Below are positions 1-64,000 of a stretch of 64,000 nt of DNA, one piece after another. How positions within the stretch are numbered: the stretch's first letter is position 1; each line of letters begins with the position of its first letter. Origin of the DNA: Candidatus Omnitrophota bacterium (lineage in GTDB: Bacteria > Omnitrophota > Gorgyraeia > Duberdicusellales > 4484-171); the NCBI GenBank assembly GCA_021735655.1, contig JAIPGM010000005.1, positions 45,461 through 109,460 of the forward strand, in the 5' to 3' direction. A model generated the notes under the pieces. The model did no database searches and was not told the DNA's origin. It saw only the letters and a list, made by a program, of their open reading frames with translations. The position numbers and the translations under genes are program-made.

Positions 1-260
1 TGAATATGCCGATAGTTTACACCGAGATCTAACCAACTAACCAAGCCAGAATAAGTTACTCCTAGATCTGAATGATTATAGTAAGGATTATTAGCATTAT
101 CGCCCCAGCGGAACTCTTCTTCAAACGATAGTTTCCAATCATCATTAATCTTTTTAGATACGTTCGAAGTATTCCAATATTGAAAGTCGCCATCATCAAA
201 AGAAAAGGAACAAAAAGGAAATAATGCAATCGCAATAGTTAAAACAATTAACTTTCTCAT
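1..260 (-). CDS. Partial CDS (N-terminal ~86 aa in window) of a secreted hypothetical protein
   Basis: Reverse-strand ATG at 260 begins MRKLIVLTIAIALFPFCSFS, a signal-peptide-like N-terminus. The ORF runs off the window start. Confidence 0.4.
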   Translation of the reverse strand, partial: MRKLIVLTIAIALFPFCSFSFDDGDFQYWNTSNVSKKINDDWKLSFEEEFRWGDNANNPYYNHSDLGVTYSGLVSWLDLGVNYRHI

Positions 261-320
261 AGAAAAATAATATACATCACGAAACAAAACTGTCAACAAT
301 AAAGTATATAAAGTTGTCTG

Positions 321-1847
321 TTAAACGGGTAGAGTAAATATAAAACGGGAGCCTTTTCCTTCACCCTTAGAACTAGCCTCTATTTTTCCCTTATGTTCCT
401 GAATGATATCTTTACAAATTGCAAGGCCCAGCCCAGTTCCTTCAACTTTTCCGCTTCTGGCTGGTTTAATTTGCTCAAAGGAATGAAAAAGTTTTGGAAT
501 ATCATTTTTCTTTATACCGATTCCGGTATCAAAAACTTCAACTTCGATACTATTGTCTATTTTTCTGGTAACTACAATAACTTCGCCTTTTTTGGTAAAT
601 TTAATCGCATTACTGACTAAGTTGCTGATAACTTGACTAATCCGATCCTTATCAAACCTTGGCTTAGGTAAATCCTGACCAAGCTTTAAGCTAAACTGCA
701 AACCTTTACGCTCAGCCAAAGGTTGCATTATTTCATAAACATCCCTGACAACCTCATTGACATCGTCCTCTTTAAGCCTAAGCTCCATCTTGCCGGCTTC
801 CAGCTTTTGAAATTCTAAAACATCATTAATCAAACGAGCTAGACGATTAACGTTCTTTTTGGCCATCGAGAGAAGGTTCTTTTGCTCAGTGTTTGTATCT
901 CCGGCCAACCCATCGAAAACTATACTAATGCTGGTTTTAATTGCCGCCAAAGGTGTCCGCAGCTCATGAGAAACCATTGAAGTTAGTTTTGACTTATATT
1001 CCACAGCCTCGCGTAACTTTTCTTCAACTCTTTTACGTTCGCTAATCTCTTTTTTAAGTTCAAGAGTACGCTCATCGACTAATTCTTCAAGATGATCCTG
1101 ATATTTCTTTAACTCATCGGTCATCGTATTAAACAAAGAAGCCAAATCGCCGATCTCGTCATTGCCCTTGACCTCGGTATGACGTCCAAATTCCTTATGA
1201 GAAATAATATATCTAATAGCTCCCAACAGCTTCGAAATCGGAACAATAACAATCCTAGAAAGGCTCTGATAAAATAAAAATATACAAAAACCTAAGGCTA
1301 ACAGTAAAACCAAAAGGTTTTGAGCCCGCATTTTTCTTATTTTACTATTTATAATTTCTTGTTTTATCCCAACATTGATCGTCCCGATAACCTCTTCGAA
1401 CCAAGGAATTGGAATAATTGACTCATAATACTTACCAATAACCAAAGTCCTCCGTTGGGAAGTTTTTAACGGATAGAGGTCACCGTATTTACCTTTGTCA
1501 TAAATACTACTAAAAAAAGGAGATTTAGCATGGTATAAAATCTTTCCATCCCGATCAGCAATAAAGCAATAATCAATGCCTTCATTTGCAAATAAAACAC
1601 TCTGCAAATATTCATCCATACCCGAAAATTCATCGAGCGAAAAATAACGTAAATTATTGTGTACAGTCCGACGCAAAGCCTTACCAACCGCATAAGATTT
1701 TTCCTCCAAGGCTTCTTTATAAGCTACTTTAAAAGAAAAAATGGTAATCAATGAATTAGCAGCTACCGCTACAACAATAACTAAAAGAATAACCGAAAAT
1801 AGCTTGGTTTTGACACTTATATATTTCTTCTCTGATTTTTTATTCAT
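321..1847 (-). CDS. Sensor histidine kinase (TM - HAMP-like - HisKA - HATPase_c)
   Basis: N-terminal TM helix. H-box MVSHELRTPLAAI. N, G1 and G2 boxes (NLVSNAIKFT, DTGIGI, GTGLGLAICKDII). 4-nt overlap with the upstream binding-protein gene. Confidence 0.9.
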   Translation of the reverse strand: MNKKSEKKYISVKTKLFSVILLVIVVAVAANSLITIFSFKVAYKEALEEKSYAVGKALRRTVHNNLRYFSLDEFSGMDEYLQSVLFANEGIDYCFIADRDGKILYHAKSPFFSSIYDKGKYGDLYPLKTSQRRTLVIGKYYESIIPIPWFEEVIGTINVGIKQEIINSKIRKMRAQNLLVLLLALGFCIFLFYQSLSRIVIVPISKLLGAIRYIISHKEFGRHTEVKGNDEIGDLASLFNTMTDELKKYQDHLEELVDERTLELKKEISERKRVEEKLREAVEYKSKLTSMVSHELRTPLAAIKTSISIVFDGLAGDTNTEQKNLLSMAKKNVNRLARLINDVLEFQKLEAGKMELRLKEDDVNEVVRDVYEIMQPLAERKGLQFSLKLGQDLPKPRFDKDRISQVISNLVSNAIKFTKKGEVIVVTRKIDNSIEVEVFDTGIGIKKNDIPKLFHSFEQIKPARSGKVEGTGLGLAICKDIIQEHKGKIEASSKGEGKGSRFIFTLPV

Positions 1848-3043
1848 TTAACTATATTTTCTCCGGACATTTCTATATATTCAACCGGAACTTTAATTCC
1901 GAACTCCTCAGCTTTACGCAAATCAAAAGCAAAACCATTATTCTTCGGCCATTCTGGATATATCTCTTTGATTGATCTACCTTCGAATAGCTCTTTAATC
2001 ATTCTGGCAGCTTGGTGGCCCATGCTTCGGTTAGAAGGATATACAACCATAGTCGCTCCCCAGCCTTGCATAACCGACTCCTTTCCTAGACCAATCAAAG
2101 GCTTAGTCGCGTTTTCATAAACCATACGACAAAAATACTCCTGCACCCCCATCTGATCATTAGGGGCCAAGAAAACATCAACTATCGGATCAAGTTCTAA
2201 AACAAACCTCTTAGCTGCTTCAGCCATATATTTGCTTCCTTTTTCGCCAACAACTAAAGGCACTGAACGAAAAATAATCTTAAAATTCTTAAACTCAAGA
2301 TTAGTTTTAAAAAGCTCCTCGGCCCACTTACGATAACTCCTTGACTGAGGCATATCAGCATAAATAAGACCAATAATTTTTGCCTTAGGCATTAACTCTT
2401 TGATAAATTCAAAACGGGTCGCAACTCTTAGAGGGTAATGGACTCCGGTAAAATTATACTTAGGCGGCGCATCAAAATCTTCAATTACTCCAATTCCAAC
2501 TGGATCGGTATTAGCAGCAAAAACAGCTACTTGATCCTTGCCTAAAAGTACATTTTTAGCAGCAACGGTCATCACTGTACCATTAATAAAAATAATATCA
2601 TAATTGTTCGGTAACTGTTCCTTGAGAATCGCCTCGCCTTTTTTTATATCATTTTCAATGACAAAGTAAGCCAGGCTTAAATTGCCCCCTTCTCGATAAC
2701 CCCAATAACTGAGACGTTCAAGCATAGCTTCCCTTACCTCTTTATAGGGCTCTCCGGTTTGAGAATCCAAAATAAGCAGTTTAAAATTTCGGGAAGAATT
2801 TTTAGCCACCGCTGGCTGATTCTCGGTAAATAGTGCGGTTTCCTCAACTCGATCAGAATTAGTACAGGAAATAATTAGGCCTAGGCAAACAAAAATAAAC
2901 GACCTTAATAATAAATTTAAAAAATTAACACCTTTCATCTTATGGTGATATTTTACCATAAACCATAAGACACAAAAACAAAAAATCCCCACCTTTTTTA
3001 AGGTGGGGATAGCTTGCTTAATTGTTCCTTCAGCCCAATTCAA
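1844..3043 (-). CDS. Periplasmic substrate-binding lipoprotein (ABC-type periplasmic component-like), co-transcribed with the sensor kinase; true start probably near 2938 (MKGVNF..LIISC lipobox)
   Basis: Internal Met is followed by a hydrophobic stretch and a Cys lipobox. The protein is a mixed alpha/beta periplasmic-binding type. Its stop overlaps the kinase start (ATGA). Confidence 0.5.
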   Translation of the reverse strand: MNWAEGTIKQAIPTLKKVGIFCFCVLWFMVKYHHKMKGVNFLNLLLRSFIFVCLGLIISCTNSDRVEETALFTENQPAVAKNSSRNFKLLILDSQTGEPYKEVREAMLERLSYWGYREGGNLSLAYFVIENDIKKGEAILKEQLPNNYDIIFINGTVMTVAAKNVLLGKDQVAVFAANTDPVGIGVIEDFDAPPKYNFTGVHYPLRVATRFEFIKELMPKAKIIGLIYADMPQSRSYRKWAEELFKTNLEFKNFKIIFRSVPLVVGEKGSKYMAEAAKRFVLELDPIVDVFLAPNDQMGVQEYFCRMVYENATKPLIGLGKESVMQGWGATMVVYPSNRSMGHQAARMIKELFEGRSIKEIYPEWPKNNGFAFDLRKAEEFGIKVPVEYIEMSGENIVK

Positions 3044-3052
3044 GGACTAAGG

Positions 3053-4228
3053 TTATTTCCCTAAGTTAATCGCTCTGACCTTTACAACACCTTCAATCTT
3101 AGAAAGAGCTTTTATAGTCTCCTCCTTAGGTTCATCTGAAGCATCGATAATCGTACAAGCATAGCCGGCTTTACTCTTATTTAACATCTCAACGATATTA
3201 ATATTGGCTTTAGCTAAAATCGTTGAAACCTGACCAACCATATTCGGAATATCTTTATTCATAACTATCAACCGGTGACTAGAATTTTGCTCTAATTTAC
3301 AGTCAGGAAAATTAACTGAATTCTTAATAACCCCCCGCTCAATGAAATTACGCAACTGCTTAACAACCATTACTGCGCAATTAGTTTCGGCCTCTTGGGT
3401 TGAAGCACCAAGATGAGGTATGGCTATTACCTTATCCATGTTAAGTAGTTCATCATCAGGAAAATCAGTTACATATCTCTCAACTATACCGTCTTTGATT
3501 GCTTTAGCTAAATCATCATTGTTTACTATTCCACCACGGGAAAGATTTAAAATCCTGACACCTTTTTTCATCCGAGAAAACTTCTCACTATCAACCATTC
3601 CTTTAGTTGCATCAGTCAAAGGCGTGTGCAGCGAAATATAATCTGCTTCAGCCATAAGTGCATCTAAACCATTAGCTCGTTTTACCTGTCTTGAAAGACC
3701 CCAAGCCGACTCAACCGAGATAAACGGATCATAGCCAACAACCTCCATACCCAAATCTAAAGCAGCATTGGCCACCATAACCCCGATTTTACCTAAGCCA
3801 ACAATACCGAGAGTTTTGCCCATAATCTCAAAACCGGCAAAATCTTTCTTATTCTTTTCTACCGAGGTCGGAACTTCAGTTCCCTTTCCCTTAAGTGATT
3901 CAGAAAAGGCAATACCCTTAGAGATATCCCTTGAAGCTAGCAGCAATCCGGCTATAGTCAACTCTTTTACGGCGTTAGCATTGGCTCCCGGAGTATTAAA
4001 AACAACCACCCCTCTTTCTGAGCACTTATCAATCGAAATATTGTTGGTTCCGGCTCCAGCCCGACCCACCGCAAGAAGAGATTTCGGTAACTCCATATCA
4101 TGCATCTTAAAGCTTCGGAGGATTATTGCTTCGGGATTAGTAACTTCAGTACCAATCTCATATTGATCAAGCGGAAAAAGGGCTAAGCCCTCTGTTGAAA
4201 TTTTATCTAGTTTCATTACCTTATACAT
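3053..4228 (-). CDS. serA: D-3-phosphoglycerate dehydrogenase (2-hydroxyacid dehydrogenase with C-terminal ACT domain)
   Basis: NAD-binding motif GLGKIGVMVANAALDLGMEVVGYDPF. Catalytic His/Glu region (IPHLGASTQEA). C-terminal ACT-like region. The longer ORF to 4318 would overlap serC. An AGGAGG sits just before the ATGATG at 4228. Confidence 0.85.
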   Translation of the reverse strand: MYKVMKLDKISTEGLALFPLDQYEIGTEVTNPEAIILRSFKMHDMELPKSLLAVGRAGAGTNNISIDKCSERGVVVFNTPGANANAVKELTIAGLLLASRDISKGIAFSESLKGKGTEVPTSVEKNKKDFAGFEIMGKTLGIVGLGKIGVMVANAALDLGMEVVGYDPFISVESAWGLSRQVKRANGLDALMAEADYISLHTPLTDATKGMVDSEKFSRMKKGVRILNLSRGGIVNNDDLAKAIKDGIVERYVTDFPDDELLNMDKVIAIPHLGASTQEAETNCAVMVVKQLRNFIERGVIKNSVNFPDCKLEQNSSHRLIVMNKDIPNMVGQVSTILAKANINIVEMLNKSKAGYACTIIDASDEPKEETIKALSKIEGVVKVRAINLGK

Positions 4229-4247
4229 CATATCCTCCTTTAGTTGC

Positions 4248-5330
4248 TTATCGGTTTGTTTTTTCGAATTCTTCCATAAGTTCAACAAGTTTTTTAACCC
4301 CTTCAACCGGCATGGCATTGTAAATACTAGCTCGCATGCCGCCGACAGTACGGTGTCCTTTCAAAGTCTTAAAACCTTTAGCTGAAGCCTCCTCGATGAA
4401 TTTCGCATCTAGCTCCTTATTCCCGGTAACAAAAGGGACATTCATCAAAGAACGGTTTTCTTTTTTAACCGGACTGCTGAAAAGTTTTGACTGATCTAAA
4501 TAGCTATAGAGAATTTCTGCTTTTTCACGATTGAGCTTTTCGATTGCCGCCAGTCCTCCTTTTCCCTTAATCCAGGCAAAAACTAACCCGGCTATATAGA
4601 TTGAATAGCAGGGCGGTGTATTGAACATCGAACCGGCGTCAAGATGAGTTTTGTAATTAAGCATCGCCGGAATACTGTCTGGAGCCTGGCCTACTAAATC
4701 TTCACGGATGATAACCAAGGTAACACCGGCTGGTCCGATATTTTTCTGAGCTCCGGCAAAGATAACTCCAAATTTTGAAACATCAATTGGCTCAGACAAA
4801 ATATTAGAAGACATATCGGCGATTAAAGGAACTGCCCCTGTATTAGGGATCTTTTCATAAACTGTTCCGTAAATCGTATTGTTAGTTGCGATATAGAAAT
4901 AGTCAGCGTCTTTAGAAAAATCATCAGAATTAAGTTCCGGGATATAAGTAAAATTCTTATCTTCGGAACTGGCAACAACCTTAACCGCCCCCTGTTTCTT
5001 AGCTTCGGCTATTGCTTTCTTGGTCCATTGGCCGGTATGCACATAGTCGGCTTTTTTATTTTTGACCATTAAGTTCAAGGGAATCATCGAGAACTGTAAA
5101 CTTGCCCCGCCTTGCAAAAACAAAACCTTATAGTTATCCGGAATAGCCATGATTTCTCGTAGGGTAGCTTCGGCCGTCTCGATAATACCTTTAAACTCCT
5201 TGCCGCGATGAGAAAGTTCCATTACACTCATACCACTTCCTTGATAATTAAACATCTCTGCGGCAGCTTTCTTCAAAACTTCCTCTGGCAAAACTGCTGG
5301 TCCAGCACTAAAATTGTATACCCTCTCCAT
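4248..5330 (-). CDS. serC: Phosphoserine aminotransferase
   Basis: N-terminus MERVYNFSAGPAVLPEEVL is typical of SerC. PLP-fold length of 360 aa. Immediately followed by serA. Confidence 0.9.
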   Translation of the reverse strand: MERVYNFSAGPAVLPEEVLKKAAAEMFNYQGSGMSVMELSHRGKEFKGIIETAEATLREIMAIPDNYKVLFLQGGASLQFSMIPLNLMVKNKKADYVHTGQWTKKAIAEAKKQGAVKVVASSEDKNFTYIPELNSDDFSKDADYFYIATNNTIYGTVYEKIPNTGAVPLIADMSSNILSEPIDVSKFGVIFAGAQKNIGPAGVTLVIIREDLVGQAPDSIPAMLNYKTHLDAGSMFNTPPCYSIYIAGLVFAWIKGKGGLAAIEKLNREKAEILYSYLDQSKLFSSPVKKENRSLMNVPFVTGNKELDAKFIEEASAKGFKTLKGHRTVGGMRASIYNAMPVEGVKKLVELMEEFEKTNR

Positions 5331-5332
5331 GG

Positions 5333-5950
5333 TTACCCCCCTTTAAGTGATGCGGCAACAAACCGCAAAGCATTAGTAAAATCCATATCTAAATACATAA
5401 TATTTTCTGGCACTATAATTTTAATCGCTGAAAAATTTAAAATACCACGCACCCCGGCTTTGATTAACTTATCGGCTACGGCCTGAGCTGAGCCTGCCGG
5501 AACAGCGATTATTGCCAACTCAATGTTTCGCTGTTTAATAATACTTTCTAATTGGTTATCGCCAAAAACATCGATAGCAGTGCGAATTCTTTCAATCTTA
5601 TTAATACTGCAATCAAACCCAGCCACAATTTCAAATCCATCCTCCTGAAACTTTTCATAATCTAGGAGAGCGCTCCCGAGACGTCCCAAGCCAACAATAC
5701 AGGCCTTGCGCTTCTGATTTAAATTAAGCTTACGCCCCAACTCTTGCTTTAAACCGCTAACTTCGTAGCCTTTTCGAGTGTAACCGGTAAGGCCTAAAGA
5801 GCTAATATCTTTACGCACCGTATATTCAGTAGCACCAATAGCTTTAGCCAGATTCAGAGAAGATACAAAATCAACTCCTTGCTTTTCTAAGGTGTTTAAA
5901 TATCCAAAAATCTTACAAATTCGCTCAAGACTATTATCTGATAAACTCAT
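5333..5950 (-). CDS. rex: Redox-sensing transcriptional repressor Rex
   Basis: N-terminal winged-helix region (YTVRKDISSLG) and a C-terminal Rossmann/CoA-binding motif CIVGLGRLGSAL. Length 205 aa. Lies 2 nt upstream of serC. Confidence 0.85.
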   Translation of the reverse strand: MSLSDNSLERICKIFGYLNTLEKQGVDFVSSLNLAKAIGATEYTVRKDISSLGLTGYTRKGYEVSGLKQELGRKLNLNQKRKACIVGLGRLGSALLDYEKFQEDGFEIVAGFDCSINKIERIRTAIDVFGDNQLESIIKQRNIELAIIAVPAGSAQAVADKLIKAGVRGILNFSAIKIIVPENIMYLDMDFTNALRFVAASLKGG

Positions 5951-5973
5951 ATATGTTCCTTAACCTTATTTAA

Positions 5974-5987
5974 GTGAAATAATTCAC
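5974..5987. promoter_or_regulatory. Candidate Rex operator (GTGAA-N4-TTCAC) upstream of rex-serC-serA
   Basis: AAGTGAAATAATTCACTA matches the Rex consensus TTGTGAA-N4-TTCACAA. It lies 24 nt upstream of the rex start. Confidence 0.55.
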
Positions 5988-6107
5988 TATTATAGCTAAT
6001 TTATACCCTATATTACCCTGAATGTCAAGATATTTTATGGTATTTTTTAGGCTAACTAATAAATGTATATTTTTCAATCGATTATCAGTATGATTCCTAT
6101 AATATTA

Positions 6108-6121
6108 GTGAAATTTTTCAC
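6108..6121. promoter_or_regulatory. Second candidate Rex operator (GTGAAATTTTTCAC)
   Basis: Second GTGAA-N4-TTCAC palindrome in the same intergenic region. Confidence 0.45.
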
Positions 6122-6144
6122 CCCATTATCAAAAAAAGGGGCGA

Positions 6145-7551
6145 TTATTGCCGGCCAGACAAAAATACAGTTTCGTCTTTTGCCGGAATACTGACTTTAA
6201 TATTGTGCTTTTTCAGGTTAGTTCTTAATACCTCAGACTGCTCTTCGTCACCATGAACAATAAAAACCTTCTTTAACTTACCTTGGCATTTTTTAACATA
6301 TTCGACCAGACCATTTTTATCCGAATGTGAACTAAAAGCATTTAAAGTAACTACTTCGGCATTTAATTTATAAGGATGACCAAAGATCTTAACTTCCGGG
6401 TTTCTTTCAACAATTCTTCGGCCTAAGGTATTTTTAGCCATATAGCCAATTGCAATTATGGTGTTGTGTGGATTTTCAATATTGTTTTTTAAATGGTGAA
6501 GTATTCGACCATTTTCGCACATTCCGGAAGCTGATATTATTATCATCGGGCTTTTCTTTTCATTAAGCTTCTTTGATTTGTTGACATCAGTTATATAGGT
6601 AATGCTGCCATAACCTAAAGGATCCTCTTCTCTTTGAAAAGCCTGCTGAGTGATATCATCGAAATACTGCCAATTTTCCCGAAATACTTTAGTCAAATTC
6701 ACCGCCAGGGGACTATCAACATAAATTGGAATCTTTTTTATCTTTTTACGCTTTATCAACTCACTGATAAAAAATACAATTAACTGTGTTCTTTCTAAAG
6801 CAAAAGAAGGGATGATAATTTTACCGCCCCGCTTAATCGTACGATTTACAGCAGCAGCCAGCTCTTCCTCAGCATCTTCGATACTTGAGTGACTTCTCCC
6901 ACCATAGGTACTTTCAATTATAAGGTAATCTATATCTTTGGGAACTTCCGGATTTCTAAGTAAGGGCATGCCATAGCGGCCTAGGTCTACGGCATAAGCT
7001 ATGCGCATATTGCCATGAGTAGTTTTAATATCAAGGGTTGGTACAGTTGAACCAAGAATATGCCCGGCTTCAAAAAAAGTTAAATCTATCTCTCTGGCCA
7101 AAGGAAATTTTTGATGATATTCCAAAGATCTAATATATTTAAGTGACTTCTCAGCATCTTTTTTAGTATAAAGTGGTTCCCTTGGCGGGAGATGTTTACG
7201 ACGGTTAATCTTATTTACATAACGAACATCTTCTTCCTGGACATAACCACTATCAGCAAGCATGTAATGCAATAATTTCTTAGTGACCGGAGTAGCAAAT
7301 ACATGTGAACGATAGCCGTTTTTTATTAAAGTCGGGATATTACCACAATGATCGATATGAGCGTGGGAGACCACGCAGGCCTTTAAGCTTTGTGGGTTAA
7401 AGGAAAACTTTGAATTAACTTGGTAGGTTTCATCCCGACGACCATGGAAAAGGCCGCAATCAAGCAATATACTGGAATGATCTGTAGATACAAGATGCTG
7501 CGAGCCGGTAACTGTACGAGCTCCGCCGCAGAATTTAATCGTTACTGTCAA
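6145..7551 (-). CDS. Metallo-beta-lactamase fold hydrolase, beta-CASP RNA-metabolising family
   Basis: HAHIDHCG (HxHxDH) motif, with further His/Asp motifs and a beta-CASP-like C-terminal half. 468 aa. Confidence 0.7.
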   Translation of the reverse strand: MTVTIKFCGGARTVTGSQHLVSTDHSSILLDCGLFHGRRDETYQVNSKFSFNPQSLKACVVSHAHIDHCGNIPTLIKNGYRSHVFATPVTKKLLHYMLADSGYVQEEDVRYVNKINRRKHLPPREPLYTKKDAEKSLKYIRSLEYHQKFPLAREIDLTFFEAGHILGSTVPTLDIKTTHGNMRIAYAVDLGRYGMPLLRNPEVPKDIDYLIIESTYGGRSHSSIEDAEEELAAAVNRTIKRGGKIIIPSFALERTQLIVFFISELIKRKKIKKIPIYVDSPLAVNLTKVFRENWQYFDDITQQAFQREEDPLGYGSITYITDVNKSKKLNEKKSPMIIISASGMCENGRILHHLKNNIENPHNTIIAIGYMAKNTLGRRIVERNPEVKIFGHPYKLNAEVVTLNAFSSHSDKNGLVEYVKKCQGKLKKVFIVHGDEEQSEVLRTNLKKHNIKVSIPAKDETVFLSGRQ

Positions 7552-7666
7552 CTAATACTCCTGGTGTTTTCATATCTACGTAGGAAACTTTTATTCCATG
7601 ATTAATTATACCCTAATAATGAGAAAACCTAAAGTAAAAATAATTAGCGATTTCTTTGAATTAAAC

Positions 7667-8233
7667 TTACTTTAGATAAGCCTTGATGATTTTTTGCTCT
7701 TTTAACGGCTTACTGGCTGAATTAACCGCTGTGCCTTCTATTTTTTGAACAACTTCATAACCGGAGATTACTTCGCCAAAAATTGTATGCTTCATGTTAA
7801 GCCAAGGAGTAGGAACCGTAGTAATAAAAAATTGACTTCCGTTACTATTGGGTCCGGAATTAGCCATCGCCAATAGACCCGGCTTATCAAATTTAAGAGT
7901 TGGAGTAAATTCATCCTCAAACGACGCACCCCAAATTGAGCGACCGCCCATGCCGGTACCAGTCGGGTCTCCGCCTTGAATCATGAAATCAGCCATCACC
8001 CTGTGAAATATTATTCCGTTATAATAACCCTGCTCAACCAGTCCGATGAAATTTTCACAAGCTTTCGGTGCCCGCTCCGGCATAAGTTTAAGCTCGATAT
8101 TACCCTGATTTGTTTCTAGAACTACTATATTTTTTTCCATAGCTTTAACCTCCCCAAAAATACTGCCGGTAAAAATACCAATTAATAAAAAAACAAATAA
8201 CCTTTTCATAAACCCCCTCTCCTCCTTCAGCAA
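7667..8233 (-). CDS. ppiB: Peptidyl-prolyl cis-trans isomerase, cyclophilin type, secreted
   Basis: Signal peptide. Cyclophilin signature FHRVMADFMIQGGDP and the FFITT motif. Confidence 0.9.
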   Translation of the reverse strand: MLKEERGFMKRLFVFLLIGIFTGSIFGEVKAMEKNIVVLETNQGNIELKLMPERAPKACENFIGLVEQGYYNGIIFHRVMADFMIQGGDPTGTGMGGRSIWGASFEDEFTPTLKFDKPGLLAMANSGPNSNGSQFFITTVPTPWLNMKHTIFGEVISGYEVVQKIEGTAVNSASKPLKEQKIIKAYLK

Positions 8234-8248
8234 TATTTCAACCGATCC

Positions 8249-9418
8249 CTAAACCATTCTTATCGCTAGGGCCAAAGCACTGCCACCGCCTAGACAAGTA
8301 GCGGTTAAACCAATTTTTTTATTCTGAACCTTAAGCACATTGATCAAAGTAACTAGCCCTCGGGCTCCGGAAACTCCCAAGGGATGACCCAAGGCAAGGG
8401 TTCCGCCAAAAACATTCAAACGTTGCTTATCCGCACCGCTTAAATTCATAGTCACTAAAGCTTGAACTGAAAAAGCCTCATTTATTTCAAATATATCCAC
8501 GTCAGACAATTCAAGCGAGCTCAACTTAAGGCACTTTTTAATCGCCAAGGCCGGAGCAGTAAAAACTAACTTTGCTTCAACAGCAACTGTAGCATATCCC
8601 AAAATATAAGCTAAAGGAGTAAGTTTATTTTCCTTAAGCCCCTTATCGGAAGAAAAAATCAAAGCCGCGGCTCCGTCTGCCGGGGCTGAAGAACTACCGG
8701 CAGTAACCGTACCGTTAGCTTCGAAAGCCGCAGGTAAATTGGATAATTTTTCTAAAGATAAGTTTTTTCTTGGCTTTTCATCGAGACTGAAAATCTTATC
8801 GTCATTTATAGAAATTGGTACAATTTCATTAGCAGATAGTCCTTGTTCTTGAGCATGGATCGCTTTGCGATGACTATCTAAAGTATAGATATCCTGATCC
8901 TCTCGGGATATATTAAACTCTTTAGCCGTATACTCAGCGATTACTCCCATATGAGTATTGTTTAACTTACACCAAAGGCCGTCGTCAATTAAACTGTCAC
9001 CTAAATCTTCCTTCTTGAATTCTCCTGACTTTTTATTTCGTGGCAAAATATATGGACATTGAGAAGCACTTTCCAAGCCTCCGGCAATAATTAAATCTGA
9101 ATCTCGACAAAGTATAGCCTGACTTGCCAAAACTGCTGATTTTAAACCCGAACCACAAACTTTGTTTATGGTAAAAGCCGGAGTTTCAACTGACAAACCG
9201 GCAGCAACTAAAGCCTGCCTAGCCGGATTCTGCCCTAAACCGGTGCTTATGACATTCCCCATTATTACTTCATCTAGTGACGATTTATTTATCGAATTTT
9301 TTTCAACAATTTTTCTGATTACCGAACCGCCAAGTGAAACCGCAGATAGCGTTTTCAAGCTCTGCCCCATGCCACCGATAGGAGTTCTTAAGCCATCTAC
9401 TATAAATACCTTTTCCAT
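8249..9418 (-). CDS. Acetyl-CoA C-acetyltransferase (thiolase II)
   Basis: Active-site region NKVCGSGLKS. C-terminal thiolase signature with catalytic Cys (TCLGGGSALALAI). 389 aa. Confidence 0.85.
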   Translation of the reverse strand: MEKVFIVDGLRTPIGGMGQSLKTLSAVSLGGSVIRKIVEKNSINKSSLDEVIMGNVISTGLGQNPARQALVAAGLSVETPAFTINKVCGSGLKSAVLASQAILCRDSDLIIAGGLESASQCPYILPRNKKSGEFKKEDLGDSLIDDGLWCKLNNTHMGVIAEYTAKEFNISREDQDIYTLDSHRKAIHAQEQGLSANEIVPISINDDKIFSLDEKPRKNLSLEKLSNLPAAFEANGTVTAGSSSAPADGAAALIFSSDKGLKENKLTPLAYILGYATVAVEAKLVFTAPALAIKKCLKLSSLELSDVDIFEINEAFSVQALVTMNLSGADKQRLNVFGGTLALGHPLGVSGARGLVTLINVLKVQNKKIGLTATCLGGGSALALAIRMV

Positions 9419-9435
9419 ATCCTGAAATATCTCCT

Positions 9436-10536
9436 CTAGCGAGACTTCGATTTAATTAATTCAAGTATCCGACCTACATCAACATACTTATCAATCAAAT
9501 CTTCAGTTTTTTTAATCTTAGGTTTATCTTCGGCCCGGATCTTAAAAATCATATTGTTAATCCTTCTAGCTGTAGAAAAAGAATCTTCCTCAACCAAGAT
9601 TAAAGGAATATTAGCCCGGTCAATCGCCTCAATTATCTTTTTGACTGGTTTTTTTCCATAAGTAGCTATGATCCCGGAGATGTGATATTTATCAGCCACA
9701 CCCAAAACCCAGCCACTTAAGGCTGAAAATATGATATCTTCACGATTTCCAGGAACAATCAAAAGAGTTCCGCCGGAAAAATAATCTAAAGCCTGATGAG
9801 CAACCACATCTCCAATGACAAAACGCTCAACCACTCTACCGAGACCATTATGACCACAGATAAGCTTACCCTTAAAATCCTCAAGCAACTCCGAAATTGT
9901 AGGATTAGAAAGCACCTCTTCAAAAGGAATCACTCCCAAAACCTCTACCCCTTTTCTGGTTAAGCCTTTGCGAATTAGACGGTTAATTTTTTTGTATTTA
10001 CTTTTTTTAACCTTATTAATGATTACCCCTAAAACTTCTACCCCTCGAAGATCGAATTCAGCCCGATTAAGCATAATTTCATCAATCGGCCGGCCAATAC
10101 CACCACAGCTCACAATAATAACTTTGAGTTTAAGTAACTTTGCCACATCAGCATTAGACATGTCAAACACCGAACCCACGCCAGCATGGCCAGTTCCTTC
10201 AACTAACAAAAAATTACACGACTTCTTTAAGCGCTCATGGGAACTTTTAACTTTATTAGCCAAAACAGAACGTTTACCGTGCAAGATATATTCCTCGGTA
10301 AAACCTGGAGGGATAGCTATCGGACTCATATCCTGCAAATTACCCTTAAAGCCAAATATCTGTTTCATAAGCACTGCGTCTTTATCTATCTTTTTACCGT
10401 CAACAATCCGATACTGCTGCCCAACCGGTTTCATATAGCCTAGGCGCTTAACCCGTTTTTTCAAAACTGAAAGAAGCCCCAATGAAACTATAGTCTTTCC
10501 GTCATTTTGCCTGGTAGCACCAATATAAATACTCAT
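9436..10536 (-). CDS. BioD-like ATPase fold plus DRTGG domain protein (Pta N-terminal-like)
   Basis: N-terminal P-loop-like region GATRQNDGKT. C-terminal DRTGG-type motif IVPGNREDI. Architecture matches the N-terminal part of phosphotransacetylases. Confidence 0.5.
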   Translation of the reverse strand: MSIYIGATRQNDGKTIVSLGLLSVLKKRVKRLGYMKPVGQQYRIVDGKKIDKDAVLMKQIFGFKGNLQDMSPIAIPPGFTEEYILHGKRSVLANKVKSSHERLKKSCNFLLVEGTGHAGVGSVFDMSNADVAKLLKLKVIIVSCGGIGRPIDEIMLNRAEFDLRGVEVLGVIINKVKKSKYKKINRLIRKGLTRKGVEVLGVIPFEEVLSNPTISELLEDFKGKLICGHNGLGRVVERFVIGDVVAHQALDYFSGGTLLIVPGNREDIIFSALSGWVLGVADKYHISGIIATYGKKPVKKIIEAIDRANIPLILVEEDSFSTARRINNMIFKIRAEDKPKIKKTEDLIDKYVDVGRILELIKSKSR

Positions 10537-10604
10537 AAATTATCACCTCTCTCTTCTAATCTGCTCCGGTAAAAAATATAAAAAATCGTCTTGCCAAAAT
10601 CATC

Positions 10605-11819
10605 CTAACTTTTTTTCTCTAAGCTCTGCCACTTAGTTTTTAAATCATCTCTATTTATCGCTTCTAAAAGATAATTAGTAAATTCACCGGCAGTTGCACC
10701 ATTATCACGACCGGTAATTTTAATTTTTTGTTCAAAGTTTCCGCAAATATCCAAAGCCATACTTACCTTCTCAGCCTGATCCTTAAAACCAATATGGTTT
10801 AAAAGCATTGAACTTGCCCGAATCATTGATGATGGATCAGCATACTTAGCCCGTCCCTCCTTAACCATTCGAGGAGCACTCCCATGGATAGCCTCAAACA
10901 TTGCCCAAAATTTACCGATATTAGCACTACCGGCAGTCCCTACTCCGCCTTGAAGTTGAGCAGCTTCATCAGTTAAAATATCACCGTAAAGATTAGGTAA
11001 TACCATAACTTGAAAGTCGCTGCGACGGGCCGGATCAAGTAGTTTAGCAGTCATAATATCAATATACCACTCATCAGAGCTTATGCCTTCGGCTTCATAC
11101 TCTTTAGCAATAGCTTTAGCTACTTTTGAAAATCTACCATCAGTAGTTTTAACTACATTTGATTTTGTAACTACAGTTACCCGTTTTAAATTATTTTTCC
11201 GGGCATATTCAAAAGCCATACGGATAATTCGCTCAGCCCCTTGTTCAGTAATAACCTTAAAATCAATACTTAGATCATCACCGACATTTACCCCGCTAGA
11301 ACCTAGAATATAGGCGCCTTCAGTATTCTCACGAAAAAAAATCCAATCAATACCTTGGGCCGGGACTTTAACCGGCCGAACATTAGCAAAAAGATCCAAC
11401 TCCCGACGCATAGCAACATTAGCACTTTCAATATTCGGCCAAGAATCTCCGGCTTGCGGCGTGGTAGTCGGACCTTTTAAAATAACATGGCATTTTTTTA
11501 TTTCCTTTAAAACGTCATCGGGAATTGCCTTCTTATGTTTTGCCCGGTTTTCAATAGTTAAACCTTCAATAGTTTTAAAAGCGACTTTTCCTTGCTCAAG
11601 CTCTTTAGCCAACATGGCCTCTAAAACCTTACGGGCATGTTTTGAAATTTCCAGGCCAATTCCATCTCCGGCACAAATACCGATAATTATCGGTTTCAAA
11701 GTTGCATAATCAATCCAATCTTTAGCCTGTTTCATTTCCTTAATCCGCAAAAGTTGTTCTCTAATCAATTGGTCAAATTTATTCTTTGCTTCCTCTATTA
11801 ATTTAGACTCTTTAAACAT
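10605..11819 (-). CDS. Isocitrate/isopropylmalate dehydrogenase family enzyme, most like NADP-isocitrate dehydrogenase
   Basis: Family signature NLYGDILTDEAAQLQGGVGTAGSANIG. N-terminal GDGIG motif. 404 aa. Confidence 0.75.
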   Translation of the reverse strand: MFKESKLIEEAKNKFDQLIREQLLRIKEMKQAKDWIDYATLKPIIIGICAGDGIGLEISKHARKVLEAMLAKELEQGKVAFKTIEGLTIENRAKHKKAIPDDVLKEIKKCHVILKGPTTTPQAGDSWPNIESANVAMRRELDLFANVRPVKVPAQGIDWIFFRENTEGAYILGSSGVNVGDDLSIDFKVITEQGAERIIRMAFEYARKNNLKRVTVVTKSNVVKTTDGRFSKVAKAIAKEYEAEGISSDEWYIDIMTAKLLDPARRSDFQVMVLPNLYGDILTDEAAQLQGGVGTAGSANIGKFWAMFEAIHGSAPRMVKEGRAKYADPSSMIRASSMLLNHIGFKDQAEKVSMALDICGNFEQKIKITGRDNGATAGEFTNYLLEAINRDDLKTKWQSLEKKS

Positions 11820-11877
11820 CGCTTGCTCCTCGTTTATTACACTTTATCAAAAAAATTGAAAACCGGCTGAAATTTAT

Positions 11878-13818
11878 TCATTCAAAAAATAAGTTGTGCC
11901 AAATAGCAAAATTAAGCAAAGCCCAAATTTTAAAAGTATTATTTCCGGCTCCGGAAAAATGTCGCTTTAGCAAACTTTGAACATATTCCACGTTAAAGTA
12001 ACCCATTTTTTTCAGATTCGCCTCAGAAAGATAATCAGTAACCATAGGCTTAGCTTCCTTTTTCATCCATGGACCCACTGGCACACTGAGCCCTTTTTTA
12101 GCATTAAATATAATTTTAGCAGGAAGTTTACCTTTCATAGCTTTTTTTAGGCAATATTTCGATTCCAACCTCCTGACTTTTAAATTAAACGGCATCGCCA
12201 TTATAAAATCTATCAAAGAATTATCTAGAAACGGTGATCTTATTTTTAATCCGGTAGCTCTACTTGCACAATCAAACATCGGCTGCAGAAAGTTTGGAGA
12301 AAGTATGTTAAAATCAGCAGCTATAATCTTATTGAAATCACTTATACCTTTTATACCGCTTAATTGTTTTTTATAGGCATCAAAAGAATCATGCGAAGCA
12401 ACCCCTCGTAAATCATTGCTATAAAGCTTCTGCTTTTCCTGCTCGCTGAAACTCAAACGCCAAAAATAATGGGCTCGGGCAACATCATTATAACGAGTTC
12501 CAGTCATAAGGTGCCGGATTTTAAAACTTAGGCTAACCGGCCAATTAGAAATCGAAAATTTATCGGCAATCGTTGCGATACCTCTTTTTAATCCTTTGGG
12601 AACTAACCGACTGTAATGAAAATTTGCTATATCTGCCAAGTAAGTATTAAACCCGCCTAGCGTTTCATCCGAGCCAGATCCGCTAAAAGCCACTTCTAAA
12701 TCGGTATTATTTTTGATATAGTCAGAAACCAAATAAGTTCCCAGTATGGCCGGATTAGCGGCTAGACTGTCCCGATGCCAAATAATCTTTGGCAGCAATT
12801 TACATGCTTCTGGTCCAACATCTACCCTAGTAGCATCAATGTTTAAACTATCCGAAGCATCTAAAACAGTCTTAGCAGTGTTATACTTTTTAACCCTGAA
12901 TGCTGCATAAAAAGCTCTTGGCTTAACTTTTCCAAAGCTATCAGTCAAATATGCTAAGCTGCTAGAATCTACCCCTCCACTGAAAAGAAGGCCGATGGAT
13001 TTTTCCTGATCCAACTGACGTACCGCTGATTCTTTCAACTTTTCATAGAACGAATCAAAATAATAAGAGTCAGATTTTGCCTCTTGTTTAACTTCTGAAG
13101 GCTTCCAATACTCTCTTAAGCTAACTTTTTTTCCCGAACACAACAATAAATGCCCCGGAGGAAGTGTATTTACGTCTTTGACTAATGTCTTAGGATCAGG
13201 AACATAGTTGTAAGAAAAAAAATCATGTAATCCGGAATAATCTAAATGCTTATTGAAATTAGGATCGGCTAATATGGCCTTAATCTCTGAGCCAAAACTA
13301 ATTCCTCCAGATTGAATAGTATAAAATAAAGGTTTATTGCCGAACCTGTCCCTGGCCAGCAATAATGCTTTTGCTCTTTTATCCCAGATTGCCAAAGCAA
13401 ATATTCCATTTAAATACTTTATGCAATCAGCTCCGTATTCTTCGTAAAGATGGATTATAACTTCTGCCCGGTGAGCTGTTTTTAAGATATGGCCTTTCTG
13501 TTCTAGATCCTGCCTTAATTCATTAAAGTTATAGAGCTCCCCTTCATAGACTAGTAGGAGATCTTTTTCTTTAGAAGTTAACCCTTTAGCTTTTTCTAAA
13601 TCAGCTGTATTTTGAATCCCAGTGCATACGCAACCAGAACATCTAGTTTCTTTTTTGCTGCCACAACAATTCGTTATGAGGCCTAATCCGATATTATCAT
13701 CAATAAATACATCTCGCTTGCTGGGACGATGTTTTAAAGTATCGGCCATCTTGATGATCACACTTTGACTCACCTGCCGATCAGAATTAAACTCAAATTT
13801 TCCGCATATTCCACACAT
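11878..13818 (-). CDS. asnB: Asparagine synthase (glutamine-hydrolysing), with an atypical Cys-rich segment in the glutaminase domain
   Basis: N-terminal MCGICG (Ntn Cys2). PP-loop SGGVDSS. 646 aa. Unusual segment NCCGSKKETRCSGCVC. Confidence 0.85.
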   Translation of the reverse strand: MCGICGKFEFNSDRQVSQSVIIKMADTLKHRPSKRDVFIDDNIGLGLITNCCGSKKETRCSGCVCTGIQNTADLEKAKGLTSKEKDLLLVYEGELYNFNELRQDLEQKGHILKTAHRAEVIIHLYEEYGADCIKYLNGIFALAIWDKRAKALLLARDRFGNKPLFYTIQSGGISFGSEIKAILADPNFNKHLDYSGLHDFFSYNYVPDPKTLVKDVNTLPPGHLLLCSGKKVSLREYWKPSEVKQEAKSDSYYFDSFYEKLKESAVRQLDQEKSIGLLFSGGVDSSSLAYLTDSFGKVKPRAFYAAFRVKKYNTAKTVLDASDSLNIDATRVDVGPEACKLLPKIIWHRDSLAANPAILGTYLVSDYIKNNTDLEVAFSGSGSDETLGGFNTYLADIANFHYSRLVPKGLKRGIATIADKFSISNWPVSLSFKIRHLMTGTRYNDVARAHYFWRLSFSEQEKQKLYSNDLRGVASHDSFDAYKKQLSGIKGISDFNKIIAADFNILSPNFLQPMFDCASRATGLKIRSPFLDNSLIDFIMAMPFNLKVRRLESKYCLKKAMKGKLPAKIIFNAKKGLSVPVGPWMKKEAKPMVTDYLSEANLKKMGYFNVEYVQSLLKRHFSGAGNNTFKIWALLNFAIWHNLFFE

Positions 13819-13878
13819 TATCTCTACCTGTTTATCTGCAAGTATCGATCACGACTGTTGTTTTGATTAAGCTACGGT

Positions 13879-15471
13879 TTACTTGAAACGTTTTTTCTTC
13901 TTTGTGTTTTTAGCTCTTTCGACTAGCGGTTTTTTACCTGATTTTGTTTTTTTAAAAGCATCGAGGATTTTTTCGGCTTCCTTAAAGGATACCGTAATAA
14001 ATGAAAACTTATCAAAAACACTGACATCATTTATTTTTCTCTGGTCGATTCGCGAAACCTGCTGAATCAGTTCAACTATTTTGCGGGCAGTCATTTTATC
14101 AATCTTACCCTTAGCTACAAAAAGTCGAGTTGTTCCCTTTTTGTCAACATAGGGTTCTCGAATCATCGAATATTTAGCTTCATCCAGCTCTTCGCCAAAG
14201 GAATACTCAATTAAAGCTGAGATTACACTTTCCGGATCATTTTCAGCTAAGATATCTTTAGCAAAAGATTTATGCTTTTGTGCATTCTCGGTATCAATTA
14301 AATCATCAAGACTTTTTTTAATCCGTACCTTCTTTGAGCTAATAACTTCTTCAACCCCAGGAATCTCTTTCCGACGAATATCAGTCTTAGTAAGTCTTTT
14401 GATAAATGTTAACTTTCGGTATTCATCAGAGGTAACAAATGTGATCGCCGTACCAGTTCTGCCAGCTCTACCGGTTCTACCGATTCGATGCACATAGCTA
14501 TGTGGGTCTTGAGGAAGTGCAAAATTTATAACGTGAGTTAAATCATTCACATCGATTCCTCTGGCGGCAACATCGGTAGCGACCAAAATAGTAGAACGCT
14601 TTTGCTTGAACTTATCAAGAATTCGTTCACGTTGGTTTTGAGAAATATCTCCATGAAGGCCATCTGAATCGTAACCACGGAAGCTAAGTTTTCGTGCTAA
14701 TTCATCAACATCAATTTTAGTTCTACAAAAGATTAAACCATAAAATTCATTTTCGCTATCAATAATTCTACATAATGCCTCAAATTTGTCGGCTCGATTC
14801 ACTTCGAAATATATCTGATCAGTTAAACTTACCGTTAATTGATCTTGAGAAGCTCTAACCAGTTTATAACTTTTCATGTATTTCTTAGCAAGTTCGAGTA
14901 TCGGCCTTGGCATGGTGGCCGAAAAAAGTAAAACCCGTTTTTCTTTACTCGCATAAGAAAGTATCTCCTCAACATCATCAATGAAACCCATATTAAGCAT
15001 TTCATCAGCTTCATCGAGAATAAAATAGTTCACCTCGGAGAGATCTAAGGTTTTTCTTAATAAATGGTCTTTTACCCTTCCCGGGGTGCCAACTACAATG
15101 TCTACACCTTTGCGCAATCTGCGTAATTGCTGGTCTATAGACTGACCGCCGTAAATTGCGGCAATATCTAGACTCTTATTGCCTCTTAAAGAATTTATTT
15201 CTTCAGCAACTTGCACTGCTAGCTCTCTAGTCGGGGTTAAGATGATAGCTTGGGGGGATCTTGTTCTATTGGTAATTTTTTCAATTAAAGGCAGGCCAAA
15301 AGCAGCAGTTTTACCGGTTCCGGTTTGGGCTTGGCCAACAATATCGCAGCTATCCTTTAAAAACAAAGGAATAATTTCCTTTTGTATTTGGGTTGGTTCT
15401 TCAAAGCCTTTTCTTTTTAAGGCTGCTAAAGTGCTATCGGCTAAACCTAATTCTTTAAATTTCTCTAACAT
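13879..15471 (-). CDS. DEAD-box ATP-dependent RNA helicase (DeaD/CsdA-like with C-terminal extension)
   Basis: Q-motif, Walker A AQTGTGKT, DEAD box (ILDEADEM), SAT, HRIGRTGRAG. Basic C-terminal tail. Confidence 0.9.
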   Translation of the reverse strand: MLEKFKELGLADSTLAALKRKGFEEPTQIQKEIIPLFLKDSCDIVGQAQTGTGKTAAFGLPLIEKITNRTRSPQAIILTPTRELAVQVAEEINSLRGNKSLDIAAIYGGQSIDQQLRRLRKGVDIVVGTPGRVKDHLLRKTLDLSEVNYFILDEADEMLNMGFIDDVEEILSYASKEKRVLLFSATMPRPILELAKKYMKSYKLVRASQDQLTVSLTDQIYFEVNRADKFEALCRIIDSENEFYGLIFCRTKIDVDELARKLSFRGYDSDGLHGDISQNQRERILDKFKQKRSTILVATDVAARGIDVNDLTHVINFALPQDPHSYVHRIGRTGRAGRTGTAITFVTSDEYRKLTFIKRLTKTDIRRKEIPGVEEVISSKKVRIKKSLDDLIDTENAQKHKSFAKDILAENDPESVISALIEYSFGEELDEAKYSMIREPYVDKKGTTRLFVAKGKIDKMTARKIVELIQQVSRIDQRKINDVSVFDKFSFITVSFKEAEKILDAFKKTKSGKKPLVERAKNTKKKKRFK

Positions 15472-15749
15472 GGCGGTTATTATAGCAGATTATCCAATAT
15501 TATAAAGGGTTTGTTTTAGGCGACGATATTGACTTGGGGAACGTAAATTGCTCCTACAAGCCCAATTCAAACTAGATTCCAATCAACCTTTTTATAAACA
15601 TACTCAAAAACTACCCTGCGACAGGCTAATAGGAAAAAACAGAATTAAAAAAATAGCTTTTATTTTACAATTCTTGTCAACTTTTTTAACCTACCCTACG
15701 TCTTATATATGTAAAGATTGAAATATCAAGCCTAAAAAAGGAGGTAGCC

Positions 15750-16139
15750 ATGAAAAACCTAGTTGTTCTGATTCTCATTACTATGATGTCCCTAACCGGT
15801 ACGGTTAAAGTTTTTGCTAGCGACTGGGATGTTGCTGGTAAAGTACTAACCGGTATTGCCGGATTAAGAGTTATTACCGGCGGCAAAGTAGATTTAATTG
15901 GTGGTATAACTGGTATAAACAAAAACCGCTATGTTTCCAGTAAAAAATATCGTAATCAAAGTAAAAACCATGAATACTGTCAACAAGAATGGGTTCCCTA
16001 CTACAGTTGGGAACGAGAATGGATTCCGACCCATAGTGAATACAGCAAGAAAAAAGGTGAGATTATTGTCGAAGGCCACTACATTAAATATAAAGTCACC
16101 AACAATGGTCATTGGCAAACAAATCACAGATGCAGATAG
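15750..16139 (+). CDS. Small secreted hypothetical protein
   Basis: AAAGGAGG RBS 6 nt upstream. Signal peptide MKNLVVLILITMMSLTGTVKVFA. Basic, Trp/Tyr-rich mature part. Confidence 0.5.
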   Translation: MKNLVVLILITMMSLTGTVKVFASDWDVAGKVLTGIAGLRVITGGKVDLIGGITGINKNRYVSSKKYRNQSKNHEYCQQEWVPYYSWEREWIPTHSEYSKKKGEIIVEGHYIKYKVTNNGHWQTNHRCR

Positions 16140-16188
16140 ATCCCTTTTCAACTAAACCAATAAGTCTGATTTAACATCTAGGTAAGAC

Positions 16189-17424
16189 TCATAAGCTATT
16201 ACCACAAACCCAGCCGGTAGAAAATGCTGCTTGCATATTATATCCACCGGTTCCAGCGTCAATATCAATCATCTCGCCGGCAAAATAAAGTCCGGAGATG
16301 AGTTTTGACTCCATTGTCTTAGGATTAATTTCTTTTGTGTTAACGCCGCCCCTGGTAACAACGCCATCTTTAAGTGGCATCACTCCGGTTACAGTTAACC
16401 GTAAATCAGATAACCCCTTGACCATCCTCTTTCTCTCCTCAGCTGTAATTTGACTTGCTGTTTTGCCTGCATCAAGGCAACAATATTGGAAAAATCCATC
16501 TATTACCTTATTTGGCAAAAGGTTTTTGAATATATTTTTTATAGTCTTTTTGGGGCTAGTGCTGAACTCACTCAAAAACATTGCATCTAACTTTTTATTA
16601 TCCAGGGTCGGTTTAAAATTAATTCCTAGAGTTACTTTATCTGCGGACCTTAAAGCATCATAGATATCGGCGCTAAGATCAAGAACAATTGGACCGGATA
16701 TCCCAAAATGAGTAAAAAGCATCTCACCAAAACGATGGCTCATCTCTTTTTTGCCCGAAAAAAGGGTCAAGCGTACATTTTTAAATGCTATCCCCTGCCA
16801 AGCTCTGATAAATTTTTCTTTAATCCTCACCGGGACTAAGGCCGGCTTTAAAACTATGATTTCATGACCAAGCTCCTCTGCCATTCTATATCCATCGCCA
16901 CTTGAGCCGGTCAAAGGATAGGAAAGACCCCCGGTTGCAATCACCACTTTCCTGGCACTAAAAGAGTTATTAGAATTAGTTAAAACTCCCCTAACTGATC
17001 CATCTCTAAGCAAAACTTTTTTTACCCGCTGATTAAAAATAATTTTAATATTTCTATTTTTTAACCTTGTTTTTAAAGCGCCTAGAACATCTCCGGCTTG
17101 ATCAGTTTTGGGAAATATTCTTCCGTCATTCTCCACCTTAAGTTTAAGATTGGAATTTTCAAAAAATGATACTAGTTCAGTGTTAAAGAATTTTGCAAAA
17201 GCATTTCTTAAAAAGTTACCGGAAGCAGAAAACTTATCTAAAAATTCTCTAATCTCACAGGAATTAGTCAGATTGCACCTACTATTTCCTGAAATAAGCA
17301 GTTTCTTGCCTGGAGAACTATTTCGTTCAATCAATAAAACTTTTCTTTTTCTTTGGGCCGCGCCGATTGCTGCCATCATCCCCGAAGGACCGGCCCCGAC
17401 TATAATTACATCAAATTCTTCCAT
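16189..17424 (-). CDS. HI0933/BaiN-family FAD-dependent oxidoreductase (aminoacetone oxidase-like flavoprotein)
   Basis: N-terminal dinucleotide fold DVIIVGAGPSGMMAAIGAA. 411 aa. C-terminal GEMIDIDAGTGGYN typical of the family. Confidence 0.8.
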   Translation of the reverse strand: MEEFDVIIVGAGPSGMMAAIGAAQRKRKVLLIERNSSPGKKLLISGNSRCNLTNSCEIREFLDKFSASGNFLRNAFAKFFNTELVSFFENSNLKLKVENDGRIFPKTDQAGDVLGALKTRLKNRNIKIIFNQRVKKVLLRDGSVRGVLTNSNNSFSARKVVIATGGLSYPLTGSSGDGYRMAEELGHEIIVLKPALVPVRIKEKFIRAWQGIAFKNVRLTLFSGKKEMSHRFGEMLFTHFGISGPIVLDLSADIYDALRSADKVTLGINFKPTLDNKKLDAMFLSEFSTSPKKTIKNIFKNLLPNKVIDGFFQYCCLDAGKTASQITAEERKRMVKGLSDLRLTVTGVMPLKDGVVTRGGVNTKEINPKTMESKLISGLYFAGEMIDIDAGTGGYNMQAAFSTGWVCGNSL

Positions 17425-17557
17425 AAAAAATACTCCGAGGCATTATACTTTCTTAAACACCTCTAGTCAAAAGCAAAACGGTCTGACCCATAAGCCCAGC
17501 GCTCGACTGAAGCACTTCATAAAACCACTTATTACTATTTTAAAAAAAATCGTAAAT

Positions 17558-19474
17558 TTAGGTAAGCATTGCCAGCAGTTGGGAGAGCTTTATCGTAGCT
17601 ACACCGATCACCGAATCAGCTCCTCCATAATAATTATAAATAGTGTTGCCACGACAAATATGGCCGCAAGGAAAAACAACATTGGGAATTTGACCTTCTT
17701 TTTCGTATTTTTTTTCCGGGTTAAATATTGCTTCGCTGGTACGCGAAAGAACAACCAGAGGGTTTTTAAGATCAAGTAAAGCCGCCCCTAAACTATAATG
17801 ACAATCTTCAGAAACTCCGTGATAAAATAAAATCCATCCAGCCTTGGTTTTTATCGGTGGCCCGGCTAAGCCAATTTTTTTACTGTCCCACATTCCATAA
17901 CGCGGACCCATGAGCCAAAGACCTTTAGCAACCTCCTGTGGTGCTTTTTCCAAAGAATTCACAAAATCCACACAGATCTGACTATTGATCCGATGAACTA
18001 TCAAGTATTGACCATTAATCTTTTCAGGAAAAATGCAGGCATCTTTATCATCAATCCCCAAAGGAGTAATCAAAACTGGTTTCGTCCAATTCCATTTATG
18101 GTTGAGAAAATCTTTCACGCTGATCGAAGAAAGCCCTACCCGCGGTGGCTCAACTCCGTTATAGGCGGTATAGCACATATATAAAGTATTACCTATTCTA
18201 ACAATTCGCGGATCTTCACAGCCAGAGTTACCATTAGGAACTTTCTTTATCTCACAATCTAAACGCGGCAGGTAAATCGGTTCAGACAACCTCTGAGTAA
18301 TTGTTAAACCATCCGAACTCATCGCATAACCCAAGGTTGAAGTATTATCTTCAGACATTGCCCGGTAAACAATATGAATTTTACCATCAAGCTCAATTGC
18401 TGCCGGGTTAAAAGTTGCCTTGCTTTCCCAAGGATGTCCGCTAATCGGAGCAATTATCGGATTCTTCTTATGCCGAACAACGTAGCCAGATTTTGACTTC
18501 GGATGAATACTATTAATTAAATCTTTCAGCCTGACCTTAGCCAAGCAAGAAGTAGTATCGGCGGCGCCGTAAAAAATCCAAAGATCTCCATCGCGAATTA
18601 AAGCTCCCGAAGGAAAAATAACATTGTTAATCTGCCCATACTTCTCGTAACTTTCTTCCGGAACCAACATCGGATGCCGAGTGCGCCCGATGATCTTTCT
18701 AGGATTTTTTGAATCAAGCAGCAAAGCTTCAATACCAAAGATCTTATTGGTATCACGATAGTTCTGAATATGCGAATAAATCAACAGCCAACCTTCCTTA
18801 ATCTTTAAAGGTGCAGCTCCAATTTCAATATGATCCGTAGCCACTCGACGCACATGAACAATATGTTTATTGAGATTTTTATACCAATCAGCCCAATACA
18901 ACGAATTCCAAATATCAGCCTCCCGGTCAAACTGGGCTAAAGCAATTCGAGCCGTACGGTTTAGGTTATCAGTATTTACCGTAAGCAGAACTGTCATCTT
19001 ACCATTAATTTTTGAAGAAAAAAGAGCCATAGCTTTGGCATTAAACGGTGTAACCAAGTGCTTTTCTTCAATCTTCTTAAAATCCCTGGTTATCGCGCAA
19101 GCTACTCTGATACCGTCAAAACGAAATGGGTAGACTGACAACGCAGTGTAAAAAATATAATATTTACCATTCAGTTGTGTAACTCTTGGGTCTTCACAGC
19201 CATACCTCTCCCAATCCAACTCAGGCCTTATCAGCTGGGACCGATCGCTATAGTGAATACCGTCTTTACTGACAGCGTGTCCAATCGAGGAAATACGTAA
19301 ACCATTATTCGGTATTAAGTCCGGCTCAGACATTGCCCGGTAAACACAATGAATTGTTTCTTTATCGGTTTTACTAACCACCGGAGACCAGTTGAAAGCA
19401 GCAAAAGTCTCCCAGAAATGCTGTTGGGTAGGAACTAAGACTGGGTTATGTGTTGAACGTCTAACAACGAACAT
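17558..19474 (-). CDS. Tandem double GH130-family glycoside phosphorylase-like protein (mannoside phosphorylase family)
   Basis: Two repeats of the GH130 hallmarks: VYRAMS.. GCEDPRV..YYIFYTA, then FNPAAIELDGKIHIVYRAMS.. GCEDPRI..YTAYNG, each ending in an ALLDLK-type motif. 638 aa against about 330 aa for a single domain. Confidence 0.7.
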   Translation of the reverse strand: MFVVRRSTHNPVLVPTQQHFWETFAAFNWSPVVSKTDKETIHCVYRAMSEPDLIPNNGLRISSIGHAVSKDGIHYSDRSQLIRPELDWERYGCEDPRVTQLNGKYYIFYTALSVYPFRFDGIRVACAITRDFKKIEEKHLVTPFNAKAMALFSSKINGKMTVLLTVNTDNLNRTARIALAQFDREADIWNSLYWADWYKNLNKHIVHVRRVATDHIEIGAAPLKIKEGWLLIYSHIQNYRDTNKIFGIEALLLDSKNPRKIIGRTRHPMLVPEESYEKYGQINNVIFPSGALIRDGDLWIFYGAADTTSCLAKVRLKDLINSIHPKSKSGYVVRHKKNPIIAPISGHPWESKATFNPAAIELDGKIHIVYRAMSEDNTSTLGYAMSSDGLTITQRLSEPIYLPRLDCEIKKVPNGNSGCEDPRIVRIGNTLYMCYTAYNGVEPPRVGLSSISVKDFLNHKWNWTKPVLITPLGIDDKDACIFPEKINGQYLIVHRINSQICVDFVNSLEKAPQEVAKGLWLMGPRYGMWDSKKIGLAGPPIKTKAGWILFYHGVSEDCHYSLGAALLDLKNPLVVLSRTSEAIFNPEKKYEKEGQIPNVVFPCGHICRGNTIYNYYGGADSVIGVATIKLSQLLAMLT

Positions 19475-19505
19475 ATTTAATTTTTATCCTCTTTTGACCT
19501 CACTG

Positions 19506-21359
19506 TCAAGAGTAAACTACTTTTCTTAGTTGATAACTGACGGCTTTATCTTTTTTAACGCTTTTAATAAGCTGATCAAGCTGAGCAGTAGCACAGCACA
19601 CCACCCGGTCTCCGCCGCCATAATAAACAAAAAGTTCATCGCCCAAAACTACGGCCCCGCAAGGATAAACTACTCCCGGTTTTCCTTCATTCTCGTAATG
19701 CTCATCGGGCTCAAGTATCGGGTTAGAAGTACGAAAAAGAACCTTTGAGGGATCTTTTAAATCCAAAATCATGGCTCCAATCTTATAGCGAGTATCGTCC
19801 CGATCATCAACAGCATGGTAGATAACTAACCAACCCTGGCTGGTCTTAATCGGGGTTGCTCCTACGCTAAGCTTTCGACTATCCCACATGCCCGGTCGAG
19901 TAGTGATTTTACCCTTAGTCTCAAGCCAACTACCATCGTCAAACTTAAGATCATCACGGTAGTCAATCAGAATATGTGGAAAGATTCTGTGAAAAATAAC
20001 ATACTTGCCTTTAACTTTTTCTGGCAGAATACAACCACTTTTATCAACAACTCCCGGAGGCGAAATTAATTTCGGTTTTTCCCAATTCCATTGCTGGTTA
20101 AGAAAATCTTCCCGCTCAATCGTACTTAAAGCAATCCGTGGATGAGAATAACCGTTGTAAGCAACGTAGGTAAGGTAAACCTTATTATCGATAGCGGTAA
20201 GCTTGGGGTCTTCGCAACCACCCCAACCGCAACCGGACTTATAAAGATCAATACGTTGAGCCGGTTTCGTATGAACTCCTTCGAAATCTTCACGCGGAAC
20301 ATAAGAGAGGTCTATTGAATCTGGTTCAATGCTAAAACCGTCTTTGCTTGCAGCATAACCAAAAGAAGATAAACCGCCCTTACTGACTGCCCGATAAAGA
20401 ATATGAACTTTTCCGTCATCATACAAAGCTGCTGGATTAAAAGTAGCCTCAGCTTCCCAATCATTTGCCGTGTTAGGAACAATGATCGGATTATTATGAA
20501 ACCGCTTTAGATTAGCAAAAACTTTTTTGGCCCGAACCGAAGGAAAAGGTTGATGAATCGTAAGTATGCTAATCTCACCGGTTTTTGAAACAAAATAAAC
20601 TAAAATTTCTTCTTTATGAAAAACTGCTCCCAAAGGATTTAATTCCTGACTTCCAATATCCCGTAAATCATCCCAAAGCGGAACTTCTGAGCGCCAAATT
20701 AAATTATTCGGATCAGAAAGAGAAAATAAAGCTCCTCCGATCTGCAAAGTTTGGCGACCGTTTTGTTTATAAGATGAATCATAAATTACCAACAGCCCAC
20801 TAGGAGTCAGAGCTGCTGCCAAAACACTTAACGGAGCTTGATCAAAACAGCTACTCCTTGGAGCAAGACAAGCGACATCAGAAATTTTCCATTTTTTTAA
20901 ATCCGAAGAAAACGCAGTCTTGATTGACCCTTGGCCAAAATAAATACCATACTTACCATTAAGCTTGTAATTAGAAACTAAAACGCCCCTCTCCTGAACT
21001 TTTGATATTTTACCGCTGATCTTAAAACGCTTTAAATCCTTGGAAGTTGCACCAATCAAGCAATCCGTGGTTTTACCTTTCTGAAGGAAAGTCATAAAAT
21101 AACCTTTGTCCGATAGCGAAACTGCCAAGTACTGGTAAGATTCTATTTTTGCCTTTTGACCAAAGGCGGCAGCTATCTCAACCTTAGTTTTCGCCTGTGT
21201 AAAACGCCGACCGGTTTTTCCCTTAGCAAGATAAAGTTCGGGTTTACCGAGATCAGTTGATTTAAACAAAAGCCCCACCGAATCTTTATCAAACATTACC
21301 CCAACTGGAAAAATTGATTTTTGACCCTGGTTTTTTTTGGTTATTTTCTTCTTAATCAT
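19506..21359 (-). CDS. Second tandem GH130-like protein (paralog; N-terminal copy degenerate)
   Basis: C-terminal half has FNPAALYDDGKVHILYRAVS, GCEDPKL, YVAYNG and AMILDLKDP. N-terminal half retains only GALFSLSDPNNLIW-like remnants. Confidence 0.65.
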   Translation of the reverse strand: MIKKKITKKNQGQKSIFPVGVMFDKDSVGLLFKSTDLGKPELYLAKGKTGRRFTQAKTKVEIAAAFGQKAKIESYQYLAVSLSDKGYFMTFLQKGKTTDCLIGATSKDLKRFKISGKISKVQERGVLVSNYKLNGKYGIYFGQGSIKTAFSSDLKKWKISDVACLAPRSSCFDQAPLSVLAAALTPSGLLVIYDSSYKQNGRQTLQIGGALFSLSDPNNLIWRSEVPLWDDLRDIGSQELNPLGAVFHKEEILVYFVSKTGEISILTIHQPFPSVRAKKVFANLKRFHNNPIIVPNTANDWEAEATFNPAALYDDGKVHILYRAVSKGGLSSFGYAASKDGFSIEPDSIDLSYVPREDFEGVHTKPAQRIDLYKSGCGWGGCEDPKLTAIDNKVYLTYVAYNGYSHPRIALSTIEREDFLNQQWNWEKPKLISPPGVVDKSGCILPEKVKGKYVIFHRIFPHILIDYRDDLKFDDGSWLETKGKITTRPGMWDSRKLSVGATPIKTSQGWLVIYHAVDDRDDTRYKIGAMILDLKDPSKVLFRTSNPILEPDEHYENEGKPGVVYPCGAVVLGDELFVYYGGGDRVVCCATAQLDQLIKSVKKDKAVSYQLRKVVYS

Positions 21360-21380
21360 TGGATACCTCTTTTTAATAAA

Positions 21381-21764
21381 CTAGCCAGTCCGGTTATACT
21401 TATCCTCCAACCTCACGATATCGTTTTCGTCAAAATCGCCAAAAGAAATCTCTAAAACTTTTATTGATAAATTATCTGCCTGAATTCGATGATTTTGACC
21501 CCGAGCGATGAAGAATTCATCGCCCTCCCGGGCATTAAAAACATTATCTCCAACAACAATCGTAGCCTCTCCGGAAATAACTTTCCAAAATTCCGAACGT
21601 TGACGATGATATTGAAGGCTTAAGGCTTGATGAGGATTAACCGTAAGAATTTTAACTGTGCTGGATTGATCATGGGTAAACTGTTCAAATTCCCCCCACG
21701 GTTTGGTTTCGGTATGCTTTTTTTCTATGCCCTTCGACATACATACACCCCTGCAAGCAGGCAC
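21381..21764 (-). CDS. Cupin-domain protein (mannose-6-phosphate isomerase type II-like cupin)
   Basis: Motifs WGEFEQF..SLQYHRQRSEFWKVISGEA are typical of the ManC/PMI C-terminal cupin. Adjacent to the GH130 genes. Confidence 0.65.
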   Translation of the reverse strand: MPACRGVCMSKGIEKKHTETKPWGEFEQFTHDQSSTVKILTVNPHQALSLQYHRQRSEFWKVISGEATIVVGDNVFNAREGDEFFIARGQNHRIQADNLSIKVLEISFGDFDENDIVRLEDKYNRTG

Positions 21765-22076
21765 AATAATCCTGCCGACACAACTTTAGTTGCATAACTG
21801 CTAACTAATTTTACTTTTTTAACTTGAGACGGGTTGGTAAACTTAACTGTTTTACTGAAGCAGTATTATACTCAAAACGCCACCCTTGTCAACTAAAATA
21901 ATTGTAAAAAATTCTCTAATTTGGTTCCTTTTTCCAAATCTAATCCGGATTATTTTTTCTACTTTCCAAACATTTCAACGGGGTAAATTGTCGGCATTTC
22001 GAAATAAAAAACTTCCTTTACAGTAAAATGTTTACCAAAAAAATATTTTGATCTGATGATTTATAAATCTTAATGA

Positions 22077-23414
22077 TTAGAGTTTTCTTAAAACAATTCT
22101 GGCGGTATTAATCGATAAAACTCCGGCCGCCAAGTTAGCTATACATAAACCGACGAATAATCCGGCTAATCCGGCCAAGTAACCGCCAACCAAAGCTAAA
22201 GGAATATACAAAACAAGCATTCGAATCAAATTAATTACGATAGCCACCAAAGGTTTATTAATGGCGTTAAAGGTCGAAGTTACCAAAAAAGAAGTCCCCC
22301 TTAAACCATAGCTTATCGGAATAATCCACAGGTACCATCTAATATATTTAGCAACCTCTAAATCTTTACCGAAAAGATTTCCTAAGGGTGCGGCCAAAGC
22401 CAATAAGAATAAAAAACAACCTAAGCCCCATAAAAGAGAAAAATTATTGGCCTTTTTTAAAGCTAGCTTTACTCGACTGAAATTATTTGCCCCCCAATTT
22501 TGGCCGATAAAAGGAATTAAAGCAGTTGCCAAGGCCATTACAACCATAAAAGCAAACATCTCGATCTTTAAGGTAACACCAAGAGCAGCAACTGCGCTTG
22601 GTCCAAAACCAGCGACTAAACGCATAATTACTGCCATAGACAAAGGCATAATCACACGGGATACTGCCGAAGGAACGCCGATATAAAAAAAATCTTTTGC
22701 CGAATTAACCAGCCCTTTAAGTGGTGGCAAAGTAAAATCAATTATTTTCTCTTTAAAACGCAAAATTAGTAACGAAAAAACCATCGCAAAGGCCCGGGCA
22801 ATAACTGTAGCAATAGCTGCTCCCTTCAACTCCCAACGAGGGAATCCTCCCAAGCCAAAAATCATTAAAGGATCCAAAATAATATTAATCACCGTTGAAA
22901 TGATCATGATTAAACTAGGGAAAAAGGTATCACCGCAGGCTCTGATAGCATTATTCCCCACCATCGGAATAACCACAAAAGCCGCACCCAAATACCAAAC
23001 ATACATATATTGTTTAACCAAAACTAAAATTCTCCCTTTGGCCCCTAATAAACCAAACAACCAATTCATCGAGAATAAACCTAAAACAGAAAAAATAACA
23101 ACAATGAAAAGTGAAATAAGCAGGCTATCGGTAGTGAGCCGCTTTACCCGATGTAAATCCCCTCTACCGATAGCCCGAGAAACTATCGAAGAAGTTGCCA
23201 CACCAAAACCTAAAGACAAACTTAAAATAAGCATAACTACCGGGAAGGTAAATCCCATTGCTGCCAGCTCTTCGGTACCCAACCGGGAAACAAAAAAGCT
23301 ATCAACCAGATTAAATAACACCATCGAAAGCATACCAAAAACCATTGGGATGGTAAGTGAGGTTAGCTTTTTAACTACTGAGCCTTGAGTAAGATGATTT
23401 TTTTGATTAGCCAT
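22077..23414 (-). CDS. MATE family efflux transporter
   Basis: 445 aa with about 12 TM helices. The MATE N-terminal pattern (LTQGSVVKKL..PMVFGML) is repeated in both halves. Confidence 0.85.
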   Translation of the reverse strand: MANQKNHLTQGSVVKKLTSLTIPMVFGMLSMVLFNLVDSFFVSRLGTEELAAMGFTFPVVMLILSLSLGFGVATSSIVSRAIGRGDLHRVKRLTTDSLLISLFIVVIFSVLGLFSMNWLFGLLGAKGRILVLVKQYMYVWYLGAAFVVIPMVGNNAIRACGDTFFPSLIMIISTVINIILDPLMIFGLGGFPRWELKGAAIATVIARAFAMVFSLLILRFKEKIIDFTLPPLKGLVNSAKDFFYIGVPSAVSRVIMPLSMAVIMRLVAGFGPSAVAALGVTLKIEMFAFMVVMALATALIPFIGQNWGANNFSRVKLALKKANNFSLLWGLGCFLFLLALAAPLGNLFGKDLEVAKYIRWYLWIIPISYGLRGTSFLVTSTFNAINKPLVAIVINLIRMLVLYIPLALVGGYLAGLAGLFVGLCIANLAAGVLSINTARIVLRKL

Positions 23415-23546
23415 AATAGGGCCTATTATATCACAGCCAGTCTCTTTTAAAAAAACCCTGACAAAAAGTCAGGGCCTAATTAATAAGAAAAATACTGACT
23501 CAAAATTTAGATGACCTTCAAAGAAGGTAAAAATACATATAGCTCC

Positions 23547-24395
23547 TTAATTAAAAATCAACCGACTGATCTTTTTCCAATGCCTCGAAACATAATTAGT
23601 TGTATAAGTACTGCCAGTATTGGTCCATAAGTATTTATTATTAAACATATACTGGGGGTGATAATCTGTAGCTAGGGCTGCTAAGGGATAAGCTTTTAAG
23701 TTTTTTATCTTGGCCTTTTCAGTGGCCTCAAGAAGAAATACTCCATCGCTATGAAAAATAACCACCCAGGCGTGCATCGCTGTCCCATACCTTCCTAAAA
23801 CCACTCTGGCATCCAGACCCATCTCAATAAGCCAATCAGCTAAGAACAAAGAGTGGTCTTCGCAATCACCAATCCCGGTTTCAAAAACTTCTTTTGAAGT
23901 CAGCCAAAGGTCGGATAATCCTGTAAATTGGGTCTGATCAGACTGATACTTTAATCTCATCGTAGTAATATAATGAGGAACCCAATAATCTTCAACCTCA
24001 AAAGGTTTCCAACCGATAATAAAGCTATTTACAAAGTGATGCCGATGGTCACTACCTAAGGCAGATAATGCAGCTATGTCTTTATTTTCTCCCAATAACC
24101 AGCTACGAGGTAATGAAACATCTGACAAAGACATACCCGAGAAGTATCTTTGGATACTTTCCTCATCAAGGCGAGTATTAGTATTATCAATTAATTCAAC
24201 GTAAGAAGTCTTTAGGAAAGGCTTACTAACATCAAAAAGGGAATTCTCCAATGCCTTATTTATTTTATTAGAGTAAAATTCAGATTCCTCCTTAACCTTA
24301 ACAACATAAGGCTCCGGACTAAAAAACCTCATTAGCAAAGAGCTAGTAACCAAAAATAGTATTGCAACGATAAATGGCTTCGCCGAAGATTTCAC
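23547..24395 (-). CDS. Membrane-anchored transglutaminase-like cysteine protease domain protein
   Basis: N-terminal TM anchor. C-terminal Cys-His-Asp core (GIGDCEDHSLFLADWL ... AMHAWVVIF ... DGVFLLEAT). Confidence 0.6.
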   Translation of the reverse strand: MKSSAKPFIVAILFLVTSSLLMRFFSPEPYVVKVKEESEFYSNKINKALENSLFDVSKPFLKTSYVELIDNTNTRLDEESIQRYFSGMSLSDVSLPRSWLLGENKDIAALSALGSDHRHHFVNSFIIGWKPFEVEDYWVPHYITTMRLKYQSDQTQFTGLSDLWLTSKEVFETGIGDCEDHSLFLADWLIEMGLDARVVLGRYGTAMHAWVVIFHSDGVFLLEATEKAKIKNLKAYPLAALATDYHPQYMFNNKYLWTNTGSTYTTNYVSRHWKKISRLIFN

Positions 24396-24396
24396 T

Positions 24397-24627
24397 TTAA
24401 ATCTTTAAGCCAAACGAAATAATTAACGCTACAAAAATAAGGGCTGTAGAAGCAAATATAGCTACTGAGATATTGTTTTTCTTAAGCTCTTCTTGAATCT
24501 CAAGCTTAGTTAAAAGATACTTATCTATTATCTTTAAAGCAACAATGCCGATAGTAAAGGCAACCAAGGTATTAAATATACTTACTCCTAAATTAAAAAA
24601 TACTGCCCTCAAAAAACTAAAATTCAT
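24397..24627 (-). CDS. Small two-TM membrane protein, hypothetical
   Basis: 76 aa with two hydrophobic helices. Start/stop abuts the downstream transglutaminase-like gene. Confidence 0.35.
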   Translation of the reverse strand: MNFSFLRAVFFNLGVSIFNTLVAFTIGIVALKIIDKYLLTKLEIQEELKKNNISVAIFASTALIFVALIISFGLKI

Positions 24628-24791
24628 ATCCTACCTCCCTTTTGTAACGACTTATCCCTGTTCAAAAATCGCAAAAACAAGTAAACATAAAAACTAGCTA
24701 TCCGATTTAGGTCTATTCAAACTACATTATACCAATAATTATCCTTCACTCAATGGTTAGAATTTCCAAAATTTATTACAAAGATATAAAA

Positions 24792-25805
24792 TTAGTTAAC
24801 CACGATTCCTTTCTCTCCTAATAATTCTTTAGCCGAGTCCCTATAACAAGTGTCATCATTAGCGCCCATTGCGACTGCTTTCTTGTAAGTTGCCTCAGCT
24901 AAATATAATTTGCCCATTCTTGTATAGGTCCAAGATAATTCATAAAGAGTTGTCGACCTCGGATAAAGTTTTAACGAATATAAATAATCTTTTTCTGCTT
25001 TTTCGTATTCTCCATCTCGATAGTGAAAACCGGCATTAATTTCCCATGCTCTCCAGGAATTAGGATACAAAAATAACGCTTTCTTTATGATTTTCTTCCC
25101 TTCCTCAGGATGAACCTGCAATTGTTCGCAAAAACGCGCAACGATAAGCATCGGTTCGAGTTCATTATCTGCCACCTCTACGGATCTTGCATAAGCTTGG
25201 AAAGCTTCTTCATTGTTATTGTTATAACGATGAATTAAAGCGATATTATGATAAGGCATCCAATTTGTGGGATTATGCAATATCTCTAACTCAAACTCCT
25301 TTTGTGCGACTTGGTAGTTTTTATCAATTTCCATATAGACGCTGCCGATACTATTATGAACATTCAATAAGCGGGTATTAATTTTTTCAGCTTGCAAATA
25401 ATAATCTAAGGCTTTTGACAAATCTTTTTCTGCTAAGAATGTATCACCTATCAAATTCAGTACCTCGGCGTCTCTCTTGTCAATTTCCAACATTTTTAAA
25501 GCACTACTCCTTGCCATACTATAATCATTTTCAGCCATAAAAAGATCATAGGCTTTAATTAGAAACTTTTTATCATAGCTTTTAGTTGCAGTTTTGGTTT
25601 CTAAGTCATAAATCAGTGGTTGCACCCAATCTTTATTGCTGGAAAAATCCGGTAAAGGCACATAATAAGGTTTAAGGAGTATCGGCTTAAGAATAATATC
25701 ATTACAAGACTTAAAGGAAAGGCCAATCGGACTGATGCCGATTTGAGCAAAAGAATTAATACTAATAAAAGTAAAAATGAGCAACAAATTAAAAAATTTC
25801 CGCAC
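24792..25805 (-). CDS. Secreted tetratricopeptide (TPR) repeat protein
   Basis: Signal peptide. Several approximately 34-aa repeats with the TPR pattern (..AL..Y..A..). 337 aa. Confidence 0.6.
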   Translation of the reverse strand: MRKFFNLLLIFTFISINSFAQIGISPIGLSFKSCNDIILKPILLKPYYVPLPDFSSNKDWVQPLIYDLETKTATKSYDKKFLIKAYDLFMAENDYSMARSSALKMLEIDKRDAEVLNLIGDTFLAEKDLSKALDYYLQAEKINTRLLNVHNSIGSVYMEIDKNYQVAQKEFELEILHNPTNWMPYHNIALIHRYNNNNEEAFQAYARSVEVADNELEPMLIVARFCEQLQVHPEEGKKIIKKALFLYPNSWRAWEINAGFHYRDGEYEKAEKDYLYSLKLYPRSTTLYELSWTYTRMGKLYLAEATYKKAVAMGANDDTCYRDSAKELLGEKGIVVN

Positions 25806-25999
25806 AGCTTCTTCTCCTTTTATAGTCTCACTTTATCAAAAAATCCATTAGTGTCAATATTTCGAAAAAATCTGATCAAAAATAGCAGACCAACAGGTTT
25901 GTAAATAAAGACGAGCTTCCCGGCGAGGACTGATTTTGCAACTTTTTGATATTTAATACTATCAAATACTGGATATAATTTTTGCACCAATCGGGTAAG

Positions 26000-26830
26000 T
26001 TATTCAAACTTAATCTCATCTAAATAGAATACAATTCCATCTGGGTTAGCATCTGGAGTTGCTATCCAGCAAAATCCACCAATTATATATGACATATCTT
26101 TATCTTTTAAATCAATTGTATATTGTGTCCATTCCTTATTCAAAACTAAGGGACCGGTACTAACTCTATCTGAATCGGAAAACTCATTCATGATGCCACC
26201 AACCTTAAATTCCTCAATATTCTCTCCTCCCTTTGCGCCTCTGGCCCAAAAGGTAAGTTTAGCGGCTTTTGACAGGTTATATCCAGCATCAACAGTGCCC
26301 CAGTTGTTCGCTGGAGCTTGCCAATATATACCTGCCCAACGTGCGTATTGAAAACCACAAGCGCAATAATTAATTTCAATACAAGTCTCCCCTGAATAAG
26401 GGTTTTCTTTACTGAGGTAAGAATATTTTATATCACCATAATCTCCCATCAATCCATAAGGAAAAAAATGGTTCTTGGCTGAGCCTCTGTCTGAATAAAC
26501 ATAAAAAGGCATGTCTTGGGCCTTGCCCACTGTTCCTGCCTCCATGGGACCGGTATAAGGAGGCGGCACAATAGGAGTTTTAGTATATAATCCCTCGGGA
26601 CACAAGAAGTGTGCTTCAGTGGTTTTAACCCCGTCAATAGTTTCAATTTCATCAAAATAGTAAGTTATCGGTACACCTTCTATATCTACGACGATACTTT
26701 TGTCGGTTTTTCTCAGGTATTTTCCTTCTACTGATTTTCCTGATTTAAGGACTAGAACTTCAGAAAAAGCTGGGATTGCTAACGATAAACAGATCAATAA
26801 AGCTAGAGTTACTATGTATTTTTTATCCAT
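26000..26830 (-). CDS. Secreted hypothetical protein
   Basis: Signal peptide MDKKYIVTLALLICLSLAIPAFS. Composition is aromatic/Gly-rich. No recognised motif. Confidence 0.45.
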   Translation of the reverse strand: MDKKYIVTLALLICLSLAIPAFSEVLVLKSGKSVEGKYLRKTDKSIVVDIEGVPITYYFDEIETIDGVKTTEAHFLCPEGLYTKTPIVPPPYTGPMEAGTVGKAQDMPFYVYSDRGSAKNHFFPYGLMGDYGDIKYSYLSKENPYSGETCIEINYCACGFQYARWAGIYWQAPANNWGTVDAGYNLSKAAKLTFWARGAKGGENIEEFKVGGIMNEFSDSDRVSTGPLVLNKEWTQYTIDLKDKDMSYIIGGFCWIATPDANPDGIVFYLDEIKFE

Positions 26831-27036
26831 AAATGTTTATTTTGACACGAATTATAAAGCCCTCTAAAAATATATTATCACAAAAGGCCAGAAAGACAAG
26901 GCTCACCCAATTGGACGAGTTTCACACTTTTTTAGCCTCGGAAAAAATATAAAAGGACCAAAAAGGATACTTTCTGATGTTTAGAGGTAATCAATAAAAA
27001 ATCAAGGAGCATTAGAAAGATGGTCTACCCTCTTTT

Positions 27037-28302
27037 TTACTGATCAGAAAAACTATGAACATTTTCATCGATAATAATATCACTTAAACTGAGCGGTTTA
27101 TCCAAGGTTATTCCTTCTAAGCTCCGACAACGGCTTAAGGCAACATAAAGTTGTCCCGGGCTAAATGCACCATGGCCTATATCGATAATTACTTTTTCAA
27201 AAGTTTGACCCTGACTTTTATGAATTGTAATCGCCCAGGCTAGTTTTAGGGGATATTGTCTAAATGATCCGTCTATTTCCTGTTTGATGCCTTGAGTAGA
27301 ATCATCGAATATGTACCGTATTTTTTCCCAGGTAAATTTTTCTAAAACATACACTCTACCTTCAATACTAACTCTAACCAAATCACCTGTAAGTTCTGCG
27401 ATTTCGGCAAGAGTACCATTAACCCATCTTTTTTCTTTATCATTATTTAGCAATATTACCCGAGCCCCTTTTTTAAGGAACAATACCTCTTCAGTAGGAT
27501 AGAGATTTGATTTATAATTTTCAGATACCTCGGCGGTGTATTGATATTGTTTTGAGTCAATTTCATCAAGAAAACTTTTGTTTATTTTTTCAGCATTTTT
27601 GTTAGTTGTAGTTAAAGTAATAGCTCCATTTTTAATATTGCCAGCATTTACTCTTTTATTTAAGCTATCAATATCCTTGAGGCTACACTTATTTAAACGT
27701 ATTCTACCAAGAAGATCGACAAACTTCTTATCAGTTTGTCGATATATCCGGTCAAGCTGAATGCGATGTAATTCTATCTGGTTAATCACATTTGCATTAA
27801 AAAAATAAGAGTGGCTATAATATTGCTTAATCAAGGGCTCCAGGTTCCTCTCAACTACCGGCGGAAGTTGGAAAACATCTCCAAACATAATTATTCTTAT
27901 TCCGCCAAAGGGAATATCTTTTTTTCGGTTTATTCTTAAAGAATGGTCTATTGCATCAAACATGTCAGCTCTGACCATTGAGGCCTCGTCGATTAGGAGA
28001 ATGTCGAGGTTTTCGATTATTTTCTTTTTAGCACGGTATAATCTCTTAACCTGTTCTTTTTGAATAAACCCCAATGGAAAACTAAAAAAAGAATGAATGG
28101 TTTGCCCTTCGACATTTATTGCTGCGATTCCGGTAGGCGCCAAGGTAATAACATTTTTTTTAGTAATCTCCTTAAAGTAACGTAACAAAGTGGATTTTCC
28201 AGAACCGGCTTTCCCGGTAATGAATAGATGTTTGTCGGAATCCTCCATCAATTCTAATGGCTCTTTAAACTCTCCACAAAAATCAAACTTATCACTATTC
28301 AT
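27037..28302 (-). CDS. PIF1/RecD-family SF1B DNA helicase (small, ~420 aa)
   Basis: Walker A ITGKAGSGKST. Walker B LLIDEASMV. SF1 motif V ITIHKSQGQTF. C-terminal LYVALSRCRS. Confidence 0.75.
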   Translation of the reverse strand: MNSDKFDFCGEFKEPLELMEDSDKHLFITGKAGSGKSTLLRYFKEITKKNVITLAPTGIAAINVEGQTIHSFFSFPLGFIQKEQVKRLYRAKKKIIENLDILLIDEASMVRADMFDAIDHSLRINRKKDIPFGGIRIIMFGDVFQLPPVVERNLEPLIKQYYSHSYFFNANVINQIELHRIQLDRIYRQTDKKFVDLLGRIRLNKCSLKDIDSLNKRVNAGNIKNGAITLTTTNKNAEKINKSFLDEIDSKQYQYTAEVSENYKSNLYPTEEVLFLKKGARVILLNNDKEKRWVNGTLAEIAELTGDLVRVSIEGRVYVLEKFTWEKIRYIFDDSTQGIKQEIDGSFRQYPLKLAWAITIHKSQGQTFEKVIIDIGHGAFSPGQLYVALSRCRSLEGITLDKPLSLSDIIIDENVHSFSDQ

Positions 28303-28336
28303 TTTATTCTACTAACAATGGCTAATTCCGGGTTAA

Positions 28337-28993
28337 TCAAACAAGATAAGCTTCTACCTTAGCAAGAAGCTTATTTATATCGTTGGCAATATCTTCCGGA
28401 AGAACAGAAAGAGTCTCAATTTCACGCCTAACCCTTTTTAAATCAGAAATAAATCTCATAATCGCTACCCTACCAGAGCGGGTTCTTTCTTTTTCAGGAT
28501 CTATATCCTCCCTTCTTTGTCTTATCATTTGGGTAAGATCTTTTTTAACCTCACCAAGATGTTTTCCTTTATCTAATAAATCAGATTTTACTTTTCGGTA
28601 ATCATCGTCGCTTAAAGTTTTACGTGCCCGCTGTAAAGCATTAACTACATCGAAACTAGGCGTTACCTTATTCGGTTCATCTTCAGCACGAGAATCTTTT
28701 AAATACAATGGCTCTTCTTTTTCAAGGAACGCATATGAACGAATGAGCTTCATTGCGGTGTGTTTACGAACATGCACTTCTTTTTCAGTAAATTGGTCGA
28801 ATTTCTCATATCCCCAATTACGGTATAACTTTTCTTCCCAAACAATATGTAAAACTTTTGCAAGACTTTTCCATGAATTTTTGAAATCCCGAGTTGCCCT
28901 TACTACTTGGGCTCTCACCTCATCAGCATCGATATCTTTACTTGGTAGATCAATTATCTGATTACTTTCTAGCTGATACACCTCTGGCTCCAT
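28337..28993 (-). CDS. Hypothetical protein upstream of the PIF1-like helicase
   Basis: 218-aa ORF with charged helical composition. No recognised motif. Confidence 0.4.
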   Translation of the reverse strand: MEPEVYQLESNQIIDLPSKDIDADEVRAQVVRATRDFKNSWKSLAKVLHIVWEEKLYRNWGYEKFDQFTEKEVHVRKHTAMKLIRSYAFLEKEEPLYLKDSRAEDEPNKVTPSFDVVNALQRARKTLSDDDYRKVKSDLLDKGKHLGEVKKDLTQMIRQRREDIDPEKERTRSGRVAIMRFISDLKRVRREIETLSVLPEDIANDINKLLAKVEAYLV

Positions 28994-29066
28994 AAGTTAT
29001 TTCCTCCAATTTCCTTCTACCCTGCGTTTTCTTCTTTAAAAAAATACCCCAAGAGATCAATCGCCT

Positions 29067-30308
29067 TTATTTATGTTTTTTCGCTCTTTTGCTTTTGGAT
29101 TTAAATCGCTCTGTTTCTTTTTCAATTATGCTCATCCAATCGCTGTTCTGATTAACCGGATTAACAACTGTCGAATAATCCCCTTTACTAACTTCAATAA
29201 CTCCTATCTCTTTATCTAAAAATGTCTGAATTTCATCAAGCAATTCTAATTCTTCTTTACTGCAAAAAGAAATAGCAACACCCTTATTGATCCCTCTGCC
29301 GGTACGCCCAACCCGATGGACATAATTTTCTGTTTTTATCGGTAGGTCATAATTAATAACATATTTAATATCGACAACATTAATTCCTCGAGCACTAATG
29401 TCGGTAGCGATCAAAATATTGCACTCGCCTGCTTTAAATTTTTTCATTACATCGGTGCGTTTATCCTGTTCTTTATCTCCATGAATAGATAAAGAACTTA
29501 TCCCCACTCTCTCCATTGCTTTGGCTACCCGCTGAGCACGGACTTTTGTCCGAACAAAAACAATAATTTTACTCGCTGGATTATCCTTAATAAAACTCTC
29601 CAAGAAAAACCGCTTATCCTCCATTTCGACAAACATCACATAATGAGTAACGTTCTTTGATACCGGATCTTTAGGTGAAATTTGGATACGTATTGCTGAT
29701 CCCTTAACTTGAGAATAAGCTAATTTCTTAATCTTATCGCTTATGGTTGCTGAAAAGAAAAGAGTTTGATGGCGGCGCTTTAGCATTTTCTTAATATATT
29801 TGATATCTTCAATAAACCCTAATTCAAGCATATGATCAGCCTCATCAAGAACTAAAATTTCAATATGATCCAAATTAATATACTTCTGATTAATCAAATC
29901 AAACATTCGCCCGGGAGTTGCAATTAAAATGTCTATACCCTCCTGGAGTTTTTTAATTTGTTGATCCTGCTCAACCCCACCGCATAAAGCAAAAGTTTTG
30001 ACTTTAGTGTGTTTGGACAACTGAATGAAAACTTCTCCGATCTGCAACGCTAGCTCACGAGTAGGCGCCATAATAATACATTTAATTCCTCTTGACCTCT
30101 TACTCCTTTTATCAGAATGAATCCTATTGATAATCGGAATAGCAAAGGCCGCTGTCTTACCAGTACCAGTTTGAGCAACAGCCAAAACGTCTTCTCCTTT
30201 AAGAATTGAAGGTATCGCCTTAAACTGAATATCTGTAGGCCGAACAAAGCCTAATCGAGCTAAGTTTCTTTTGATATCACTAGAAATATAATACTTTTCA
30301 AATTTCAT
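29067..30308 (-). CDS. DEAD-box ATP-dependent RNA helicase (second copy, compact)
   Basis: Q-motif, AQTGTGKT, DEAD (VLDEADHM), SAT, HRVGRTGRG. 413 aa. Confidence 0.9.
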   Translation of the reverse strand: MKFEKYYISSDIKRNLARLGFVRPTDIQFKAIPSILKGEDVLAVAQTGTGKTAAFAIPIINRIHSDKRSKRSRGIKCIIMAPTRELALQIGEVFIQLSKHTKVKTFALCGGVEQDQQIKKLQEGIDILIATPGRMFDLINQKYINLDHIEILVLDEADHMLELGFIEDIKYIKKMLKRRHQTLFFSATISDKIKKLAYSQVKGSAIRIQISPKDPVSKNVTHYVMFVEMEDKRFFLESFIKDNPASKIIVFVRTKVRAQRVAKAMERVGISSLSIHGDKEQDKRTDVMKKFKAGECNILIATDISARGINVVDIKYVINYDLPIKTENYVHRVGRTGRGINKGVAISFCSKEELELLDEIQTFLDKEIGVIEVSKGDYSTVVNPVNQNSDWMSIIEKETERFKSKSKRAKKHK

Positions 30309-30461
30309 AATGCCTATCTTACCATAAAAACAAAAATCTGCTATTGTTTAAGAAACGGTAATTTTTAGTAAATTTGACGAAGAAAACATTATTCTTTAAA
30401 AAACCCACCTAAAGAAATCTTTTAGATAGAAATTTCCCAACTCCTACTATATAATATAGTT

Positions 30462-33400
30462 ATGCGGATTTTAGAAAAAACAATTGCTTACTTTGCCAAC
30501 CGACATCTTTTAACTAACCTAATGTTTGTGGTCGTCTTTATCGGCGGCGTTATCGCCTGGAACAATACCGGCAAAGAAGAACTGCCGGATATTGAATTTG
30601 ACCACGCCCATGTATCGGCTCGCTATCCGGGAGCCACCGCCGAAGAAGTTGAACATTTTCTGACCAAACCCCTGGAAGAACAAATTAAAGGCCTCGACGG
30701 TGTCTACCGAGTAAACAGCACCTCCAGCGACGGTGGGACTAGTATCAGTGTTGACTTCGAACAAAACTACCCCGACCTTGACGAAGCAGTGATGGAATTA
30801 AGAAATGCCGTGCTTGACACTGACCTACCTGATGATGTTACTGATGAACCAGAAGTAAACATCTGGAAAACTACTAAAATGGCAATCATTGATCTTGCCT
30901 TAATCGATACCCGAAAACACCTCCTTGATAAACCATCTCGGCAACGGCTGCAACAATATGCTTACACTCTTGAGCAACAACTGCTGAATATGCCTCAGGT
31001 AAACAGCGTGGAAAAATCCGGCTACCATCAGGAAGAAATAAAAATAATGATCAAGCCGGATAAATTAAAACAGTTCGATATTCCTTTTAACACTGTATTA
31101 CGGGAAGTTAAAAATAACCACATCCGCCAGCCAGCCGGAAACCTGGAAGCAAAAAATGAACCAAAGATTACCCTCCTCTCAGAACTGGATACCGCTGAAA
31201 AATTAAATCAGCTGATAATCCAAGGCGGCTTTGAAGGCCAAGTAGTAAGACTCAAAGAAGTAGCAGATATCGAATATGGATTCGAAAAAAATAATTCCAT
31301 ATCCAAAGTCAACGGCCACGAAGCAATAACACTCAGGGTAGTCAAAAACAGTTCTTACGGTATCCTAGAAGCTATTGAAGCTGTAAAAAAACAGGTTAAA
31401 AATTTTCAAAATACCAGCTTGCAGAATACCGATATCCAGCTAGTCAGTCTTGATGATGAATCAGTAGATTTAAAAAACCGTTTATCGATCGTAGTAACTA
31501 ACGGTGCTATCGGTTTTATTCTAATTTTAATCAGTCTGTTTTTCTTTTTGAATTTTCGCTCAGGTCTCTGGGTAGCTATGGGCATACCCTTTACCCTCTG
31601 TTTTTCAATGATTTGCGTAGCCATGGCCGGCTATACTATCAACAACATAACTTTAGCGGCGGTAATAATTGTTTTAGGCATGATCGTTGACGATGCTATT
31701 GTGGTATCAGAAAATATCAGCCGCCTGCGTCTACAAGGTATACCCGACGAAGAAGCGGTAGTCAATGGCACGGCTTTTGTTTTTCTGCCGGTAGTAGCCA
31801 GTATCTTAACCACCTGTATTGCTTTTGTGCCGCTGTTTTTTTTTCAAGCCCGCTTCGGCAAAATGTTGGTATTCATCCCGCCGATAATCTTTTTTATGCT
31901 CGGAGCCAGCCTCTTTGAATCTTTATTCATCCTCCCTGGACATATGCATCTTAAAGTTCCGATTTTTAACCAGCTGGTAAATCGGTTTAAGAAAAATAAA
32001 TCTAAGCCCTTAAAAACTAACTGGTTTAACAAAGTAGAAGATATGTACGGCGGGATCCTTAAGCGGCTGCTACCTTTTAAATGGCTCATCTTTATCGGCT
32101 TTATCGGCCTTTTGATATTTTCCGGATTCATCATCAAGACTAAGATGAAATATGTAATGTTTCCCGACGAAGAGACGCGTGAAATCAGGATCTCTGGCGA
32201 AGCACGCCTTGATGCTGACCGCTATGAAACTGCTGAGCTAACCCAAAAAGTAGAAGAAATGATTCTGTCCTACTTAGGAAAAGAAGTGATCGGTTTTCGC
32301 ACTCAAATAGCTAGAAACCGCTGGGGAAGAGCGATCCAGGAAAATAAATTTCAGATGCGTATTGAGATCCTGCCCAAAGAAAAACGTAAGAAATCTGCCG
32401 ACCAACTGATTAAAGAATGGGAAAATAAATTCTCAGGAATAAGCGGCCTGGTCAATCTAAAAGCCTCTAAGAGCCGCTGGGGACATTCTAGCGGTAGTCC
32501 GATAGAGATAATCGTCCAGGAAAACAATGATCAGACCAGAAAAAAAATAGTTGAAAAACTGGTTGAAGCGATGAAAAACCACCCGGGGCTAGAAAATGTA
32601 GAAATAGATGAACCTTTGGAAAATCCCGAATATAAAATAAGTCTTAACCGGGAAAAAATTAAACGCCTCTCGATAACTCCAGCTGATGTCTCATCAACCT
32701 TAAGAGCTGCCCTAGAAGGAACGATCGCTTATGAATTATTAAAAGGTGATGAAGAAGTGAATGTCCGTTTTACTGTTATCGAAGCCGCTAAAACTGATAT
32801 TGAAAAAATCCTTGATATCCCGATAGAGAATGCCGGAAATTATCTGGTACCTTTGCGAAATATCGTAGAAGTCAATCAAACCCTAACCCCTAACTCCATC
32901 GAAAGAAAAGATTCGAAACGCCTCACCACTATTTTTGCTGATATAAATAGCAGCTCAAAACTCACCCCGTTAGAAATAGCCAAGCAACTTGAAGCTAAAC
33001 AATTACCCGAGATTTTATCCCAATACCCCACGGCTTTAATTAACTTTGAAGGAGAAATAAAAGATACCCGTGAAAGCAAAGGTGACTTTACCGGATCAAT
33101 AGTGATGGCTGTTTTGCTTATTTATATTGTCTTAGTCTTATTATTTAATTCCCTGATCAAACCGCTGATTATTATGCTGGCTATTCCTTTTGGCATCGTC
33201 GGTATAGTTTTGGCTTTCTGGCTGCATGGCAAAGTTTTATTCGGATTTTTCGCCGCAATCGGCGCGATCGGCTTAGCCGGTGTTGTGGTCAATGACTCAA
33301 TAATCATGCTGGTAAAACTGGAGAAAAGCTACGATAAATCGCTAAACAAAGATCATTACAACCAGCAGATAGCTGATATTGCTAAAACCCGTTTAAGAGC

Positions 33401-33599
33401 CGTGGTCTTAACCACCCTTACTACGGTAGCCGGGCTTTTGCCTACTGCCTACGGCTTTACCGGCTATGATGCAATGTTAGCTGAGATGATGCTGGCTCTT
33501 TGCTGGGGCTTGATCTTCGGAACCCTGATCACCTTAATTTTAGTTCCCTGTATGTATAGCCTAATTAAACAAATGCACTTTAGACTACAAAAAACATGA
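30462..33599 (+). CDS. RND superfamily efflux transporter (AcrB/HAE1-like)
   Basis: 1045 aa in two halves, each with a large periplasmic loop and six TMs. Conserved GMIVDDAIVV and VVNDSIIM motifs. Stop overlaps the downstream OMP start (ATGA). Confidence 0.9.
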   Translation: MRILEKTIAYFANRHLLTNLMFVVVFIGGVIAWNNTGKEELPDIEFDHAHVSARYPGATAEEVEHFLTKPLEEQIKGLDGVYRVNSTSSDGGTSISVDFEQNYPDLDEAVMELRNAVLDTDLPDDVTDEPEVNIWKTTKMAIIDLALIDTRKHLLDKPSRQRLQQYAYTLEQQLLNMPQVNSVEKSGYHQEEIKIMIKPDKLKQFDIPFNTVLREVKNNHIRQPAGNLEAKNEPKITLLSELDTAEKLNQLIIQGGFEGQVVRLKEVADIEYGFEKNNSISKVNGHEAITLRVVKNSSYGILEAIEAVKKQVKNFQNTSLQNTDIQLVSLDDESVDLKNRLSIVVTNGAIGFILILISLFFFLNFRSGLWVAMGIPFTLCFSMICVAMAGYTINNITLAAVIIVLGMIVDDAIVVSENISRLRLQGIPDEEAVVNGTAFVFLPVVASILTTCIAFVPLFFFQARFGKMLVFIPPIIFFMLGASLFESLFILPGHMHLKVPIFNQLVNRFKKNKSKPLKTNWFNKVEDMYGGILKRLLPFKWLIFIGFIGLLIFSGFIIKTKMKYVMFPDEETREIRISGEARLDADRYETAELTQKVEEMILSYLGKEVIGFRTQIARNRWGRAIQENKFQMRIEILPKEKRKKSADQLIKEWENKFSGISGLVNLKASKSRWGHSSGSPIEIIVQENNDQTRKKIVEKLVEAMKNHPGLENVEIDEPLENPEYKISLNREKIKRLSITPADVSSTLRAALEGTIAYELLKGDEEVNVRFTVIEAAKTDIEKILDIPIENAGNYLVPLRNIVEVNQTLTPNSIERKDSKRLTTIFADINSSSKLTPLEIAKQLEAKQLPEILSQYPTALINFEGEIKDTRESKGDFTGSIVMAVLLIYIVLVLLFNSLIKPLIIMLAIPFGIVGIVLAFWLHGKVLFGFFAAIGAIGLAGVVVNDSIIMLVKLEKSYDKSLNKDHYNQQIADIAKTRLRAVVLTTLTTVAGLLPTAYGFTGYDAMLAEMMLALCWGLIFGTLITLILVPCMYSLIKQMHFRLQKT

Positions 33600-34993
33600 A
33601 GAAAATAACTATAGTCTATTTATTTTCTTTTTTGATTTTGTTGACGGTCTACGCTCAAGAAGAACCACAAGAAATCTCCCTGGAAGAATTCATCCAGAAA
33701 GCCTGCCGTAAAGATACGGTGTTTCAGTCGATCCTTATTGATGAACTAGCCCTCAAATACCGAAAAGCGCTGACCCTTCCGGCTGGAGATTTAGTAGTCT
33801 CAATAACCAATCAATATCATACTTTTTTTAATCCCAAAGAAAACGAAATAGACAATTCCTTTTCCTTAAGTAAATTATTTCCCAACACCGGAACCACAGT
33901 CAGCGCTGACTATACTTCTTCGGTTTCAAACAGTAGCCGGGCAGTTAATTCAGAATTAGATCTTTATATTTCCCAGCCGATCGCCGAGAATGCTTTTGGT
34001 AAAGATACCCGCCTATTAGATAAACTTACCGGTATTGAAATCGATGTGGCCCAGCATCAAGTCATTGAAGCCTACGAAGACTACCTAGCCTCTTTGGTTC
34101 AGACCTATCTTGACTGGTATTCAGCCTACAAAAGCGTAGAAACAGCTGAAAATTCCTACAAAGTGAATCTGAAACTCTTAAAAAACGTTAAAGAACGCCA
34201 GCGTAACAGCATTGCCTTACCAATTGATGTTAATAAAATTAATGTCCAAGTCCTAGCTAAAGAGGAAAACCTAGTTTCCCTTAAAAATCAATATACCGAA
34301 TACTTTAATCTGATCAAGCAAGCTCTACGTAGTGATGAAAATATAGAACTTAAGCCTTTAGATCCTGATTCTTACGATCAAATTGCAATTGACTTTGACA
34401 ACGGCTATCAGCAATTCCGTAGCCAAAGCCGAACCTATCAGATGCTTTTGCTGTTAGAAGAAAAAAGTTCAGTTCAAGTAGCCAGAGATGCTGATAAACT
34501 CCTACCATCTATCGACTTAAAACTTGGTTACTTAATAGAGGGCGATAACCACGGGTTAAGCAATAACCAGAATACGTTCTACGGTAAAATCGAACTAGAC
34601 TGGCCTTTTTTCGGCCAAAAAGAACAAGCACAGCATGAAACCTCAAAAATCGCTCAGCGCAAACAAAAGCTTAATAATCAAAGTACTTATGCTGACCTTT
34701 ACACTAATCTAAAAAATATTTATGAGGCTGTCGAACGAGAAAAGAAACTAATCTCCCTGTCCGATGAAAAAATTGGCCTGGCTGAAGCTATCGTCAAAGA
34801 TGAAACTAAAAACTACTCTTACGGCAAAGTGACCTTAAAAGATTATATCGATGAAATCAACAAGTTGGAAGATAATAAGTTCACTAAAATTACCCATACC
34901 ATTCAACTGCGCAAGCTAATCGTCGAATGGCTGCGCTTAAACGATCTTTTGATCACTCAAGACGAAACCCTAACCTTAACTGCCCCCGAATAA
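33596..34993 (+). CDS. Outer-membrane efflux protein (TolC/OEP family)
   Basis: Signal peptide. Two internally repeated helical/beta segments typical of OEP. Translationally coupled to the RND gene. Confidence 0.7.
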   Translation: MKKITIVYLFSFLILLTVYAQEEPQEISLEEFIQKACRKDTVFQSILIDELALKYRKALTLPAGDLVVSITNQYHTFFNPKENEIDNSFSLSKLFPNTGTTVSADYTSSVSNSSRAVNSELDLYISQPIAENAFGKDTRLLDKLTGIEIDVAQHQVIEAYEDYLASLVQTYLDWYSAYKSVETAENSYKVNLKLLKNVKERQRNSIALPIDVNKINVQVLAKEENLVSLKNQYTEYFNLIKQALRSDENIELKPLDPDSYDQIAIDFDNGYQQFRSQSRTYQMLLLLEEKSSVQVARDADKLLPSIDLKLGYLIEGDNHGLSNNQNTFYGKIELDWPFFGQKEQAQHETSKIAQRKQKLNNQSTYADLYTNLKNIYEAVEREKKLISLSDEKIGLAEAIVKDETKNYSYGKVTLKDYIDEINKLEDNKFTKITHTIQLRKLIVEWLRLNDLLITQDETLTLTAPE

Positions 34994-34997
34994 AAAA

Positions 34998-35018
34998 GCC
35001 TGCCAAGAAATGGCAGGC
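34998..35018. terminator. Stem-loop GCCTGCCA-AGAA-ATGGCAGGC between convergent operons, flanked by A-run/T-run (bidirectional terminator candidate)
   Basis: Perfect 8-bp stem 4 nt after the OMP stop. A T-tract follows on the minus strand, 120 nt downstream of ccdA. Confidence 0.6.
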
Positions 35019-35141
35019 TAAAAAGTTTGTAATTCGAAGACTGGCTCCCCCCAATTGGACGAATTTCGAAACTTTCTAAAAAAATTTAGATATTATTATG
35101 CAGCCGCTAACAAGAAAAAATTGGACACCATATTAATATTA

Positions 35142-35837
35142 TCACCATAATGTATTAACAACAGTATAATTCCAAATAAAATAAATCCCAACAAGTATGA
35201 ATATAATGCCCGTAATCTTCCTCGTGTATAATTCTAGCACCGCTACTTTATGGAACCATTTCGAAAAAGAAGTAACACCCGCAGCAATTCCCAAGGCAAA
35301 TACAACTACAGGAATACCTGTACCTATACCATAGAAAAAAGGTAAAATAATCCCATGAGGACTCTTTAAAGCAAGAGGGATTAAGCTGCCGAAAAATAGG
35401 GCTGCCGCTATTGGACAAAAAGATAAAGCAAACACTGCCCCAAGAACAAAAGCCCCCCTGGCTCCTGATTCTGACAATGCTGTCTGCTTGTCTTTAGAAA
35501 TTGAGAATCTCAAAGCATTTATTTTTAGTATATCTAGCAAAGACAATCCAACCATTAGCAAAATAGGACCCAAAATCTTATTCATGTATTTCTGCAAAAA
35601 ATTAGCTACTATCGGAATACTAACCAAAGAAGTTATGATAATAGATCCTAACACCGCATAGGTAAGCATACGCCCAACAGTATAAGCAAGGCTTGATTGC
35701 AATACTTGTTTTGGATGATTTATTCTTTTTGATAGAAATGATATAGCCGCTATATTTGTAGCAAAAGGACAGGGACTTATTGAGGTGAGAATTCCAAACC
35801 ACAATGCAGAAACCAATGGTAGCACAATTTCAATCAT
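35142..35837 (-). CDS. ccdA: CcdA/DsbD-family transmembrane thiol-disulfide electron transporter
   Basis: Six TMs with membrane-embedded Cys in TM1 (SPCPF) and TM4 (SFCPIAA), typical of DsbD_2/CcdA. Confidence 0.7.
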   Translation of the reverse strand: MIEIVLPLVSALWFGILTSISPCPFATNIAAISFLSKRINHPKQVLQSSLAYTVGRMLTYAVLGSIIITSLVSIPIVANFLQKYMNKILGPILLMVGLSLLDILKINALRFSISKDKQTALSESGARGAFVLGAVFALSFCPIAAALFFGSLIPLALKSPHGIILPFFYGIGTGIPVVVFALGIAAGVTSFSKWFHKVAVLELYTRKITGIIFILVGIYFIWNYTVVNTLW

Positions 35838-35839
35838 CT

Positions 35840-36256
35840 CTAAATATCCTTTAAGTAAGTGCTAATTTCAGTTGTGACATAGTTAAAAAATTTCTTTTTA
35901 TCTCTTACATATTCCCATATTTTGGTAAGTTTCTTATGCTTTATTTCTTTGCCATCTTCAATGTATGAAATTACAAGAGTTTTTGTGTAGAGTTGGTATT
36001 CATCCACGAAATGCTTATTCTCTTTTTCTTCAATATTCACTTCCTTAAAGACCAACAAGCCCTTAACCAGCTCGTCTTTAAAATTTTCTTCAATTGCTTC
36101 CTTTGCATACTGCTCCATCTTATAACAAGTCACGCAACGTGCATTGCCGTGAAAATAATACGCAATTATTTTAGTATCTTCACCAAACGCCATTGTTATA
36201 TTTATTGATAACAATGCCATTAAAATAATTAGTAGAAAAATTTTCTTTATAGCCAT
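35840..36256 (-). CDS. Secreted thioredoxin-fold protein with CxxC (CVTC)
   Basis: Signal peptide. The CVTCYKM redox motif sits at the start of a helix in a Trx-like fold of ~138 aa. Confidence 0.65.
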   Translation of the reverse strand: MAIKKIFLLIILMALLSINITMAFGEDTKIIAYYFHGNARCVTCYKMEQYAKEAIEENFKDELVKGLLVFKEVNIEEKENKHFVDEYQLYTKTLVISYIEDGKEIKHKKLTKIWEYVRDKKKFFNYVTTEISTYLKDI

Positions 36257-36259
36257 GTC

Positions 36260-37216
36260 TTACATTACCAATTGAAGCATATTGAATAAATATCCTGTAA
36301 TAATTATCGCCACCGTTGTTATTCCAAAAAAGATTGTTATTAACTGCAATTTCATTGCTCTCCTTAAGATTATCGCTTCCGGAAAACTCAAGGCAGCTGT
36401 TGCCATCATAAAAGCAAGCGCTGTCCCCAGAGGAACACCTTTTTTAAATAAAACCACCGCTATCGGCACAATTGCCGCACAACTCCCATACATTGGCACA
36501 CCTAAAATAGCTGCGATAGGCACTGAAAATAGGCCTGTTTTACTTATTATTGTATGTATTGTTTCTTGGGGGATATAGTTATGGATAAAAGCACCTATAC
36601 CTACGCCTAATAATACCCACATCCATAATTTTTTTGTAATAGATTTGGCCTCATCTATTCCAAAAGCAAGCCTATCTCTTATCCCTTTGTAATCTACCTC
36701 TTTAATCACTTGTTTATCTTCTGAGACTAAGCCTTTAACAAGATATCTCTCTAAGTTCATCTTCCCCAGAATTACCCCTGAGAAAACACCTATTATAATT
36801 CCGCTTAATACATAAAAAAGAGTAATTTTCCATCCGAAAAAACCAAGCATTACTATTACCAAATACTCATTAATCAAGGGTGAAGTTATCAAAAAAGAAA
36901 ACGTAGCCCCTAAGGGGATACCGGCTTCTAAAAAACTCAAAAAAATAGGTATAGATGAACATGAACAAAATGGAGTTATTGAACCAAAAAGCGAAGCAAA
37001 AAGATTACCGAGAACTTTCTTCTTACCAATCCAATTCTTAATCTTATTCTGAGATATGTAAGTTCTAACAAAACCGATGGCTGCTATCATGAAAAACAAC
37101 AGTAATAGTATTTTAATAGCGTCATACAAAAAGAAATTAGTTACTCCTGCCAATCTTGACTCCGGGGCCAAGCCAAAAACAGAATAAACTAACCAATCTA
37201 TTATCGGCTGCAGCAT
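36260..37216 (-). CDS. Permease of the DUF318/ArsP family (TPFCSCS motif)
   Basis: About 8-10 TMs. The signature [13 protein letters not shown] is diagnostic of the predicted-permease family that includes ArsP. Confidence 0.7.
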
Positions 37217-37337
37217 GATTTGCCCTTATCTTTATCCTTACTCTCACAACAAGATTTTGTTTTTGCCTTTTTTTCCATCTTTTTATCTAACTTTTCCACT
37301 AACTTACAAAAAAAACCTTTCTTCTTTTTTGAATCAC

Positions 37338-37640
37338 TCATTTCTTCCTCCTTGTAATTTTGCAACATCCACCCTCAATCTTTATTGCTTTTATATTTAC
37401 CAATGCATCACCTATTTTACTATAGGCAGAAGCAATTATTCTTGAAAAGGTAGGCCGAGATATTTTTAGTTTCTTTGCTGCTGCTTCTTGCGTCAATCCT
37501 TCATAATCAGCCAATCTTACTGCCTCAAACTCATCTAAAGTCATGTGTACCCCGTCTAATTGATTAGATGACTTACACTGTGGCCTGAAACATCTTTCTC
37601 CTGGCTCACATTTAACCCATCTGGTCTTTTTCGGTCTCAT
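37338..37640 (-). CDS. DUF134/UPF0251-type small DNA-binding protein (sigma-70 region-4-like HTH, C-terminal Cys pair)
   Basis: N-terminal MRPKKTRWVKCEPG..RCFRPQ pattern is typical of the family. HTH (LTQEAAAKKLKISRPTFSRI). C-terminal GGCCK. Confidence 0.6.
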   Translation of the reverse strand: MRPKKTRWVKCEPGERCFRPQCKSSNQLDGVHMTLDEFEAVRLADYEGLTQEAAAKKLKISRPTFSRIIASAYSKIGDALVNIKAIKIEGGCCKITRRKK

Positions 37641-37650
37641 AGCTACCTCT

Positions 37651-37680
37651 TTATGTTATGAACATATGTTCATAACATAA
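37651..37680. promoter_or_regulatory. Perfect 30-bp palindrome TTATGTTATGAACAT|ATGTTCATAACATAA, 11 bp upstream of the DUF134 operon start codon (candidate operator)
   Basis: Exact 15+15 inverted repeat, verified base by base. Position is consistent with a promoter or operator. Confidence 0.6.
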
Positions 37681-37710
37681 TATCAGCCAAAACCGCTCAT
37701 GTCAAAAAAA

Positions 37711-37739
37711 ATATCCCGAAGGAAAAATCTTCGGGATAT
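37711..37739 (-). terminator. Rho-independent terminator of the MBL-rhodanese gene
   Basis: Stem ATATCCCGAAG / CTTCGGGATAT with an 8-nt T-run on the minus strand, ~110 nt after the stop at 37850. Confidence 0.7.
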
Positions 37740-37849
37740 TAAAAAATAAATATAAGCTCTAATCCAAAACTATTAAAATTATTTACCGATTATTACCTCC
37801 CACAACCTGTAACCATGTTAGCTTAATTCTTCTAAATCTTTCACCTGAA

Positions 37850-39091
37850 TCATTGACTGATTGAACAAGTTCCACCGCCGATTTTCGACTTGTATATCTT
37901 TTTGTTATAAGGAAGCTTCATCAGCAACATTCCCATAAGGCAACTATTAGTTACCCCGGCAAAAATTAAAGCACAAGCAACCCATATTGAAATCCAAATA
38001 AAACCACTATGTAAAAAGTAAGCTAAAACTATCCCTAACAACATCAAAATTCCAGCAACAACTCTCACTTGTCGCTCCAAAGACACCGAAGACTCCCCTT
38101 TGAGGACCGGAAATTTCTGCTTTTGCCAGGCAATTAAGCCTCCCTTCATTACTTTAACCGAAACAATGCCAGACTGCAATAACATATCAGCAGCCATCGG
38201 AGAACGGTTTCCGGTACGACAAAACACTATATACGATCGATCAGTCTGACTTAAATCTTTTATTTTAGAATTCAACATATCTATTGGAATATTGATTGAA
38301 TCCTTAATATGGGACTCATTAAACTCTAATGCTGAACGCACATCTAAAAACTTCAAATTAGAGTCTTTAGAAGCATACTCTTTAGCTTCACCAGCTGAAA
38401 CCATCTCTAAGGTCGTAGCTTCCCCTTTCTGATTAACCCTAATGATATTATCAATATTAAATGGTTTAGGAAGCTGCTTTGAACGAGCGTCGCTGACAAA
38501 CTTATCTTTACTGATTTGGCGCATAAAAGGATTATTATTTTTTTCCTTGGCAATAGTAGATGAAACCTTCCCGTTGTAGTCGTGCGAAGGAAAAATAATA
38601 GTGTCTCCCGGAAAATTCTTAAACCTCTGTAAAGTTTCAAACATTGCTTCCGGAGACCCATTTTGAAAATCGGTTCTCCCGACACTTCCGATCAGAAGAA
38701 CGTCACCGGTAAATAATCGACCCTCTCCGTAAATAGCTATGGTATCATCGGTGTGACCAGGAGCATATACAACCTTAAACTGCTTTGTTGCTAAAGCTAT
38801 AGTATCCCCATCTTTAAGCTTTTGATCAACTACTTCGGAAATTACTTTTTCGTGCATCAAAACAGGTACTTTAAGCAATTTCTTCAAATTTGCCGCTAAA
38901 GAAAAATGATCAGCATGAGTATGGGTATCGATTATATACTTTAAGTTTAGTTTCTTTTTTTTAAGATAATTGAGATAGTCTTCCTGAAGGCTTATATGTG
39001 GATCGATAACTAAGGCTTGATTTTGCGAGCCTAAAATATAAGAATAGCAACTTCCAGCAGTAAATTGTTTCATTGAAAAATCTTTATTCAT
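37850..39091 (-). CDS. Fusion protein: MBL-fold (persulfide dioxygenase/glyoxalase II-like) + rhodanese + C-terminal two-TM DUF2892-like domain (CstB-like)
   Basis: HTHADHFS metal motif. Rhodanese active-site loop FCRTGNRS. Hydrophobic C-terminal ~70 aa. Confidence 0.7.
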   Translation of the reverse strand: MNKDFSMKQFTAGSCYSYILGSQNQALVIDPHISLQEDYLNYLKKKKLNLKYIIDTHTHADHFSLAANLKKLLKVPVLMHEKVISEVVDQKLKDGDTIALATKQFKVVYAPGHTDDTIAIYGEGRLFTGDVLLIGSVGRTDFQNGSPEAMFETLQRFKNFPGDTIIFPSHDYNGKVSSTIAKEKNNNPFMRQISKDKFVSDARSKQLPKPFNIDNIIRVNQKGEATTLEMVSAGEAKEYASKDSNLKFLDVRSALEFNESHIKDSINIPIDMLNSKIKDLSQTDRSYIVFCRTGNRSPMAADMLLQSGIVSVKVMKGGLIAWQKQKFPVLKGESSVSLERQVRVVAGILMLLGIVLAYFLHSGFIWISIWVACALIFAGVTNSCLMGMLLMKLPYNKKIYKSKIGGGTCSISQ

Positions 39092-39187
39092 ACCCCCCCT
39101 TTTTTTTACTTAATTTAATGATAAAACTTAGTTTCAAAATGTCAAGAAACAAAAAAGCCTGCCAAGAAATGGCAGGCCAAAAAGCAA

Positions 39188-39221
39188 AACCCCTTGCAGT
39201 CTCAATGATTGCAAGGGGTTT
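39188..39221 (-). terminator. Terminator hairpin after the small secreted peptide gene
   Basis: Stem AAACCCCTTGCA / TGCAAGGGGTTT with an 11-nt loop. U-rich on the minus strand. Confidence 0.55.
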
Positions 39222-39244
39222 AAAATTCAACTCACTAAAGAGAA

Positions 39245-39394
39245 TTACCAACCAGGTCCATCAGGGATACCATCTCCTGAATTAGGAGCTGGACCAGGCC
39301 CATTTCCCTTTTTGCTCTTTTCTTCAGCGAAAGAACTTCCAACAGTAGCAAGGAATAAGAGTAAGATTAGGATTAAACCAGTAACTTTTTTCAT
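39245..39394 (-). CDS. Small secreted Gly/Pro-rich peptide (49 aa; below the ORF-track cutoff)
   Basis: GGAGGTGAG RBS 6 nt upstream of the ATG. The peptide MKKVTGLILILLLFLATVGSSFA-EEKSKKGNGPGPAPNSGDGIPDGPGW has a clear signal peptide. Own terminator downstream. Confidence 0.55.
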   Translation of the reverse strand: MKKVTGLILILLLFLATVGSSFAEEKSKKGNGPGPAPNSGDGIPDGPGW

Positions 39395-39708
39395 ACTCAC
39401 CTCCTTCTAGATTATTAAACTTCTATTTATTTTATCGCATGGATTTTTCCTGTCAAATAATTAAAAAGAATGTTAAAGTCAAGCCTTTATATCTTACATT
39501 ACGGCAACTTTTTAACTACTATGTCAAATGTAAAAGTGCTGACCCCTTCAGGACGACAGGCAAAAAAATACCCCCCATCAAACAACAGAAAAGCAACAAC
39601 TACAAGCTCCTTGTCTAAGTCTATACCCATTATTCTTCCTAAAATACAAATTTATCAATTTATCTATAGATGTTGACCAACCCCTCCGCCTTGGTATAAT
39701 AATATCGA

Positions 39709-41112
39709 ATGAAAAACAAGATAGCTATTATTGGTGCCGGGGTTGGCGGCTTAGCTACAGCTGCCCGCTTAAGCTTTAAAGGCCACCCGGTAGAAGTCTA
39801 TGAAAAACTTACCTGTTGTGGCGGCAGAGCCAATATCATAGAAGACAAAGGGTTTAAGTTTGATACCGGGCCTTCTTTTGTGATGATGCCTGACTTCTTT
39901 AAAGAAGTCTTTGACTACTGCCAAGAAGATATCAAAGCTTATCTGGACTTAAAAGTCCTGGATAAAAATTATAAAATATTTTATCCTGACGGCGATTCGC
40001 TTACTATCCATAAAGACAATCAAAAAACCGAAGCTGAACTGGAAAGGATAGAACCGGGAAGCTCTAAAGGCTATAAAAACTTTATTGTTGAAACCGGTAA
40101 AATCTATAAAGCCGTAGTTCCTCTGCTCTATCGCTGTTTCCGGCCCCAGGATGCCTTTAATCCGGCTTACTGGAAACTGATCAACAAACTGCATCTGGGA
40201 AAATCTTACTGGCAACTGGCAAAAAAGTTCTTTAAATCCGATAAACTCTGCTACGCTTTTACCTTTGAAGCTATGTTTATCGGCGTCTCCCCTTTTAAGA
40301 CTCCGGCCTTTTACAGTGTGATCGGTTACACTGACCAAGTCGATAAAATCGCTCACCCCATAGGCGGAATGTACCAAATACCTAAAGCTTTAGAAAAAAT
40401 GGCTTTGAAATTCGGAACAAAGTTTAACTACCAACGTGAAATAACCTCGCTAGAAGAAATCAAGGCTGATAAATTTGTGATCAATGCCGACTATTCTTTT
40501 GCTCAAAGTAAACTACTGGGAAAAAAGATCCCTGATTACGACTATTCCTGCTCAGTGCTCCTGTTCTACTGGGGAATGAAAAAGAAAATACCCAACCTCG
40601 AGCATCACAATCTTTTCTTTGCTCAAGACCTAAGAAATAACCTGAAAAATATTTTCCAAAACGGTATTGTGGGCGATGATTTTTCTTTTTATATTCACGT
40701 TCCCACAGTCACTGACCCCTCACTGGCCCCTGAAGGAAAGGATATCCTCTATATTTTAGCTCCGGTGCCGAATCTTAAAACATTTAAAGGGGATTTCAAA
40801 ATCTACGAAGATAGAATAAGAAAAAAAGTTATTGCTAAAATTGAATCACTGTGCGGATTTAAAATTGAAGATTCAATTGAAACCGAACACAAGTTTTACC
40901 CCGAAGATTTTATAAAAAAATACAGTATACTCTACGGGGCTACTTTTGGCCTAGCTCACAGCTTAAAACAAAGTGCTTTTTTCAGACCGCCTAACTACAC
41001 CTCTAAACAAAAAAACATTTATTTTGTAGGGGCCAGCACCCAGCCTGGGGGCGGACTACCTCCAGTTATTGCCTCATCACGAATAGTGGCTGATTTGATT
41101 ACTAAGAGCTAA
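39709..41112 (+). CDS. crtI: Phytoene desaturase family oxidoreductase (CrtI/CrtN-like)
   Basis: N-terminal FAD fold IAIIGAGVGGLATAARL. 467 aa. Amine-oxidase-like C-terminal region (YFVGASTQPGGGLP). Confidence 0.75.
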   Translation: MKNKIAIIGAGVGGLATAARLSFKGHPVEVYEKLTCCGGRANIIEDKGFKFDTGPSFVMMPDFFKEVFDYCQEDIKAYLDLKVLDKNYKIFYPDGDSLTIHKDNQKTEAELERIEPGSSKGYKNFIVETGKIYKAVVPLLYRCFRPQDAFNPAYWKLINKLHLGKSYWQLAKKFFKSDKLCYAFTFEAMFIGVSPFKTPAFYSVIGYTDQVDKIAHPIGGMYQIPKALEKMALKFGTKFNYQREITSLEEIKADKFVINADYSFAQSKLLGKKIPDYDYSCSVLLFYWGMKKKIPNLEHHNLFFAQDLRNNLKNIFQNGIVGDDFSFYIHVPTVTDPSLAPEGKDILYILAPVPNLKTFKGDFKIYEDRIRKKVIAKIESLCGFKIEDSIETEHKFYPEDFIKKYSILYGATFGLAHSLKQSAFFRPPNYTSKQKNIYFVGASTQPGGGLPPVIASSRIVADLITKS

Positions 41113-41953
41113 CCCCGATCAAGGCCCTTATTTTCTCAATTATTTTTTTGGTGACTTTATCAGGAGTAGAAGCTCCGGCGGTTATTCCGATTCTTTTAGC
41201 ACCTTTAAACCATTCTTTTCTTAAGTCATTATCTGACTGAACCCAATGGCTTTTCTTATTAACTGACCGTGATATTTCATATAGGCGCCGAGTATTAGCG
41301 CTGGTCTTTGAACCGATAATAACAACTACATCATTCTTAAGCGGCAAAATTCGAATCTCAGCCTGTTTTCTTCGGGTAGGAACACAGATGGTGTTAAAAA
41401 ATTTTAAATCCTTAATCTGAACCCTTAAACTTTTAACTATTTTTTTTACCTTCTCGCTATTTTGAGTTGACTGCACTACCATCCCGGCTTTTTTTATTTT
41501 TTTGAGTCGGGCTAAAGATAACTTATTGCTAATAATCAAAGGTTTACGCTTAAGGTTTCCCACAATGCCTTTAACTTCATGGTGATTCTCATCTCCGATA
41601 ATAATTACCACTCTGCCTTCTTTTTCCAGGCCTTGAGCTATTTTATGGATTTCTTTAACCATCGGACAAGTAGCATCAATCAGCTTATAACCTAAGCCTC
41701 TAGCCTGCTTCATGGTCTTGAGGCTGCTCCCGTGAGCCCTTATTAGCAAAACTTTACCTTTACCATTTTTTAATACTTTTACCTTTTTTATTCCTGAGGC
41801 GGCAATATCCCGGCAAACATCTTCGTTGTGAACAATATCACCGAGCATCTCTACCAAAGGATAATCTCCGGCAGACTTTAAAGCAATGTCTATTGCTCTT
41901 TTTACACCAAAACAAAATCCGGCTGATTTAGCTAGATTGATTTTAGGTTTCAT
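41102..41953 (-). CDS. ispH: 4-hydroxy-3-methylbut-2-enyl diphosphate reductase
   Basis: N-terminal AGFCFGVKRAI. Three conserved Cys regions and an HNE motif. 283 aa. Stop overlaps the crtB-like start. Confidence 0.85.
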   Translation of the reverse strand: MKPKINLAKSAGFCFGVKRAIDIALKSAGDYPLVEMLGDIVHNEDVCRDIAASGIKKVKVLKNGKGKVLLIRAHGSSLKTMKQARGLGYKLIDATCPMVKEIHKIAQGLEKEGRVVIIIGDENHHEVKGIVGNLKRKPLIISNKLSLARLKKIKKAGMVVQSTQNSEKVKKIVKSLRVQIKDLKFFNTICVPTRRKQAEIRILPLKNDVVVIIGSKTSANTRRLYEISRSVNKKSHWVQSDNDLRKEWFKGAKRIGITAGASTPDKVTKKIIEKIRALIGVSS

Positions 41954-42813
41954 CGGTATTTTCCTTCAATAATTACCTTGGCTAAGAGCCCCAATTTACC
42001 TAAGCGGCTCACCGAAGCCCGCTGGAAAAACAAATCGTAATTATTCTTTTCAATCTGATCAAGGATCGCCCCATATACCTTGCTCATCGCACAAACTACA
42101 AATCTGGAGCGCTTATCGGTTATCATCTTAATCCCTTCATCAGCCAATTGATAGTAATTTCTGGCCCGCCGAATCTGATATTTAATAAAAGTGATAAACT
42201 TATCGCTAATTTTTTCTGAACTCAAATCCTCCTGGCTCAAGCCAAAACTTTTTAGTTCATCCTGAGGTAGGTATATTCTGCCTAAGCCTAAATCCTCTTT
42301 GACATCGCGCAGGATATTGGTAAGCTGCATGGCAATACCCAGATCAACTGCCGGCTGTTTTGCCTTATTGTCCCGATAACCAAAAACCTCAAGCATGATC
42401 AAACCCACCACTCCGGCAACTTTATAGCAATAATCGTATAGCTGCTTGAAATCAGCATAACTTTTCTTTTCCAAATCTAAATGCATACCTTTTATCAATT
42501 GATCAAAATAGTTCTTGGGTATATTATATTTATCTACTGTCTGCTTAAAAGCTAAAAGCAAAGCTTCCCGGGAGCAATCCAAGCCATACGCAGAATTTAT
42601 CTTTTCTTCAATCCGGCTTAATTTTTTTAAGCCGCCGTTTGCGTTATCTACGCTGTCGTCGCTTATCCGACAAATGGCATATATACTGTAAGCGGCACGC
42701 CTTTTCTCTAAACCTAGAAATTTCGAGGCAAAATAGAAGGTTTTGGCGTGTTTTTTAGTCAGCTTTTCAGCCTCTTTAAATCCTTGATCAATGACTTTAC
42801 CCATTGAAACCAT
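41950..42813 (-). CDS. crtB: Phytoene/squalene synthase family protein (CrtB-like)
   Basis: Asp-rich motifs ICRISDDSVD and later D-rich region. YCYKVAGVVG. Confidence 0.75.
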   Translation of the reverse strand: MVSMGKVIDQGFKEAEKLTKKHAKTFYFASKFLGLEKRRAAYSIYAICRISDDSVDNANGGLKKLSRIEEKINSAYGLDCSREALLLAFKQTVDKYNIPKNYFDQLIKGMHLDLEKKSYADFKQLYDYCYKVAGVVGLIMLEVFGYRDNKAKQPAVDLGIAMQLTNILRDVKEDLGLGRIYLPQDELKSFGLSQEDLSSEKISDKFITFIKYQIRRARNYYQLADEGIKMITDKRSRFVVCAMSKVYGAILDQIEKNNYDLFFQRASVSRLGKLGLLAKVIIEGKYR

Positions 42814-42852
42814 TTTATATTACCGACCCCAAAAAGCCAACAAGAATTTACC

Positions 42853-43197
42853 TTGCTAAATCCTAGATTGCTAACTAAAATATATCTGATGTCAGATTAT
42901 TTAAAGGTTTTAATCCTTTCAGTTCTGGTTCCTTTTGCCTGCAGCTTCTACCGGCCACTGAGGTTTTATGAAAATCTAAAAGCCTTGCTTGTTAGTGTAG
43001 GCTTAGTGGTCCTGATTTTTGGAGCCTGGGACATCTTAGCTACAGCCCGCGGCCACTGGCATTTCAATCCTCAAGGAGTAGGATCGCTAAAAATAATTAA
43101 CTTACCCCTAGAAGAAGTATTATTCTTTATAGTTATTCCTTTTTGCTGTATTTTTACCTGGGAAGCAATAAACTATATTAAAAATAAAATCCAATGA
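42853..43197 (+). CDS. Lycopene cyclase domain protein (heterodimeric cyclase subunit, CrtYc-like)
   Basis: ~110-aa, 3-TM protein with the PLEEVLFFI motif of the lycopene cyclase domain. Overlaps its partner. Confidence 0.65.
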   Translation: MLNPRLLTKIYLMSDYLKVLILSVLVPFACSFYRPLRFYENLKALLVSVGLVVLIFGAWDILATARGHWHFNPQGVGSLKIINLPLEEVLFFIVIPFCCIFTWEAINYIKNKIQ

Positions 43198-43481
43198 AAG
43201 AATATACTCTCTTAGCTATAAGTTCGGTGGTTTTAACTATTATCTGGAATAATTTAAGCGGAGTAAAGCTGTTTAAAAAGAAAATTTTTTATTTATTTCT
43301 TTTTATAATCTTTCTGTTTAAACTCCTAGTCAATGGAGCCCTAACTAAAACTATTGTTTTATATAATCCCGATTTCTTTTTGGGCTTAAGACTGGGCACC
43401 ATCCCCCTGGAAGACTTTCTTTTTGGCTTTAGCATGGTCACTCTCTCTATAATATTCTGGGAACAGTTTAAAAAGCAATGA
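43194..43481 (+). CDS. Lycopene cyclase domain protein (partner subunit, CrtYd-like)
   Basis: 95-aa membrane protein with the IPLEDFLFGF motif. Translationally coupled to both the previous and next genes. Confidence 0.65.
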   Translation: MKEYTLLAISSVVLTIIWNNLSGVKLFKKKIFYLFLFIIFLFKLLVNGALTKTIVLYNPDFFLGLRLGTIPLEDFLFGFSMVTLSIIFWEQFKKQ

Positions 43482-44338
43482 AAAAAATATTTTTTATTCT
43501 TATTCTTTTAATATTCTTCTCCCTGCCATTGTTTGCTTTGGACTGGATAAATCTCCACCAACAGGCCTCGACTCAAACTCTGAGTAAAAATCCTCAATCT
43601 GAAAACGAACTATACATCCAGGGATTGGTTTATCTAAACGAACATAAAGACAATGAAGCTAAAGAGGTCTTCGACAAGCTTATTTCCCAAAACAACAACC
43701 TCTTTGAAGCCCGCTGGGGCCTAGCTGAAGTCTTGCGGCGTAAAAAAGCCTTAAAACAAAGCCAGGAAATACTTGATCAAATAATCCAAACTAATCCCGG
43801 TTTCTCACCGGCCTACATAACTCTTGCCTATATAAAGTATACCCAAACTAAATTCAATGAAGCCGCAAAACTGGCTTTAAAAGTCATAAAACAAGGCCCT
43901 GAGGCATCCGATATTGATAACTTTAGCCGGGCTTACCTTATTTTTGCCGGCTCCAAAGGCTTAATCGCTTCAAAGGGCGGACCGCTCTCAAAACTGATAA
44001 ATGGAACTCAGGTATTACCGAACTTAAAACGGGCTGAAAAGCTACGGCCGGACGCTCCGGAAGTCTTATTTGGCCTAGGCAACTTTTATTTCTTGGCCCC
44101 TGGTATTGCCGGCGGTAATCTGGACAAAGCCCAAGACTATTTGAAACGCTGTCTTAAAAAAGATCCCTCGTTTGCCGATGCCTATGTAAGGCTGGCTCAA
44201 GTATATAAAGCCAAAAACAATGCCGAACAGTATGAGCTCTATCTTAAAAAAGCAAAAGCCATTGATCCGCTTAACGAACTGCTCAACGATGAGCTCTCGG
44301 GAGAATGTAAGTTTAATTGCCAGACAGTAGAAGAATAA
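43478..44338 (+). CDS. Secreted TPR-repeat protein
   Basis: Signal peptide. TPR-like repeats. Confidence 0.55.
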   Translation: MKKIFFILILLIFFSLPLFALDWINLHQQASTQTLSKNPQSENELYIQGLVYLNEHKDNEAKEVFDKLISQNNNLFEARWGLAEVLRRKKALKQSQEILDQIIQTNPGFSPAYITLAYIKYTQTKFNEAAKLALKVIKQGPEASDIDNFSRAYLIFAGSKGLIASKGGPLSKLINGTQVLPNLKRAEKLRPDAPEVLFGLGNFYFLAPGIAGGNLDKAQDYLKRCLKKDPSFADAYVRLAQVYKAKNNAEQYELYLKKAKAIDPLNELLNDELSGECKFNCQTVEE

Positions 44339-44348
44339 ACCCGGTGGT

Positions 44349-45389
44349 TTAAGACTTTAGCAGTTTTTCCGGATATTTAATTAAAAAATCCTTATAGTTG
44401 CCGCTGATCGAAGACGAGTTTATCAAAGCTTGTGATCTTTTAACCAAAGAATTAATTTCTCTCTCAGCATAATCCAAGGCTCCGGATTCAGTAATAATCC
44501 GACGCACCTTTACCAAATCGTTTTGGCTTACCTTACTTTTAGCCAATAATCTTTTTATCGACATCCTAACAGCTTTGCTGCTATTCTGATAAGCTTGCCA
44601 GATAAGCAGGGTCTTTTTTGACTCCTGTAGATCAGAAAGGGTTGATTTACCGATTTTCTGCTCATCGCCAAACATACCTAAAATGTCATCTCGTATCTGA
44701 AAAGCCCTTCCCAAAAATATTCCAAACTTAAATAGTTTATCGATTTCTTTTTTAGGGGCTCCGGCTAATATCGCACCGCTAGCTAAAGGCGTAGAAAAAG
44801 TATAACAAGCAGTCTTATAATCATATATCCGATAAATATTGTCTTTAGTTATCTTTTCAATCGAATCTATTCCACCCAAAAGCTCAATAAACTCTCCTGA
44901 ACCAGTGTAGATAGCCGCCTCGATAAATTTTTTTAAAGCCTTTTCCTTGCGTTCCGGGTCCTCTCTTATCGCCAGAAAAGCTTTTATAGCAATAGCATAC
45001 ATTACATCACCGATAACTATACTTAAATCTTGACCGCTAAATTTAACCTTCTTATAGTTTTTTAAATATTTATCCAATAATTTATGCATTGAAGGCTTAC
45101 CACGACGAGTATCAGACTTATCAATTATATCGTCATGGACAAGCATGAAATCATGCATCAGCTCTATAGCCAAAGCACTGCGGTATAATCCGGCAGGTAA
45201 TTTCTTACTAAATCCCGAATAGCCGACCACAAAAAGTATCGGCCTGATCCGTTTTCCTTTACGCAGGATAAAATCTTTGATTGATTTAAACAGCAGCGGT
45301 GAGATTTTGCTCAAAGAATAGGTTTTATCTATATCGGTAGCGAACTTTTTAAGCTCAAGCTCAACTTTCTTTTTTATTTTATCAGGCAT
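44349..45389 (-). CDS. Polyprenyl diphosphate synthase (GGPP or longer-chain)
   Basis: First Asp-rich motif LVHDDIIDKSDTRRG. Second motif FQIRDDILG. 346 aa. Confidence 0.8.
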   Translation of the reverse strand: MPDKIKKKVELELKKFATDIDKTYSLSKISPLLFKSIKDFILRKGKRIRPILFVVGYSGFSKKLPAGLYRSALAIELMHDFMLVHDDIIDKSDTRRGKPSMHKLLDKYLKNYKKVKFSGQDLSIVIGDVMYAIAIKAFLAIREDPERKEKALKKFIEAAIYTGSGEFIELLGGIDSIEKITKDNIYRIYDYKTACYTFSTPLASGAILAGAPKKEIDKLFKFGIFLGRAFQIRDDILGMFGDEQKIGKSTLSDLQESKKTLLIWQAYQNSSKAVRMSIKRLLAKSKVSQNDLVKVRRIITESGALDYAEREINSLVKRSQALINSSSISGNYKDFLIKYPEKLLKS

Positions 45390-45411
45390 TTATTTATGCT
45401 ACCATATAAAC

Positions 45412-46308
45412 ATGGGCAGTTCAAATATTAAAAACTATACAAGAGCCTTAAGGCTTCCCTTTGTCACTGCTAGCCTATTTCCTTTTATTTTCGGATCATT
45501 ATTGAGCTTCTCCTCCTGGCTAAACTTTATTCTCGGCTTAACTTGCGCTATCGCCACTCACCTAGGAGCCAATCTAATCAATGACTATGCCGACTCAAAA
45601 TCCGGAGCTGACTGGCAAGATACAAAGTTTTACCGCTTTTTCGGCGGCTCTAAATTAATTCAGGAAGGAGTCTTTTCGGAAAAGTTTTACCTAAAAAATG
45701 CGATTTTTGCTTTTTTACTGGCCTTAGCCTGTGTTCTGATTCTAGCAGCACGATTTAAAAATTTATCAGTGTTAGGTTATTATTTATTTATCTTGTTTTT
45801 GGGCTTTTCCTATTCCCATAAACCGCTTAAATTTTCTTACCACCGCCTCGGTGAATTGATTATTTTTCTTCTTTTCGGACCGGCTCTGGTCATGGGTGCT
45901 TTATTTATCCAAACCCAACATTTTCCTACCTTGCAAGGTTTTCTGCTTTCAATACCCTTAGGAATATTTACCACGGCGATTCTTTTTGCCAATGAAATAC
46001 CTGATTATCTAGATGACCGAAAAGCTAATAAATTTACTTTAGTCAGCTTGTTCGGACCGAAAAAATCATATATATTTTATTATCTTCTCTTGCTCGTGGG
46101 CTTTTCCTCAATAATTATTAATGTTATCCTAGGCTATCTGGACTGGCCGGCGCTTTTGGCTCTTGCCTTAGCCTTACTTGGTTATAAAGCCGGCAAAATA
46201 TTAAAAGAAAACTACGCCGACAAAACAAAACTAATAAATTCGGCTAAAATGACCATAGCTTTACATAGCCTGGTAAGTATAATTTTAATTTTAAGTCTGA
46301 TCTTATGA
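45412..46308 (+). CDS. UbiA-family prenyltransferase (MenA-like or lycopene-elongase-like)
   Basis: About 8 TMs. NDYADSKSGAD Asp-rich motif. 298 aa. Confidence 0.7.
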   Translation: MGSSNIKNYTRALRLPFVTASLFPFIFGSLLSFSSWLNFILGLTCAIATHLGANLINDYADSKSGADWQDTKFYRFFGGSKLIQEGVFSEKFYLKNAIFAFLLALACVLILAARFKNLSVLGYYLFILFLGFSYSHKPLKFSYHRLGELIIFLLFGPALVMGALFIQTQHFPTLQGFLLSIPLGIFTTAILFANEIPDYLDDRKANKFTLVSLFGPKKSYIFYYLLLLVGFSSIIINVILGYLDWPALLALALALLGYKAGKILKENYADKTKLINSAKMTIALHSLVSIILILSLIL

Positions 46309-47372
46309 AAAAAATTGTTATTGTCGGTGGTGGCTTTGCCGGAATTTCAGCCGTAAAAACCCTGGCTAAATCTAAACTGGAATTAGTTCTTATCGATAAA
46401 AAGCAAAGTTGGGATTTTCTACCCTGCCTTCCCGATATCCTCAGCCAAAAAATAAATCCTGTATTTCTTACCGTAAATTTAGCTGATTTTATTAAAAAAC
46501 TTGGCGGTAAATTTATCAATCAAGAAGTAAAATCGGTAGATTTGGCTCAAAAGAATCTTAAGCTAGATTCTCAAGACCTAAGCTATGACTATCTGCTTCT
46601 TTGTAGCGGAACTAAAACTAATTTTTTCGGTAACTCGGAGATGAAAAGACAGGCACTAAAACTAGACTCAATAGCAGACGCCGAGCTTATCCTTAGCCGC
46701 CTAGAAAAAGATGACTTTGATAAAATAGTCGTTATCGGTGGTGGTTATACCGGAATTGAAATTGCCACTAACCTGCGACAGCGTCAGGCTAAACCGATCA
46801 GCATTATCGAAAAATCACCCAACCTGCTCGGTACTCTGCCTCAATGGATGAAAGATTACGTTAAAGCTAATCTTGATAGATTAAATATTGAAGTCCTGGC
46901 TTCTTCTGAAATCAGCCAGATTCCCAAAAGAACTTTGCTGATCTGGTCAGCCGGAGTAAAATCAGACGACTACATCTTTAACTTAAAACAAAACAAAACT
47001 CCCCAGGGAAGATTAAAGGTGGATAAATACTTAAAAATAACCGACAACTGCTTTGTGGCCGGCGACATAGCTAACTTTGATTATCGCAGCCGGCCCTTAA
47101 GAATGTCTATACAATTTGCTATTACTCAAGGCAGACTAGCTGCAAGAAATATCATAAACAGCATCAAAGGCAAACCTCTAACCGAATACAAACCTAAGGA
47201 TTTAGGCTATGTTATACCCATGCCCAACAACAAATCCTGCGGTTTAGTCTTGGGCTTGAGAGTAAAAAGCCGCTTAGCCACTTTTCTCCACTATTTTATG
47301 TGTATTTTTCGCTCGGAAAGTTTTAAAAATAAGCTGGGAATAATTAAAAATCTTATAAAAGGAGGTGCCTGA
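46305..47372 (+). CDS. NDH-2-like pyridine nucleotide-disulfide family FAD oxidoreductase
   Basis: Two dinucleotide folds: VIVGGGFAGISA and VVIGGGYTGIEIA. 4-nt overlaps with the UbiA and DoxX genes. Confidence 0.7.
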   Translation: MKKIVIVGGGFAGISAVKTLAKSKLELVLIDKKQSWDFLPCLPDILSQKINPVFLTVNLADFIKKLGGKFINQEVKSVDLAQKNLKLDSQDLSYDYLLLCSGTKTNFFGNSEMKRQALKLDSIADAELILSRLEKDDFDKIVVIGGGYTGIEIATNLRQRQAKPISIIEKSPNLLGTLPQWMKDYVKANLDRLNIEVLASSEISQIPKRTLLIWSAGVKSDDYIFNLKQNKTPQGRLKVDKYLKITDNCFVAGDIANFDYRSRPLRMSIQFAITQGRLAARNIINSIKGKPLTEYKPKDLGYVIPMPNNKSCGLVLGLRVKSRLATFLHYFMCIFRSESFKNKLGIIKNLIKGGA

Positions 47373-47785
47373 TGAAAAGCTATGCGACTCTGCCTCTGCG
47401 CCTGGCTCTTGGAGCAGTGTTTATTTTTCACGGCCTACAAAAAGCCTTTGGGCTATTTGGCGGACCAGGAATAAAAGGTTTCTCAGGAATGCTTGCTGGA
47501 CTAGGCTTTCCTTTTTCGGAAATCATGGCAATTCTAGTTGCCTACGTTGAGCTAATCGCCGGAATCCTTTTAGTTTTGGGGGTTCTAACAAGAATCTCTT
47601 CTCTATCACTTTTAATAATTATGATAGTTGCCCTGCTTAAAGTCCATCTAGCTAAAGGTTTTTCGATTATGAACGGTGGTTATGAATATGATCTGGTTCT
47701 AATTTTGATTTGTCTTTCGCTAATCATCTCCGGAGGCGGAAAATTAAGTTTAGGCCAAAAACTAAATAAATTAAAAAATCTTTAA
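47372..47785 (+). CDS. DoxX family membrane protein
   Basis: Four TMs. N-terminus LRLALGAVFIFHGLQK is typical of DoxX. Confidence 0.7.
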   Translation: MKSYATLPLRLALGAVFIFHGLQKAFGLFGGPGIKGFSGMLAGLGFPFSEIMAILVAYVELIAGILLVLGVLTRISSLSLLIIMIVALLKVHLAKGFSIMNGGYEYDLVLILICLSLIISGGGKLSLGQKLNKLKNL

Positions 47786-47802
47786 AATAAAGTTACAATA
47801 AG

Positions 47803-48132
47803 TTAAATCTTACAGCCACAATTTTTTCTTTTTAATATCTTTACCTGCTCTTTATAGGAATCTATAAATATACACTGCTTTTTTGAGCCGGTAGCTAATT
47901 TTCTATCAAGGTCGCTCTTATGCCTATATCCTCTATTGGCCATCTCCGCAACAAGTTTATTGTGCCGCAAATATAACGAAGCCAATTTACACTTCCATCT
48001 AAGCGTCTCCGGATGCCGAGAGTATCCTTTTTTATTCTTAGTTAGAATAGACCAAATAGCATGTAATTCCCTATGCTCACCTAGAAGATGATTGCGACAA
48101 AGTTTTTTTGGAGGTATATCCCAAATTCTCAT
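47803..48132 (-). CDS. Pyrimidine-dimer DNA glycosylase (T4 EndoV-like, Pyr_excise) family small protein
   Basis: N-terminus MRIWDIPPKKLCRNHLLGEHRELHAIW follows the MR.W..P..L....L..EHRE pattern of the family. Confidence 0.45.
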   Translation of the reverse strand: MRIWDIPPKKLCRNHLLGEHRELHAIWSILTKNKKGYSRHPETLRWKCKLASLYLRHNKLVAEMANRGYRHKSDLDRKLATGSKKQCIFIDSYKEQVKILKRKNCGCKI

Positions 48133-48261
48133 AATTAAAAGCTTGATTCTTCACAGCCTTTTCTGCTATTTCTACCGCCATTACCCGCCAACAACAAAAA
48201 CAAAAAAGCAACCCTAGGTAGAGAGCAGTAAAAAAGTTTAAGATATTTTGTTGCGAAATAA

Positions 48262-50010
48262 TTAAAAACTAACTTTGTAAGTAACCGATCCGCCAAGTTC
48301 GTAAAAGTCTTCTTTAAGCTGAGTTTCTAAATCAACCAAAAGAGTGGTATTTTTCTTGTTGAAGAATTCAAAACGGGAACCGACATTAAAGCTTGAGGGT
48401 GCCGGTCGGTAGCCTGAAGTTTCAAAAGAAGCCCCACCGCCCTCAAAACTGGCTAAAGACTGCTGTTTTTCATTCACCACACTGTAGAAATAACGAAAAC
48501 GAAGCTCGGGAGTGAACAGCATCTTCTCGCTCTCAAAAACCTTACTCAACCTAAGACCTCCGCCCAGCTGTAAAGTTTGGTAATTCTGAGACTCAACGCT
48601 GAGATTCAGCGCTCCGGCTCCAGTCTCAGTATAATCATCGAGCTCGAGATTAGTGTAGCTTAAAGCTAAAAGCGGAATGATCTCGAAATTCTTCTTTTTC
48701 AACTTATAGCCGCCTTCCAGGTAAGCTGAGAGCTGCTGGCCATCGTAATCAGCATTAGCCGTCCTTTCGATAGAACCGACAGTTACCTTTCTCGAATTAT
48801 TATATTCACTGTAGCCGTAAGTCAGCACTGCATCAAACAGATAAGGCTTATCCGGATGGCTATATTCTCCGTAAAGGCCGGTCTGATAACTTGTTATCCG
48901 AGTGCGCTCTTCGTTATCTTTTGACCTGATCTTACCTTCGCTAAACCCTTGGTCTATACCCAAGCGTAAAGAATTATTCAAAAACCCGTGGTCAAAGCCG
49001 ATAACATTACCCCAAAGCTTAGCCCGGTAACCCTTACTTGCACCACGCTCACCCTGCCGGGCATAGCCACCATAAGACTGAAACCAGATATCGTTATTAA
49101 AAGAATCCTCTAATGAGTCTTCCTCAAGGCTATCTTCCTCGATCTTTGAATCTTGTAAACGCAATACCGTGGTCCTGACAAATTTATCCAGGGAACCGTT
49201 TGAGGTATTGATTACTCCCCTGTTAGCAGAAAGGCCCATGTCGTTCTCGGCCGAAGCTACGCCACCACCAGATAAAGCTTCGAGAGTATTAAGAATCGTG
49301 GTCATGTCCGAAGAAGGATTGCTTATATTATCGAGAACCCGACCGACAGCAGCTGAATTAGAGCTGGAAGCCTGGCTTTCAAACCCAGAGGTTGACCGGT
49401 CAGCAGTTAAAACCAAGTTGCCTCCGGAATTTGACGCGCTAAATGACACCCGAGAGTTACTTGAGGTAACTGTAGTCGGAGCATTCCCTATTCCTGAACC
49501 ATTAGTATCGATAATAGTAAAGGTTGCATTTGACGGTATATAGATATCATTGCTAACTGTAACCGCCACTGTACTTGCTGTATTTACCACTGCTGCGGCA
49601 CCAGAAGTTATCCTGCCTGAGGTTGAAGGCGTATCAACGGTCAGGTTAAGGGTAGTCCCTGATCCTTGAGTATAAATGCCGGTACCGCCAAGAGTAAGAG
49701 TATTGGCTCCCAAGCCCAAACTGCCGGCATTATCTAAAGTAAGGTTTCCGGTAATTGTGCGGCTGCCAGTAAGATTTAAAGTTCCGCCGTCTCCTGCCGA
49801 ATCTACAGTAGTAGTTACGGCCGCCAGGTTATGCCCTAGAAAAAGTGTACCCTCCCCGGGCAGACGTCTGACTGCGGCTCGATTCGCTATGAATTCCGCA
49901 TAGAAGTCACCAGACCCAGCAAAAATCACGCCAGAATACGCCTGATTCCGACGGATTCCGAGGATCCGAAACAAAGCCCTGCCTTTGCCCTTGAAGCTCA
50001 AGGGTGCCAA
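48262..50010 (-). pseudogene. Autotransporter-like outer-membrane protein (Gly/Thr/Ser-rich passenger + C-terminal beta-barrel ending in F); N-terminus lacks a signal peptide, possibly 5'-truncated next to the IS
   Basis: C-terminal ~280 aa has alternating amphipathic beta strands and a terminal aromatic. Passenger has TLNLTG repeats. First 60 aa are non-hydrophobic and lie in the higher-GC DNA adjoining the transposase. Confidence 0.5.
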
Positions 50011-50139
50011 AATAGCCTTAAATACGCCTTAAAATAATGAGAATTTTTGAGGGGTTTTATGCCCAGAAAGGGCTATATGCTGTTTAGCGGGGTGCAGTTA
50101 ATATGCGACCGGTTTTTAAGGTAGGAAAAGTCGCCTAAC

Positions 50140-51295
50140 TTGTTGTAGAATGGACACTTACTCAAAACAACACTTTTTGCCATGAAAGGAGCTTTTGTAT
50201 CATGAACCACACCCAATCTTATACCATAAACGGCTGTATATTCCAAGAGTTTTTACTGCTTCTGGGCAGGGTTGTCCACAGTGACCTGATCCGGCAGATG
50301 GAGTACCTGAAAGTGGAGAATGAGGTTCTGCGGACCAAATGCCCGAAACGGATAACCACAAGCCCGGCCGAGAAACGTAAGCTCATCAAATACGGCCTTG
50401 CCTGCAGGGGCAGAATAAAAGGCATTATATCCATCGTAAGCTATTCTACCTTCAGGCGCTGGGTAAATGGCGATATCCGCAATAAATATAAGCCTTCCAA
50501 GCAAGGCACGCCCAGAAAGACCACACAGGAAATAATAGACCTTATAGTACGCCTTGCCCGGGAAAACTGCGACTGGGGCTATGGCCGGATAATGGGCGAG
50601 TTAAAGAAACTAAACATCATCAGACTGTCCCGGAATACCATAAAGGCCATAATGCGCCAGAACGGCCTTGATCCGGCACCAATAAGGGCCCATGACTCAT
50701 GGGATGCCTATATAAAGCGCCATTTCGAAACCTTATGGGCTTGTGACTTCTTTACCAAGACCATCTGGACAGCCATGGGGCCCAAGCTATTCCATGTATT
50801 ATTCTTCTTGAATATCAGAACCCGGAAGGTCCATATAGCCGGTATAACAGAAAAACCTAAAAAGGAATGGGTGATGGAAGCGTCAAAGACGGTATCGTTT
50901 CTATTCAAAGATAAGACCAAGAAGCTCCTTATTCGAGACGGTGATGCTAAATTCCCGAAAGAGTTCAATAGCCTTTTCAAAGACTGTAATACAAAAGTCA
51001 AAAAGATACCGCACCGGTCACCGAATCTTAACCCTTATGCCGAAGGCTTCGTGGGAACCATAAAAAGGGAATGCACGGATCACTTCTTCGTGTTCGGCGA
51101 ACGTCACTTCGAATACCTTGTCCGGGAATACGTCAAATACTATAATACCAAACGTCCGCATTCCGGCCGGGATAACCGGCCCCTTGAATATCATTCGGAG
51201 AAATCAACCGGCAAGCTCAAATGCGACTCACGCCTGGGTGGGATGATTAAGCATTATTATTGGGGGTAACGGAAGGTCACAGTAACTCATCCTCA
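50140..51295 (+). mobile_element. IS element (IS481/IS3-like, single DDE transposase ORF); ends approximate
   Basis: Transposase ORF with a local rise in GC relative to flanks. Terminal inverted repeats could not be defined by eye. Confidence 0.4.
50202..51269 (+). CDS. DDE transposase with N-terminal HTH/leucine-zipper and rve integrase core domain
   Basis: AAAGGAG RBS. rve-type motifs (..WACDFF.., RDGDAKF, NTKRPHSG). 355 aa. Codon usage and GC differ from neighbours. Confidence 0.8.
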   Translation: MNHTQSYTINGCIFQEFLLLLGRVVHSDLIRQMEYLKVENEVLRTKCPKRITTSPAEKRKLIKYGLACRGRIKGIISIVSYSTFRRWVNGDIRNKYKPSKQGTPRKTTQEIIDLIVRLARENCDWGYGRIMGELKKLNIIRLSRNTIKAIMRQNGLDPAPIRAHDSWDAYIKRHFETLWACDFFTKTIWTAMGPKLFHVLFFLNIRTRKVHIAGITEKPKKEWVMEASKTVSFLFKDKTKKLLIRDGDAKFPKEFNSLFKDCNTKVKKIPHRSPNLNPYAEGFVGTIKRECTDHFFVFGERHFEYLVREYVKYYNTKRPHSGRDNRPLEYHSEKSTGKLKCDSRLGGMIKHYYWG

Positions 51296-52101
51296 TTAAT
51301 GTAACGAAATATAGCAGTGTCATTCGAAGCTTTCATTGCGTATTCGTTTTCTAATCGATATCGTGCCACACACTGGAGAAAAGAACCAATGTCATGAAGA
51401 TGGCGAACTTGATCCCATGAATCCAACTTTAAATCAATGCCATAACCAGGCTTTCTAACAATATGAGCAATGCTGTGTCTAATCGAATCCTTCACGTATT
51501 CTCCGGCACTCACATTATTAGTATTTTGATCATGAAGAAAAATTCTATTGGCTGTAAAACGAGTTATAGTTTCACGCATATACTCTAACTCTCGAGGCCA
51601 ATTACCAACAAGATTATTAATATAAGCAACGGCCACACTTTCATCTGCGCTGGGATATACCAAACAATGCCAGAAAAAAAGAATTTGCAAATAAATATTA
51701 TTTGAGCTATTTGCTTCCCGATATAAACGGGCTAACTGGATTTGCTCCGGTGTACTCAAAAGAGATATTGTATAGAATTCGTCCATGGATTCACTGGCAT
51801 TTATCGACCTTTTGACGGAAAAACGAATGTTAACCTTGTTTAGTTTAGCGTCTACCTGCGAACTTATCCCGGAGTGCGTTATAACCCGAGCATTATTAGC
51901 AAAGGTAAAAGCGGAAAGAAATTCAGTCATCAGCTCAAACATCTTCGGTTGGCTACTGCCCTTGGGAATCTTGCATACCAGATCGTCAGTTTCATTGCTC
52001 TTATAATGAGGCACATATTTAAAATCAACATCCTTATAACGAAAATAATATACATCCTTGCGGAAAGCTATCGATATGTCTACTCCGATTGCATAAATCA
52101 T
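51277..52101 (-). CDS. Hypothetical protein, fourth gene of the SIR2 operon
   Basis: 274-aa ORF, 34 nt after the preceding gene, same strand. No recognised motif. Confidence 0.45.
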   Translation of the reverse strand: MIYAIGVDISIAFRKDVYYFRYKDVDFKYVPHYKSNETDDLVCKIPKGSSQPKMFELMTEFLSAFTFANNARVITHSGISSQVDAKLNKVNIRFSVKRSINASESMDEFYTISLLSTPEQIQLARLYREANSSNNIYLQILFFWHCLVYPSADESVAVAYINNLVGNWPRELEYMRETITRFTANRIFLHDQNTNNVSAGEYVKDSIRHSIAHIVRKPGYGIDLKLDSWDQVRHLHDIGSFLQCVARYRLENEYAMKASNDTAIFRYINEDELL

Positions 52102-52135
52102 ATTAATTCCATGATATAAAGGTTGTTTTCAAAGT

Positions 52136-53029
52136 TTATTGTTCGATAGAAGGCTTTTTGGCTTTAAAATAGTTCAGTAATAAGTAATAACGCAGTGCCA
52201 ATTTTTTATCTCCGGCTTCTTTTCTTTTTTTGTATTCTGATTCCACAAATTTAGATGCTTGGCCAAGTCCTTCTTCAAATTTCTTTGCCTGTTCTGAGTT
52301 TTCATTTATACTTTGTAAGAATTCCTTACCGAGATAATCTAATATTGACACACCATCTAAATCCCGGACTATCATTTTTAGACAACTCGTTGCCATAACC
52401 TTGCACAGCTCGACATCCTCATTGGTTTGTGCGGGTAATTGCGGATGCTTATTTGCTAACGTCGCCAAATAATTTAACAGTTCCCGCCCGATAACTATTC
52501 GTGGATATTCCGCAATTTTGCTTTCCAATGCATATGCCTTATATAAGGCAAGTCCATAAATTTCGCCATTAACCAATTCAGTTCCCAAGCCCACTTCTAT
52601 ACCGGCTCGAAATGCCTTTTTCATTGCCAAAGATAAAACCATCATGCCTCCACACGCTAACAGTGTGCCAAAGACACCATTAATTGCATGTGAGTGATAT
52701 TTATCCGTATGCAGACAAACGTAAGCTTGAATACAATCTGAAAAACGTTGATGCTTCAAATTGCTTTTTAGCATTTCTTTGAATTGCTCCATTTTTTCCG
52801 GAGGCACTTTAACCGAAGGCTCCCTTTCTTCTGTATAAGCATCAAAGAAATCCTGGAATCCATTGCGCAAAGTTTCGACGAACATCGCTGTTTGTTTATG
52901 GGCTTCTACTAAGCGTGGATGATTATCTTCAAGGGATTGGCCTTCAAGCCCTTGAAAAGCTTCTTTCTGGCCTAAAATATCGATAAAAGCTACAAGATAA
53001 TAATAGTAATTTATGTTATCTTTTGCCAT
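52136..53029 (-). CDS. Nucleotide-cyclase/GGDEF-like palm-domain protein (third gene of the SIR2 operon)
   Basis: YLVAFIDILGQKEAF resembles the metal-binding strand FaDIvGFT of class III cyclases. FRAGIEVGLGTELVNGEIYG..AYALES resembles RiGIhtGpvvaGviG..VNtAsRlES. The central segment ACGGMMVLSL occupies the position of a GGDEF-like turn. Confidence 0.45.
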   Translation of the reverse strand: MAKDNINYYYYLVAFIDILGQKEAFQGLEGQSLEDNHPRLVEAHKQTAMFVETLRNGFQDFFDAYTEEREPSVKVPPEKMEQFKEMLKSNLKHQRFSDCIQAYVCLHTDKYHSHAINGVFGTLLACGGMMVLSLAMKKAFRAGIEVGLGTELVNGEIYGLALYKAYALESKIAEYPRIVIGRELLNYLATLANKHPQLPAQTNEDVELCKVMATSCLKMIVRDLDGVSILDYLGKEFLQSINENSEQAKKFEEGLGQASKFVESEYKKRKEAGDKKLALRYYLLLNYFKAKKPSIEQ

Positions 53030-53045
53030 AATACGTCTCAGCCCA

Positions 53046-55826
53046 CTACTTGTTATATTTCTTATAAATTTCTGTTAAAAACTCAAACCCTGCTCTAGCA
53101 TATTTATCACAAATAGAATTTGCAATTTCATTTTTAAAACCAGCTAAATAAATTTTTTCAACAATAGATTGAATATTTTCTTGCTTATACCACGGAATAC
53201 TTTTTTCTATCATTATTAAAAATACATTCCCTACGTCTTTTGGGTTAACGTCTGCTAATTTATCGAAATACTCAAGTAAGAATGAACTATGGTAACGCTC
53301 TTCTACATATTTAATTGACTGCTTCAACCAATCCACCTGCTCTGTTTGTAATTGATCAAGAAATACCGCGAGTAGATTCAAATCGGAAAGGATGTCTTTG
53401 TTTTTGTCTTCTTTTCCTTTTGTTCTGTTAAAACAATACCGCCAAAATTCAAATATTCTTTCCTTTTGGTCGCAATCTAATTGCGCATCCCTATGAGCCC
53501 AAAAAAGACTGATCACCTCTTCAATATCATTTGGGTCCCATTTTTCTAAAATATATTTAAACAAACTGTCTTGGCCATCTATAGTCTCTTGCCCCCTTAA
53601 GTAGGATATTGTTACATTTTCTACAATTCGTCTTTTCGCTTGATCGTTCGAAAATTTTGTATCAAGCGCACGCCTTAGATGACCGTTATCTTTTAATAGA
53701 TTGTAGATAACAGCATAAACGGTATTGACATAAGAATATCCTTGCATAGCGCATCGCCAATGCTTTTCTTCAGCAGGAAAGATATTATTAATATTCGAAG
53801 TAACCCAATTTTTCTGCAAATAATACAAATTAGGCAAATAAGCACCAGATAGGCTTGAGAATTCGAAGTTTCCTTCCTTTGTTCTTTCAATCTCCCGACT
53901 AAATAGTGGCGCTACTGTCTTCCAGAAATCCTCTTTTTCTTTTATACCTTTATCAGGCAATTTTTCGAAATCACGGTACCGCCTAAGGACATAACTTTTA
54001 AAACTCTCTAGCACATGACCCTTTGTGGTATTAATCGCTTCGGTAAGCGCGTCTTCATCTTTACCACTTGCTGTTGATTCTTGTTTATCAAGCAGGGTCC
54101 GAATAATATTGTCTATTCTCTTATAATTATTCTCAGTAAGATTCAAATCGTCATTCTGAATCCCATTCTTGATCAAATCCGAGATAGCCGCAGGAATCCA
54201 ACTTTTCTTAGGTTCAAGGGGAAACTGACTCTCCTTCTCTTTCCCGTCCCACAATACATCATCGCAGACGATAGCTTGACAAAAGTCTAAAATCTTGTCC
54301 CAATTAATCTCTTTTTTATCCCGCGCAAGTTCTTCAAACGCCTCTATTACATAATACCAATATTCGTAACTAGACTTCTTGAACTCAATGAGACAATTTT
54401 CAAAAAATCCCTGTTTTAGCTTAATCGCTTCTTTTAAAGACTGGCCTGCTTCTCGTATCGCAGTTTCTCCAAAGCGGTTTTTACCTTTGAAGTTACCAAG
54501 GAAAGTAATAATTTCGTTAATGCTTCCCTGTGCCAACAATTCACTAGCTGAAAATAGAGACTCATCCCCCCATGATACAGGTCCAATATAACTTAAGAAT
54601 TCTGGATGTTCCGGCTTATAATCAATCCCTTTAAAATATTTCTCCTCTACATCATTCGGTATTGAATATCCCGAAACTTTAATAGCATATAGCCATCGCC
54701 TGCGAAGTATCGCATCCAATTTTTCCTTATCAACATCTTTTCTCCAGTCCCCGGACAACTGAACAACATCATTCATCAATGAATTCTGAAGATCTTGAGA
54801 AAATTGTTTAAAGTGGCGTGTTATCAGCTTATACAGTTCGTGGTGATAATTACTTTCGAGGAAAATAGTTTTACCGGTATCGCGAATGATTTTTTCACTA
54901 GTGGTTTTGTATTTATCAAACAACTGTCCTGTAATATACAATGAAAAACGTCTAATAATATGCTTGTCTGACCTAAAGCATGATTCAATAATAGTAGACG
55001 CTTCCTGTGAGGACGCATAGGCAAGAAACACATCTCTTAATCCAGAAACTAAAATATGTCGATATTCATCTCTGCTTATATTCTGTTCGCTATCTTCGAT
55101 TGCTGGACGCCACATATAAGAATATGCGTCATCCTTTTCCGTCACAATATGCTCAATTTTCTTCTTAAGAATTTCGACAATTTCGGCACCATATTTTTCG
55201 CCCAAATGCGTAGCATTGATCTTAAATAATTCCTGCAAACTATGGGCACCAAGGCTATGCCGATTTTCAATCCTGATGAAGTCAAGAATGATTTCTATAA
55301 GTCGGCTAACTTTTTGTAACTCCTCTGGTTCTTTCAATAAGTTTGGCAAAAGGGTTTTGCCAATCTCCAGCATTACCATTGAGGCATCAAACTTACTGTC
55401 AAGCCAATCAGCAATAAGCTCAATATCTTTTATTTCCACGACATCTGACGGCAAGAGTGCCATGATTTTAACAAAAGACTGCCACGTACGCCAATTATCT
55501 GCTTTTTTGGTCTTATCATCGGGACGAGTCACCTCACGAATAATTGACATTAACTTTCGGACATGCTCTTTATTTCCAGATTTCGAGCATTCTTTGGATA
55601 CCTTTTCTAAATATGTCAAAGCAGGCCAATATGGAATTGAGAAGAAACCTTTGTTTTTTTCCGACTCTACTGGAGAAGGATTATTTGTTGAACCAAAATA
55701 ACCATGATCTTTAAGCAAAGTAAGATATTCAACCTTCGACAATTCATTAAAGACCTGTGCTCGGTATTCAGCCCCTTTTGCCATGTAATCTAAAAGACTT
55801 TTTTGCTCTGGAGTTATATTCGTCAT
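53046..55826 (-). CDS. Large (926 aa) all-alpha-helical repeat protein, second gene of the SIR2 operon; no NTPase motifs
   Basis: No Walker A/B. Helix-rich composition throughout. Start overlaps the SIR2 stop (ATGA). Confidence 0.5.
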   Translation of the reverse strand: MTNITPEQKSLLDYMAKGAEYRAQVFNELSKVEYLTLLKDHGYFGSTNNPSPVESEKNKGFFSIPYWPALTYLEKVSKECSKSGNKEHVRKLMSIIREVTRPDDKTKKADNWRTWQSFVKIMALLPSDVVEIKDIELIADWLDSKFDASMVMLEIGKTLLPNLLKEPEELQKVSRLIEIILDFIRIENRHSLGAHSLQELFKINATHLGEKYGAEIVEILKKKIEHIVTEKDDAYSYMWRPAIEDSEQNISRDEYRHILVSGLRDVFLAYASSQEASTIIESCFRSDKHIIRRFSLYITGQLFDKYKTTSEKIIRDTGKTIFLESNYHHELYKLITRHFKQFSQDLQNSLMNDVVQLSGDWRKDVDKEKLDAILRRRWLYAIKVSGYSIPNDVEEKYFKGIDYKPEHPEFLSYIGPVSWGDESLFSASELLAQGSINEIITFLGNFKGKNRFGETAIREAGQSLKEAIKLKQGFFENCLIEFKKSSYEYWYYVIEAFEELARDKKEINWDKILDFCQAIVCDDVLWDGKEKESQFPLEPKKSWIPAAISDLIKNGIQNDDLNLTENNYKRIDNIIRTLLDKQESTASGKDEDALTEAINTTKGHVLESFKSYVLRRYRDFEKLPDKGIKEKEDFWKTVAPLFSREIERTKEGNFEFSSLSGAYLPNLYYLQKNWVTSNINNIFPAEEKHWRCAMQGYSYVNTVYAVIYNLLKDNGHLRRALDTKFSNDQAKRRIVENVTISYLRGQETIDGQDSLFKYILEKWDPNDIEEVISLFWAHRDAQLDCDQKERIFEFWRYCFNRTKGKEDKNKDILSDLNLLAVFLDQLQTEQVDWLKQSIKYVEERYHSSFLLEYFDKLADVNPKDVGNVFLIMIEKSIPWYKQENIQSIVEKIYLAGFKNEIANSICDKYARAGFEFLTEIYKKYNK

Positions 55827-56812
55827 TTGTTTAATAACCGCCTTATGACATCTTTTTCTTCTTCAAAATTAGGCTTATTGACTTTAGCTTTTAGAACAGC
55901 TGCCCATTTAATAATGATCTCTTCCAAATGAACGTGTCCTTTTTTGTCGATGTTATAGTCAATCAATTTTATGCCACAATGTCTTTCAAAATATCCCTTA
56001 AGATGCTTATAGGCAGCGTTATCCCTGCTCATACGTGGATATAGCCAAAAATGCCTTGGTTCTTCAACCCTCGGGGAATTGCTTTTTCTAACAATGAACT
56101 CCAATATTTCTTCTTCTTCCAGTCCATATCCAATAAACAAGACAATCTTCCGCGAAAACAAATCATTTAAAAAATCTATAACAAATCTATTCATATAATG
56201 ATCCATATAATCTCTGGTGGTCATAATCATGGTTTCTTTGCTTTTTACGCTTCCATGAAGATGAATAACCGAGCCTGGCTGATCTAGTCGCGCAGATGTT
56301 AAATCCTCTTTCCTGAAAAATACAGAAGTAGGAGAGGTAATTCCAGAGTTTCCCAGAGAACTGTCATCACCTTTTGAACTTAATATTTTATTATCAGCGA
56401 GCTTATCAAGGCAATCATCATAATTAGTCGTTACAAAAACAGTCCCTATCGAATACAAAGCATCGTATATCGCCGTTTTTACCGCTATTTCTTTATCCTG
56501 AAAAATTAACCTTCCATAATCATAATCGATGCCTTTTGCTTTGTAGTTATCAAAAAAAATAGAGAGTTGAATCTTGGGGTTTAAGGCTAAGAGAGAAGAT
56601 TTTTCTGAATATTCGATGTGCCCTTCTTTATAGAGAATGTCAATCGCCCGTCTTCCAAGCTCAACCCATGAAGGGTACCCCAATAATCTAGATACTCCAT
56701 TGCCGACAAACAAAATTAATTTGCCGTTTTGAGCTGCGTCGATAATAGACGAATGATCTTCTATGTTGGGAATAATTCTTGACGCAGGATTTTTATCTTC
56801 TATCGTCATCAA
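55823..56812 (-). CDS. Stand-alone SIR2_2-family (defence-type sirtuin-like NADase) domain protein
   Basis: Motifs in the canonical order: KLILFVGNGVSR (GAGxS equivalent), VFVTTNYDDCLD, VIHLHGSV (catalytic His), IVLFIGYGLEE. 329 aa. Confidence 0.75.
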   Translation of the reverse strand: MMTIEDKNPASRIIPNIEDHSSIIDAAQNGKLILFVGNGVSRLLGYPSWVELGRRAIDILYKEGHIEYSEKSSLLALNPKIQLSIFFDNYKAKGIDYDYGRLIFQDKEIAVKTAIYDALYSIGTVFVTTNYDDCLDKLADNKILSSKGDDSSLGNSGITSPTSVFFRKEDLTSARLDQPGSVIHLHGSVKSKETMIMTTRDYMDHYMNRFVIDFLNDLFSRKIVLFIGYGLEEEEILEFIVRKSNSPRVEEPRHFWLYPRMSRDNAAYKHLKGYFERHCGIKLIDYNIDKKGHVHLEEIIIKWAAVLKAKVNKPNFEEEKDVIRRLLNK

Positions 56813-57157
56813 TAATACCCCCTAATATACGTTTCTAAATCTACCTCTCCGTCCAATACCTCTGCTTGATCCAAAACCTTTTTGACGGGTACAGTATATT
56901 CACCGGTCGGTTAGTTCCCCACTACCTGCTAACCCTTCTACCAACCTAATTTACCAACCCATGATTCTTACTGGTTAGTTATCTGGGCAGTTTTCAGGGT
57001 AGTCTTTTTAGGATATTCAAAATATTTGTTACTCATACATGACCTTTATAATATTACTTTCATAAAAAATGCCATAACCTGAATTCTATCGGGCTACGGC
57101 AAATCGCAATGGCAGGTCTTTTAGTCTAAAACTCTCGAGCAACCTTCGCCCATCAAA

Positions 57158-57931
57158 TTAGCACTTTAAACATTTTTCTTTTTTAGTCGACTGCTGTTTT
57201 GAATGTATTCGTTCCCGCGCCATCCGACAATACTCTGGAGAAATATCAATGCCGATATAATTTCGTTTAAGGTCCCTTGAAACAACGGCTGTCGTTCCCG
57301 AGCCCATAAAAGGATCAAGTACAATTTTAGCATTGGTTGATGATACAATTCTTTGAATCAAAGATACAGGAAATGGAGCAGGGTGCCCATTTTTCATTTC
57401 CTGCGTAAATTCCCAAACATCACCGTAGGCATTCGCTTTTTTTGCCAATTTGAAATCCGGTTTAGCTATCAAGTATATAACCTCATAAGTAGGCAAGAAA
57501 TACCCTGCGTTAAAATTAATTCCACCTTTTCTTTTCCAAACAATAATCTGGCGCACAGGAAATTTACTGACAATGTCATGCCGGTCTTGAAGCAAGCCAT
57601 TTTGTACCCGCCATTTATGATTATAAAAAATTGCTCCGTCATTTTTTATTAATCTATACATTTCATCGAGACATTTAATTTGCCATGACACATATTCTTC
57701 ATGAGGCATACAGTCATCATGATGACTGTATCCGTTAATCAAAGCGGCTCTCGACCATTTACCACCGCGACCATCTTTCATACCGTTTCCTGTAGAATTC
57801 TTAAGATTGTAAGGCGGAGATGTCACAGCCAAATCAATCGATTCGTCCGGCATTGCTTTCATTACTTCTAAACAATCACCGCAAATGATCTTATTCAGAT
57901 AATCCTTAGGAAATTTTAGTTTAGCACTCAT
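57158..57931 (-). CDS. DNA amino-methyltransferase, beta-class (motif IV SPPY N-terminal, motif I FMGSGTT C-terminal); N4-cytosine or N6-adenine
   Basis: LAVTSPPYNL near the N-terminus. DPFMGSGTTAVVS near the C-terminus. Confidence 0.8.
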   Translation of the reverse strand: MSAKLKFPKDYLNKIICGDCLEVMKAMPDESIDLAVTSPPYNLKNSTGNGMKDGRGGKWSRAALINGYSHHDDCMPHEEYVSWQIKCLDEMYRLIKNDGAIFYNHKWRVQNGLLQDRHDIVSKFPVRQIIVWKRKGGINFNAGYFLPTYEVIYLIAKPDFKLAKKANAYGDVWEFTQEMKNGHPAPFPVSLIQRIVSSTNAKIVLDPFMGSGTTAVVSRDLKRNYIGIDISPEYCRMARERIHSKQQSTKKEKCLKC

Positions 57932-57955
57932 TTCATTCTTTCGATAACAGGTTAA

Positions 57956-58762
57956 TCAAAACACCTCTTTAACATCATCATATAGATCCGACCACACGCC
58001 TTGCTTGAGCCGAAATTTTGTTCCGTGGTTATGTCCCGTTCGGGCGTCAAAATCAATCAACAAACTTCCTGCCTCTACACAGCACAAGAATTTCTCAAAT
58101 GAAAAACCAGATAGAACAGAAAGGTGTTGATAGCAAAAATACTCATGCCCGTCGTCAATTTTGGCCTCAGCGATAACGTAAAAACAATTCTTTATTTTTT
58201 CGCCAATCGCATACTTCAAATCTTCAAAGCCCCAATAAGGCTCCGGTGAAATCGCTCCCAAGCCAGCTCTTTTTTTAACAGAAGATAGCCATGCCTTGAT
58301 CTCAGGGTCTGCCATATCAGCCTTCTTTGAGTCAAATACGAACTTCAACTTTTTAGCAGTACGATCAACGACTACTGTAAATCCGCGATTTGTAAAACTA
58401 CTAGAGCTGGTGGTAGACCGAAAACTCATTTCAGTTTTGGGGTATTTAAACCCAGCCTGTTTATGTGGCCAACCATATTTTGGTAAAAGAATATTGCTTA
58501 CAATCCGAGCCGCTGTTGGCGATGGTTCAATGTGCTTTAATGTTATAAGCGAAGAAGAATGCGCTCGCTGTCCTTTAAGCTCCCATTCTCGAGCATTAGG
58601 AATCGGCAGATTGTTTTCTGTAATGCCAAGAAGAACTTCAAGCGTGTTGCCAACAGCGCCATCATTTCGAGTGTCTCGTGTTTGTTTTACGCTCTTATGC
58701 CACCCTTTCGATGCGATAGCTTTAATTTCCTTGATTAACTCATCCTTTGAAAATAATTTCAT
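57956..58762 (-). CDS. Type II restriction endonuclease, MvaI/BcnI-like
   Basis: Sandwiched between two MTase genes with 24- and 13-nt spacers. N-terminal pattern MKLFSKDEL..DGAVGNTLEVLLGI.ENN..EWELKG matches my recollection of this family. A candidate ExK (VIAEAK) follows acidic residues. Confidence 0.5.
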   Translation of the reverse strand: MKLFSKDELIKEIKAIASKGWHKSVKQTRDTRNDGAVGNTLEVLLGITENNLPIPNAREWELKGQRAHSSSLITLKHIEPSPTAARIVSNILLPKYGWPHKQAGFKYPKTEMSFRSTTSSSSFTNRGFTVVVDRTAKKLKFVFDSKKADMADPEIKAWLSSVKKRAGLGAISPEPYWGFEDLKYAIGEKIKNCFYVIAEAKIDDGHEYFCYQHLSVLSGFSFEKFLCCVEAGSLLIDFDARTGHNHGTKFRLKQGVWSDLYDDVKEVF

Positions 58763-58775
58763 AATCTCCCTTTCA

Positions 58776-59768
58776 CTAATACCTTTTTTGGGGCGGCTTC
58801 CAGAAATCTAAAAGATATTCAAAAGTTACACCCATTGTTATATAATTGCTTGGCCAGCCAAAAATACCAATGCCATTGACCACATTGGTACGATCCCATA
58901 TTATGACATTTCGTAATTCATAGCCTCTCTTACGGAGTTCCTCAATCAACGAAACGTGAATTGTAATGCGCCGGTTTTCCCACCACATATCCGGAACATT
59001 AATAACGCAATGTGCTTTCTCTCTAAGCAGAGGAAGTAACCCTTCAAAAATATCTCCCATTGCCGTCGTATAGGAATCAATAGCCATTGTGCCTAGATCA
59101 CGCACATCTTGAGAATATTGCTCAACTTTACCCAATTGCTTGTTGTTCCTGTCGCGTCGAGATTTGTTTTGACGGGATCTATTTAAAAGATTTGCGTAGG
59201 GCGGAGATGTCCAGATCAAACTTACAGTATTGGGGGAGAGATATTCTGAAATATTTCTGGCGTCATCCTGAATGGCCATCTGAGCACATGCATTAAACAG
59301 GTTAGGATTCTTTTGGAGCCGCTTAACACATAACTCAATGTATTTTTTTTGGAGATCGAACCCAACGGCATTTCGGTTCAAATCAGTTGCGGCAATAAGT
59401 GATGTTCCACTTCCAACAAACGGGTCAATAACCAATTGTCCCTGATGTGTGAATAATTCGATGACTTTTTTTGCGAGGGATATTGGAAAAGTTGCAGGAT
59501 GAACAGATTTATCTCTTATATCGCGAGTTTCATAAAAAAACTGCCAAACTCCTATTTGGGATTTAAGCCAGTCCTTGGGGCCCATGCAATTAATATGTGT
59601 ATGGCCACAATTACATAAACGCTCGTGCGCCATACCTAGCTTTGTGCCATATAAAGAATCGCCTTCAAAAACGGCCAAGGCTTTTTGCTCTGTTTTACTC
59701 TTATCATTGTGACCCTGATCAATAGATCTTTTGTCAACCGCGCTATGACCAAAACTTTGATTTCCCAT
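58776..59768 (-). CDS. Second DNA amino-methyltransferase (motif I DPFVGSGTS precedes motif IV SPPY)
   Basis: DPFVGSGTSLIAATDL at ~aa 113. IWTSPPYANL at ~aa 187. 330 aa. Confidence 0.8.
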   Translation of the reverse strand: MGNQSFGHSAVDKRSIDQGHNDKSKTEQKALAVFEGDSLYGTKLGMAHERLCNCGHTHINCMGPKDWLKSQIGVWQFFYETRDIRDKSVHPATFPISLAKKVIELFTHQGQLVIDPFVGSGTSLIAATDLNRNAVGFDLQKKYIELCVKRLQKNPNLFNACAQMAIQDDARNISEYLSPNTVSLIWTSPPYANLLNRSRQNKSRRDRNNKQLGKVEQYSQDVRDLGTMAIDSYTTAMGDIFEGLLPLLREKAHCVINVPDMWWENRRITIHVSLIEELRKRGYELRNVIIWDRTNVVNGIGIFGWPSNYITMGVTFEYLLDFWKPPQKRY

Positions 59769-59825
59769 TTCTATCTCTTTTCCCCTTCCCTCAATCGATT
59801 ACTTCGTTTAGGTAAAATAAAAAAA

Positions 59826-60446
59826 TTAGATATTTCGAATCGTAGTAACTACAATACCCTGCACCTGAAAATCTCTAGTAACCACTATTGGCTTATGTTG
59901 TTTATTGCTCGAACACGGTTTCAAAACGACCGTATCTCCTGATGAATTATATTGTTTAACTGTAACCTCGTTGTCAACTAAAGCAATGATGACATCTCCT
60001 GTGTTTGCGGTTTCCTGTTTGCGCACGAGTAGGAAGTCACCATCTTCAATACCTTTCTGATTCATTGAGTCGCCTTTGGCTCTGACAAGAAAATATTTAT
60101 GCGGAAGTTGGGCTAATTTTGTTGAAACCGGAAACCACGATTCGATATTTTCTTCAGCTAAAATAGGAATACCACAGGCAACAGTACCGACAAGAGGCAC
60201 GCTGATTGTCTGAACATTATCACTGTTATTAATATCCATAACCAATCGCAAGGCCCCTGAAGGATTTCTACGCAACACTCCTTTAGAAATTAATTTGTTA
60301 ATCAATAGGGCAACAGAGCGAGGTGAACGATATCCTAAAGTCCCCATTAAGTCTCTTAATGAAGGGCATTTGCCAAAATTGACAAGAGCATTTCGGATGG
60401 CTTTAATGACAATCGCTTCTTTATCGGAAATCATTATATTGCTCAT
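59826..60446 (-). CDS. LexA/CI-like repressor with S24 peptidase domain (ORF-track extent 59826..60527; start more likely at 60446 or 60434)
   Basis: N-terminal HTH (LVNFGKCPSLRDLMGTLGYRSPRSVALLINKLISKG). VACG cleavage-site analogue. S24 Ser/Lys region (AKGDSMNQ..). A perfect palindrome lies at the start. Confidence 0.7.
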   Translation of the reverse strand: MSNIMISDKEAIVIKAIRNALVNFGKCPSLRDLMGTLGYRSPRSVALLINKLISKGVLRRNPSGALRLVMDINNSDNVQTISVPLVGTVACGIPILAEENIESWFPVSTKLAQLPHKYFLVRAKGDSMNQKGIEDGDFLLVRKQETANTGDVIIALVDNEVTVKQYNSSGDTVVLKPCSSNKQHKPIVVTRDFQVQGIVVTTIRNI

Positions 60447-60463
60447 GTATACAATTGTATACA
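60446..60463. promoter_or_regulatory. Perfect 18-bp palindrome TGTATACAATTGTATACA at the repressor start (SOS-box-like operator candidate)
   Basis: Exact palindrome with the half-site pattern TGTATAC..GTATACA, reminiscent of CTGT-N8-ACAG LexA boxes. It overlaps or abuts the repressor start codon. Confidence 0.5.
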
Positions 60464-61085
60464 ACATGGATAACTTTGTCAATGATTTATTTTCTTGATG
60501 ATGAAAAGGCAACGCTGATAATAACATATGTGTTTTTCAGAACATCAAAACTTGTTCAGGTTTTACTGACTTTCAAAGCCACGGCTTAACAGGACAAAAC
60601 TACATTTATACTGACATTCGCATGTCAATGATGACAATTTTGCCCTGTTTTGACCCTGTTTTGAGCCATTTTGGGCCCTTTTTACTGACATATTGGCATT
60701 GGAATGTCAGGGTGTACCGGCCGTTTTGCCCTCAAATCGTGAAATAATTCCAATCATAACATCAATAACTACAATATATTACGCATAAATAGTCTTTTCC
60801 AAGATCATGATGCGAATGACAAAATTGTCCCTGACATCGTTTTTTGAAGTCAAAATCACTGACAAACTGCGCCTCGGCTGACCCTCGGCCCAGGCCCGCC
60901 CGGGAAGGACCCACAATAATAATGCGTGCGGAGGAGGGTGGCAAGGAGGCCAATCTCCACCCTCTGCCAAGGCGCATTTACTCCATTAGAAAGCCGTCAT
61001 TTCTAACAGAGTTTACCTGACAAAACCTTTGCGATGGAACAGCGTCCGAGATCATCGCTTGGGCTTCTCCGCATTATTTGACTTG

Positions 61086-61769
61086 TTACTCCGTTACCGC
61101 TTCCGAAACATCCACAGCAAGGGAAGACTGCACACTGAAACGTTTCGTAAGTTTGTCTATTTCTTCCTCGATATCGAAGCTCCGCACCCAGCTCTCCTTT
61201 CGCTCGATATCCTTTTCGATATCCGCAACCGTCGGCTTACTTCTATCGGCCAAGGCTCTGTCTTTGGCCTCATGAAATATGTCATACGGTTCACTTCCAA
61301 GCGCCGGACTGAACGATGGATATTCCTCAAGACGTCTTCGTGCGGTTTCCGGATGACCATATATTGCGATAGCCATAGCGTAAAGCCTGCCTTTTTCACG
61401 CCAGAGCTCAAGCTCCACCTTCAAACGCTTGCTGTTAAGCACTCTGCGCTCTGTCACGATATTGCGTGATTCTTCCTCATGCAGGGCTGTCAGTGTTTCA
61501 GAAAGCTTTGCCTTTAGCTTTTCGATAGTTTCGTCAACGATCTCGAGATTTATCTTGGCCTCATCGAAACGCTTGTCCGCTTGCTTTACCGCATCCGGAC
61601 TTATTTTCTCGTCGCATATTGCCCGGCTTCTGATTTCTTTTACCTTTTCCTTCGCCTCGTCGTGTTCCTTCTGATATTGCCTTTGCTTTTTCTCAAGCGC
61701 TACTATCTGTTCGACAATCTCATCCGGCGTGCTTTTCTTATTCAGAATATTCAGAAAATTAAGTTTCAT
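61086..61769 (-). CDS. Coiled-coil hypothetical protein
   Basis: 227-aa ORF, highly charged with heptad-like patterns. Preferred over the shorter overlapping plus-strand ORF. Confidence 0.45.
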   Translation of the reverse strand: MKLNFLNILNKKSTPDEIVEQIVALEKKQRQYQKEHDEAKEKVKEIRSRAICDEKISPDAVKQADKRFDEAKINLEIVDETIEKLKAKLSETLTALHEEESRNIVTERRVLNSKRLKVELELWREKGRLYAMAIAIYGHPETARRRLEEYPSFSPALGSEPYDIFHEAKDRALADRSKPTVADIEKDIERKESWVRSFDIEEEIDKLTKRFSVQSSLAVDVSEAVTE

Positions 61770-61775
61770 GATTTT

Positions 61776-62195
61776 TTATCTCCTTTCGATTTTGTTAGGT
61801 GCTGTAATAGATAAGGCTTCTTCCAGGCTACAACCATTCGATTCCTGATAACTTCTGGCACGTTCGATATGCTCCAACTGCTCGGCAATTAAAGCGCTGT
61901 CGGAATCAACCTTTTTATCCGGCGCTGTCCGGCTTAAAGCCTCGGTTAACGTACACTCGAATTTATCCCTGTACTCATAGGCCCGCTTGAGATGTTCAAG
62001 CCGGATATCGCCGGTAGAGACCATTCCCGGATGTTTCTTTGCTGTCACCCGTAAAGCCTCGGCAAGAGTGCATTTATTGCGCTTCATGTAGATATTGGCG
62101 TCGATTAAATGCACAAGTTGTTTTTCTTCCTCCGAGCCCGGGACATAACGCTTGATCATCTGACTGATCGTATTCAATACATGTAATTGGTTCAT
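61776..62195 (-). CDS. Small protein with three ~40-aa internal repeats (C(T/S)L(A/T/E)EAL..TA)
   Basis: Repeats RNKCTLAEALRVTAKKHP / KFECTLTEALSRTAPDKK / ESNGCSLEEALSITAPNK. Confidence 0.45.
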   Translation of the reverse strand: MNQLHVLNTISQMIKRYVPGSEEEKQLVHLIDANIYMKRNKCTLAEALRVTAKKHPGMVSTGDIRLEHLKRAYEYRDKFECTLTEALSRTAPDKKVDSDSALIAEQLEHIERARSYQESNGCSLEEALSITAPNKIERR

Positions 62196-62282
62196 TTTTA
62201 GTCTCCTCCTGTTTTGGTTTTCGTTACTATGAAATTACCCATGGCTTTTTATCTACACCCTCATAGAATCACCTCCCCCTGT

Positions 62283-62549
62283 GATGACCGTGAACGTTGT
62301 GAACGTAAATTCCTGTCTTTTCTAATTACCTCTTTTTGCGTAGTTTCTTGACCTTTTACCCTTATTTTTCTAAACCTTAAAAAGCAGGAAATTACGTTCA
62401 AGATCTTCACAATCTTCATAACTTGTTATGGCTTCATGCGTTACCCCATGAATATGGCTGTGACCGTGGAAGGCTGATATTCACAACGTTCACTCGAATC
62501 AGCCCGGCGTATCTTCGCAACGTTCACAGACGTTCACACCTTCGTTCAC
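62283..62549. repeat. Iteron-like array: two GTGAACG repeats (62290-62305) and four inverse-oriented CGTTCAC copies (62485-62549) bracketing an AT-rich spacer; candidate origin
   Basis: Direct reading gives GTGAACGTTGTGAACG, and then CACAACGTTCAC, GCAACGTTCAC, GACGTTCAC, TTCGTTCAC. TGACCGTG is also duplicated at both ends. Confidence 0.55.
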
Positions 62550-63992
62550 ACTGTTTTCAAAAAACGTATCGCCTTTATTCTTGCGTAAAATAAATAGCTT
62601 CCGGCCCGTTCCGGATTCCCGCTTTTTGCTACGTACAATATCAATTCCTATACCACGCATAACCGGCGCTATCCTCATAAGCTCCGATGATAGAGCCTTG
62701 GGATTATCGGGAATGCGTTTATCGAACCCGGACTCCGGCTTAATATACTCAAGCAAGGTAGTGGCTGAACCGCACCACTGTCCGCCGTTGGATTCCACAA
62801 GATAGGCTAACTTCTGCGTAATAGGGTTCTCTTCGGCAGTATCTTCCCATTTATACTCAACCGACTCCTGATACTTTTTGAAAAACTCATCCTGTGAATA
62901 TCCCAGTGTCTCGGAAAGGGCCGCGCCCCACCTGGCAAAGTCTGACATTCTAAACTTTTCATGGCCGGTTACTTTATTAACGATGGCCATAGCATTGGAT
63001 ATCGCCGAGAAGAAACCGCCCAATATGCCCGGAAGCGATGCCTGCCATTCATCGGCAATCTGCTTTTCGGGCCTTGTTTCTTTTAAAGGCGGGATATCGA
63101 AGATGATGGATCTATCCAGTAAATCCGGCCTGCATACGGAATTGCCTATACCGTTTAATACAAAGCACCGGCGGTATGTCCGTATGAATACCTCGTCATT
63201 CGTGTAAAGCGAGCGTTTCATGTCACCTTCACCGGTTACGGCCCGGCAGAGGAAATCACTGAACCATTCGGAAATCTTCGAAAGGTTATCGAAAGTATTT
63301 ATCCAGTGTTTATCTGCTATCATTTGAGCCTGATCCAAATCCTTTGGGCTTGAGATGAGCATAACCTTGGAAGGGTCGCATAGGCTTTTAATCAACCGGG
63401 AATTATTGGATTTTCCCGTGCCTTGCTCGCCGACTTGAACAGGTATAACGTGGGGAATATCTGGAATAAAAAACGACGCTAACATCGTCATGAAAAGACA
63501 GTAATCATCCTTGTTGATATTACAGAATTCCAGAAACCTCTTCGGATCATGTCCTTTAACAGGTATAACCTGCGTATCCTGATGATTGTATCTTTTGAAT
63601 ACCGGCGGAAGGTAGACAACCTGCCAGCCTTTCTTATCTATAAAGACTCCCTTCCAATCGGGTGTAGTAAGATCATAATAAATGCTGTCTTTATACCAGC
63701 CGACACGGTTATAAAGTTCGAATTTGGGCGAATCTTCGCATTTTGCCTCTGCCTGAATCCGTGCCTGTTTTAATGCTTCGTTACATGGCGGGCTTTTGTA
63801 TTTATAGCGGTAGCGCTTGGCAAGCCAGTTCCTGAAGCGGGAGCTGTTGGTCTGGCATACCTCCAGATGATTATCGATAGGGAGCACTATAAAGGAGTTG
63901 CCTTGCTGATCACGATAATAGTCTGTTATTTCTTTTTCGCAGTATCGTGTAAGTATTTCACCCTGGGTGGGATGCGCCTTGCGATAATTCAC
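62499..63992 (-). CDS. VirE/P4-primase C-terminal-like P-loop ATPase (replication protein of a mobile element)
   Basis: Walker A VGEQGTGKSNNSRLI. A hydrophobic stretch followed by D (Walker B-like). 497 aa. Next to the iterons. Confidence 0.55.
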   Translation of the reverse strand: MNYRKAHPTQGEILTRYCEKEITDYYRDQQGNSFIVLPIDNHLEVCQTNSSRFRNWLAKRYRYKYKSPPCNEALKQARIQAEAKCEDSPKFELYNRVGWYKDSIYYDLTTPDWKGVFIDKKGWQVVYLPPVFKRYNHQDTQVIPVKGHDPKRFLEFCNINKDDYCLFMTMLASFFIPDIPHVIPVQVGEQGTGKSNNSRLIKSLCDPSKVMLISSPKDLDQAQMIADKHWINTFDNLSKISEWFSDFLCRAVTGEGDMKRSLYTNDEVFIRTYRRCFVLNGIGNSVCRPDLLDRSIIFDIPPLKETRPEKQIADEWQASLPGILGGFFSAISNAMAIVNKVTGHEKFRMSDFARWGAALSETLGYSQDEFFKKYQESVEYKWEDTAEENPITQKLAYLVESNGGQWCGSATTLLEYIKPESGFDKRIPDNPKALSSELMRIAPVMRGIGIDIVRSKKRESGTGRKLFILRKNKGDTFFENSVNEGVNVCERCEDTPG

Positions 63993-64000
63993 CTGGCAAT

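Follow-up and report, generated by a model that had tools for sequence, protein, structure and literature searches.

Defence genes on one arm of a probable integrative mobile element in Candidatus Omnitrophota

Introduction

Do the defence genes crowded into the last 16 kb of the window (the whole 64,000-nucleotide stretch of Candidatus Omnitrophota DNA analysed here) form a single inserted island, as the original prediction proposed, or are they parts of something composite? That this is an accessory or defence island is supported, since its genes are mostly defence genes and the end of synteny, a recurrent backbone and varying cargo make them part of a mobile element. The predicted parts list is also largely right, but the stretch is modular rather than a uniform block, and its backbone, cargo slot and transposase flank have separate histories. 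In our view the segment from ~50.2 kb to the window end at 64.0 kb, and on beyond it, is likely to represent one arm of an integrative mobile element belonging to a family widespread in Candidatus Omnitrophota, with a backbone and a swappable defence slot; a truncated autotransporter lies at the junction. Gene identities, homology breakpoints in backbone and cargo, the variability of the cargo, conserved motifs and protein folds were observed directly; mobility, regulation and biochemical activities are inferred.

Results

The chromosomal side and the transposase flank

Ordinary chromosomal genes occupy the first 48 kb, in line with the housekeeping content described for it, and gene order is shared with Omnitrophota MAGs, the nearest genomes available, as far as DoxX (window 47785). 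As these references are only 38-46% identical in amino acid sequence, the loss of synteny beyond this point is weak evidence by itself. The first gene past it encodes a pyrimidine-dimer DNA glycosylase (47803..48132, - strand; Pfam Pyr_excise, E 1.8e-27) and is missing from the syntenic Omnitrophota loci; because its GC (0.361) is host-like, it is probably chromosomal and outside the element. The neighbouring autotransporter gene (48262..49907, - strand; GC 0.459) retains a complete beta-barrel (Pfam Autotransporter 1-253/255, E 1.8e-54) and a short passenger. Its ORF as listed (48262-50010) reads into unrelated sequence beyond 49907, and an independent Logan contig (L002) is identical to the window up to 49907 and ends there. 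The N-terminus of this beta-domain ORF is not signal-peptide-like, as had been noticed, and the gene looks like one 5'-truncated at the element/transposase junction, not cargo.

The rve-type DDE transposase (50202-51269, + strand) is IS481/IS3-like, with Pfam rve_3/HTH_32 and NCBIfam IS3/IS481 matches that all fall under the curated cut-offs. Its GC of 0.468 (GC3 0.573) exceeds that of the core (0.385+-0.018), bearing out the predicted high-GC transposase. The gene is convergent with the cargo, whose last member abuts it within 6-7 nt in both the window element and the related locus L017, and its 3' half (50745-51269) matches the end of the L017 locus at 90.5% DNA and 97% amino acid identity. 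Neither convincing terminal inverted repeats nor flanking repeats were found for the transposase. Judged from these alignments, the gene is the conserved distal flank that closes the cargo slot, although it may be no more than an IS481-like IS at the element end.

Its + strand position contradicts the claim that all genes of the island share one strand, and this bias is in any case not distinctive because most core genes likewise lie on the - strand. The expected GC contrast is seen only at 61.0-64.0 kb and in the transposase and autotransporter genes, which are atypical compared to the host, and not in the defence genes, whose GC (0.36-0.41) is host-like.

A conserved backbone recurs in related loci

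The conserved backbone spans window 59,832-64,000. Positions 59832-63975 align to the metagenomic loci L016, L017 and L018 at 75-89% DNA identity, and this homology breaks off at 59832-59837, at the stop codon of the gene for an S24 repressor. Its portion inside the window carries the helicase part of a PrimPol-helicase gene, the iteron origin, a pair of small genes, a non-coding region and the S24 repressor gene. On the model of its relatives, the full order would be large serine recombinase, 71-aa gene and DUF5659 (all three placed outside the window), followed by PrimPol-helicase, iteron origin, a facultative 139-aa gene, a 227-aa gene, the non-coding region and the LexA-like S24 gene. Indeed, L017 carries the entire backbone, its serine recombinase is 90% identical to that of L012, which adjoins tRNA-Asn, and the recombinase-DUF5659-PrimPol-helicase core is found again in L040, a locus from IMG/VR.

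The replication protein gene (62499..64000, - strand) is still open at 64000 and continues beyond the window. It had been described as a VirE/primase-like ATPase; the P-loop (Walker A, GEQGTGKS) and the relationship to primases stand, the encoded part being the C-terminal half (ATPase/helicase) of a ~780-aa PrimPol-helicase family, but no VirE Pfam match was obtained. Of its homologues (n=559), most come from Omnitrophota, and most have ~780 aa and contain an NrS-1 HBD or Prim-Pol domain; forms of 529 aa exist too, including P0066 at 99% identity. The putative replication origin (62280..62560) consists of two opposed clusters of GTGAACGT/ACGTTCAC iterons around a lower-GC spacer (~180 bp, GC 0.363), with one cluster overlapping the 3' end of the helicase gene. 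The predicted iteron array is well founded: five exact copies of ACGTTCAC all fall in 62290-62537, versus 0.61 expected in the whole window, and iteron position and orientation 3' of the helicase gene are kept in L012, L016, L017 and L040.

No function could be assigned to either small gene. The 227-aa protein (61086..61769, - strand) has homologues at the same position in L016, L017, L018 and L029 (53-95% amino acid identity) and only a weak, sub-threshold Pfam match, and may be a coiled coil; the 139-aa gene (61776..62195, - strand) is shared with L018 (90%) and L029 (77%) and absent from L016 and L017.

The non-coding region (60483..61085, - strand) has 558 conserved nt with 83% mean column identity across 5 elements and holds six exact TGTCAG/CTGACA sites versus 0.2 expected (p about 8e-8), or eight if TGTCAT variants are included. 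It had been called GC-rich and structured. Strong conservation and a GC-rich segment with G-runs (about 60855-60980) are indeed present, but the fold is only modestly more stable than those of shuffles (z -2.65) and the consensus structure is unstable; the region yielded no convincing covariation and no Rfam match. A 71-codon ORF at 60762-60977, whose frame is disrupted by indels in L016, is probably non-coding.

Defence cassettes vary between fixed borders

Between backbone and transposase lies a cargo slot of 8.6 kb (51,270-59,831), in which homology is lost at the S24 stop codon and regained at the transposase stop codon. The window slot contains a BcnI/MvaI-type M-R-M system, a two-gene DSR1, a class-III-cyclase-fold protein and a HEPN protein. 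In related loci the S24 gene is followed by other cargo: Dam, DpnII, a methylase, SIR2 and a 1344-aa AAA protein in L016 and L017; methylases and a 590-aa SIR2 protein in L018; a methylase and R.TdeIII in L021-23 and L027; and CBASS plus GmrSD in L024. The first cargo gene starts 2-57 nt past the S24 stop codon. Moreover, the SIR2-sensor pair is 82.5% identical to that of L009 over exactly 53045-56830, with different neighbours on either side, and comparison with L032 gives 84% identity for the restriction-modification part but only 68% for the DSR1 and cyclase part. Such a pattern suggests that defence cassettes are swapped whole in the slot, at gene boundaries.

The first cargo gene past the repressor, M2 (58776..59768, - strand), encodes an N4/N6 DNA methyltransferase that is circularly permuted: Pfam N6_N4_Mtase matches it in two stretches, with residues 71-147 matching the C-terminal part of the profile (PADLOC MTase_II, E 4.6e-140). 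Next to it are the genes for an MvaI/BcnI-family type II endonuclease (57956..58762, - strand; Pfam MvaI_BcnI, E 1.2e-62) and for the methyltransferase M1 (57158..57931, - strand; Pfam N6_N4_Mtase, E 3.5e-43; PADLOC MTase_II, E 2.2e-125). The two-methylase type II system was thus correctly predicted, with the endonuclease between two N4/N6 methylases. BcnI likewise has a pair of N4-type methylases that includes a circularly permuted one; the endonuclease family is common to both, although the window protein is a distant match (PDB R.MvaI E 4e-14, R.BcnI E 4e-9). Members of this family are monomeric and cut pseudopalindromic CCSGG or CCWGG (PMC3203586, PMC5449598), and the window endonuclease would be of this monomeric type, paired with two methylases. 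Avoidance of CCSGG/CCWGG was not seen in the window.

The predicted SIR2 operon corresponds to a SIR2 gene in a co-directional four-gene block (51277-56812). The SIR2 protein (55823..56809, - strand; Pfam SIR2_2, E 3.2e-20) has the motifs GNG, TTNYD and HLHG and is the predicted NADase-type effector of a split DSR1; the stop codon of its gene overlaps, by ATGA, the start of a gene for a separate 926-aa protein corresponding to the C-terminal (sensor) region of DSR1 (53046..55826, - strand). Together they match PADLOC Dsr1 almost end to end (9-283, E 4.3e-55, and 310-1225 of 1227, E 5.7e-165). DSR1 (defence-associated sirtuin 1) reportedly goes back to work by Gao in 2020. It depletes NAD+ during infection and in the published description is one protein (Garb et al., bioRxiv 10.1101/2021.12.14.472415), with a SIR2 domain and a large C-terminal region in common with the window pair, whereas here two overlapping genes are followed by the cyclase-fold gene. 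The sensor shares 47% identity with residues 305-1227 of P0021, a fused DSR1 homologue, and the SIR2 part only 26% with its counterpart in a fused relative. Sensor homologues occur as stand-alone (~930 aa, 25-93% identity), SIR2-fused (~1227 aa) and TIR-fused (~1095 aa) forms, so that some relatives have TIR instead of SIR2. An upstream SIR2 gene overlapping the sensor gene accompanied the split form wherever its context was examined (four cases: the window, L009, L010 and L032); the split DSR1 is a real architecture. The SIR2 NADase and its ~930-aa sensor would deplete NAD+ on infection.

The 297-aa protein with a class III nucleotidyl-cyclase fold (52136..53029, - strand) has no Pfam, NCBIfam or PADLOC match, and PHROGs gave only one weak match, to a family with no assigned function. 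It differs from Pycsar in lacking a sequence-level match to PADLOC/Pfam cyclase models, in having a downstream partner that varies across relatives with no recognised cyclic-nucleotide-binding domain, and in its upstream neighbour, usually a DSR1-like system. The last cargo gene (51277..52101, - strand) encodes a predicted RNase-type effector of 274 aa, in which a beta domain at the N-terminus precedes a HEPN-like helical domain (IRHSIAH = Rx4H) at the C-terminus.

A LexA-like repressor heads the cargo slot

The S24 gene (59826..60446, - strand) is the last backbone gene and stands at the head of the slot. Its product, with Pfam Peptidase_S24 and LexA_DNA_bind domains, matches LexA structures over its full length (E 3e-27 for E. 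coli LexA) and carries the motifs VACG, GDSM and VTVKQ, with Cys-Gly, Ser and Lys at the positions expected of a self-cleaving repressor. The true start is likely ATG 60446 (206 aa); the two substitutions relative to L016 upstream of 60446 are both non-synonymous in the longer ORF. The best promoter match in the region, TTGACA-17-TACAAT (11/12), lies at 60446..60482 (- strand). An operator palindrome had been proposed for this repressor, and a perfect 18-bp palindrome, TGTATACAATTGTATACA, is found at 60446-60463 as a putative operator. It is unique in the window; each of 10 related loci has a single copy, 17 nt upstream of the S24 ATG, and the 17.3-kb L017 has none besides the one at S24. Since the palindrome overlaps both -10 box and start codon of S24, a leaderless, autoregulated transcript is predicted. 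We propose that the repressor binds this single palindrome and thereby throttles a transcript reading on into the cargo, and that DNA damage or infection would raise cargo expression through RecA-stimulated self-cleavage at Cys-Gly.

The same layout is known from lambda cI-rexAB and SetR of SXT-family ICEs, in which an S24 repressor with an autoregulated promoter (leaderless in lambda) is co-transcribed with downstream exclusion or defence genes. S24 could be the element's master maintenance repressor, blocking excision and replication until SOS, with the cargo merely downstream as rexAB is of cI. Its LexA/CI-type architecture and cleavage residues, its retention as a backbone part in four elements and its predicted leaderless start, which resembles the leaderless lambda P_RM, fit this role, for which SetR of SXT is an S24-type precedent. 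On the other hand, each element has a single operator-like palindrome, with none near the recombinase and helicase genes in L017, and S24 homologues are still linked to downstream defence genes where the upstream backbone differs, leaving a maintenance repressor conceivable but rather unlikely. Unlike lambda and SXT, the window element is without phage or conjugation genes and shows a single operator and no divergent promoter of the lytic type. At 54-64% identity, more distant S24 homologues adjoin different genes on the left, one for an FAD protein (L019) and one for a TrwB-like coupling protein (L024), and therefore the S24-plus-cargo module is not confined to the backbone seen here.

A cargo-controlling S24 would resemble CapH/CapP, CapW/BrxR, CapK/CapS and RptR, DNA-damage-responsive regulators upstream of immune operons (bioRxiv 10.1101/2022.04.27.489752; PMC11662680; PMC13373217; PMC12255303). 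Like them, it is a co-oriented repressor directly 5' of varied defence operons, with an operator at its own promoter and a predicted built-in link to DNA damage; unlike them, it is a single LexA-type polypeptide joining winged-helix DNA-binding and S24 self-cleaving domains, a class for which a limited literature search found no description as an immune-operon regulator.

Mobility of the window copy

Because the recombinase and the second element end are absent within the window (they would lie beyond 64000) and neither att sites nor an empty site were seen, mobility of this copy is inferred through its relatives. The suggested search for att-site direct repeats at the island ends found none, and none are expected of an element that uses a serine recombinase.

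The island might instead be fixed in the chromosome and now immobile, its backbone a set of decayed remnants, with a 529-aa helicase that would have lost its PrimPol domain, and its cargo turned over, following DNA uptake, through homologous recombination at the conserved flanks. The closest helicase homologues (P0066, P0067 and P0070, 86-99% identity) are 529 aa long, without the PrimPol N-terminus of the ~780-aa majority, cargo GC is host-like, and the breakpoints fall exactly at gene ends, as flank-guided recombination would give. However, the conservation of the transposase (97% protein versus 90.5% DNA identity) and of the helicase (87-91% amino acid identity) argues for purifying selection, and promoter, palindrome and iterons are all intact; we therefore hold a fixed island to be unlikely.

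Less probable again is a PICI-like phage satellite or cryptic prophage remnant, whose replication module a helper phage would induce and package, with the defence genes as accessory load. PICIs combine integrase, repressor, primase-helicase, origin and accessory genes, and the relatives follow this order, with an iteron origin and a size of about 16 kb in L017; one relative sits in an IMG/VR viral contig, and the L018 cargo includes a Bro-N protein. Yet capsid, terminase-small-subunit and packaging-interference genes were not found in any locus examined, the PHROGs search gave no structural matches, and in L017 the operator occurs only at the repressor's own promoter, not at replication or excision genes.

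Finally, it is very improbable that the island is partly artificial, a chimera of chromosome, cargo contig and backbone joined across repeats of co-existing elements or IS copies: Logan contigs from SRR12088349, 100% identical to the window, do end at 49907, 51158 and 60572, positions that coincide exactly with the transposase and the conserved backbone, so that the chromosome-element join is not independently confirmed, but cargo contig L001 alone runs from S24 into 119 nt of the transposase, S24-backbone adjacency recurs in L016, L017, L018 and L029 and cargo-transposase adjacency in L017, and independent support is missing for the autotransporter-transposase join only.

Relation to known elements

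An integrative element with a swappable defence slot is a known kind of island, of which the window copy carries some unusual cassette variants; to all appearances neither the element family nor the combination of DSR1 with a cyclase-fold gene has been described. Pipolins and other defence-carrying integrative elements combine a conserved self-replication/recombination module with a variable defence reservoir traded among elements (PMC11551731; PMC10201445), and this two-module layout is common to the window element. By contrast, pipolins encode a primer-independent PolB where the window element has a PrimPol-helicase, and the window element further differs in the large serine recombinase of its relatives, in a cargo slot with a LexA-like repressor at its head and an rve transposase closing its far side, and in its host phylum, Omnitrophota.

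A probable integrative element, built of modules around a cargo slot

The accessory or defence island that had been predicted at 48262-64000 is supported, and it can be sharpened: the stretch belongs to an integrative element that is modular and has a defined slot for cargo. An ORF listing combined with family scans bore out most of the predicted parts: a pyrimidine-dimer glycosylase gene (47803-48132, minus strand), an ORF with a complete autotransporter beta-domain (48262-50010, minus), an rve-type transposase gene (50202-51269, plus), four tightly packed genes (51277-56812, minus), a methylase, MvaI/BcnI endonuclease and second methylase (57158-59768, minus), a LexA-like S24 protein (59826-60527 as the listed ORF, minus), 558 nt without a credible gene upstream of S24, a 227-aa gene, a 139-aa gene, intergenic repeats and a terminal ORF (from 62499, minus) that is open at the window end. 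No tRNA was found in the window and no Rfam match within 47-64 kb. The first 48 kb carry ordinary chromosomal functions, in keeping with the housekeeping content ascribed to them: histidine kinase, beta-CASP RNase, asparagine synthase, DEAD helicase, GH130 phosphorylases, MATE and RND efflux pumps, and carotenoid and isoprenoid genes. The claim that all island genes lie on one strand fails at the plus-strand transposase, and co-orientation is not special to the island because most genes of the first 48 kb are on the minus strand too.

The order polyprenyl synthase-UbiA-flavoprotein-DoxX is common to Omnitrophota loci as far as window position 47785, and to the right of this position no gene is shared with the syntenic loci. 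Because the relatives are so distant (of 185,579 species representatives, MAGs of Candidatus Omnitrophota and Planctomycetota come nearest, with only 38-46% protein identity for the boundary gene), the loss of synteny is weak evidence taken alone. As for composition, core genes have a GC of 0.385 ± 0.018 and a GC3 of 0.345 ± 0.035, from which the autotransporter (GC 0.459), the transposase (GC 0.468, GC3 0.573) and the 227-aa, 139-aa and helicase genes (GC ~0.46, GC3 ~0.50) deviate, whereas all genes from the 274-aa ORF through the S24 gene, the defence genes included, are host-like (GC 0.36-0.41, GC3 0.33-0.37). The predicted GC contrast is therefore limited to the island flanks.

Defence islands on mobile elements are well known, yet to our knowledge almost nothing has been described on such islands in the Omnitrophota, a phylum of ultra-small, largely uncultured bacteria. 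Elements of this kind have been reported, for example pipolins (PMC11551731). A limited literature search found no description of this element family, of a two-gene DSR1 with a cyclase-fold gene, or of a LexA-type protein as operon head.

The PrimPol-helicase backbone

The terminal ORF has no significant family match in Pfam, NCBIfam or PHROGs (the PADLOC match is borderline and non-significant) and no sequence match in the PDB. Its 559 homologues, largely from Omnitrophota, are mostly ~780-aa proteins with NrS-1-type HBD or Prim-Pol domains, to whose C-terminal 500 aa it is 75-99% identical; 529-aa homologues also exist, one of them 99% identical, and the closest homologues include such forms without the PrimPol domain. 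Together with a Walker A motif (GEQGTGKS), the ~780-aa homologues indicate that the ORF encodes the helicase/ATPase part of a PrimPol-helicase. The prediction of a VirE/primase-like ATPase was thus close as to primase and wrong as to VirE, and kinship with the D5-type primase of the related locus L009 was rejected as there is no similarity. PrimPol-helicase replication proteins are known from mobile elements (PMC5862659), and their P-loop helicase/ATPase C-terminal part is present here, while an N-terminal AEP/PrimPol domain would fall past the window end.

Near close homologues the gene order is conserved, running from a large serine recombinase (minus), a 71-aa gene (minus) and DUF5659 through the PrimPol-helicase and the iterons to the 139-aa gene (facultative), the 227-aa gene, the non-coding region and the S24 repressor. 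DNA identity of window 59832-63975 to the related loci L016, L017 and L018 is 75-89%, and an IMG/VR contig has the same core with no structural genes within 10 kb. The large serine recombinase was found in the relatives L012, L017, L040, L009 and L035, in L012 against a tRNA-Asn, no credible partial copy of whose flank occurs in the window; the window's own recombinase and att ends would fall outside it. A search for the direct repeats proposed as att sites found no long ones across 47.7-64.0 kb, which is uninformative since a 2-bp core is enough for a serine recombinase. Of the parts that make up a PICI-type phage satellite, an integrase, a repressor, a primase/rep gene and an iteron origin were found in the window or in its relatives, and no packaging genes were detected in either.

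The predicted iteron array is borne out by five exact copies of ACGTTCAC, all inside 62290-62537, against 0.61 expected. These iterons form two clusters of opposite orientation around a ~180 bp spacer of 36% GC, and L012, L016, L017 and L040 have an equal arrangement 3' of the helicase gene. Opposed clusters around a lower-GC spacer are the classic anatomy of an iteron origin, and the array is a putative origin of replication. The neighbouring 139-aa gene (61776-62195, minus), which has internal ~117-nt repeats, is present in L018 and L029 and absent from L016 and L017, as would fit a facultative backbone gene. In L040 a 137-aa ORF at the equivalent position is a candidate counterpart.

Cassette exchange between two conserved genes

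Backbone homology stops at 59832-59837, a few bases from the S24 stop codon, and restarts right at the transposase stop codon, where window 50745-51269 matches the end of L017 (90.5% at the DNA and 97% at the aa level). In L017, as in the window, the transposase is convergent with the last cargo gene, 6 nt away. Between these two conserved genes, window 51270-59831 therefore forms a slot. The locus defines a recurrent element family whose cargo slot is sharply bounded, and offers a mining rule for new immune genes: search between S24 repressor and transposase.

At related loci found through the S24 protein, the gene is followed by Dam-R.DpnII-methylase, a 181-aa protein, SIR2 and a 1344-aa AAA protein (L016 and L017), by methylases, a 590-aa SIR2 protein and Bro-N and SEC-C proteins (L018), by a 525-aa methylase and R.TdeIII (L021-23 and L027), or by HNH-SAVED, a SMODS cyclase (CBASS) and GmrSD (L024). 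Cargo is exchanged one cassette at a time. The pair of SIR2 and sensor genes is 82.5% identical to L009 over precisely 53045-56830, and the neighbours in L009 are type I restriction-modification and HNH genes; in L032 the genes for the endonuclease and the M1 methylase are 84% identical versus 68% for the DSR1 and cyclase genes. Distant modules of S24 and defence genes have other left neighbours, namely a gene for an FAD-dependent protein (like PDB 3nlc; L019 1737-3275) and one for a TrwB-like coupling protein (L024 2272-3621), so the unit of repressor and cargo is not confined to a single type of backbone.

In the window, the cassette next to the repressor is the predicted two-methylase type II restriction-modification system, with an endonuclease of the MvaI_BcnI family (Pfam E 1.2e-62; PDB matches to R.MvaI and R.BcnI) and an adjoining N6_N4_Mtase gene on either side. 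Of the methylase pair, one member is circularly permuted, as in the BcnI system. MvaI/BcnI enzymes are monomeric and cleave pseudopalindromic CCSGG or CCWGG (PMC3203586, PMC5449598). Avoidance of either site as a pointer to specificity gave no signal in the window, with 91 CCSGG (56.6 expected) and 71 CCWGG (69 expected).

A LexA-like repressor at the head of a proposed cargo operon

The S24 protein combines Pfam LexA_DNA_bind and Peptidase_S24 domains and aligns to residues 9-198 of the 202 of E. coli LexA (E 3e-27). Its translation contains VACG (Cys-Gly, as in UmuD), GDSM and the Lys in VTVKQ, positions that were equated with the catalytic ones of LexA/UmuD by eye from motifs rather than by residue-level alignment. 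DNA-binding domain, S24 domain, cleavage site and Ser-Lys dyad of the self-cleaving LexA/S24 repressors thus all have apparent counterparts here. The top sigma-70-like site of the 16 kb (TTGACA-17-TACAAT, 60482-60454, minus strand) precedes the gene, and the perfect palindrome TGTATACAATTGTATACA (60446-60463), unique in the window, spans its -10 box and ends at the ATG, in agreement with the S24 repressor and operator palindrome of the original prediction. Upstream of this ATG (60446), L016 differs from the window at only two positions, both non-synonymous in the long ORF, whereas the differences downstream are mostly synonymous; a start at 60446, which gives 206 aa and implies a leaderless transcript, is therefore probable.

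The palindrome, in the form TGTATAC-N4-GTATRYA, is present a single time in each locus, invariably 17 nt 5' of the S24 ATG, even where the S24 proteins are only 57-64% identical. Were the protein a master repressor of excision, its operator might be sought elsewhere on the element as well, and no second copy was found in the 17.3-kb L017, recombinase and helicase regions included. The single palindrome at the repressor's own promoter, together with the first cargo gene starting 2-57 nt after the S24 stop codon, favours instead an S24-cargo operon that would be autoregulated and derepressed through RecA-stimulated S24 cleavage, a reading to which we give roughly an even chance. The proposed control would be analogous to that by CapH/CapP, CapW and CapK/CapS (bioRxiv 10.1101/2022.04.27.489752; PMC11662680; PMC13373217) and to lambda cI-rexAB. 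That the immune operon is headed by a LexA-type repressor whose operator is conserved suggests SOS-linked control of defence expression, and the protein may even represent a new class of DNA-damage-responsive regulator heading immune operons, although we regard this as rather unlikely.

The 558-nt region upstream of the S24 promoter is 83% conserved across five elements. A coding role for a 71-codon ORF was dismissed on account of frame-breaking indels in L016. RNA structure in this region, which had been described as GC-rich and structured, is only weakly supported: the fold has a z of -2.65, there is no covariation in the 558 nt and no Rfam match at E<=0.1, RNAalifold structures shift with the sequence subset, and the differences in L029 break the outer stem and do not compensate. 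The region holds six exact TGTCAG/CTGACA sites (0.2 expected), or eight counting TGTCAT variants, and protein-binding DNA is the more economical reading. At window 60860-60915 (minus strand) there are five GGG runs in ~40 nt, G-quadruplex-like, followed by GGCGCAGTTTGTCAGTGAT; this G-run tract is kept at 12585-12649 of L012, an element without an S24 gene, where it lies 5' of a 223-aa HTH protein.

A split DSR1 system

The predicted SIR2 operon is present as a SIR2 gene in the block of four packed genes (51277-56812). Its 329-aa product (55823..56809) matches Pfam SIR2_2 (E 3.2e-20) and positions 9-283 of PADLOC Dsr1, with GNG, TTNYD and HLHG motifs, and the 926-aa sensor (53046..55826), whose ORF overlaps that of SIR2 by ATGA, matches Dsr1 positions 310-1225 of 1227 (E 5.7e-165). 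DSR1 as published is one protein that acts by transient NAD+ depletion (bioRxiv 10.1101/2021.12.14.472415); its N-terminal SIR2 domain, including the motifs for NAD binding and the catalytic Asn and His, and its large C-terminal region are both present here, but as two genes rather than a single polypeptide. A frameshift artefact or pseudogene as the cause was rejected because the split recurs in L009, L010 and L032, where stand-alone sensors likewise have an overlapping SIR2 gene upstream. Compared with the fused homologue P0021, the sensor is 47% identical and the SIR2 part only 26%. The recurring split and the unequal identities argue that split DSR1 is an established architecture in which the effector is exchanged.

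The sensor has homologues in three forms, namely stand-alone proteins of ~930 aa (25-93% identity), SIR2 fusions of ~1227 aa and TIR fusions of ~1095 aa. In the last form (P0008-P0013, P0035, P0040 and P0048) TIR stands in place of SIR2 on a DSR1-type sensor, an effector swap on one sensor type. The sensor is a portable module, used with separate SIR2, fused SIR2 or TIR.

A cyclase-fold protein that travels with DSR1-type systems

The 297-aa protein encoded next to the sensor gene (52136..53029) has no significant match in the family libraries tried, one weak match being to a PHROGs family of unknown function. It has 156 homologues, chiefly from Omnitrophota. D17 (FIDxLGQ, end of beta1), D98 (FSDC, hairpin turn), R141 and R177 are invariant, and D17 and D98 fit the two-metal site of a cyclase fold. 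The protein shares the palm-like fold and two metal-binding Asp of class III nucleotidyl cyclases and Pycsar cyclases. Pycsar, however, has a conserved partner effector with a cyclic-nucleotide-binding domain, whereas the downstream gene here differs between the window, L032, L033, L035 and L037.

Loci chosen via the 297-aa protein place it directly after a DSR1-like system in three contexts (L032 with a split system, L033 with a fused one and L035 with SIR2 plus a 1077-aa protein), and in Omnitrophota the gene lies 6-20 nt downstream of DSR1-like genes, split and fused. It is absent from two DSR1 loci found via the sensor, and in L037 (8001-8900, Elusimicrobia) a 40%-identical homologue is the X of a type I hsdR-hsdS-X-hsdM restriction-modification operon that has no SIR2 gene in its vicinity. 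These contexts suggest a defence-island gene whose tie to SIR2 systems is strong without being obligatory. That this uncatalogued protein acts in SIR2/DSR1-type immunity as a signalling component not recognised before is a tentative proposal that we hold to be doubtful; the locus would gain in interest if it proved a functional partner.

The 274-aa protein downstream (51277..52101) matches Pfam MauJ (E 1.5e-8) and is full length relative to 149 representatives. Its structure model (pLDDT 94.1) has a beta-rich N-terminal and a helical C-terminal domain, and a conserved IRHSIAH motif (R208-x4-H213) accompanies the helical fold, as in HEPN RNases with their Rx4-6H motif. Elsewhere the 274-aa gene is no conserved neighbour of the cyclase gene, and a fixed pair of cyclase and HEPN was rejected because the downstream partner varies across loci. 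As part of the same doubtful proposal, the three proteins of the window could form a DSR1-cyclase-HEPN circuit in which infection sensed by DSR1 is coupled to cyclic-nucleotide signalling and to HEPN as a further effector. Two ~510-aa cyclase-fold homologues, P0277 and P0288, carry a ~210-aa C-terminal extension that has an Rx4H-like LRDSEIH or LRDNDVH but does not detectably resemble the 274-aa HEPN family.

The left junction

The predicted IS transposase of higher GC has that GC (0.468) and is of rve type (rve_3 E 6e-10), but its NCBIfam matches to IS3 (82.7 bits) and IS481 (73.2 bits) are under the curated cut-offs of 160 and 224, and an exact-protein lookup returned nothing. Unlike an IS481/IS3-family insertion sequence with terminal inverted repeats and target-site duplication, it has only a weak candidate repeat (17 nt, 76%, 50023-50039 with 51252-51268) and no flanking direct repeats. 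Another 17-nt inverted repeat (94%, 51251-51267 at the transposase 3' end with 60909-60925 in the non-coding region) was rejected as an element boundary, being at chance level and not in L016, L017 or L018.

The adjacent autotransporter has the C-terminal beta-barrel translocator domain of type Va proteins (Pfam Autotransporter 1-253/255) and lacks their N-terminal Sec signal peptide and full passenger. As had been predicted, no signal peptide was seen: judged by eye, the N-terminus is charged, non-hydrophobic and runs into transposase-flanking sequence. The first ~35 codons are not autotransporter-like, an independent, 100% identical Logan contig stops at 49907, and what follows beyond the transposase is the 274-aa gene, its 3' end intact, and not the missing 5' part of the autotransporter gene. 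These observations argue that the gene was truncated at the junction, which would explain the absent signal peptide. In the independent SRR12088349 assembly, contigs 100% identical to the window end at 49907, 51158 and 60572, which suggests repeated or variant copies of transposase and backbone in that sample; the breaks at 51158 and 60572 are expected if several related elements coexist there, and they leave the join of chromosome and element without independent support.

Observations on the chromosomal part

For the beta-CASP/metallo-beta-lactamase RNase at 6145-7551 (minus), the top NCBIfam match is the type VII CRISPR Cas14 model (E 1.5e-113), at 380 bits far under the 800-bit cut-off, and the protein is probably a housekeeping aCPSF1/RNase J-like enzyme. 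Two tandem ~620-aa proteins (17558-19474 and 19506-21359, minus) match GH130 beta-1,2-mannobiose phosphorylase models with their C-terminal halves.

Follow-up and report, generated by a model that had tools for sequence, protein, structure and literature searches.

A probable DSR1-family defence system split into two genes within a mobile defence island of a Candidatus Omnitrophota bacterium

Two overlapping minus-strand genes, g1 and g2, in the 64,000-nt stretch of contig JAIPGM010000005.1 that was analysed here (the window) likely constitute a DSR1-family abortive-infection system of the NAD+-depleting type, split at the domain linker, in which the two downstream genes, g3 and g4, are not obligatory. 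Support for this reading comes from homology and colinearity, from the recurrent split, from the g3 fold, and from statistics on gene neighbourhoods. The initial annotation had treated all four genes as one candidate undescribed anti-phage system; its view of the locus as a defence locus is supported, and the four-gene system was not borne out. DSR1 is defence-associated sirtuin 1, reportedly from the work of Gao in 2020 and Garb in 2022.

The block consists of four minus-strand open reading frames of 329, 926, 297, and 274 aa, as first annotated. The first, g1 (55823 to 56812), encodes a stand-alone SIR2 NADase-type effector of the split DSR1 family, assigned by Pfam, PADLOC, motifs, and colinearity, and g2 (53046 to 55826) encodes a DSR1-type sensor as a gene of its own, assigned by the PADLOC Dsr1 model and by identity to fused DSR1. 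These are followed by g3 (52136 to 53029, minus strand), encoding a class III nucleotidyl-cyclase-like protein that ends in a helical domain, and by g4 (51277 to 52101, minus strand), encoding a MauJ-family protein whose N-terminal domain is alpha/beta and whose C-terminal domain is helical. The ATGA overlap described between g1 and g2 is real, with the stop codon of the SIR2 gene overlapping the ATG of the 926-aa frame (aacaaATGAcg), and the tight spacing was confirmed at 16 nt between g2 and g3 and 34 nt between g3 and g4. No terminator-like sites were found on the minus strand inside the block, so co-transcription of all four genes is compatible with the layout. The start of g1 is more likely the ATG at 56809, one codon past the TTG, which gives 328 aa (versus 329 from the TTG); this is also the call in the independent assembly L001, in which the four-gene block and the g1-g2 junction are identical to those of the window. 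L001 represents the same sequence as the window and not an independent lineage.

The assignment to DSR1 is carried by the PADLOC Dsr1 model PDLC04166. The statement that the partners of the SIR2 protein match no described SIR2 system was wrong, and the system is not undescribed: the 926-aa g2 protein matches positions 310-1225 of the 1227 positions of this catalogued model (E=5.7e-165), and g1 matches positions 9-283 (E=4e-55). Together the two proteins tile the single model and are colinear with fused DSR1 proteins of 1227-1232 aa across a short linker. The g1 protein is colinear with residues 12-291 of the fused DSR1 P0021, and g2 shares 47% identity with residues 305-1227 of fused DSR1. Fused relatives of 1227 aa match PDLC04166 end to end, and the same model is matched by the "SIR2 family protein" of B. 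anthracis pXO1. Because g1 and g2 are colinear with fused DSR1, the locus was interpreted as a DSR1-family system split at the effector-sensor linker. Against the NCBIfam Dsr1 equivalog NF041818, which has a cutoff of 1400 bits, g2 gave no match at E<=1 and g1 scored 19.9 bits, and relatives of g2 match the sensor region of this model with E=1e-11 to 4e-15. Being far below the cutoff, g1 and g2 are placed in a distant DSR1 subfamily and not in the equivalog. No solved structure was found for the g2 family via sequence profile.

DSR1 depletes NAD+ upon infection (10.1101/2021.12.14.472415). The sensor of E. coli Dsr1 is homologous to the Avs7 TPR sensor, and its trigger is the phage major capsid protein (PMC12803255); since the subfamily found here is distant, carrying this trigger over from EcDsr1 is an extrapolation. 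The window system is like DSR1 in pairing a SIR2 NADase-type module with a sensor of ~920 aa, the two following the full PADLOC model colinearly, and in its defence-island setting, and NAD+ depletion on infection would be expected by analogy. It differs in being encoded by two overlapping genes, whereas DSR1 is a single polypeptide, and in that its clade often has a cyclase-like gene downstream. In the Avs7-type TPR sensor family effectors are exchanged, and split proteins are mentioned in the methods of the same study (PMC12803255, 2026 preprint). The family of g2 similarly joins one sensor family to varied effectors (split or fused SIR2, fused TIR, or an N-terminal domain of unknown type); unlike Avs7-type systems, the window locus has no STAND NTPase, and any homology of g2 to the Avs7 sensor would run via Dsr1. 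DSR2 is comparable, its SIR2 NADase being fused to a large helical sensor for a phage structural protein, but this sensor belongs to a different family, and no PADLOC Dsr2 match was obtained among the four proteins. Thoeris ThsA, like SIR2-HerA, shares the SIR2 NADase domain, with a PADLOC ThsA match (E=5e-12) over the SIR2 part only (14-232 of 478), whereas no SLOG and no ThsB/TIR partner occur among the four genes and no TIR domain was found anywhere in the window with a purpose-built TIR HMM. The HerA ATPase, the pAgo with APAZ, and the STAND NTPase of SIR2-HerA, SPARSA (SIR2-pAgo), and Avs5 are likewise lacking. By Pfam and PADLOC, the reported absence of TIR, HerA, pAgo, SLOG, and STAND modules from the four proteins was correct.

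The defence and mobile island setting is also real, with an IS, a restriction-modification (RM) system, and phage-like genes around the block. The IS transposase (50202 to 51269, plus strand; rve integrase core, Pfam rve_3 E=6e-10, HTH_32) ends 7 nt from the stop codon of g4, and the L001 contig ends here. On the other side lies a type II RM system (57158 to 59768, minus strand) of a methyltransferase, an MvaI/BcnI-family endonuclease, and a methyltransferase, identified with Pfam (N6_N4_Mtase E=3.5e-43 and 1.3e-25; MvaI_BcnI E=1.2e-62) and found in the same arrangement in L001. This is followed by a LexA/CI-like repressor with an HTH and an S24 peptidase (59826 to 60527, minus strand; Peptidase_S24 E=3e-28, LexA_DNA_bind E=3e-7), and a phage-like primase/helicase lies at the window edge. 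No tRNA or Rfam features marking island borders were found in the window, and direct and inverted repeats flanking the block were limited to short, chance-like matches. Together with the type II RM system, the four-gene block is carried by a mobile defence island.

For g3, the proposed cyclase-like character was confirmed at the level of the fold. The protein has a cyclase catalytic fold with two metal-binding aspartates, at the end of beta-1 and in the beta-2/beta-3 hairpin, and both are invariant, as is R141. Neither Pfam Guanylate_cyc (PF00211) nor PADLOC gave a match to g3 at E<=1, and the family, which at E<=1e-30 runs to roughly a thousand clusters at 50% identity, has no model in Pfam, NCBIfam, or PADLOC. 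In a by-eye alignment, Y163 and A167 stand where the transition-state Asn and Arg of class III cyclases would be, and this pair appears to be replaced; binding of an NTP and two metals has probably been retained in g3. The apparent replacement and the extra C-terminal helical domain distinguish g3 from Pycsar cyclases and class III cyclases. Pycsar consists of the PycC cyclase and an adjacent effector with a cyclic-nucleotide-binding domain. Unlike in Pycsar, no adjacent effector of this type was detected beside g3, and Pfam gave no cNMP-binding domain in its neighbours g2 and g4. The C-terminal extensions of two g3 fusions (P0157, P0168) had no Pfam match, and g3 had no matches in annotated plasmids and phages.

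The most serious alternative to the two-gene reading is that g3, within its clade, works as an integral partner to the Dsr1-type sensor, so that three genes would form the unit. In one variant, a nucleotide second messenger made by g3, constitutively or upon infection, might gate or amplify the sensor-effector pair, and in another g3 might be a second output under the control of the sensor. Close homologues of g3 are found directly downstream of a Dsr1-type sensor in 10 of 13 cases, the gap being -1 to 31 nt except in one case of 170 nt, and the sensor-linked copies form one clade. Members of this clade stay 74-87% identical while lying a few nt from sensors that are just 26-55% identical to g2, and the adjacency persists across effector types (split SIR2, fused SIR2, and the unknown N-terminal domain of L003/L006). 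A functional tie is hinted at, because this adjacency to diverging sensors exceeds what simple hitchhiking predicts, and the invariant aspartates and R141 and a fold common to Pycsar enzymes are also in its favour. The family at large, however, is mostly solitary with variable neighbours, and none of 54 distant members has a Dsr1 neighbour, these being monocistronic or beside housekeeping genes. Dsr1-like loci in reference genomes never carry g3 (0 of 72), and the sensors closest to g2 (83%, 66%, and 62% identity) are all without it, including the closest long-contig relative (83% identity), where an HNH gene is in its place. The same slot is taken elsewhere by an HNH_5, HEPN-like, or PD-(D/E)XK-like gene. 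Pfam and PADLOC showed no nucleotide-binding receptor domain for g1, g2, or g4, and the apparent replacement of the Asn/Arg pair also argues against such a unit. The three-gene unit is thus considered possible but rather unlikely, and g3 is an optional, clade-specific add-on behind Dsr1-type sensors. Similarly doubtful is the wider proposal that the g3 family is a new nucleotide-signalling component of immunity, coupled to Dsr1 in one clade and acting as a single-gene module elsewhere.

The g4 protein scores 35.9 bits with Pfam MauJ (PF17419; cutoff 28 bits, E=1.5e-8); as no methylamine-utilisation genes surround it, its function cannot be read from the family name. An invariant RHSIAH motif lies in the C-terminal helical domain, and g4 is possibly HEPN-like. 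No solved structure was found for the g4 family by sequence profile, Foldseek against the PDB gave nothing significant, g4 had no matches in annotated plasmids, and nothing relevant was found in the literature on MauJ in defence. DUF5677, encoded by the gene after g3 in L003/L006, was rejected as a relative of g4 (hhalign probability 0.13). Homologues of g4 sit at the tail of many unrelated defence operons. Among 81 g3 loci, g4 is beside g3 or DSR1 only in the window-identical copy, and none of six places with a g4 homologue (three proteins) is beside g3 or DSR1. Most likely, g4 is an independent defence-island gene that would act on its own. A Pycsar-like cyclase-effector pair of g3 and g4 was rejected, as no sequence other than that of the window has the two together and g4 is without a detectable nucleotide-binding domain.

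The original reading of all four genes as one undescribed SIR2-based system is very unlikely, the conservation check having shown that they are not co-conserved in relatives. Tight spacing, the lack of internal terminator-like sites, and the identical block in the second assembly would agree with it, but that assembly is not an independent lineage, no other locus has g4 beside g3 or DSR1, the catalogued Dsr1 is matched by g1 and g2, and most relatives are without g3. As g3 and g4 are not co-conserved, the conserved unit is the g1-g2 pair.

The split between g1 and g2 recurs in many phyla. Homologues of g2 occur stand-alone, TIR-fused, or SIR2-fused, and the stand-alone proteins, of ~930 aa, are many (35-93% identity). 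Relatives at 93%, 83%, 49%, 47%, 44%, and 39% identity have the same split, with a proper ATG at the junction, and SIR2/sensor pairs that overlap stop to start or abut are present in L160, L161, L168-L170, and pOCN014, a RefSeq Vibrio plasmid on which the sensor is annotated merely as "hypothetical protein". The split also occurs in Elusimicrobia, Sphingobacterium, KSB1, Planctomycetes, and others. In L161/L162 the bare SIR2/sensor pair lies amid housekeeping genes, and a pair of the g1-g2 type is therefore taken to be self-sufficient in context. The closest relatives of g2 that are not stand-alone are TIR-fused, and the TIR-fused gene takes the place of the SIR2 gene between the same flanks. 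In the DSR1-type family, fission has occurred at no fewer than two positions, and SIR2 and TIR effectors have been swapped in place. That the split is instead a decaying, frameshifted DSR1 pseudogene or a sequencing error was rejected as highly improbable; a short A-rich run (aacaaatga) beside the junction and the colinearity of both frames with fused proteins would be expected under it, but g1 and g2 are intact and full length, the split recurs with its junction ATG in many diverged relatives and on the Vibrio plasmid, and the junction is identical in L001.

In agreement with the initial annotation, the effector g1 belongs with the defence-type SIR2 proteins and not with the zinc-ribbon deacetylases. 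The motifs GNGVS, TTNYD, HLHG, and FIGYGL are present at residues 37, 128, 184, and 226, which supply the catalytic Asn and His expected of NADase-type sirtuins as N130 (in TTNYD) and H186 (in HLHG). There is practically no chance that g1 is a housekeeping, CobB-like protein deacetylase, a reading compatible with its broad SIR2 superfamily membership, given that its sole Pfam assignment is SIR2_2 (PF13289, E=3e-20) with no match to SIR2 (PF02146), that it has two cysteines and no CxxC zinc ribbon, that its top PADLOC matches are the defence proteins Dsr1, LmuA, and ThsA, and that it is translationally coupled to a Dsr1 sensor within a mobile defence island.

For the split DSR1-family system, the translationally coupled products of g1 and g2 would assemble non-covalently, and the g2 sensor would bind a phage protein made during infection, which by extrapolation from EcDsr1 may be the major capsid protein. 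Binding would then release the SIR2 NADase g1 to cleave NAD+ through N130 and H186, which may starve phage replication.

A stand-alone SIR2 gene followed by a large "hypothetical" protein can be a split DSR1, which annotation may miss or half-call. The split and the exchange of SIR2 and TIR suggest that covalent attachment is not needed for the sensor to activate its effector, and the family is a clean natural example of modular sensor-effector evolution. The attachment of the g3 clade to rapidly diverging sensors would, if functional, join nucleotide signalling to DSR1-type immunity, and such coupling, if true, would equip a system regarded as a self-contained sensor-effector protein with a second-messenger arm.

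The block comprises four minus-strand ORFs, located exactly where the initial annotation had placed them: a SIR2 gene (g1, 55823-56812, 329 aa), a large sensor gene (g2, 53046-55826, 926 aa), a cyclase-like gene (g3, 52136-53029, 297 aa), and a MauJ-family gene (g4, 51277-52101, 274 aa). The g2 start is shared with the g1 stop (ATGA overlap), the g2-g3 and g3-g4 gaps are 16 nt and 34 nt, and no minus-strand terminator-like sites were found inside the block. A 345-nt non-coding stretch (56813-57157) with two weak sigma-70-like sites (57075-57048 and 56839-56812) separates g1 from a restriction-modification (RM) methyltransferase gene. Pfam assigned g1 to SIR2_2 and g4 to MauJ, above the gathering score, and matched neither g2 nor g3. 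The reported SIR2 motifs were all recovered in g1 (GNGVS at residue 37, TTNYD at 128, HLHG at 184, and FIGYGL at 226), which is not of the zinc-ribbon sirtuin type, since it contains just two cysteines and lacks CxxC.

The block had been read as an undescribed system, but g1 and g2 match the catalogued PADLOC Dsr1 model PDLC04166, g1 over model positions 9-283 (E=4e-55) and g2 over positions 310-1225 of 1227 (E=5.7e-165). In fused homologues of 1227-1232 aa, residues 12-291 correspond to g1 25-323 and residues 305-1227 to g2 10-926; because the two genes align to consecutive parts of these proteins, their boundary is placed in the short inter-domain linker of fused DSR1. Judged from sequence, g1 and g2 thus belong to the catalogued DSR1 family in split form. 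Kinship to canonical Dsr1 is genuine but distant. On the NCBIfam Dsr1 equivalog (NF041818), g1 scored 19.9 bits (cutoff, 1400 bits) and g2 gave no match; g2 relatives were colinear with its sensor region (fused DSR1 protein P0021, E=1.3e-11; Curvibacter C-lobe, E=4e-15). PDLC04166 was also matched by the B. anthracis pXO1 "SIR2 family protein".

A local frameshift as the cause of the split was ruled out by its recurrence in relatives. The junction is identical in an independent assembly (L001), and SIR2 and sensor genes whose stop and start codons overlap or abut were found at loci L160 (sensor 83% identical to g2), L161/L162 (49%), L168 (47%), L169 (44%), and L170 (39%). The same split is carried by the Vibrio coralliilyticus RefSeq plasmid pOCN014 and, among 72 reference-genome loci, by Elusimicrobia, Sphingobacterium, KSB1, Terriglobia, Planctomycetes, and others. 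At L161/L162 the pair stands amid housekeeping genes only (MiaB-like, MiaA, and HflX), which indicates that two genes suffice. The sensor occurs in a stand-alone form (~925-935 aa, many members, 35-93% identity to g2), a TIR-fused form (~1093-1100 aa, 56-66% identity, the nearest relatives that are not stand-alone), and a SIR2-fused form (~1227-1239 aa).

About a dozen Dsr1-like loci of betaproteobacterial reference genomes (L086-L097; Curvibacter, Hydrogenophaga, Thauera, Bordetella, Paraburkholderia, Trinickia, and others) are split elsewhere, into SIR2 plus the first sensor part (~506 aa) and the remainder (~744 aa), with a 4-nt overlap (e.g., L088, 7026-8546 and 8543-10777; L093, 7011-8546 and 8543-10834). 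As this split recurs at a different point, fission occurred at least twice in the family. L160 (split SIR2 gene plus sensor) and L166/L167 (TIR-fused sensor) have flanks in common, with 75% nucleotide identity in a 989-aa HsdR gene and 68% in the sensor's last 2.4 kb, and in each the sensor is followed by the same HNH_5 gene; the effector region alone differs (L160, 5020-6322; L166, 3998-4813), which looks like an in-place effector swap.

NAD+ is depleted by DSR1 during infection (Garb et al., 10.1101/2021.12.14.472415). A 2026 preprint (PMC12803255, whose methods mention split proteins) showed that the sensors of Dsr1 and Avs7, the latter a bilobed TPR sensor, are homologues, that the major capsid protein of phages triggers EcDsr1 as well as SeAvs7, and that this sensor pairs with many effectors. 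By this model, g2 would bind a phage protein and then activate the non-covalently held g1 NADase, which would act through N130 and H186.

The defence-island setting was borne out. Upstream of the block are a LexA/CI-like repressor and a type II RM system, in which an MvaI/BcnI endonuclease gene lies between two methyltransferase genes, and an rve-type IS transposase (50202-51269) lies downstream, ending 7 nt from the g4 stop. Related DSR1 cassettes likewise have type I RM systems and elements bearing primases as neighbours. An ORF at the window edge (62499-63998, ~497-499 aa), adjoined by several small ORFs without a Pfam match (60762-63998), is similar to a phage primase/helicase (gp37 of Microbacterium phage Zeta1847, E=9e-25); taken with the LexA/CI-like (S24) repressor, these ORFs suggest that the element is a mobile, integrative one. 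In the 48000-51300 stretch, G+C climbs to 45-48% across the transposase and an autotransporter gene (48262-50010), vs ~37% in the defence block; L001 ends at this transposase. No tRNA or Rfam features were found anywhere in the window.

Homologues of g4 follow unrelated defence genes, namely a NOV_C giant protein (next to an OLD-TOPRIM ATPase), a ThsB_TIR/TIR_2 pair within a type I RM locus, and an RNase_HII-domain protein. At L154-L159, MauJ-family genes come last in unrelated defence operons, which suggests a recurrent tail gene of defence islands. Since its homologues trail such genes and never adjoin DSR1 or g3, g4 is an independent defence-island gene. The four genes had been taken as one unit, but they are not co-conserved, with g3 at 0/72 genome Dsr1-like loci; the block is a defence island, and the core novelty claim fails because g1 and g2 are a split DSR1 and the set does not travel together.

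The g3 AlphaFold model was confident (pLDDT 88.6, pTM 0.87). D17 (IDxLGQK, end of beta-1), D98 (FSD, beta-hairpin turn), and R141 are invariant in homologues down to 39% identity, and the D17/D98 geometry is that of two metal-binding aspartates; by-eye comparison suggests replacement of the Asn/Arg transition-state pair of class III cyclases. Searches with Pfam, NCBIfam, and PADLOC models gave no match to g3. Counted as 50%-identity clusters, its family has 975 representatives at E<=1e-30, rising to 4,813 at E<=1e-3; almost all are ~285-310 aa and matched over full length. A few members, ~600-640 aa long and matched in 2-3 stretches, look like tandem duplications, and in two the C-terminus is extended by ~210 unannotated residues.

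Across 80 metagenome loci and L001, the sole recurrent g3 neighbour was a Dsr1-type sensor, always directly upstream. This link is restricted to the nearest g3 relatives (10/13 loci at >=73% g3 identity vs 0/54 below), and a neighbour-joining tree groups the linked copies as a single clade; distant members are monocistronic or have MutS, GyrB, HrpA, or type I RM genes as neighbours. No g3 lies beside the closest sensors (83%, 66%, and 62% identity to g2), and the slot after the sensor varies: g3 (window, L163, and L168), HNH_5 (L160 and L166/L167), an RNKLSH-motif protein of 238 aa (L169, 4511-5227), a 359-aa PD-(D/E)XK-like protein (L170, 6793-7872), or empty (L161 and L165). The L169 and L170 small genes overlap the sensor stop codon and carry HEPN-like (RNKLSH) and PD-(D/E)XK-like (PD...ECK) motifs; neither has a Pfam match on record, and PADLOC gave a weak CARF_HEPN match for L169 (E=0.002) and nothing for L170.

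Linked g3 copies are 74-87% identical, whereas their sensors are just 26-55% identical to g2 and carry differing N-terminal modules, including a ~195-aa domain in L003/L006. In these two loci (6167-12314 and 6170-12301), a 1265-aa Dsr1-type sensor, whose N-terminal domain is neither SIR2 nor TIR and which has a ~130-aa insert, is followed by g3 and a DUF5677 protein (458-471 aa). From sequence comparison, the g3-sensor association persists beyond what plain hitchhiking predicts; a functional tie is unlikely, though kept alive because g3 is conserved beside diverged sensors with different N-terminal modules. What is new in this locus is the DSR1 gene fission and the optional cyclase-like add-on, and the cyclase-sensor linkage is the one thread worth following.

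Follow-up and report, generated by a model that had tools for sequence, protein, structure and literature searches.

A probable two-gene, naturally split Dsr1-type defence-associated sirtuin in an Omnitrophota defence island

Results

The window analyzed here is a stretch of 64,000 nucleotides from a Candidatus Omnitrophota genome (contig JAIPGM010000005.1). A SIR2 ORF was identified directly upstream of a 926-aa ORF, and the two genes share an ATGA overlap, by which they are translationally coupled (Table 1). The mechanically called SIR2 ORF extends over 55823..56812 and encodes 329 aa from a TTG start; the ATG used in the deposited protein is the next codon. The pair is set in a defence island, with an MvaI/BcnI restriction-modification (R-M) system immediately upstream and an adjoining IS element. 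The region upstream of the SIR2 gene is probably the promoter region of the cassette; the sigma-70-like matches found when this region was scanned were weak and did not exceed the shuffled expectation. No minus-strand terminator-like sites were found between the SIR2 gene and a 274-aa MauJ-like gene, the terminator scan having yielded nothing above chance. This 274-aa gene was dismissed as a partner, as none of the fetched loci contained a homologue.

Table 1. Features of the split sirtuin locus (positions in the window).
Feature	Position	Strand	Description
297-aa gene	52136..53029	minus	16 nt downstream of the sensor gene; class III nucleotidyl-cyclase fold
Sensor gene	53046..55826	minus	926 aa, ATG start; MCF7908297.1, deposited as "hypothetical protein"
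ATGA overlap	55823-55826	minus	Stop codon of the SIR2 gene and start codon of the sensor gene
SIR2 effector gene	55823..56809	minus	328 aa from the ATG at 56809; MCF7908298.1 (exact match to the deposited protein)
Candidate adaptor/linker segment	55826..55987	minus	SIR2 protein residues 275-328 (C-terminal ~54 residues)
Intergenic region	56810..57157	minus	348 nt upstream of the SIR2 gene; putative promoter region

The SIR2 protein matches Pfam SIR2_2 (E 3e-20) and positions 9-283 of the PADLOC Dsr1 model PDLC04166 (E 4e-55). It carries the motifs GNGVS at residue 36, TTNYD at residue 127, and HLHG at residue 183, the last two of which are aligned with the motifs of Asn133 and His171 in DSR2. 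With its catalytic Asn and His motifs intact, this protein is predicted to be a NADase. Its closest solved relative by sequence is the SIR2 domain of DSR2, the similarity to 8wkt and 8k98 (phmmer, E 6.7e-8, residues 20-252 against 30-243) being at the domain level only.

In its AF2 model (mean pLDDT 90.4), the 926-aa protein is a two-lobed, all-alpha solenoid with a hinge between the lobes at residues 415-422. The description of the locus given in the sequence-only reading, a long helical protein coupled to a SIR2 gene, is thus borne out by the genes, their overlap, and the model. That reading had also regarded a STAND or HerA ATPase partner as unlikely for want of a P-loop, and our searches agree: no Walker A motif is present in the sensor or the SIR2 protein, and neither protein matched an ATPase domain in Pfam, NCBIfam, or PADLOC, or a HerA model. 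The comparison it had proposed with DUF4020 proteins led nowhere, no Pfam domain, DUF4020 included, being matched by the sensor at E<=1. The structure-search matches were generic solenoids, among them 8dgf (Avs4), and no Avs7 or Dsr1 structure was retrieved by the profile searches of the PDB. No occurrence of the sensor was found among 50,697 phage records.

The two proteins match PDLC04166 (1227 positions) collinearly, the sensor covering positions 310-1225 (E 5.7e-165) after the part covered by the SIR2 protein. When joined and compared with fused relatives of 1227-1239 aa, the pair gives a single HSP with 41% identity, and its alignment with SIR2-fused proteins runs across the junction without any loss of residues. 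Both the SIR2 module and the ~900-residue helical sensor of the PDLC04166 subfamily are therefore present, but not on a single polypeptide. The pair is very likely a two-gene, naturally split Dsr1-type defence-associated sirtuin. The proposal that it is a split DSR2 stands as far as a split defence-associated sirtuin is concerned, whereas the type, given the collinear match to PDLC04166, is Dsr1: for the sensor, comparisons of sequence and fold yielded no match to DSR2 or its tail-tube-binding C-terminal domain, and the DSR2 assignment was dropped. The relationship to canonical Dsr1 is more distant. The canonical model, NCBIfam NF041818, has a cut-off of 1400 bits; the SIR2 protein reaches 19.9 bits, and the sensor has no match at E<=1. 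Distant relatives do match NF041818, at sensor positions 587-844 with E values down to 1e-18, and these relatives align with the window's family in hhalign at E 2e-100 over 909 columns. The homology of the sensor to canonical Dsr1, as traced by sequence, is transitive, via intermediates covering ~250 sensor positions.

Defence islands pack unrelated systems tightly, and the R-M system lies immediately upstream, so that the SIR2 and 926-aa genes might in principle be unrelated neighbours. This is extremely improbable: one Dsr1 model is matched collinearly by both proteins, fused relatives exist, and a SIR2 gene overlaps the sensor gene in all the loci looked up (9/9). It was ruled out by the collinearity with fused proteins, and the pairing is not due to chance. 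The nine loci comprise seven stand-alone relatives of the sensor (25-83% identity), which all have an overlapping SIR2 gene upstream (7/7), and two look-ups starting from the SIR2 protein (in Aeromonas and Nitrospira), both of which led to a split pair. The sequence-only reading, which depended on homologues co-occurring with SIR2 genes, is sustained on this point. The co-divergence of SIR2 and sensor is moderate (Pearson 0.55, Spearman 0.28, computed on non-independent pairs).

Related loci were searched for using an alignment of 20 sequences as the query. The family has 7,201 representatives; in the top 150 of these, 117 sensors stand alone, and the SIR2-split arrangement occurs at 22 of the 80 reference-genome loci. 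In 10 of 11 split loci, the genes overlap by 1-17 nt at the same protein junction. Since both ORFs in the window are exactly collinear with fused proteins, which they match without a gap when joined, and since the source is a metagenome-assembled genome, a recently broken, non-functional pseudogene of a fused Dsr1-type gene (by frameshift or nonsense mutation) or an assembly error has to be considered. However, the junction recurs with differing overlaps in independent genomes of several phyla, the split is also found in complete chromosomes and plasmids (Aeromonas CP038515.1 and Vibrio pOCN014, respectively), both ORFs remain intact over sensor identities ranging from 93% down to 25%, and the stand-alone sensor, which has its own ATG, is the majority architecture. 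A pseudogene or frameshift was dismissed on these comparative data and is very improbable. The split between SIR2 and the sensor, judging by its distribution, is old and conserved across phyla. Relatives with a second split site, ~185 residues further in, were also found; this site is independent of the first one and shows that continuity of the chain is dispensable.

Other family members combine the sensor, by fusion or as a neighbouring gene, with effectors of the TIR, PIN, pPIWI-type nuclease, or HEPN kind, and the PIN and nuclease effectors occur in split and fused forms in parallel. Close relatives with 60-66% identical sensors carry TIR instead of SIR2. When the concatenated pair was compared by blastp with two TIR-fused proteins (P0003 and P0013), the alignment began at SIR2 residue 275/276, and the part of the Dsr1 model matched by P0003 starts at position 267. 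By this alignment, the C-terminal tail of the SIR2 protein (~54 residues) shares homology with the segment that joins TIR to the sensor in the TIR-fused relatives; this tail is therefore probably an adaptor docking the effector onto the sensor. In evolutionary terms, the tail would be part of the sensor module, the gene having been cut ~50 residues into that module.

A third co-oriented gene, which the sequence-only reading had not mentioned, lies downstream of the sensor gene (Table 1). The fold of its 297-aa product includes two invariant Asp residues; the likeness to class III cyclases is at the fold level only, none of the 43 members of this protein family having matched a cyclase model in Pfam. 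In four verified loci, consisting of split forms (the window, L007, and L098) and a SIR2-fused form (L095), the gene is located 6-20 nt downstream of the sensor gene on the same strand, and its product is more conserved across these loci (75-82% identity) than the sensor (48-61%). These features, together with the cyclase fold itself and the absence of a minus-strand terminator separating the genes, speak for a three-component system in this clade, in which the cyclase-fold protein would, for instance, produce a nucleotide signal to switch on or strengthen the response, or serve as a second sensor or regulator. On the other hand, the gene is missing from 81 other sensor loci, including L001-L004 and L006 (the sensor of which is 83% identical to that of the window); in L096 and L097, it is found beside IS elements without any sensor; searches of the SIR2 and sensor proteins with Pfam, PADLOC, and NCBIfam revealed no known receptor domain for cyclic nucleotides; and the gene could just as well be a single-gene defence of its own, hitch-hiking in the island. 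A three-component system is unlikely on balance; the gene is a clade-specific companion and a candidate member of the system. The 359-aa gene downstream of the sensor in L003 was judged not to be homologous to the 297-aa gene.

Discussion

Taken jointly, the proteins of the window pair resemble the fused PDLC04166 Dsr1 (WP_001074482.1 of Bacillus anthracis pXO1, which matches the model at E 1e-140), consisting of an N-terminal SIR2 domain and a ~920-residue helical sensor and likewise located in a defence island. The window differs from this fused form in having two overlapping genes, a sensor deposited without a function, and, in its clade, a cyclase-fold gene downstream of the pair. The system also shares with EcDsr1 (E. 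coli, WP_029488749.1) and the Avs7 superfamily a bilobed helical sensor, and with Dsr1 a SIR2 NADase effector, whereas the window's sensor has no direct match to NF041818, the model of canonical Dsr1. Effectors (NADases and nucleases) are exchanged in the Avs7 sensor superfamily, and the same modular swapping is seen in the window's family. In PMC13581612, split proteins are mentioned solely in the methods.

In DSR2 of Bacillus subtilis (PDB 8k98, 8wkt), a SIR2 NADase is governed by a large helical tail-tube-binding domain, and the logic of the window pair is the same. A SIR2 NADase with a separately encoded controlling partner is also found in SIR2-HerA, SIR2/pAgo SPARSA, and Thoeris ThsA/ThsB; unlike the partners in these two-gene systems, that in the window is a Dsr1-type solenoid without any P-loop/HerA ATPase, PIWI, TIR, or SLOG module. 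It also lacks the central P-loop NTPase (NACHT/NB-ARC) of the Avs/STAND sensors. In Pycsar, a class III cyclase is combined with an effector of the TIR or TM type that binds cyclic nucleotides; the 297-aa protein resembles class III cyclases in fold.

From these comparisons, we infer that the SIR2 protein and the sensor would be made in a fixed ratio and would form a stable complex, joined through the ~54-residue tail, in which the NADase would be kept inactive in uninfected cells. Upon infection, a phage protein that is conserved would be bound by the solenoid; the most plausible candidates are structural proteins, for example the major capsid protein, as in the case of EcDsr1. The ensuing conformational change or oligomerization would switch on SIR2, and the hydrolysis of NAD+ would block the replication of the phage. 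This model does not account for the recurrence of the cyclase-fold gene. DSR1 is known to deplete NAD+ (10.1101/2021.12.14.472415), and the major capsid protein is the trigger of EcDsr1 and the Avs7-type sensors (Nature 2026, PMC13581612), the capsid-protein trigger and the cell-death phenotype having been demonstrated for EcDsr1 and SeAvs7 only (PMC13581612). A different trigger is quite possible, if not the reading we favour: the sensor might respond to some other protein of the phage, to a structure in nucleic acid, or to a host factor that has been perturbed. In that case the control of SIR2 by the sensor would hold, but the trigger known from Dsr1/Avs7 would not carry over. The window's subfamily is related to EcDsr1 distantly and transitively, the related scaffold Avs4 (the 8dgf match) binds another phage protein, the portal, and alternative activators have been noted for other families (PMC13581612), whereas the major capsid protein is the sole trigger established by experiment for the Dsr1/Avs7 sensor superfamily (PMC13581612) and the solenoid fold is suited to protein binding. 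Since the link to EcDsr1 passes only through intermediate sequences, the window's sensor may bind a different ligand than EcDsr1 does.

It is also conceivable, although we hold it doubtful, that the unit in this clade consists of SIR2, the Dsr1-type sensor, and a previously undescribed cyclase-fold protein that would link nucleotide signalling to a capsid-sensing NADase or regulate it, and that free-standing Dsr1/Avs7-type solenoids in general serve as pattern-recognition subunits capturing interchangeable effectors via a short effector-borne adaptor. The accompanying cyclase-fold gene belongs to an uncharacterized family and merits a test of its own.

Split members are frequent in this branch of the Dsr1 family and yet unannotated, and the one in the window is accompanied by a cyclase-like third gene. 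Current annotation misses the sensor, which is a "hypothetical protein" at NCBI, and the single-gene definitions of Dsr1 omit the two-gene form; since most of the sensors among the top representatives stand alone, surveys may under-count Dsr1-type immunity. The natural split provides a ready-made experimental system, where the sensor and the effector are separate chains and the candidate adaptor is short. Along with the TIR-carrying relatives, it makes it possible to ask how ligand binding is transmitted from the solenoid to the NADase and whether effectors can be exchanged. How modular bacterial pattern-recognition receptors evolve can be seen from fission at two independent sites and from the PIN and nuclease effectors, which occur both split and fused.

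The SIR2 gene and its helical partner

The 926-aa protein encoded next to the SIR2 gene (MCF7908297.1, referred to here as the sensor) was deposited from a metagenome-assembled genome as "hypothetical protein K9L86_05460", and no Pfam match was found in it. The SIR2 protein as deposited (MCF7908298.1) consists of 328 aa, its start being the ATG at 56809, the codon after the TTG, and carries a SIR2_2 match (E 3e-20). The sequence ATGA contains both the stop codon of the SIR2 gene and the start codon of the sensor gene, an overlap that bears out the translational coupling proposed in the sequence-only reading. The Walker A motif is absent from both proteins, and the P-loop is lacking in the sensor, as that reading had noted. 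Its long helical protein was likewise recovered: the AlphaFold2 model (51 homologues as input, mean pLDDT 90.4) is helical throughout except for a single hinge of low confidence (residues 415-422); the pTM of 0.55 is consistent with two lobes of uncertain relative orientation in the model.

The catalytic motifs of the SIR2 protein (GNGVS, TTNYD, and HLHG) are intact and align with the DSR2 motifs containing Asn133 and His171; the H171A mutant of DSR2 appears in PDB entries. In the sensor, His/Glu/Asp-rich motifs at residues 237-249, 328-330, 405-410, and 598-603 are kept throughout the family, and the motifs Y-x-WRPAIEDH-x-QN, HHE, PEHPEF, and INT-x-KG are also kept in the distant clade linking it to canonical Dsr1. 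Such residues are unusual in a pure repeat scaffold and could form an interface or a metal site.

Coordinates of the gene pair, of its neighbors, and of one locus with the second split site
Feature	Location	Strand	Remarks
Autotransporter gene	48262-50010		beyond the IS element
IS transposase	50202-51269	plus	island edge; rve_3
MauJ-like gene	51277-52101	minus	274 aa; weak Pfam MauJ match, E 1.5e-8
Cyclase-fold gene	52136..53029	minus	297 aa
Sensor gene	53046..55826	minus	926 aa; ATG start
SIR2 ORF	55823..56812	minus	adjoins sensor upstream; TTG start in ORF listing
R-M module	57158-59768	minus	directly upstream of SIR2 gene
LexA-like repressor	59826-60527	minus	other island edge; Peptidase_S24 and LexA DNA-binding domain
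Curvibacter second-site ORFs (L027)	2523-4043 and 4007-6274		own record

Relationship with Dsr1

In the PADLOC search, the SIR2 protein covers positions 9-283 (E 4e-55) and the sensor positions 310-1225 (E 5.7e-165) of the 1227 positions of the Dsr1 model PDLC04166, and the Dsr2 models were matched by neither protein. The suggestion that the pair is a split DSR2 thus stands as regards the split, both proteins matching PDLC04166 in order, but not as regards DSR2. Homologues of the sensor show three architectures: stand-alone (about 916-975 aa), SIR2_2-fused (1227-1239 aa), and TIR-fused (about 1072-1115 aa). When the window pair is concatenated (1254 aa), it aligns with the SIR2-fused proteins in a single end-to-end BLAST segment (about 41% identity), with the junction lying within a helical linker and no residues missing. 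The pair is very probably a split Dsr1-type SIR2 defence pair.

The NCBIfam equivalog model of canonical Dsr1, NF041818 (1263 positions, cut-off 1400 bits), did not match the sensor and matched the window's SIR2 protein weakly (19.9 bits). Its sensor region is matched (positions about 587-844, E down to 1e-18) by nine distant sensor relatives, whose matches to the window protein have E values between 1e-12 and 1e-27; two of them also match other PADLOC Dsr1 models, and in hhalign the profile of their clade and that of the window's family align across 909 columns (probability 100%, E 2e-100). Since these intermediates match NF041818 and the window sensor does not, its homology to the canonical Dsr1 sensor is transitive, not direct.

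The family and its logic are already known. DSR1 depletes NAD+ upon infection (10.1101/2021.12.14.472415); the bilobed Dsr1 sensor is common to Avs7 and to proteins with NADase, nuclease, and kinase effectors, and the phage major capsid protein triggers EcDsr1 and SeAvs7 (PMC13581612, Nature 2026; preprint PMC12803255). Split proteins are noted in passing, without description, in the methods section of one paper (PMC13581612).

Age and frequency of the split

The split is genuine, long-established, and frequent. All seven stand-alone relatives looked up (25-83% identical) have an overlapping SIR2_2 gene directly upstream, so that homologues do occur alongside SIR2 genes, and all lie in defence islands with type I R-M, BREX PglZ, or MvaI/BcnI R-M genes. 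Two look-ups from the SIR2 side agreed: the chromosome of Aeromonas sp. 1805, a complete sequence, has a 309-aa SIR2 gene overlapping a 933-aa gene, the latter product being a full-length homologue of the window sensor (E 8e-95), and a Nitrospira genome has a 334 + 934 aa pair. A Vibrio coralliilyticus plasmid also carries a SIR2-sensor pair of this kind. In 10 of 11 split loci, the end of the SIR2 gene and the start of the sensor gene share 1-17 nt. The protein junction is constant while the overlap length varies, which speaks against one recent frameshift as the origin.

When 1.84 billion representatives were searched with a profile, 7,201 family members were obtained (3,327 with E<=1e-30), the top 150 of which include 117 stand-alone, 13 TIR-fused, and 11 SIR2-fused proteins. 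In an unbootstrapped neighbor-joining tree based on the sensor region, the deep branches consist of stand-alone forms, SIR2 fusions are confined to one clade, where they are interspersed with stand-alone forms, and TIR fusions occupy at least six separate positions, including sensors 60-66% identical to that of the window.

The Aeromonas pair (L010, CP038515.1, 489-4743) adjoins a 513-aa gene and two genes for tyrosine recombinases, and these neighbors suggest that it is carried on an integrative element. The 1320-aa "SIR2 family protein" WP_001074482.1 of the virulence plasmid pXO1 of B. anthracis str. Sterne (L093, 1981-5943) is a fused member of the PDLC04166 subfamily (E 1e-140), and the family is present on 116 Bacillus plasmid records (tblastn).

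A second split site

A second cut site occurs in loci L025-L034, L037, and L039, which are mostly proteobacterial and largely from Burkholderiales. The first ORF (about 507 aa) comprises SIR2 and the initial ~185 residues of the sensor (model positions 12-474), and the second (about 756 aa) the remaining sensor (positions 499-1223); SIR2 proteins of 502-508 aa fit this form. In the window, the C-terminal ~54 residues of the SIR2 protein (275-328) correspond in alignment to the TIR-sensor linker of TIR-fused relatives: the BLAST alignments of the concatenated pair with two of these, P0003 and P0013, begin at residue 275/276, and the match of P0003 to the Dsr1 model starts at position 267. The ORF boundaries and this tail homology indicate that both fissions cut within the sensor module, leaving part of it on the effector polypeptide, where, we infer, it would hold the two subunits together.

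Effectors associated with the sensor

Scanning reference genomes with a 20-sequence alignment gave 80 loci, which span many bacterial phyla and include one archaeon. Based on HMMs built for this analysis, 22 were classified as SIR2-split, 8 as TIR-fused, 2 as SIR2-fused, and 44 as other, and 4 had no upstream sequence available. Pfam was applied to 41 of the 44 other loci: 22 have a tightly coupled upstream ORF (pP_pnuc_1, a pPIWI-associated nuclease, in 9, PIN_12 in 5, SIR2_2 in 2) and 19 an N-terminal fusion (PIN_12 in 8, pP_pnuc_1, HEPN_Apea, and PIN_3 in 1 each). Since fusions and coupled ORFs share effector types, both fused and two-gene forms exist for several effectors.

Neighboring genes

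The gene for the 297-aa cyclase-fold protein lies 6-20 nt after the sensor gene in the window, L007, and L098 (split) and in L095 (SIR2-fused), and its product is 75-82% identical across these loci, versus 48-61% for the sensor. A further 81 sensor loci lack it, including L006, the sensor of which is 83% identical to that of the window, and family members occur alone beside IS elements in L096 and L097. The linkage is clade-specific, and this patchy presence and lone occurrence point to either an accessory confined to the clade or a single-gene system that hitch-hikes. The MauJ-like gene was rejected as part of the system, no homologue being found in any fetched locus.

In the R-M module, two N6_N4 methyltransferases (257 and 330 aa) accompany an MvaI/BcnI-family endonuclease (268 aa). 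L007 repeats the order endonuclease, methyltransferase, SIR2, sensor, and cyclase-like gene. The GC content falls across the island from ~0.44 to ~0.36.

Proposed mechanism and significance

The pair is collinear with the fused proteins, its translational coupling is conserved, and its predicted NADase active site is intact; the sensor is a solenoid of a modular immune-sensor family, and the setting is that of a defence island. The SIR2 protein and the sensor would form a constitutive complex, in which the NADase would be auto-inhibited until infection. The NADase would become active once a phage protein is bound, the major capsid protein being one possibility, and the resulting NAD+ depletion would limit phage replication. 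That the major capsid protein is the specific trigger is a tentative proposal, with slightly less than even chances.

In the literature, we found no description of the two-gene form as the dominant architecture of the subfamily, of two independent fission sites, of the putative effector-borne adaptor, or of the recurrent cyclase-fold neighbor. The sensor exposes a gap in annotation, and the split pair is a useful natural system for studies on sensor-to-effector coupling.
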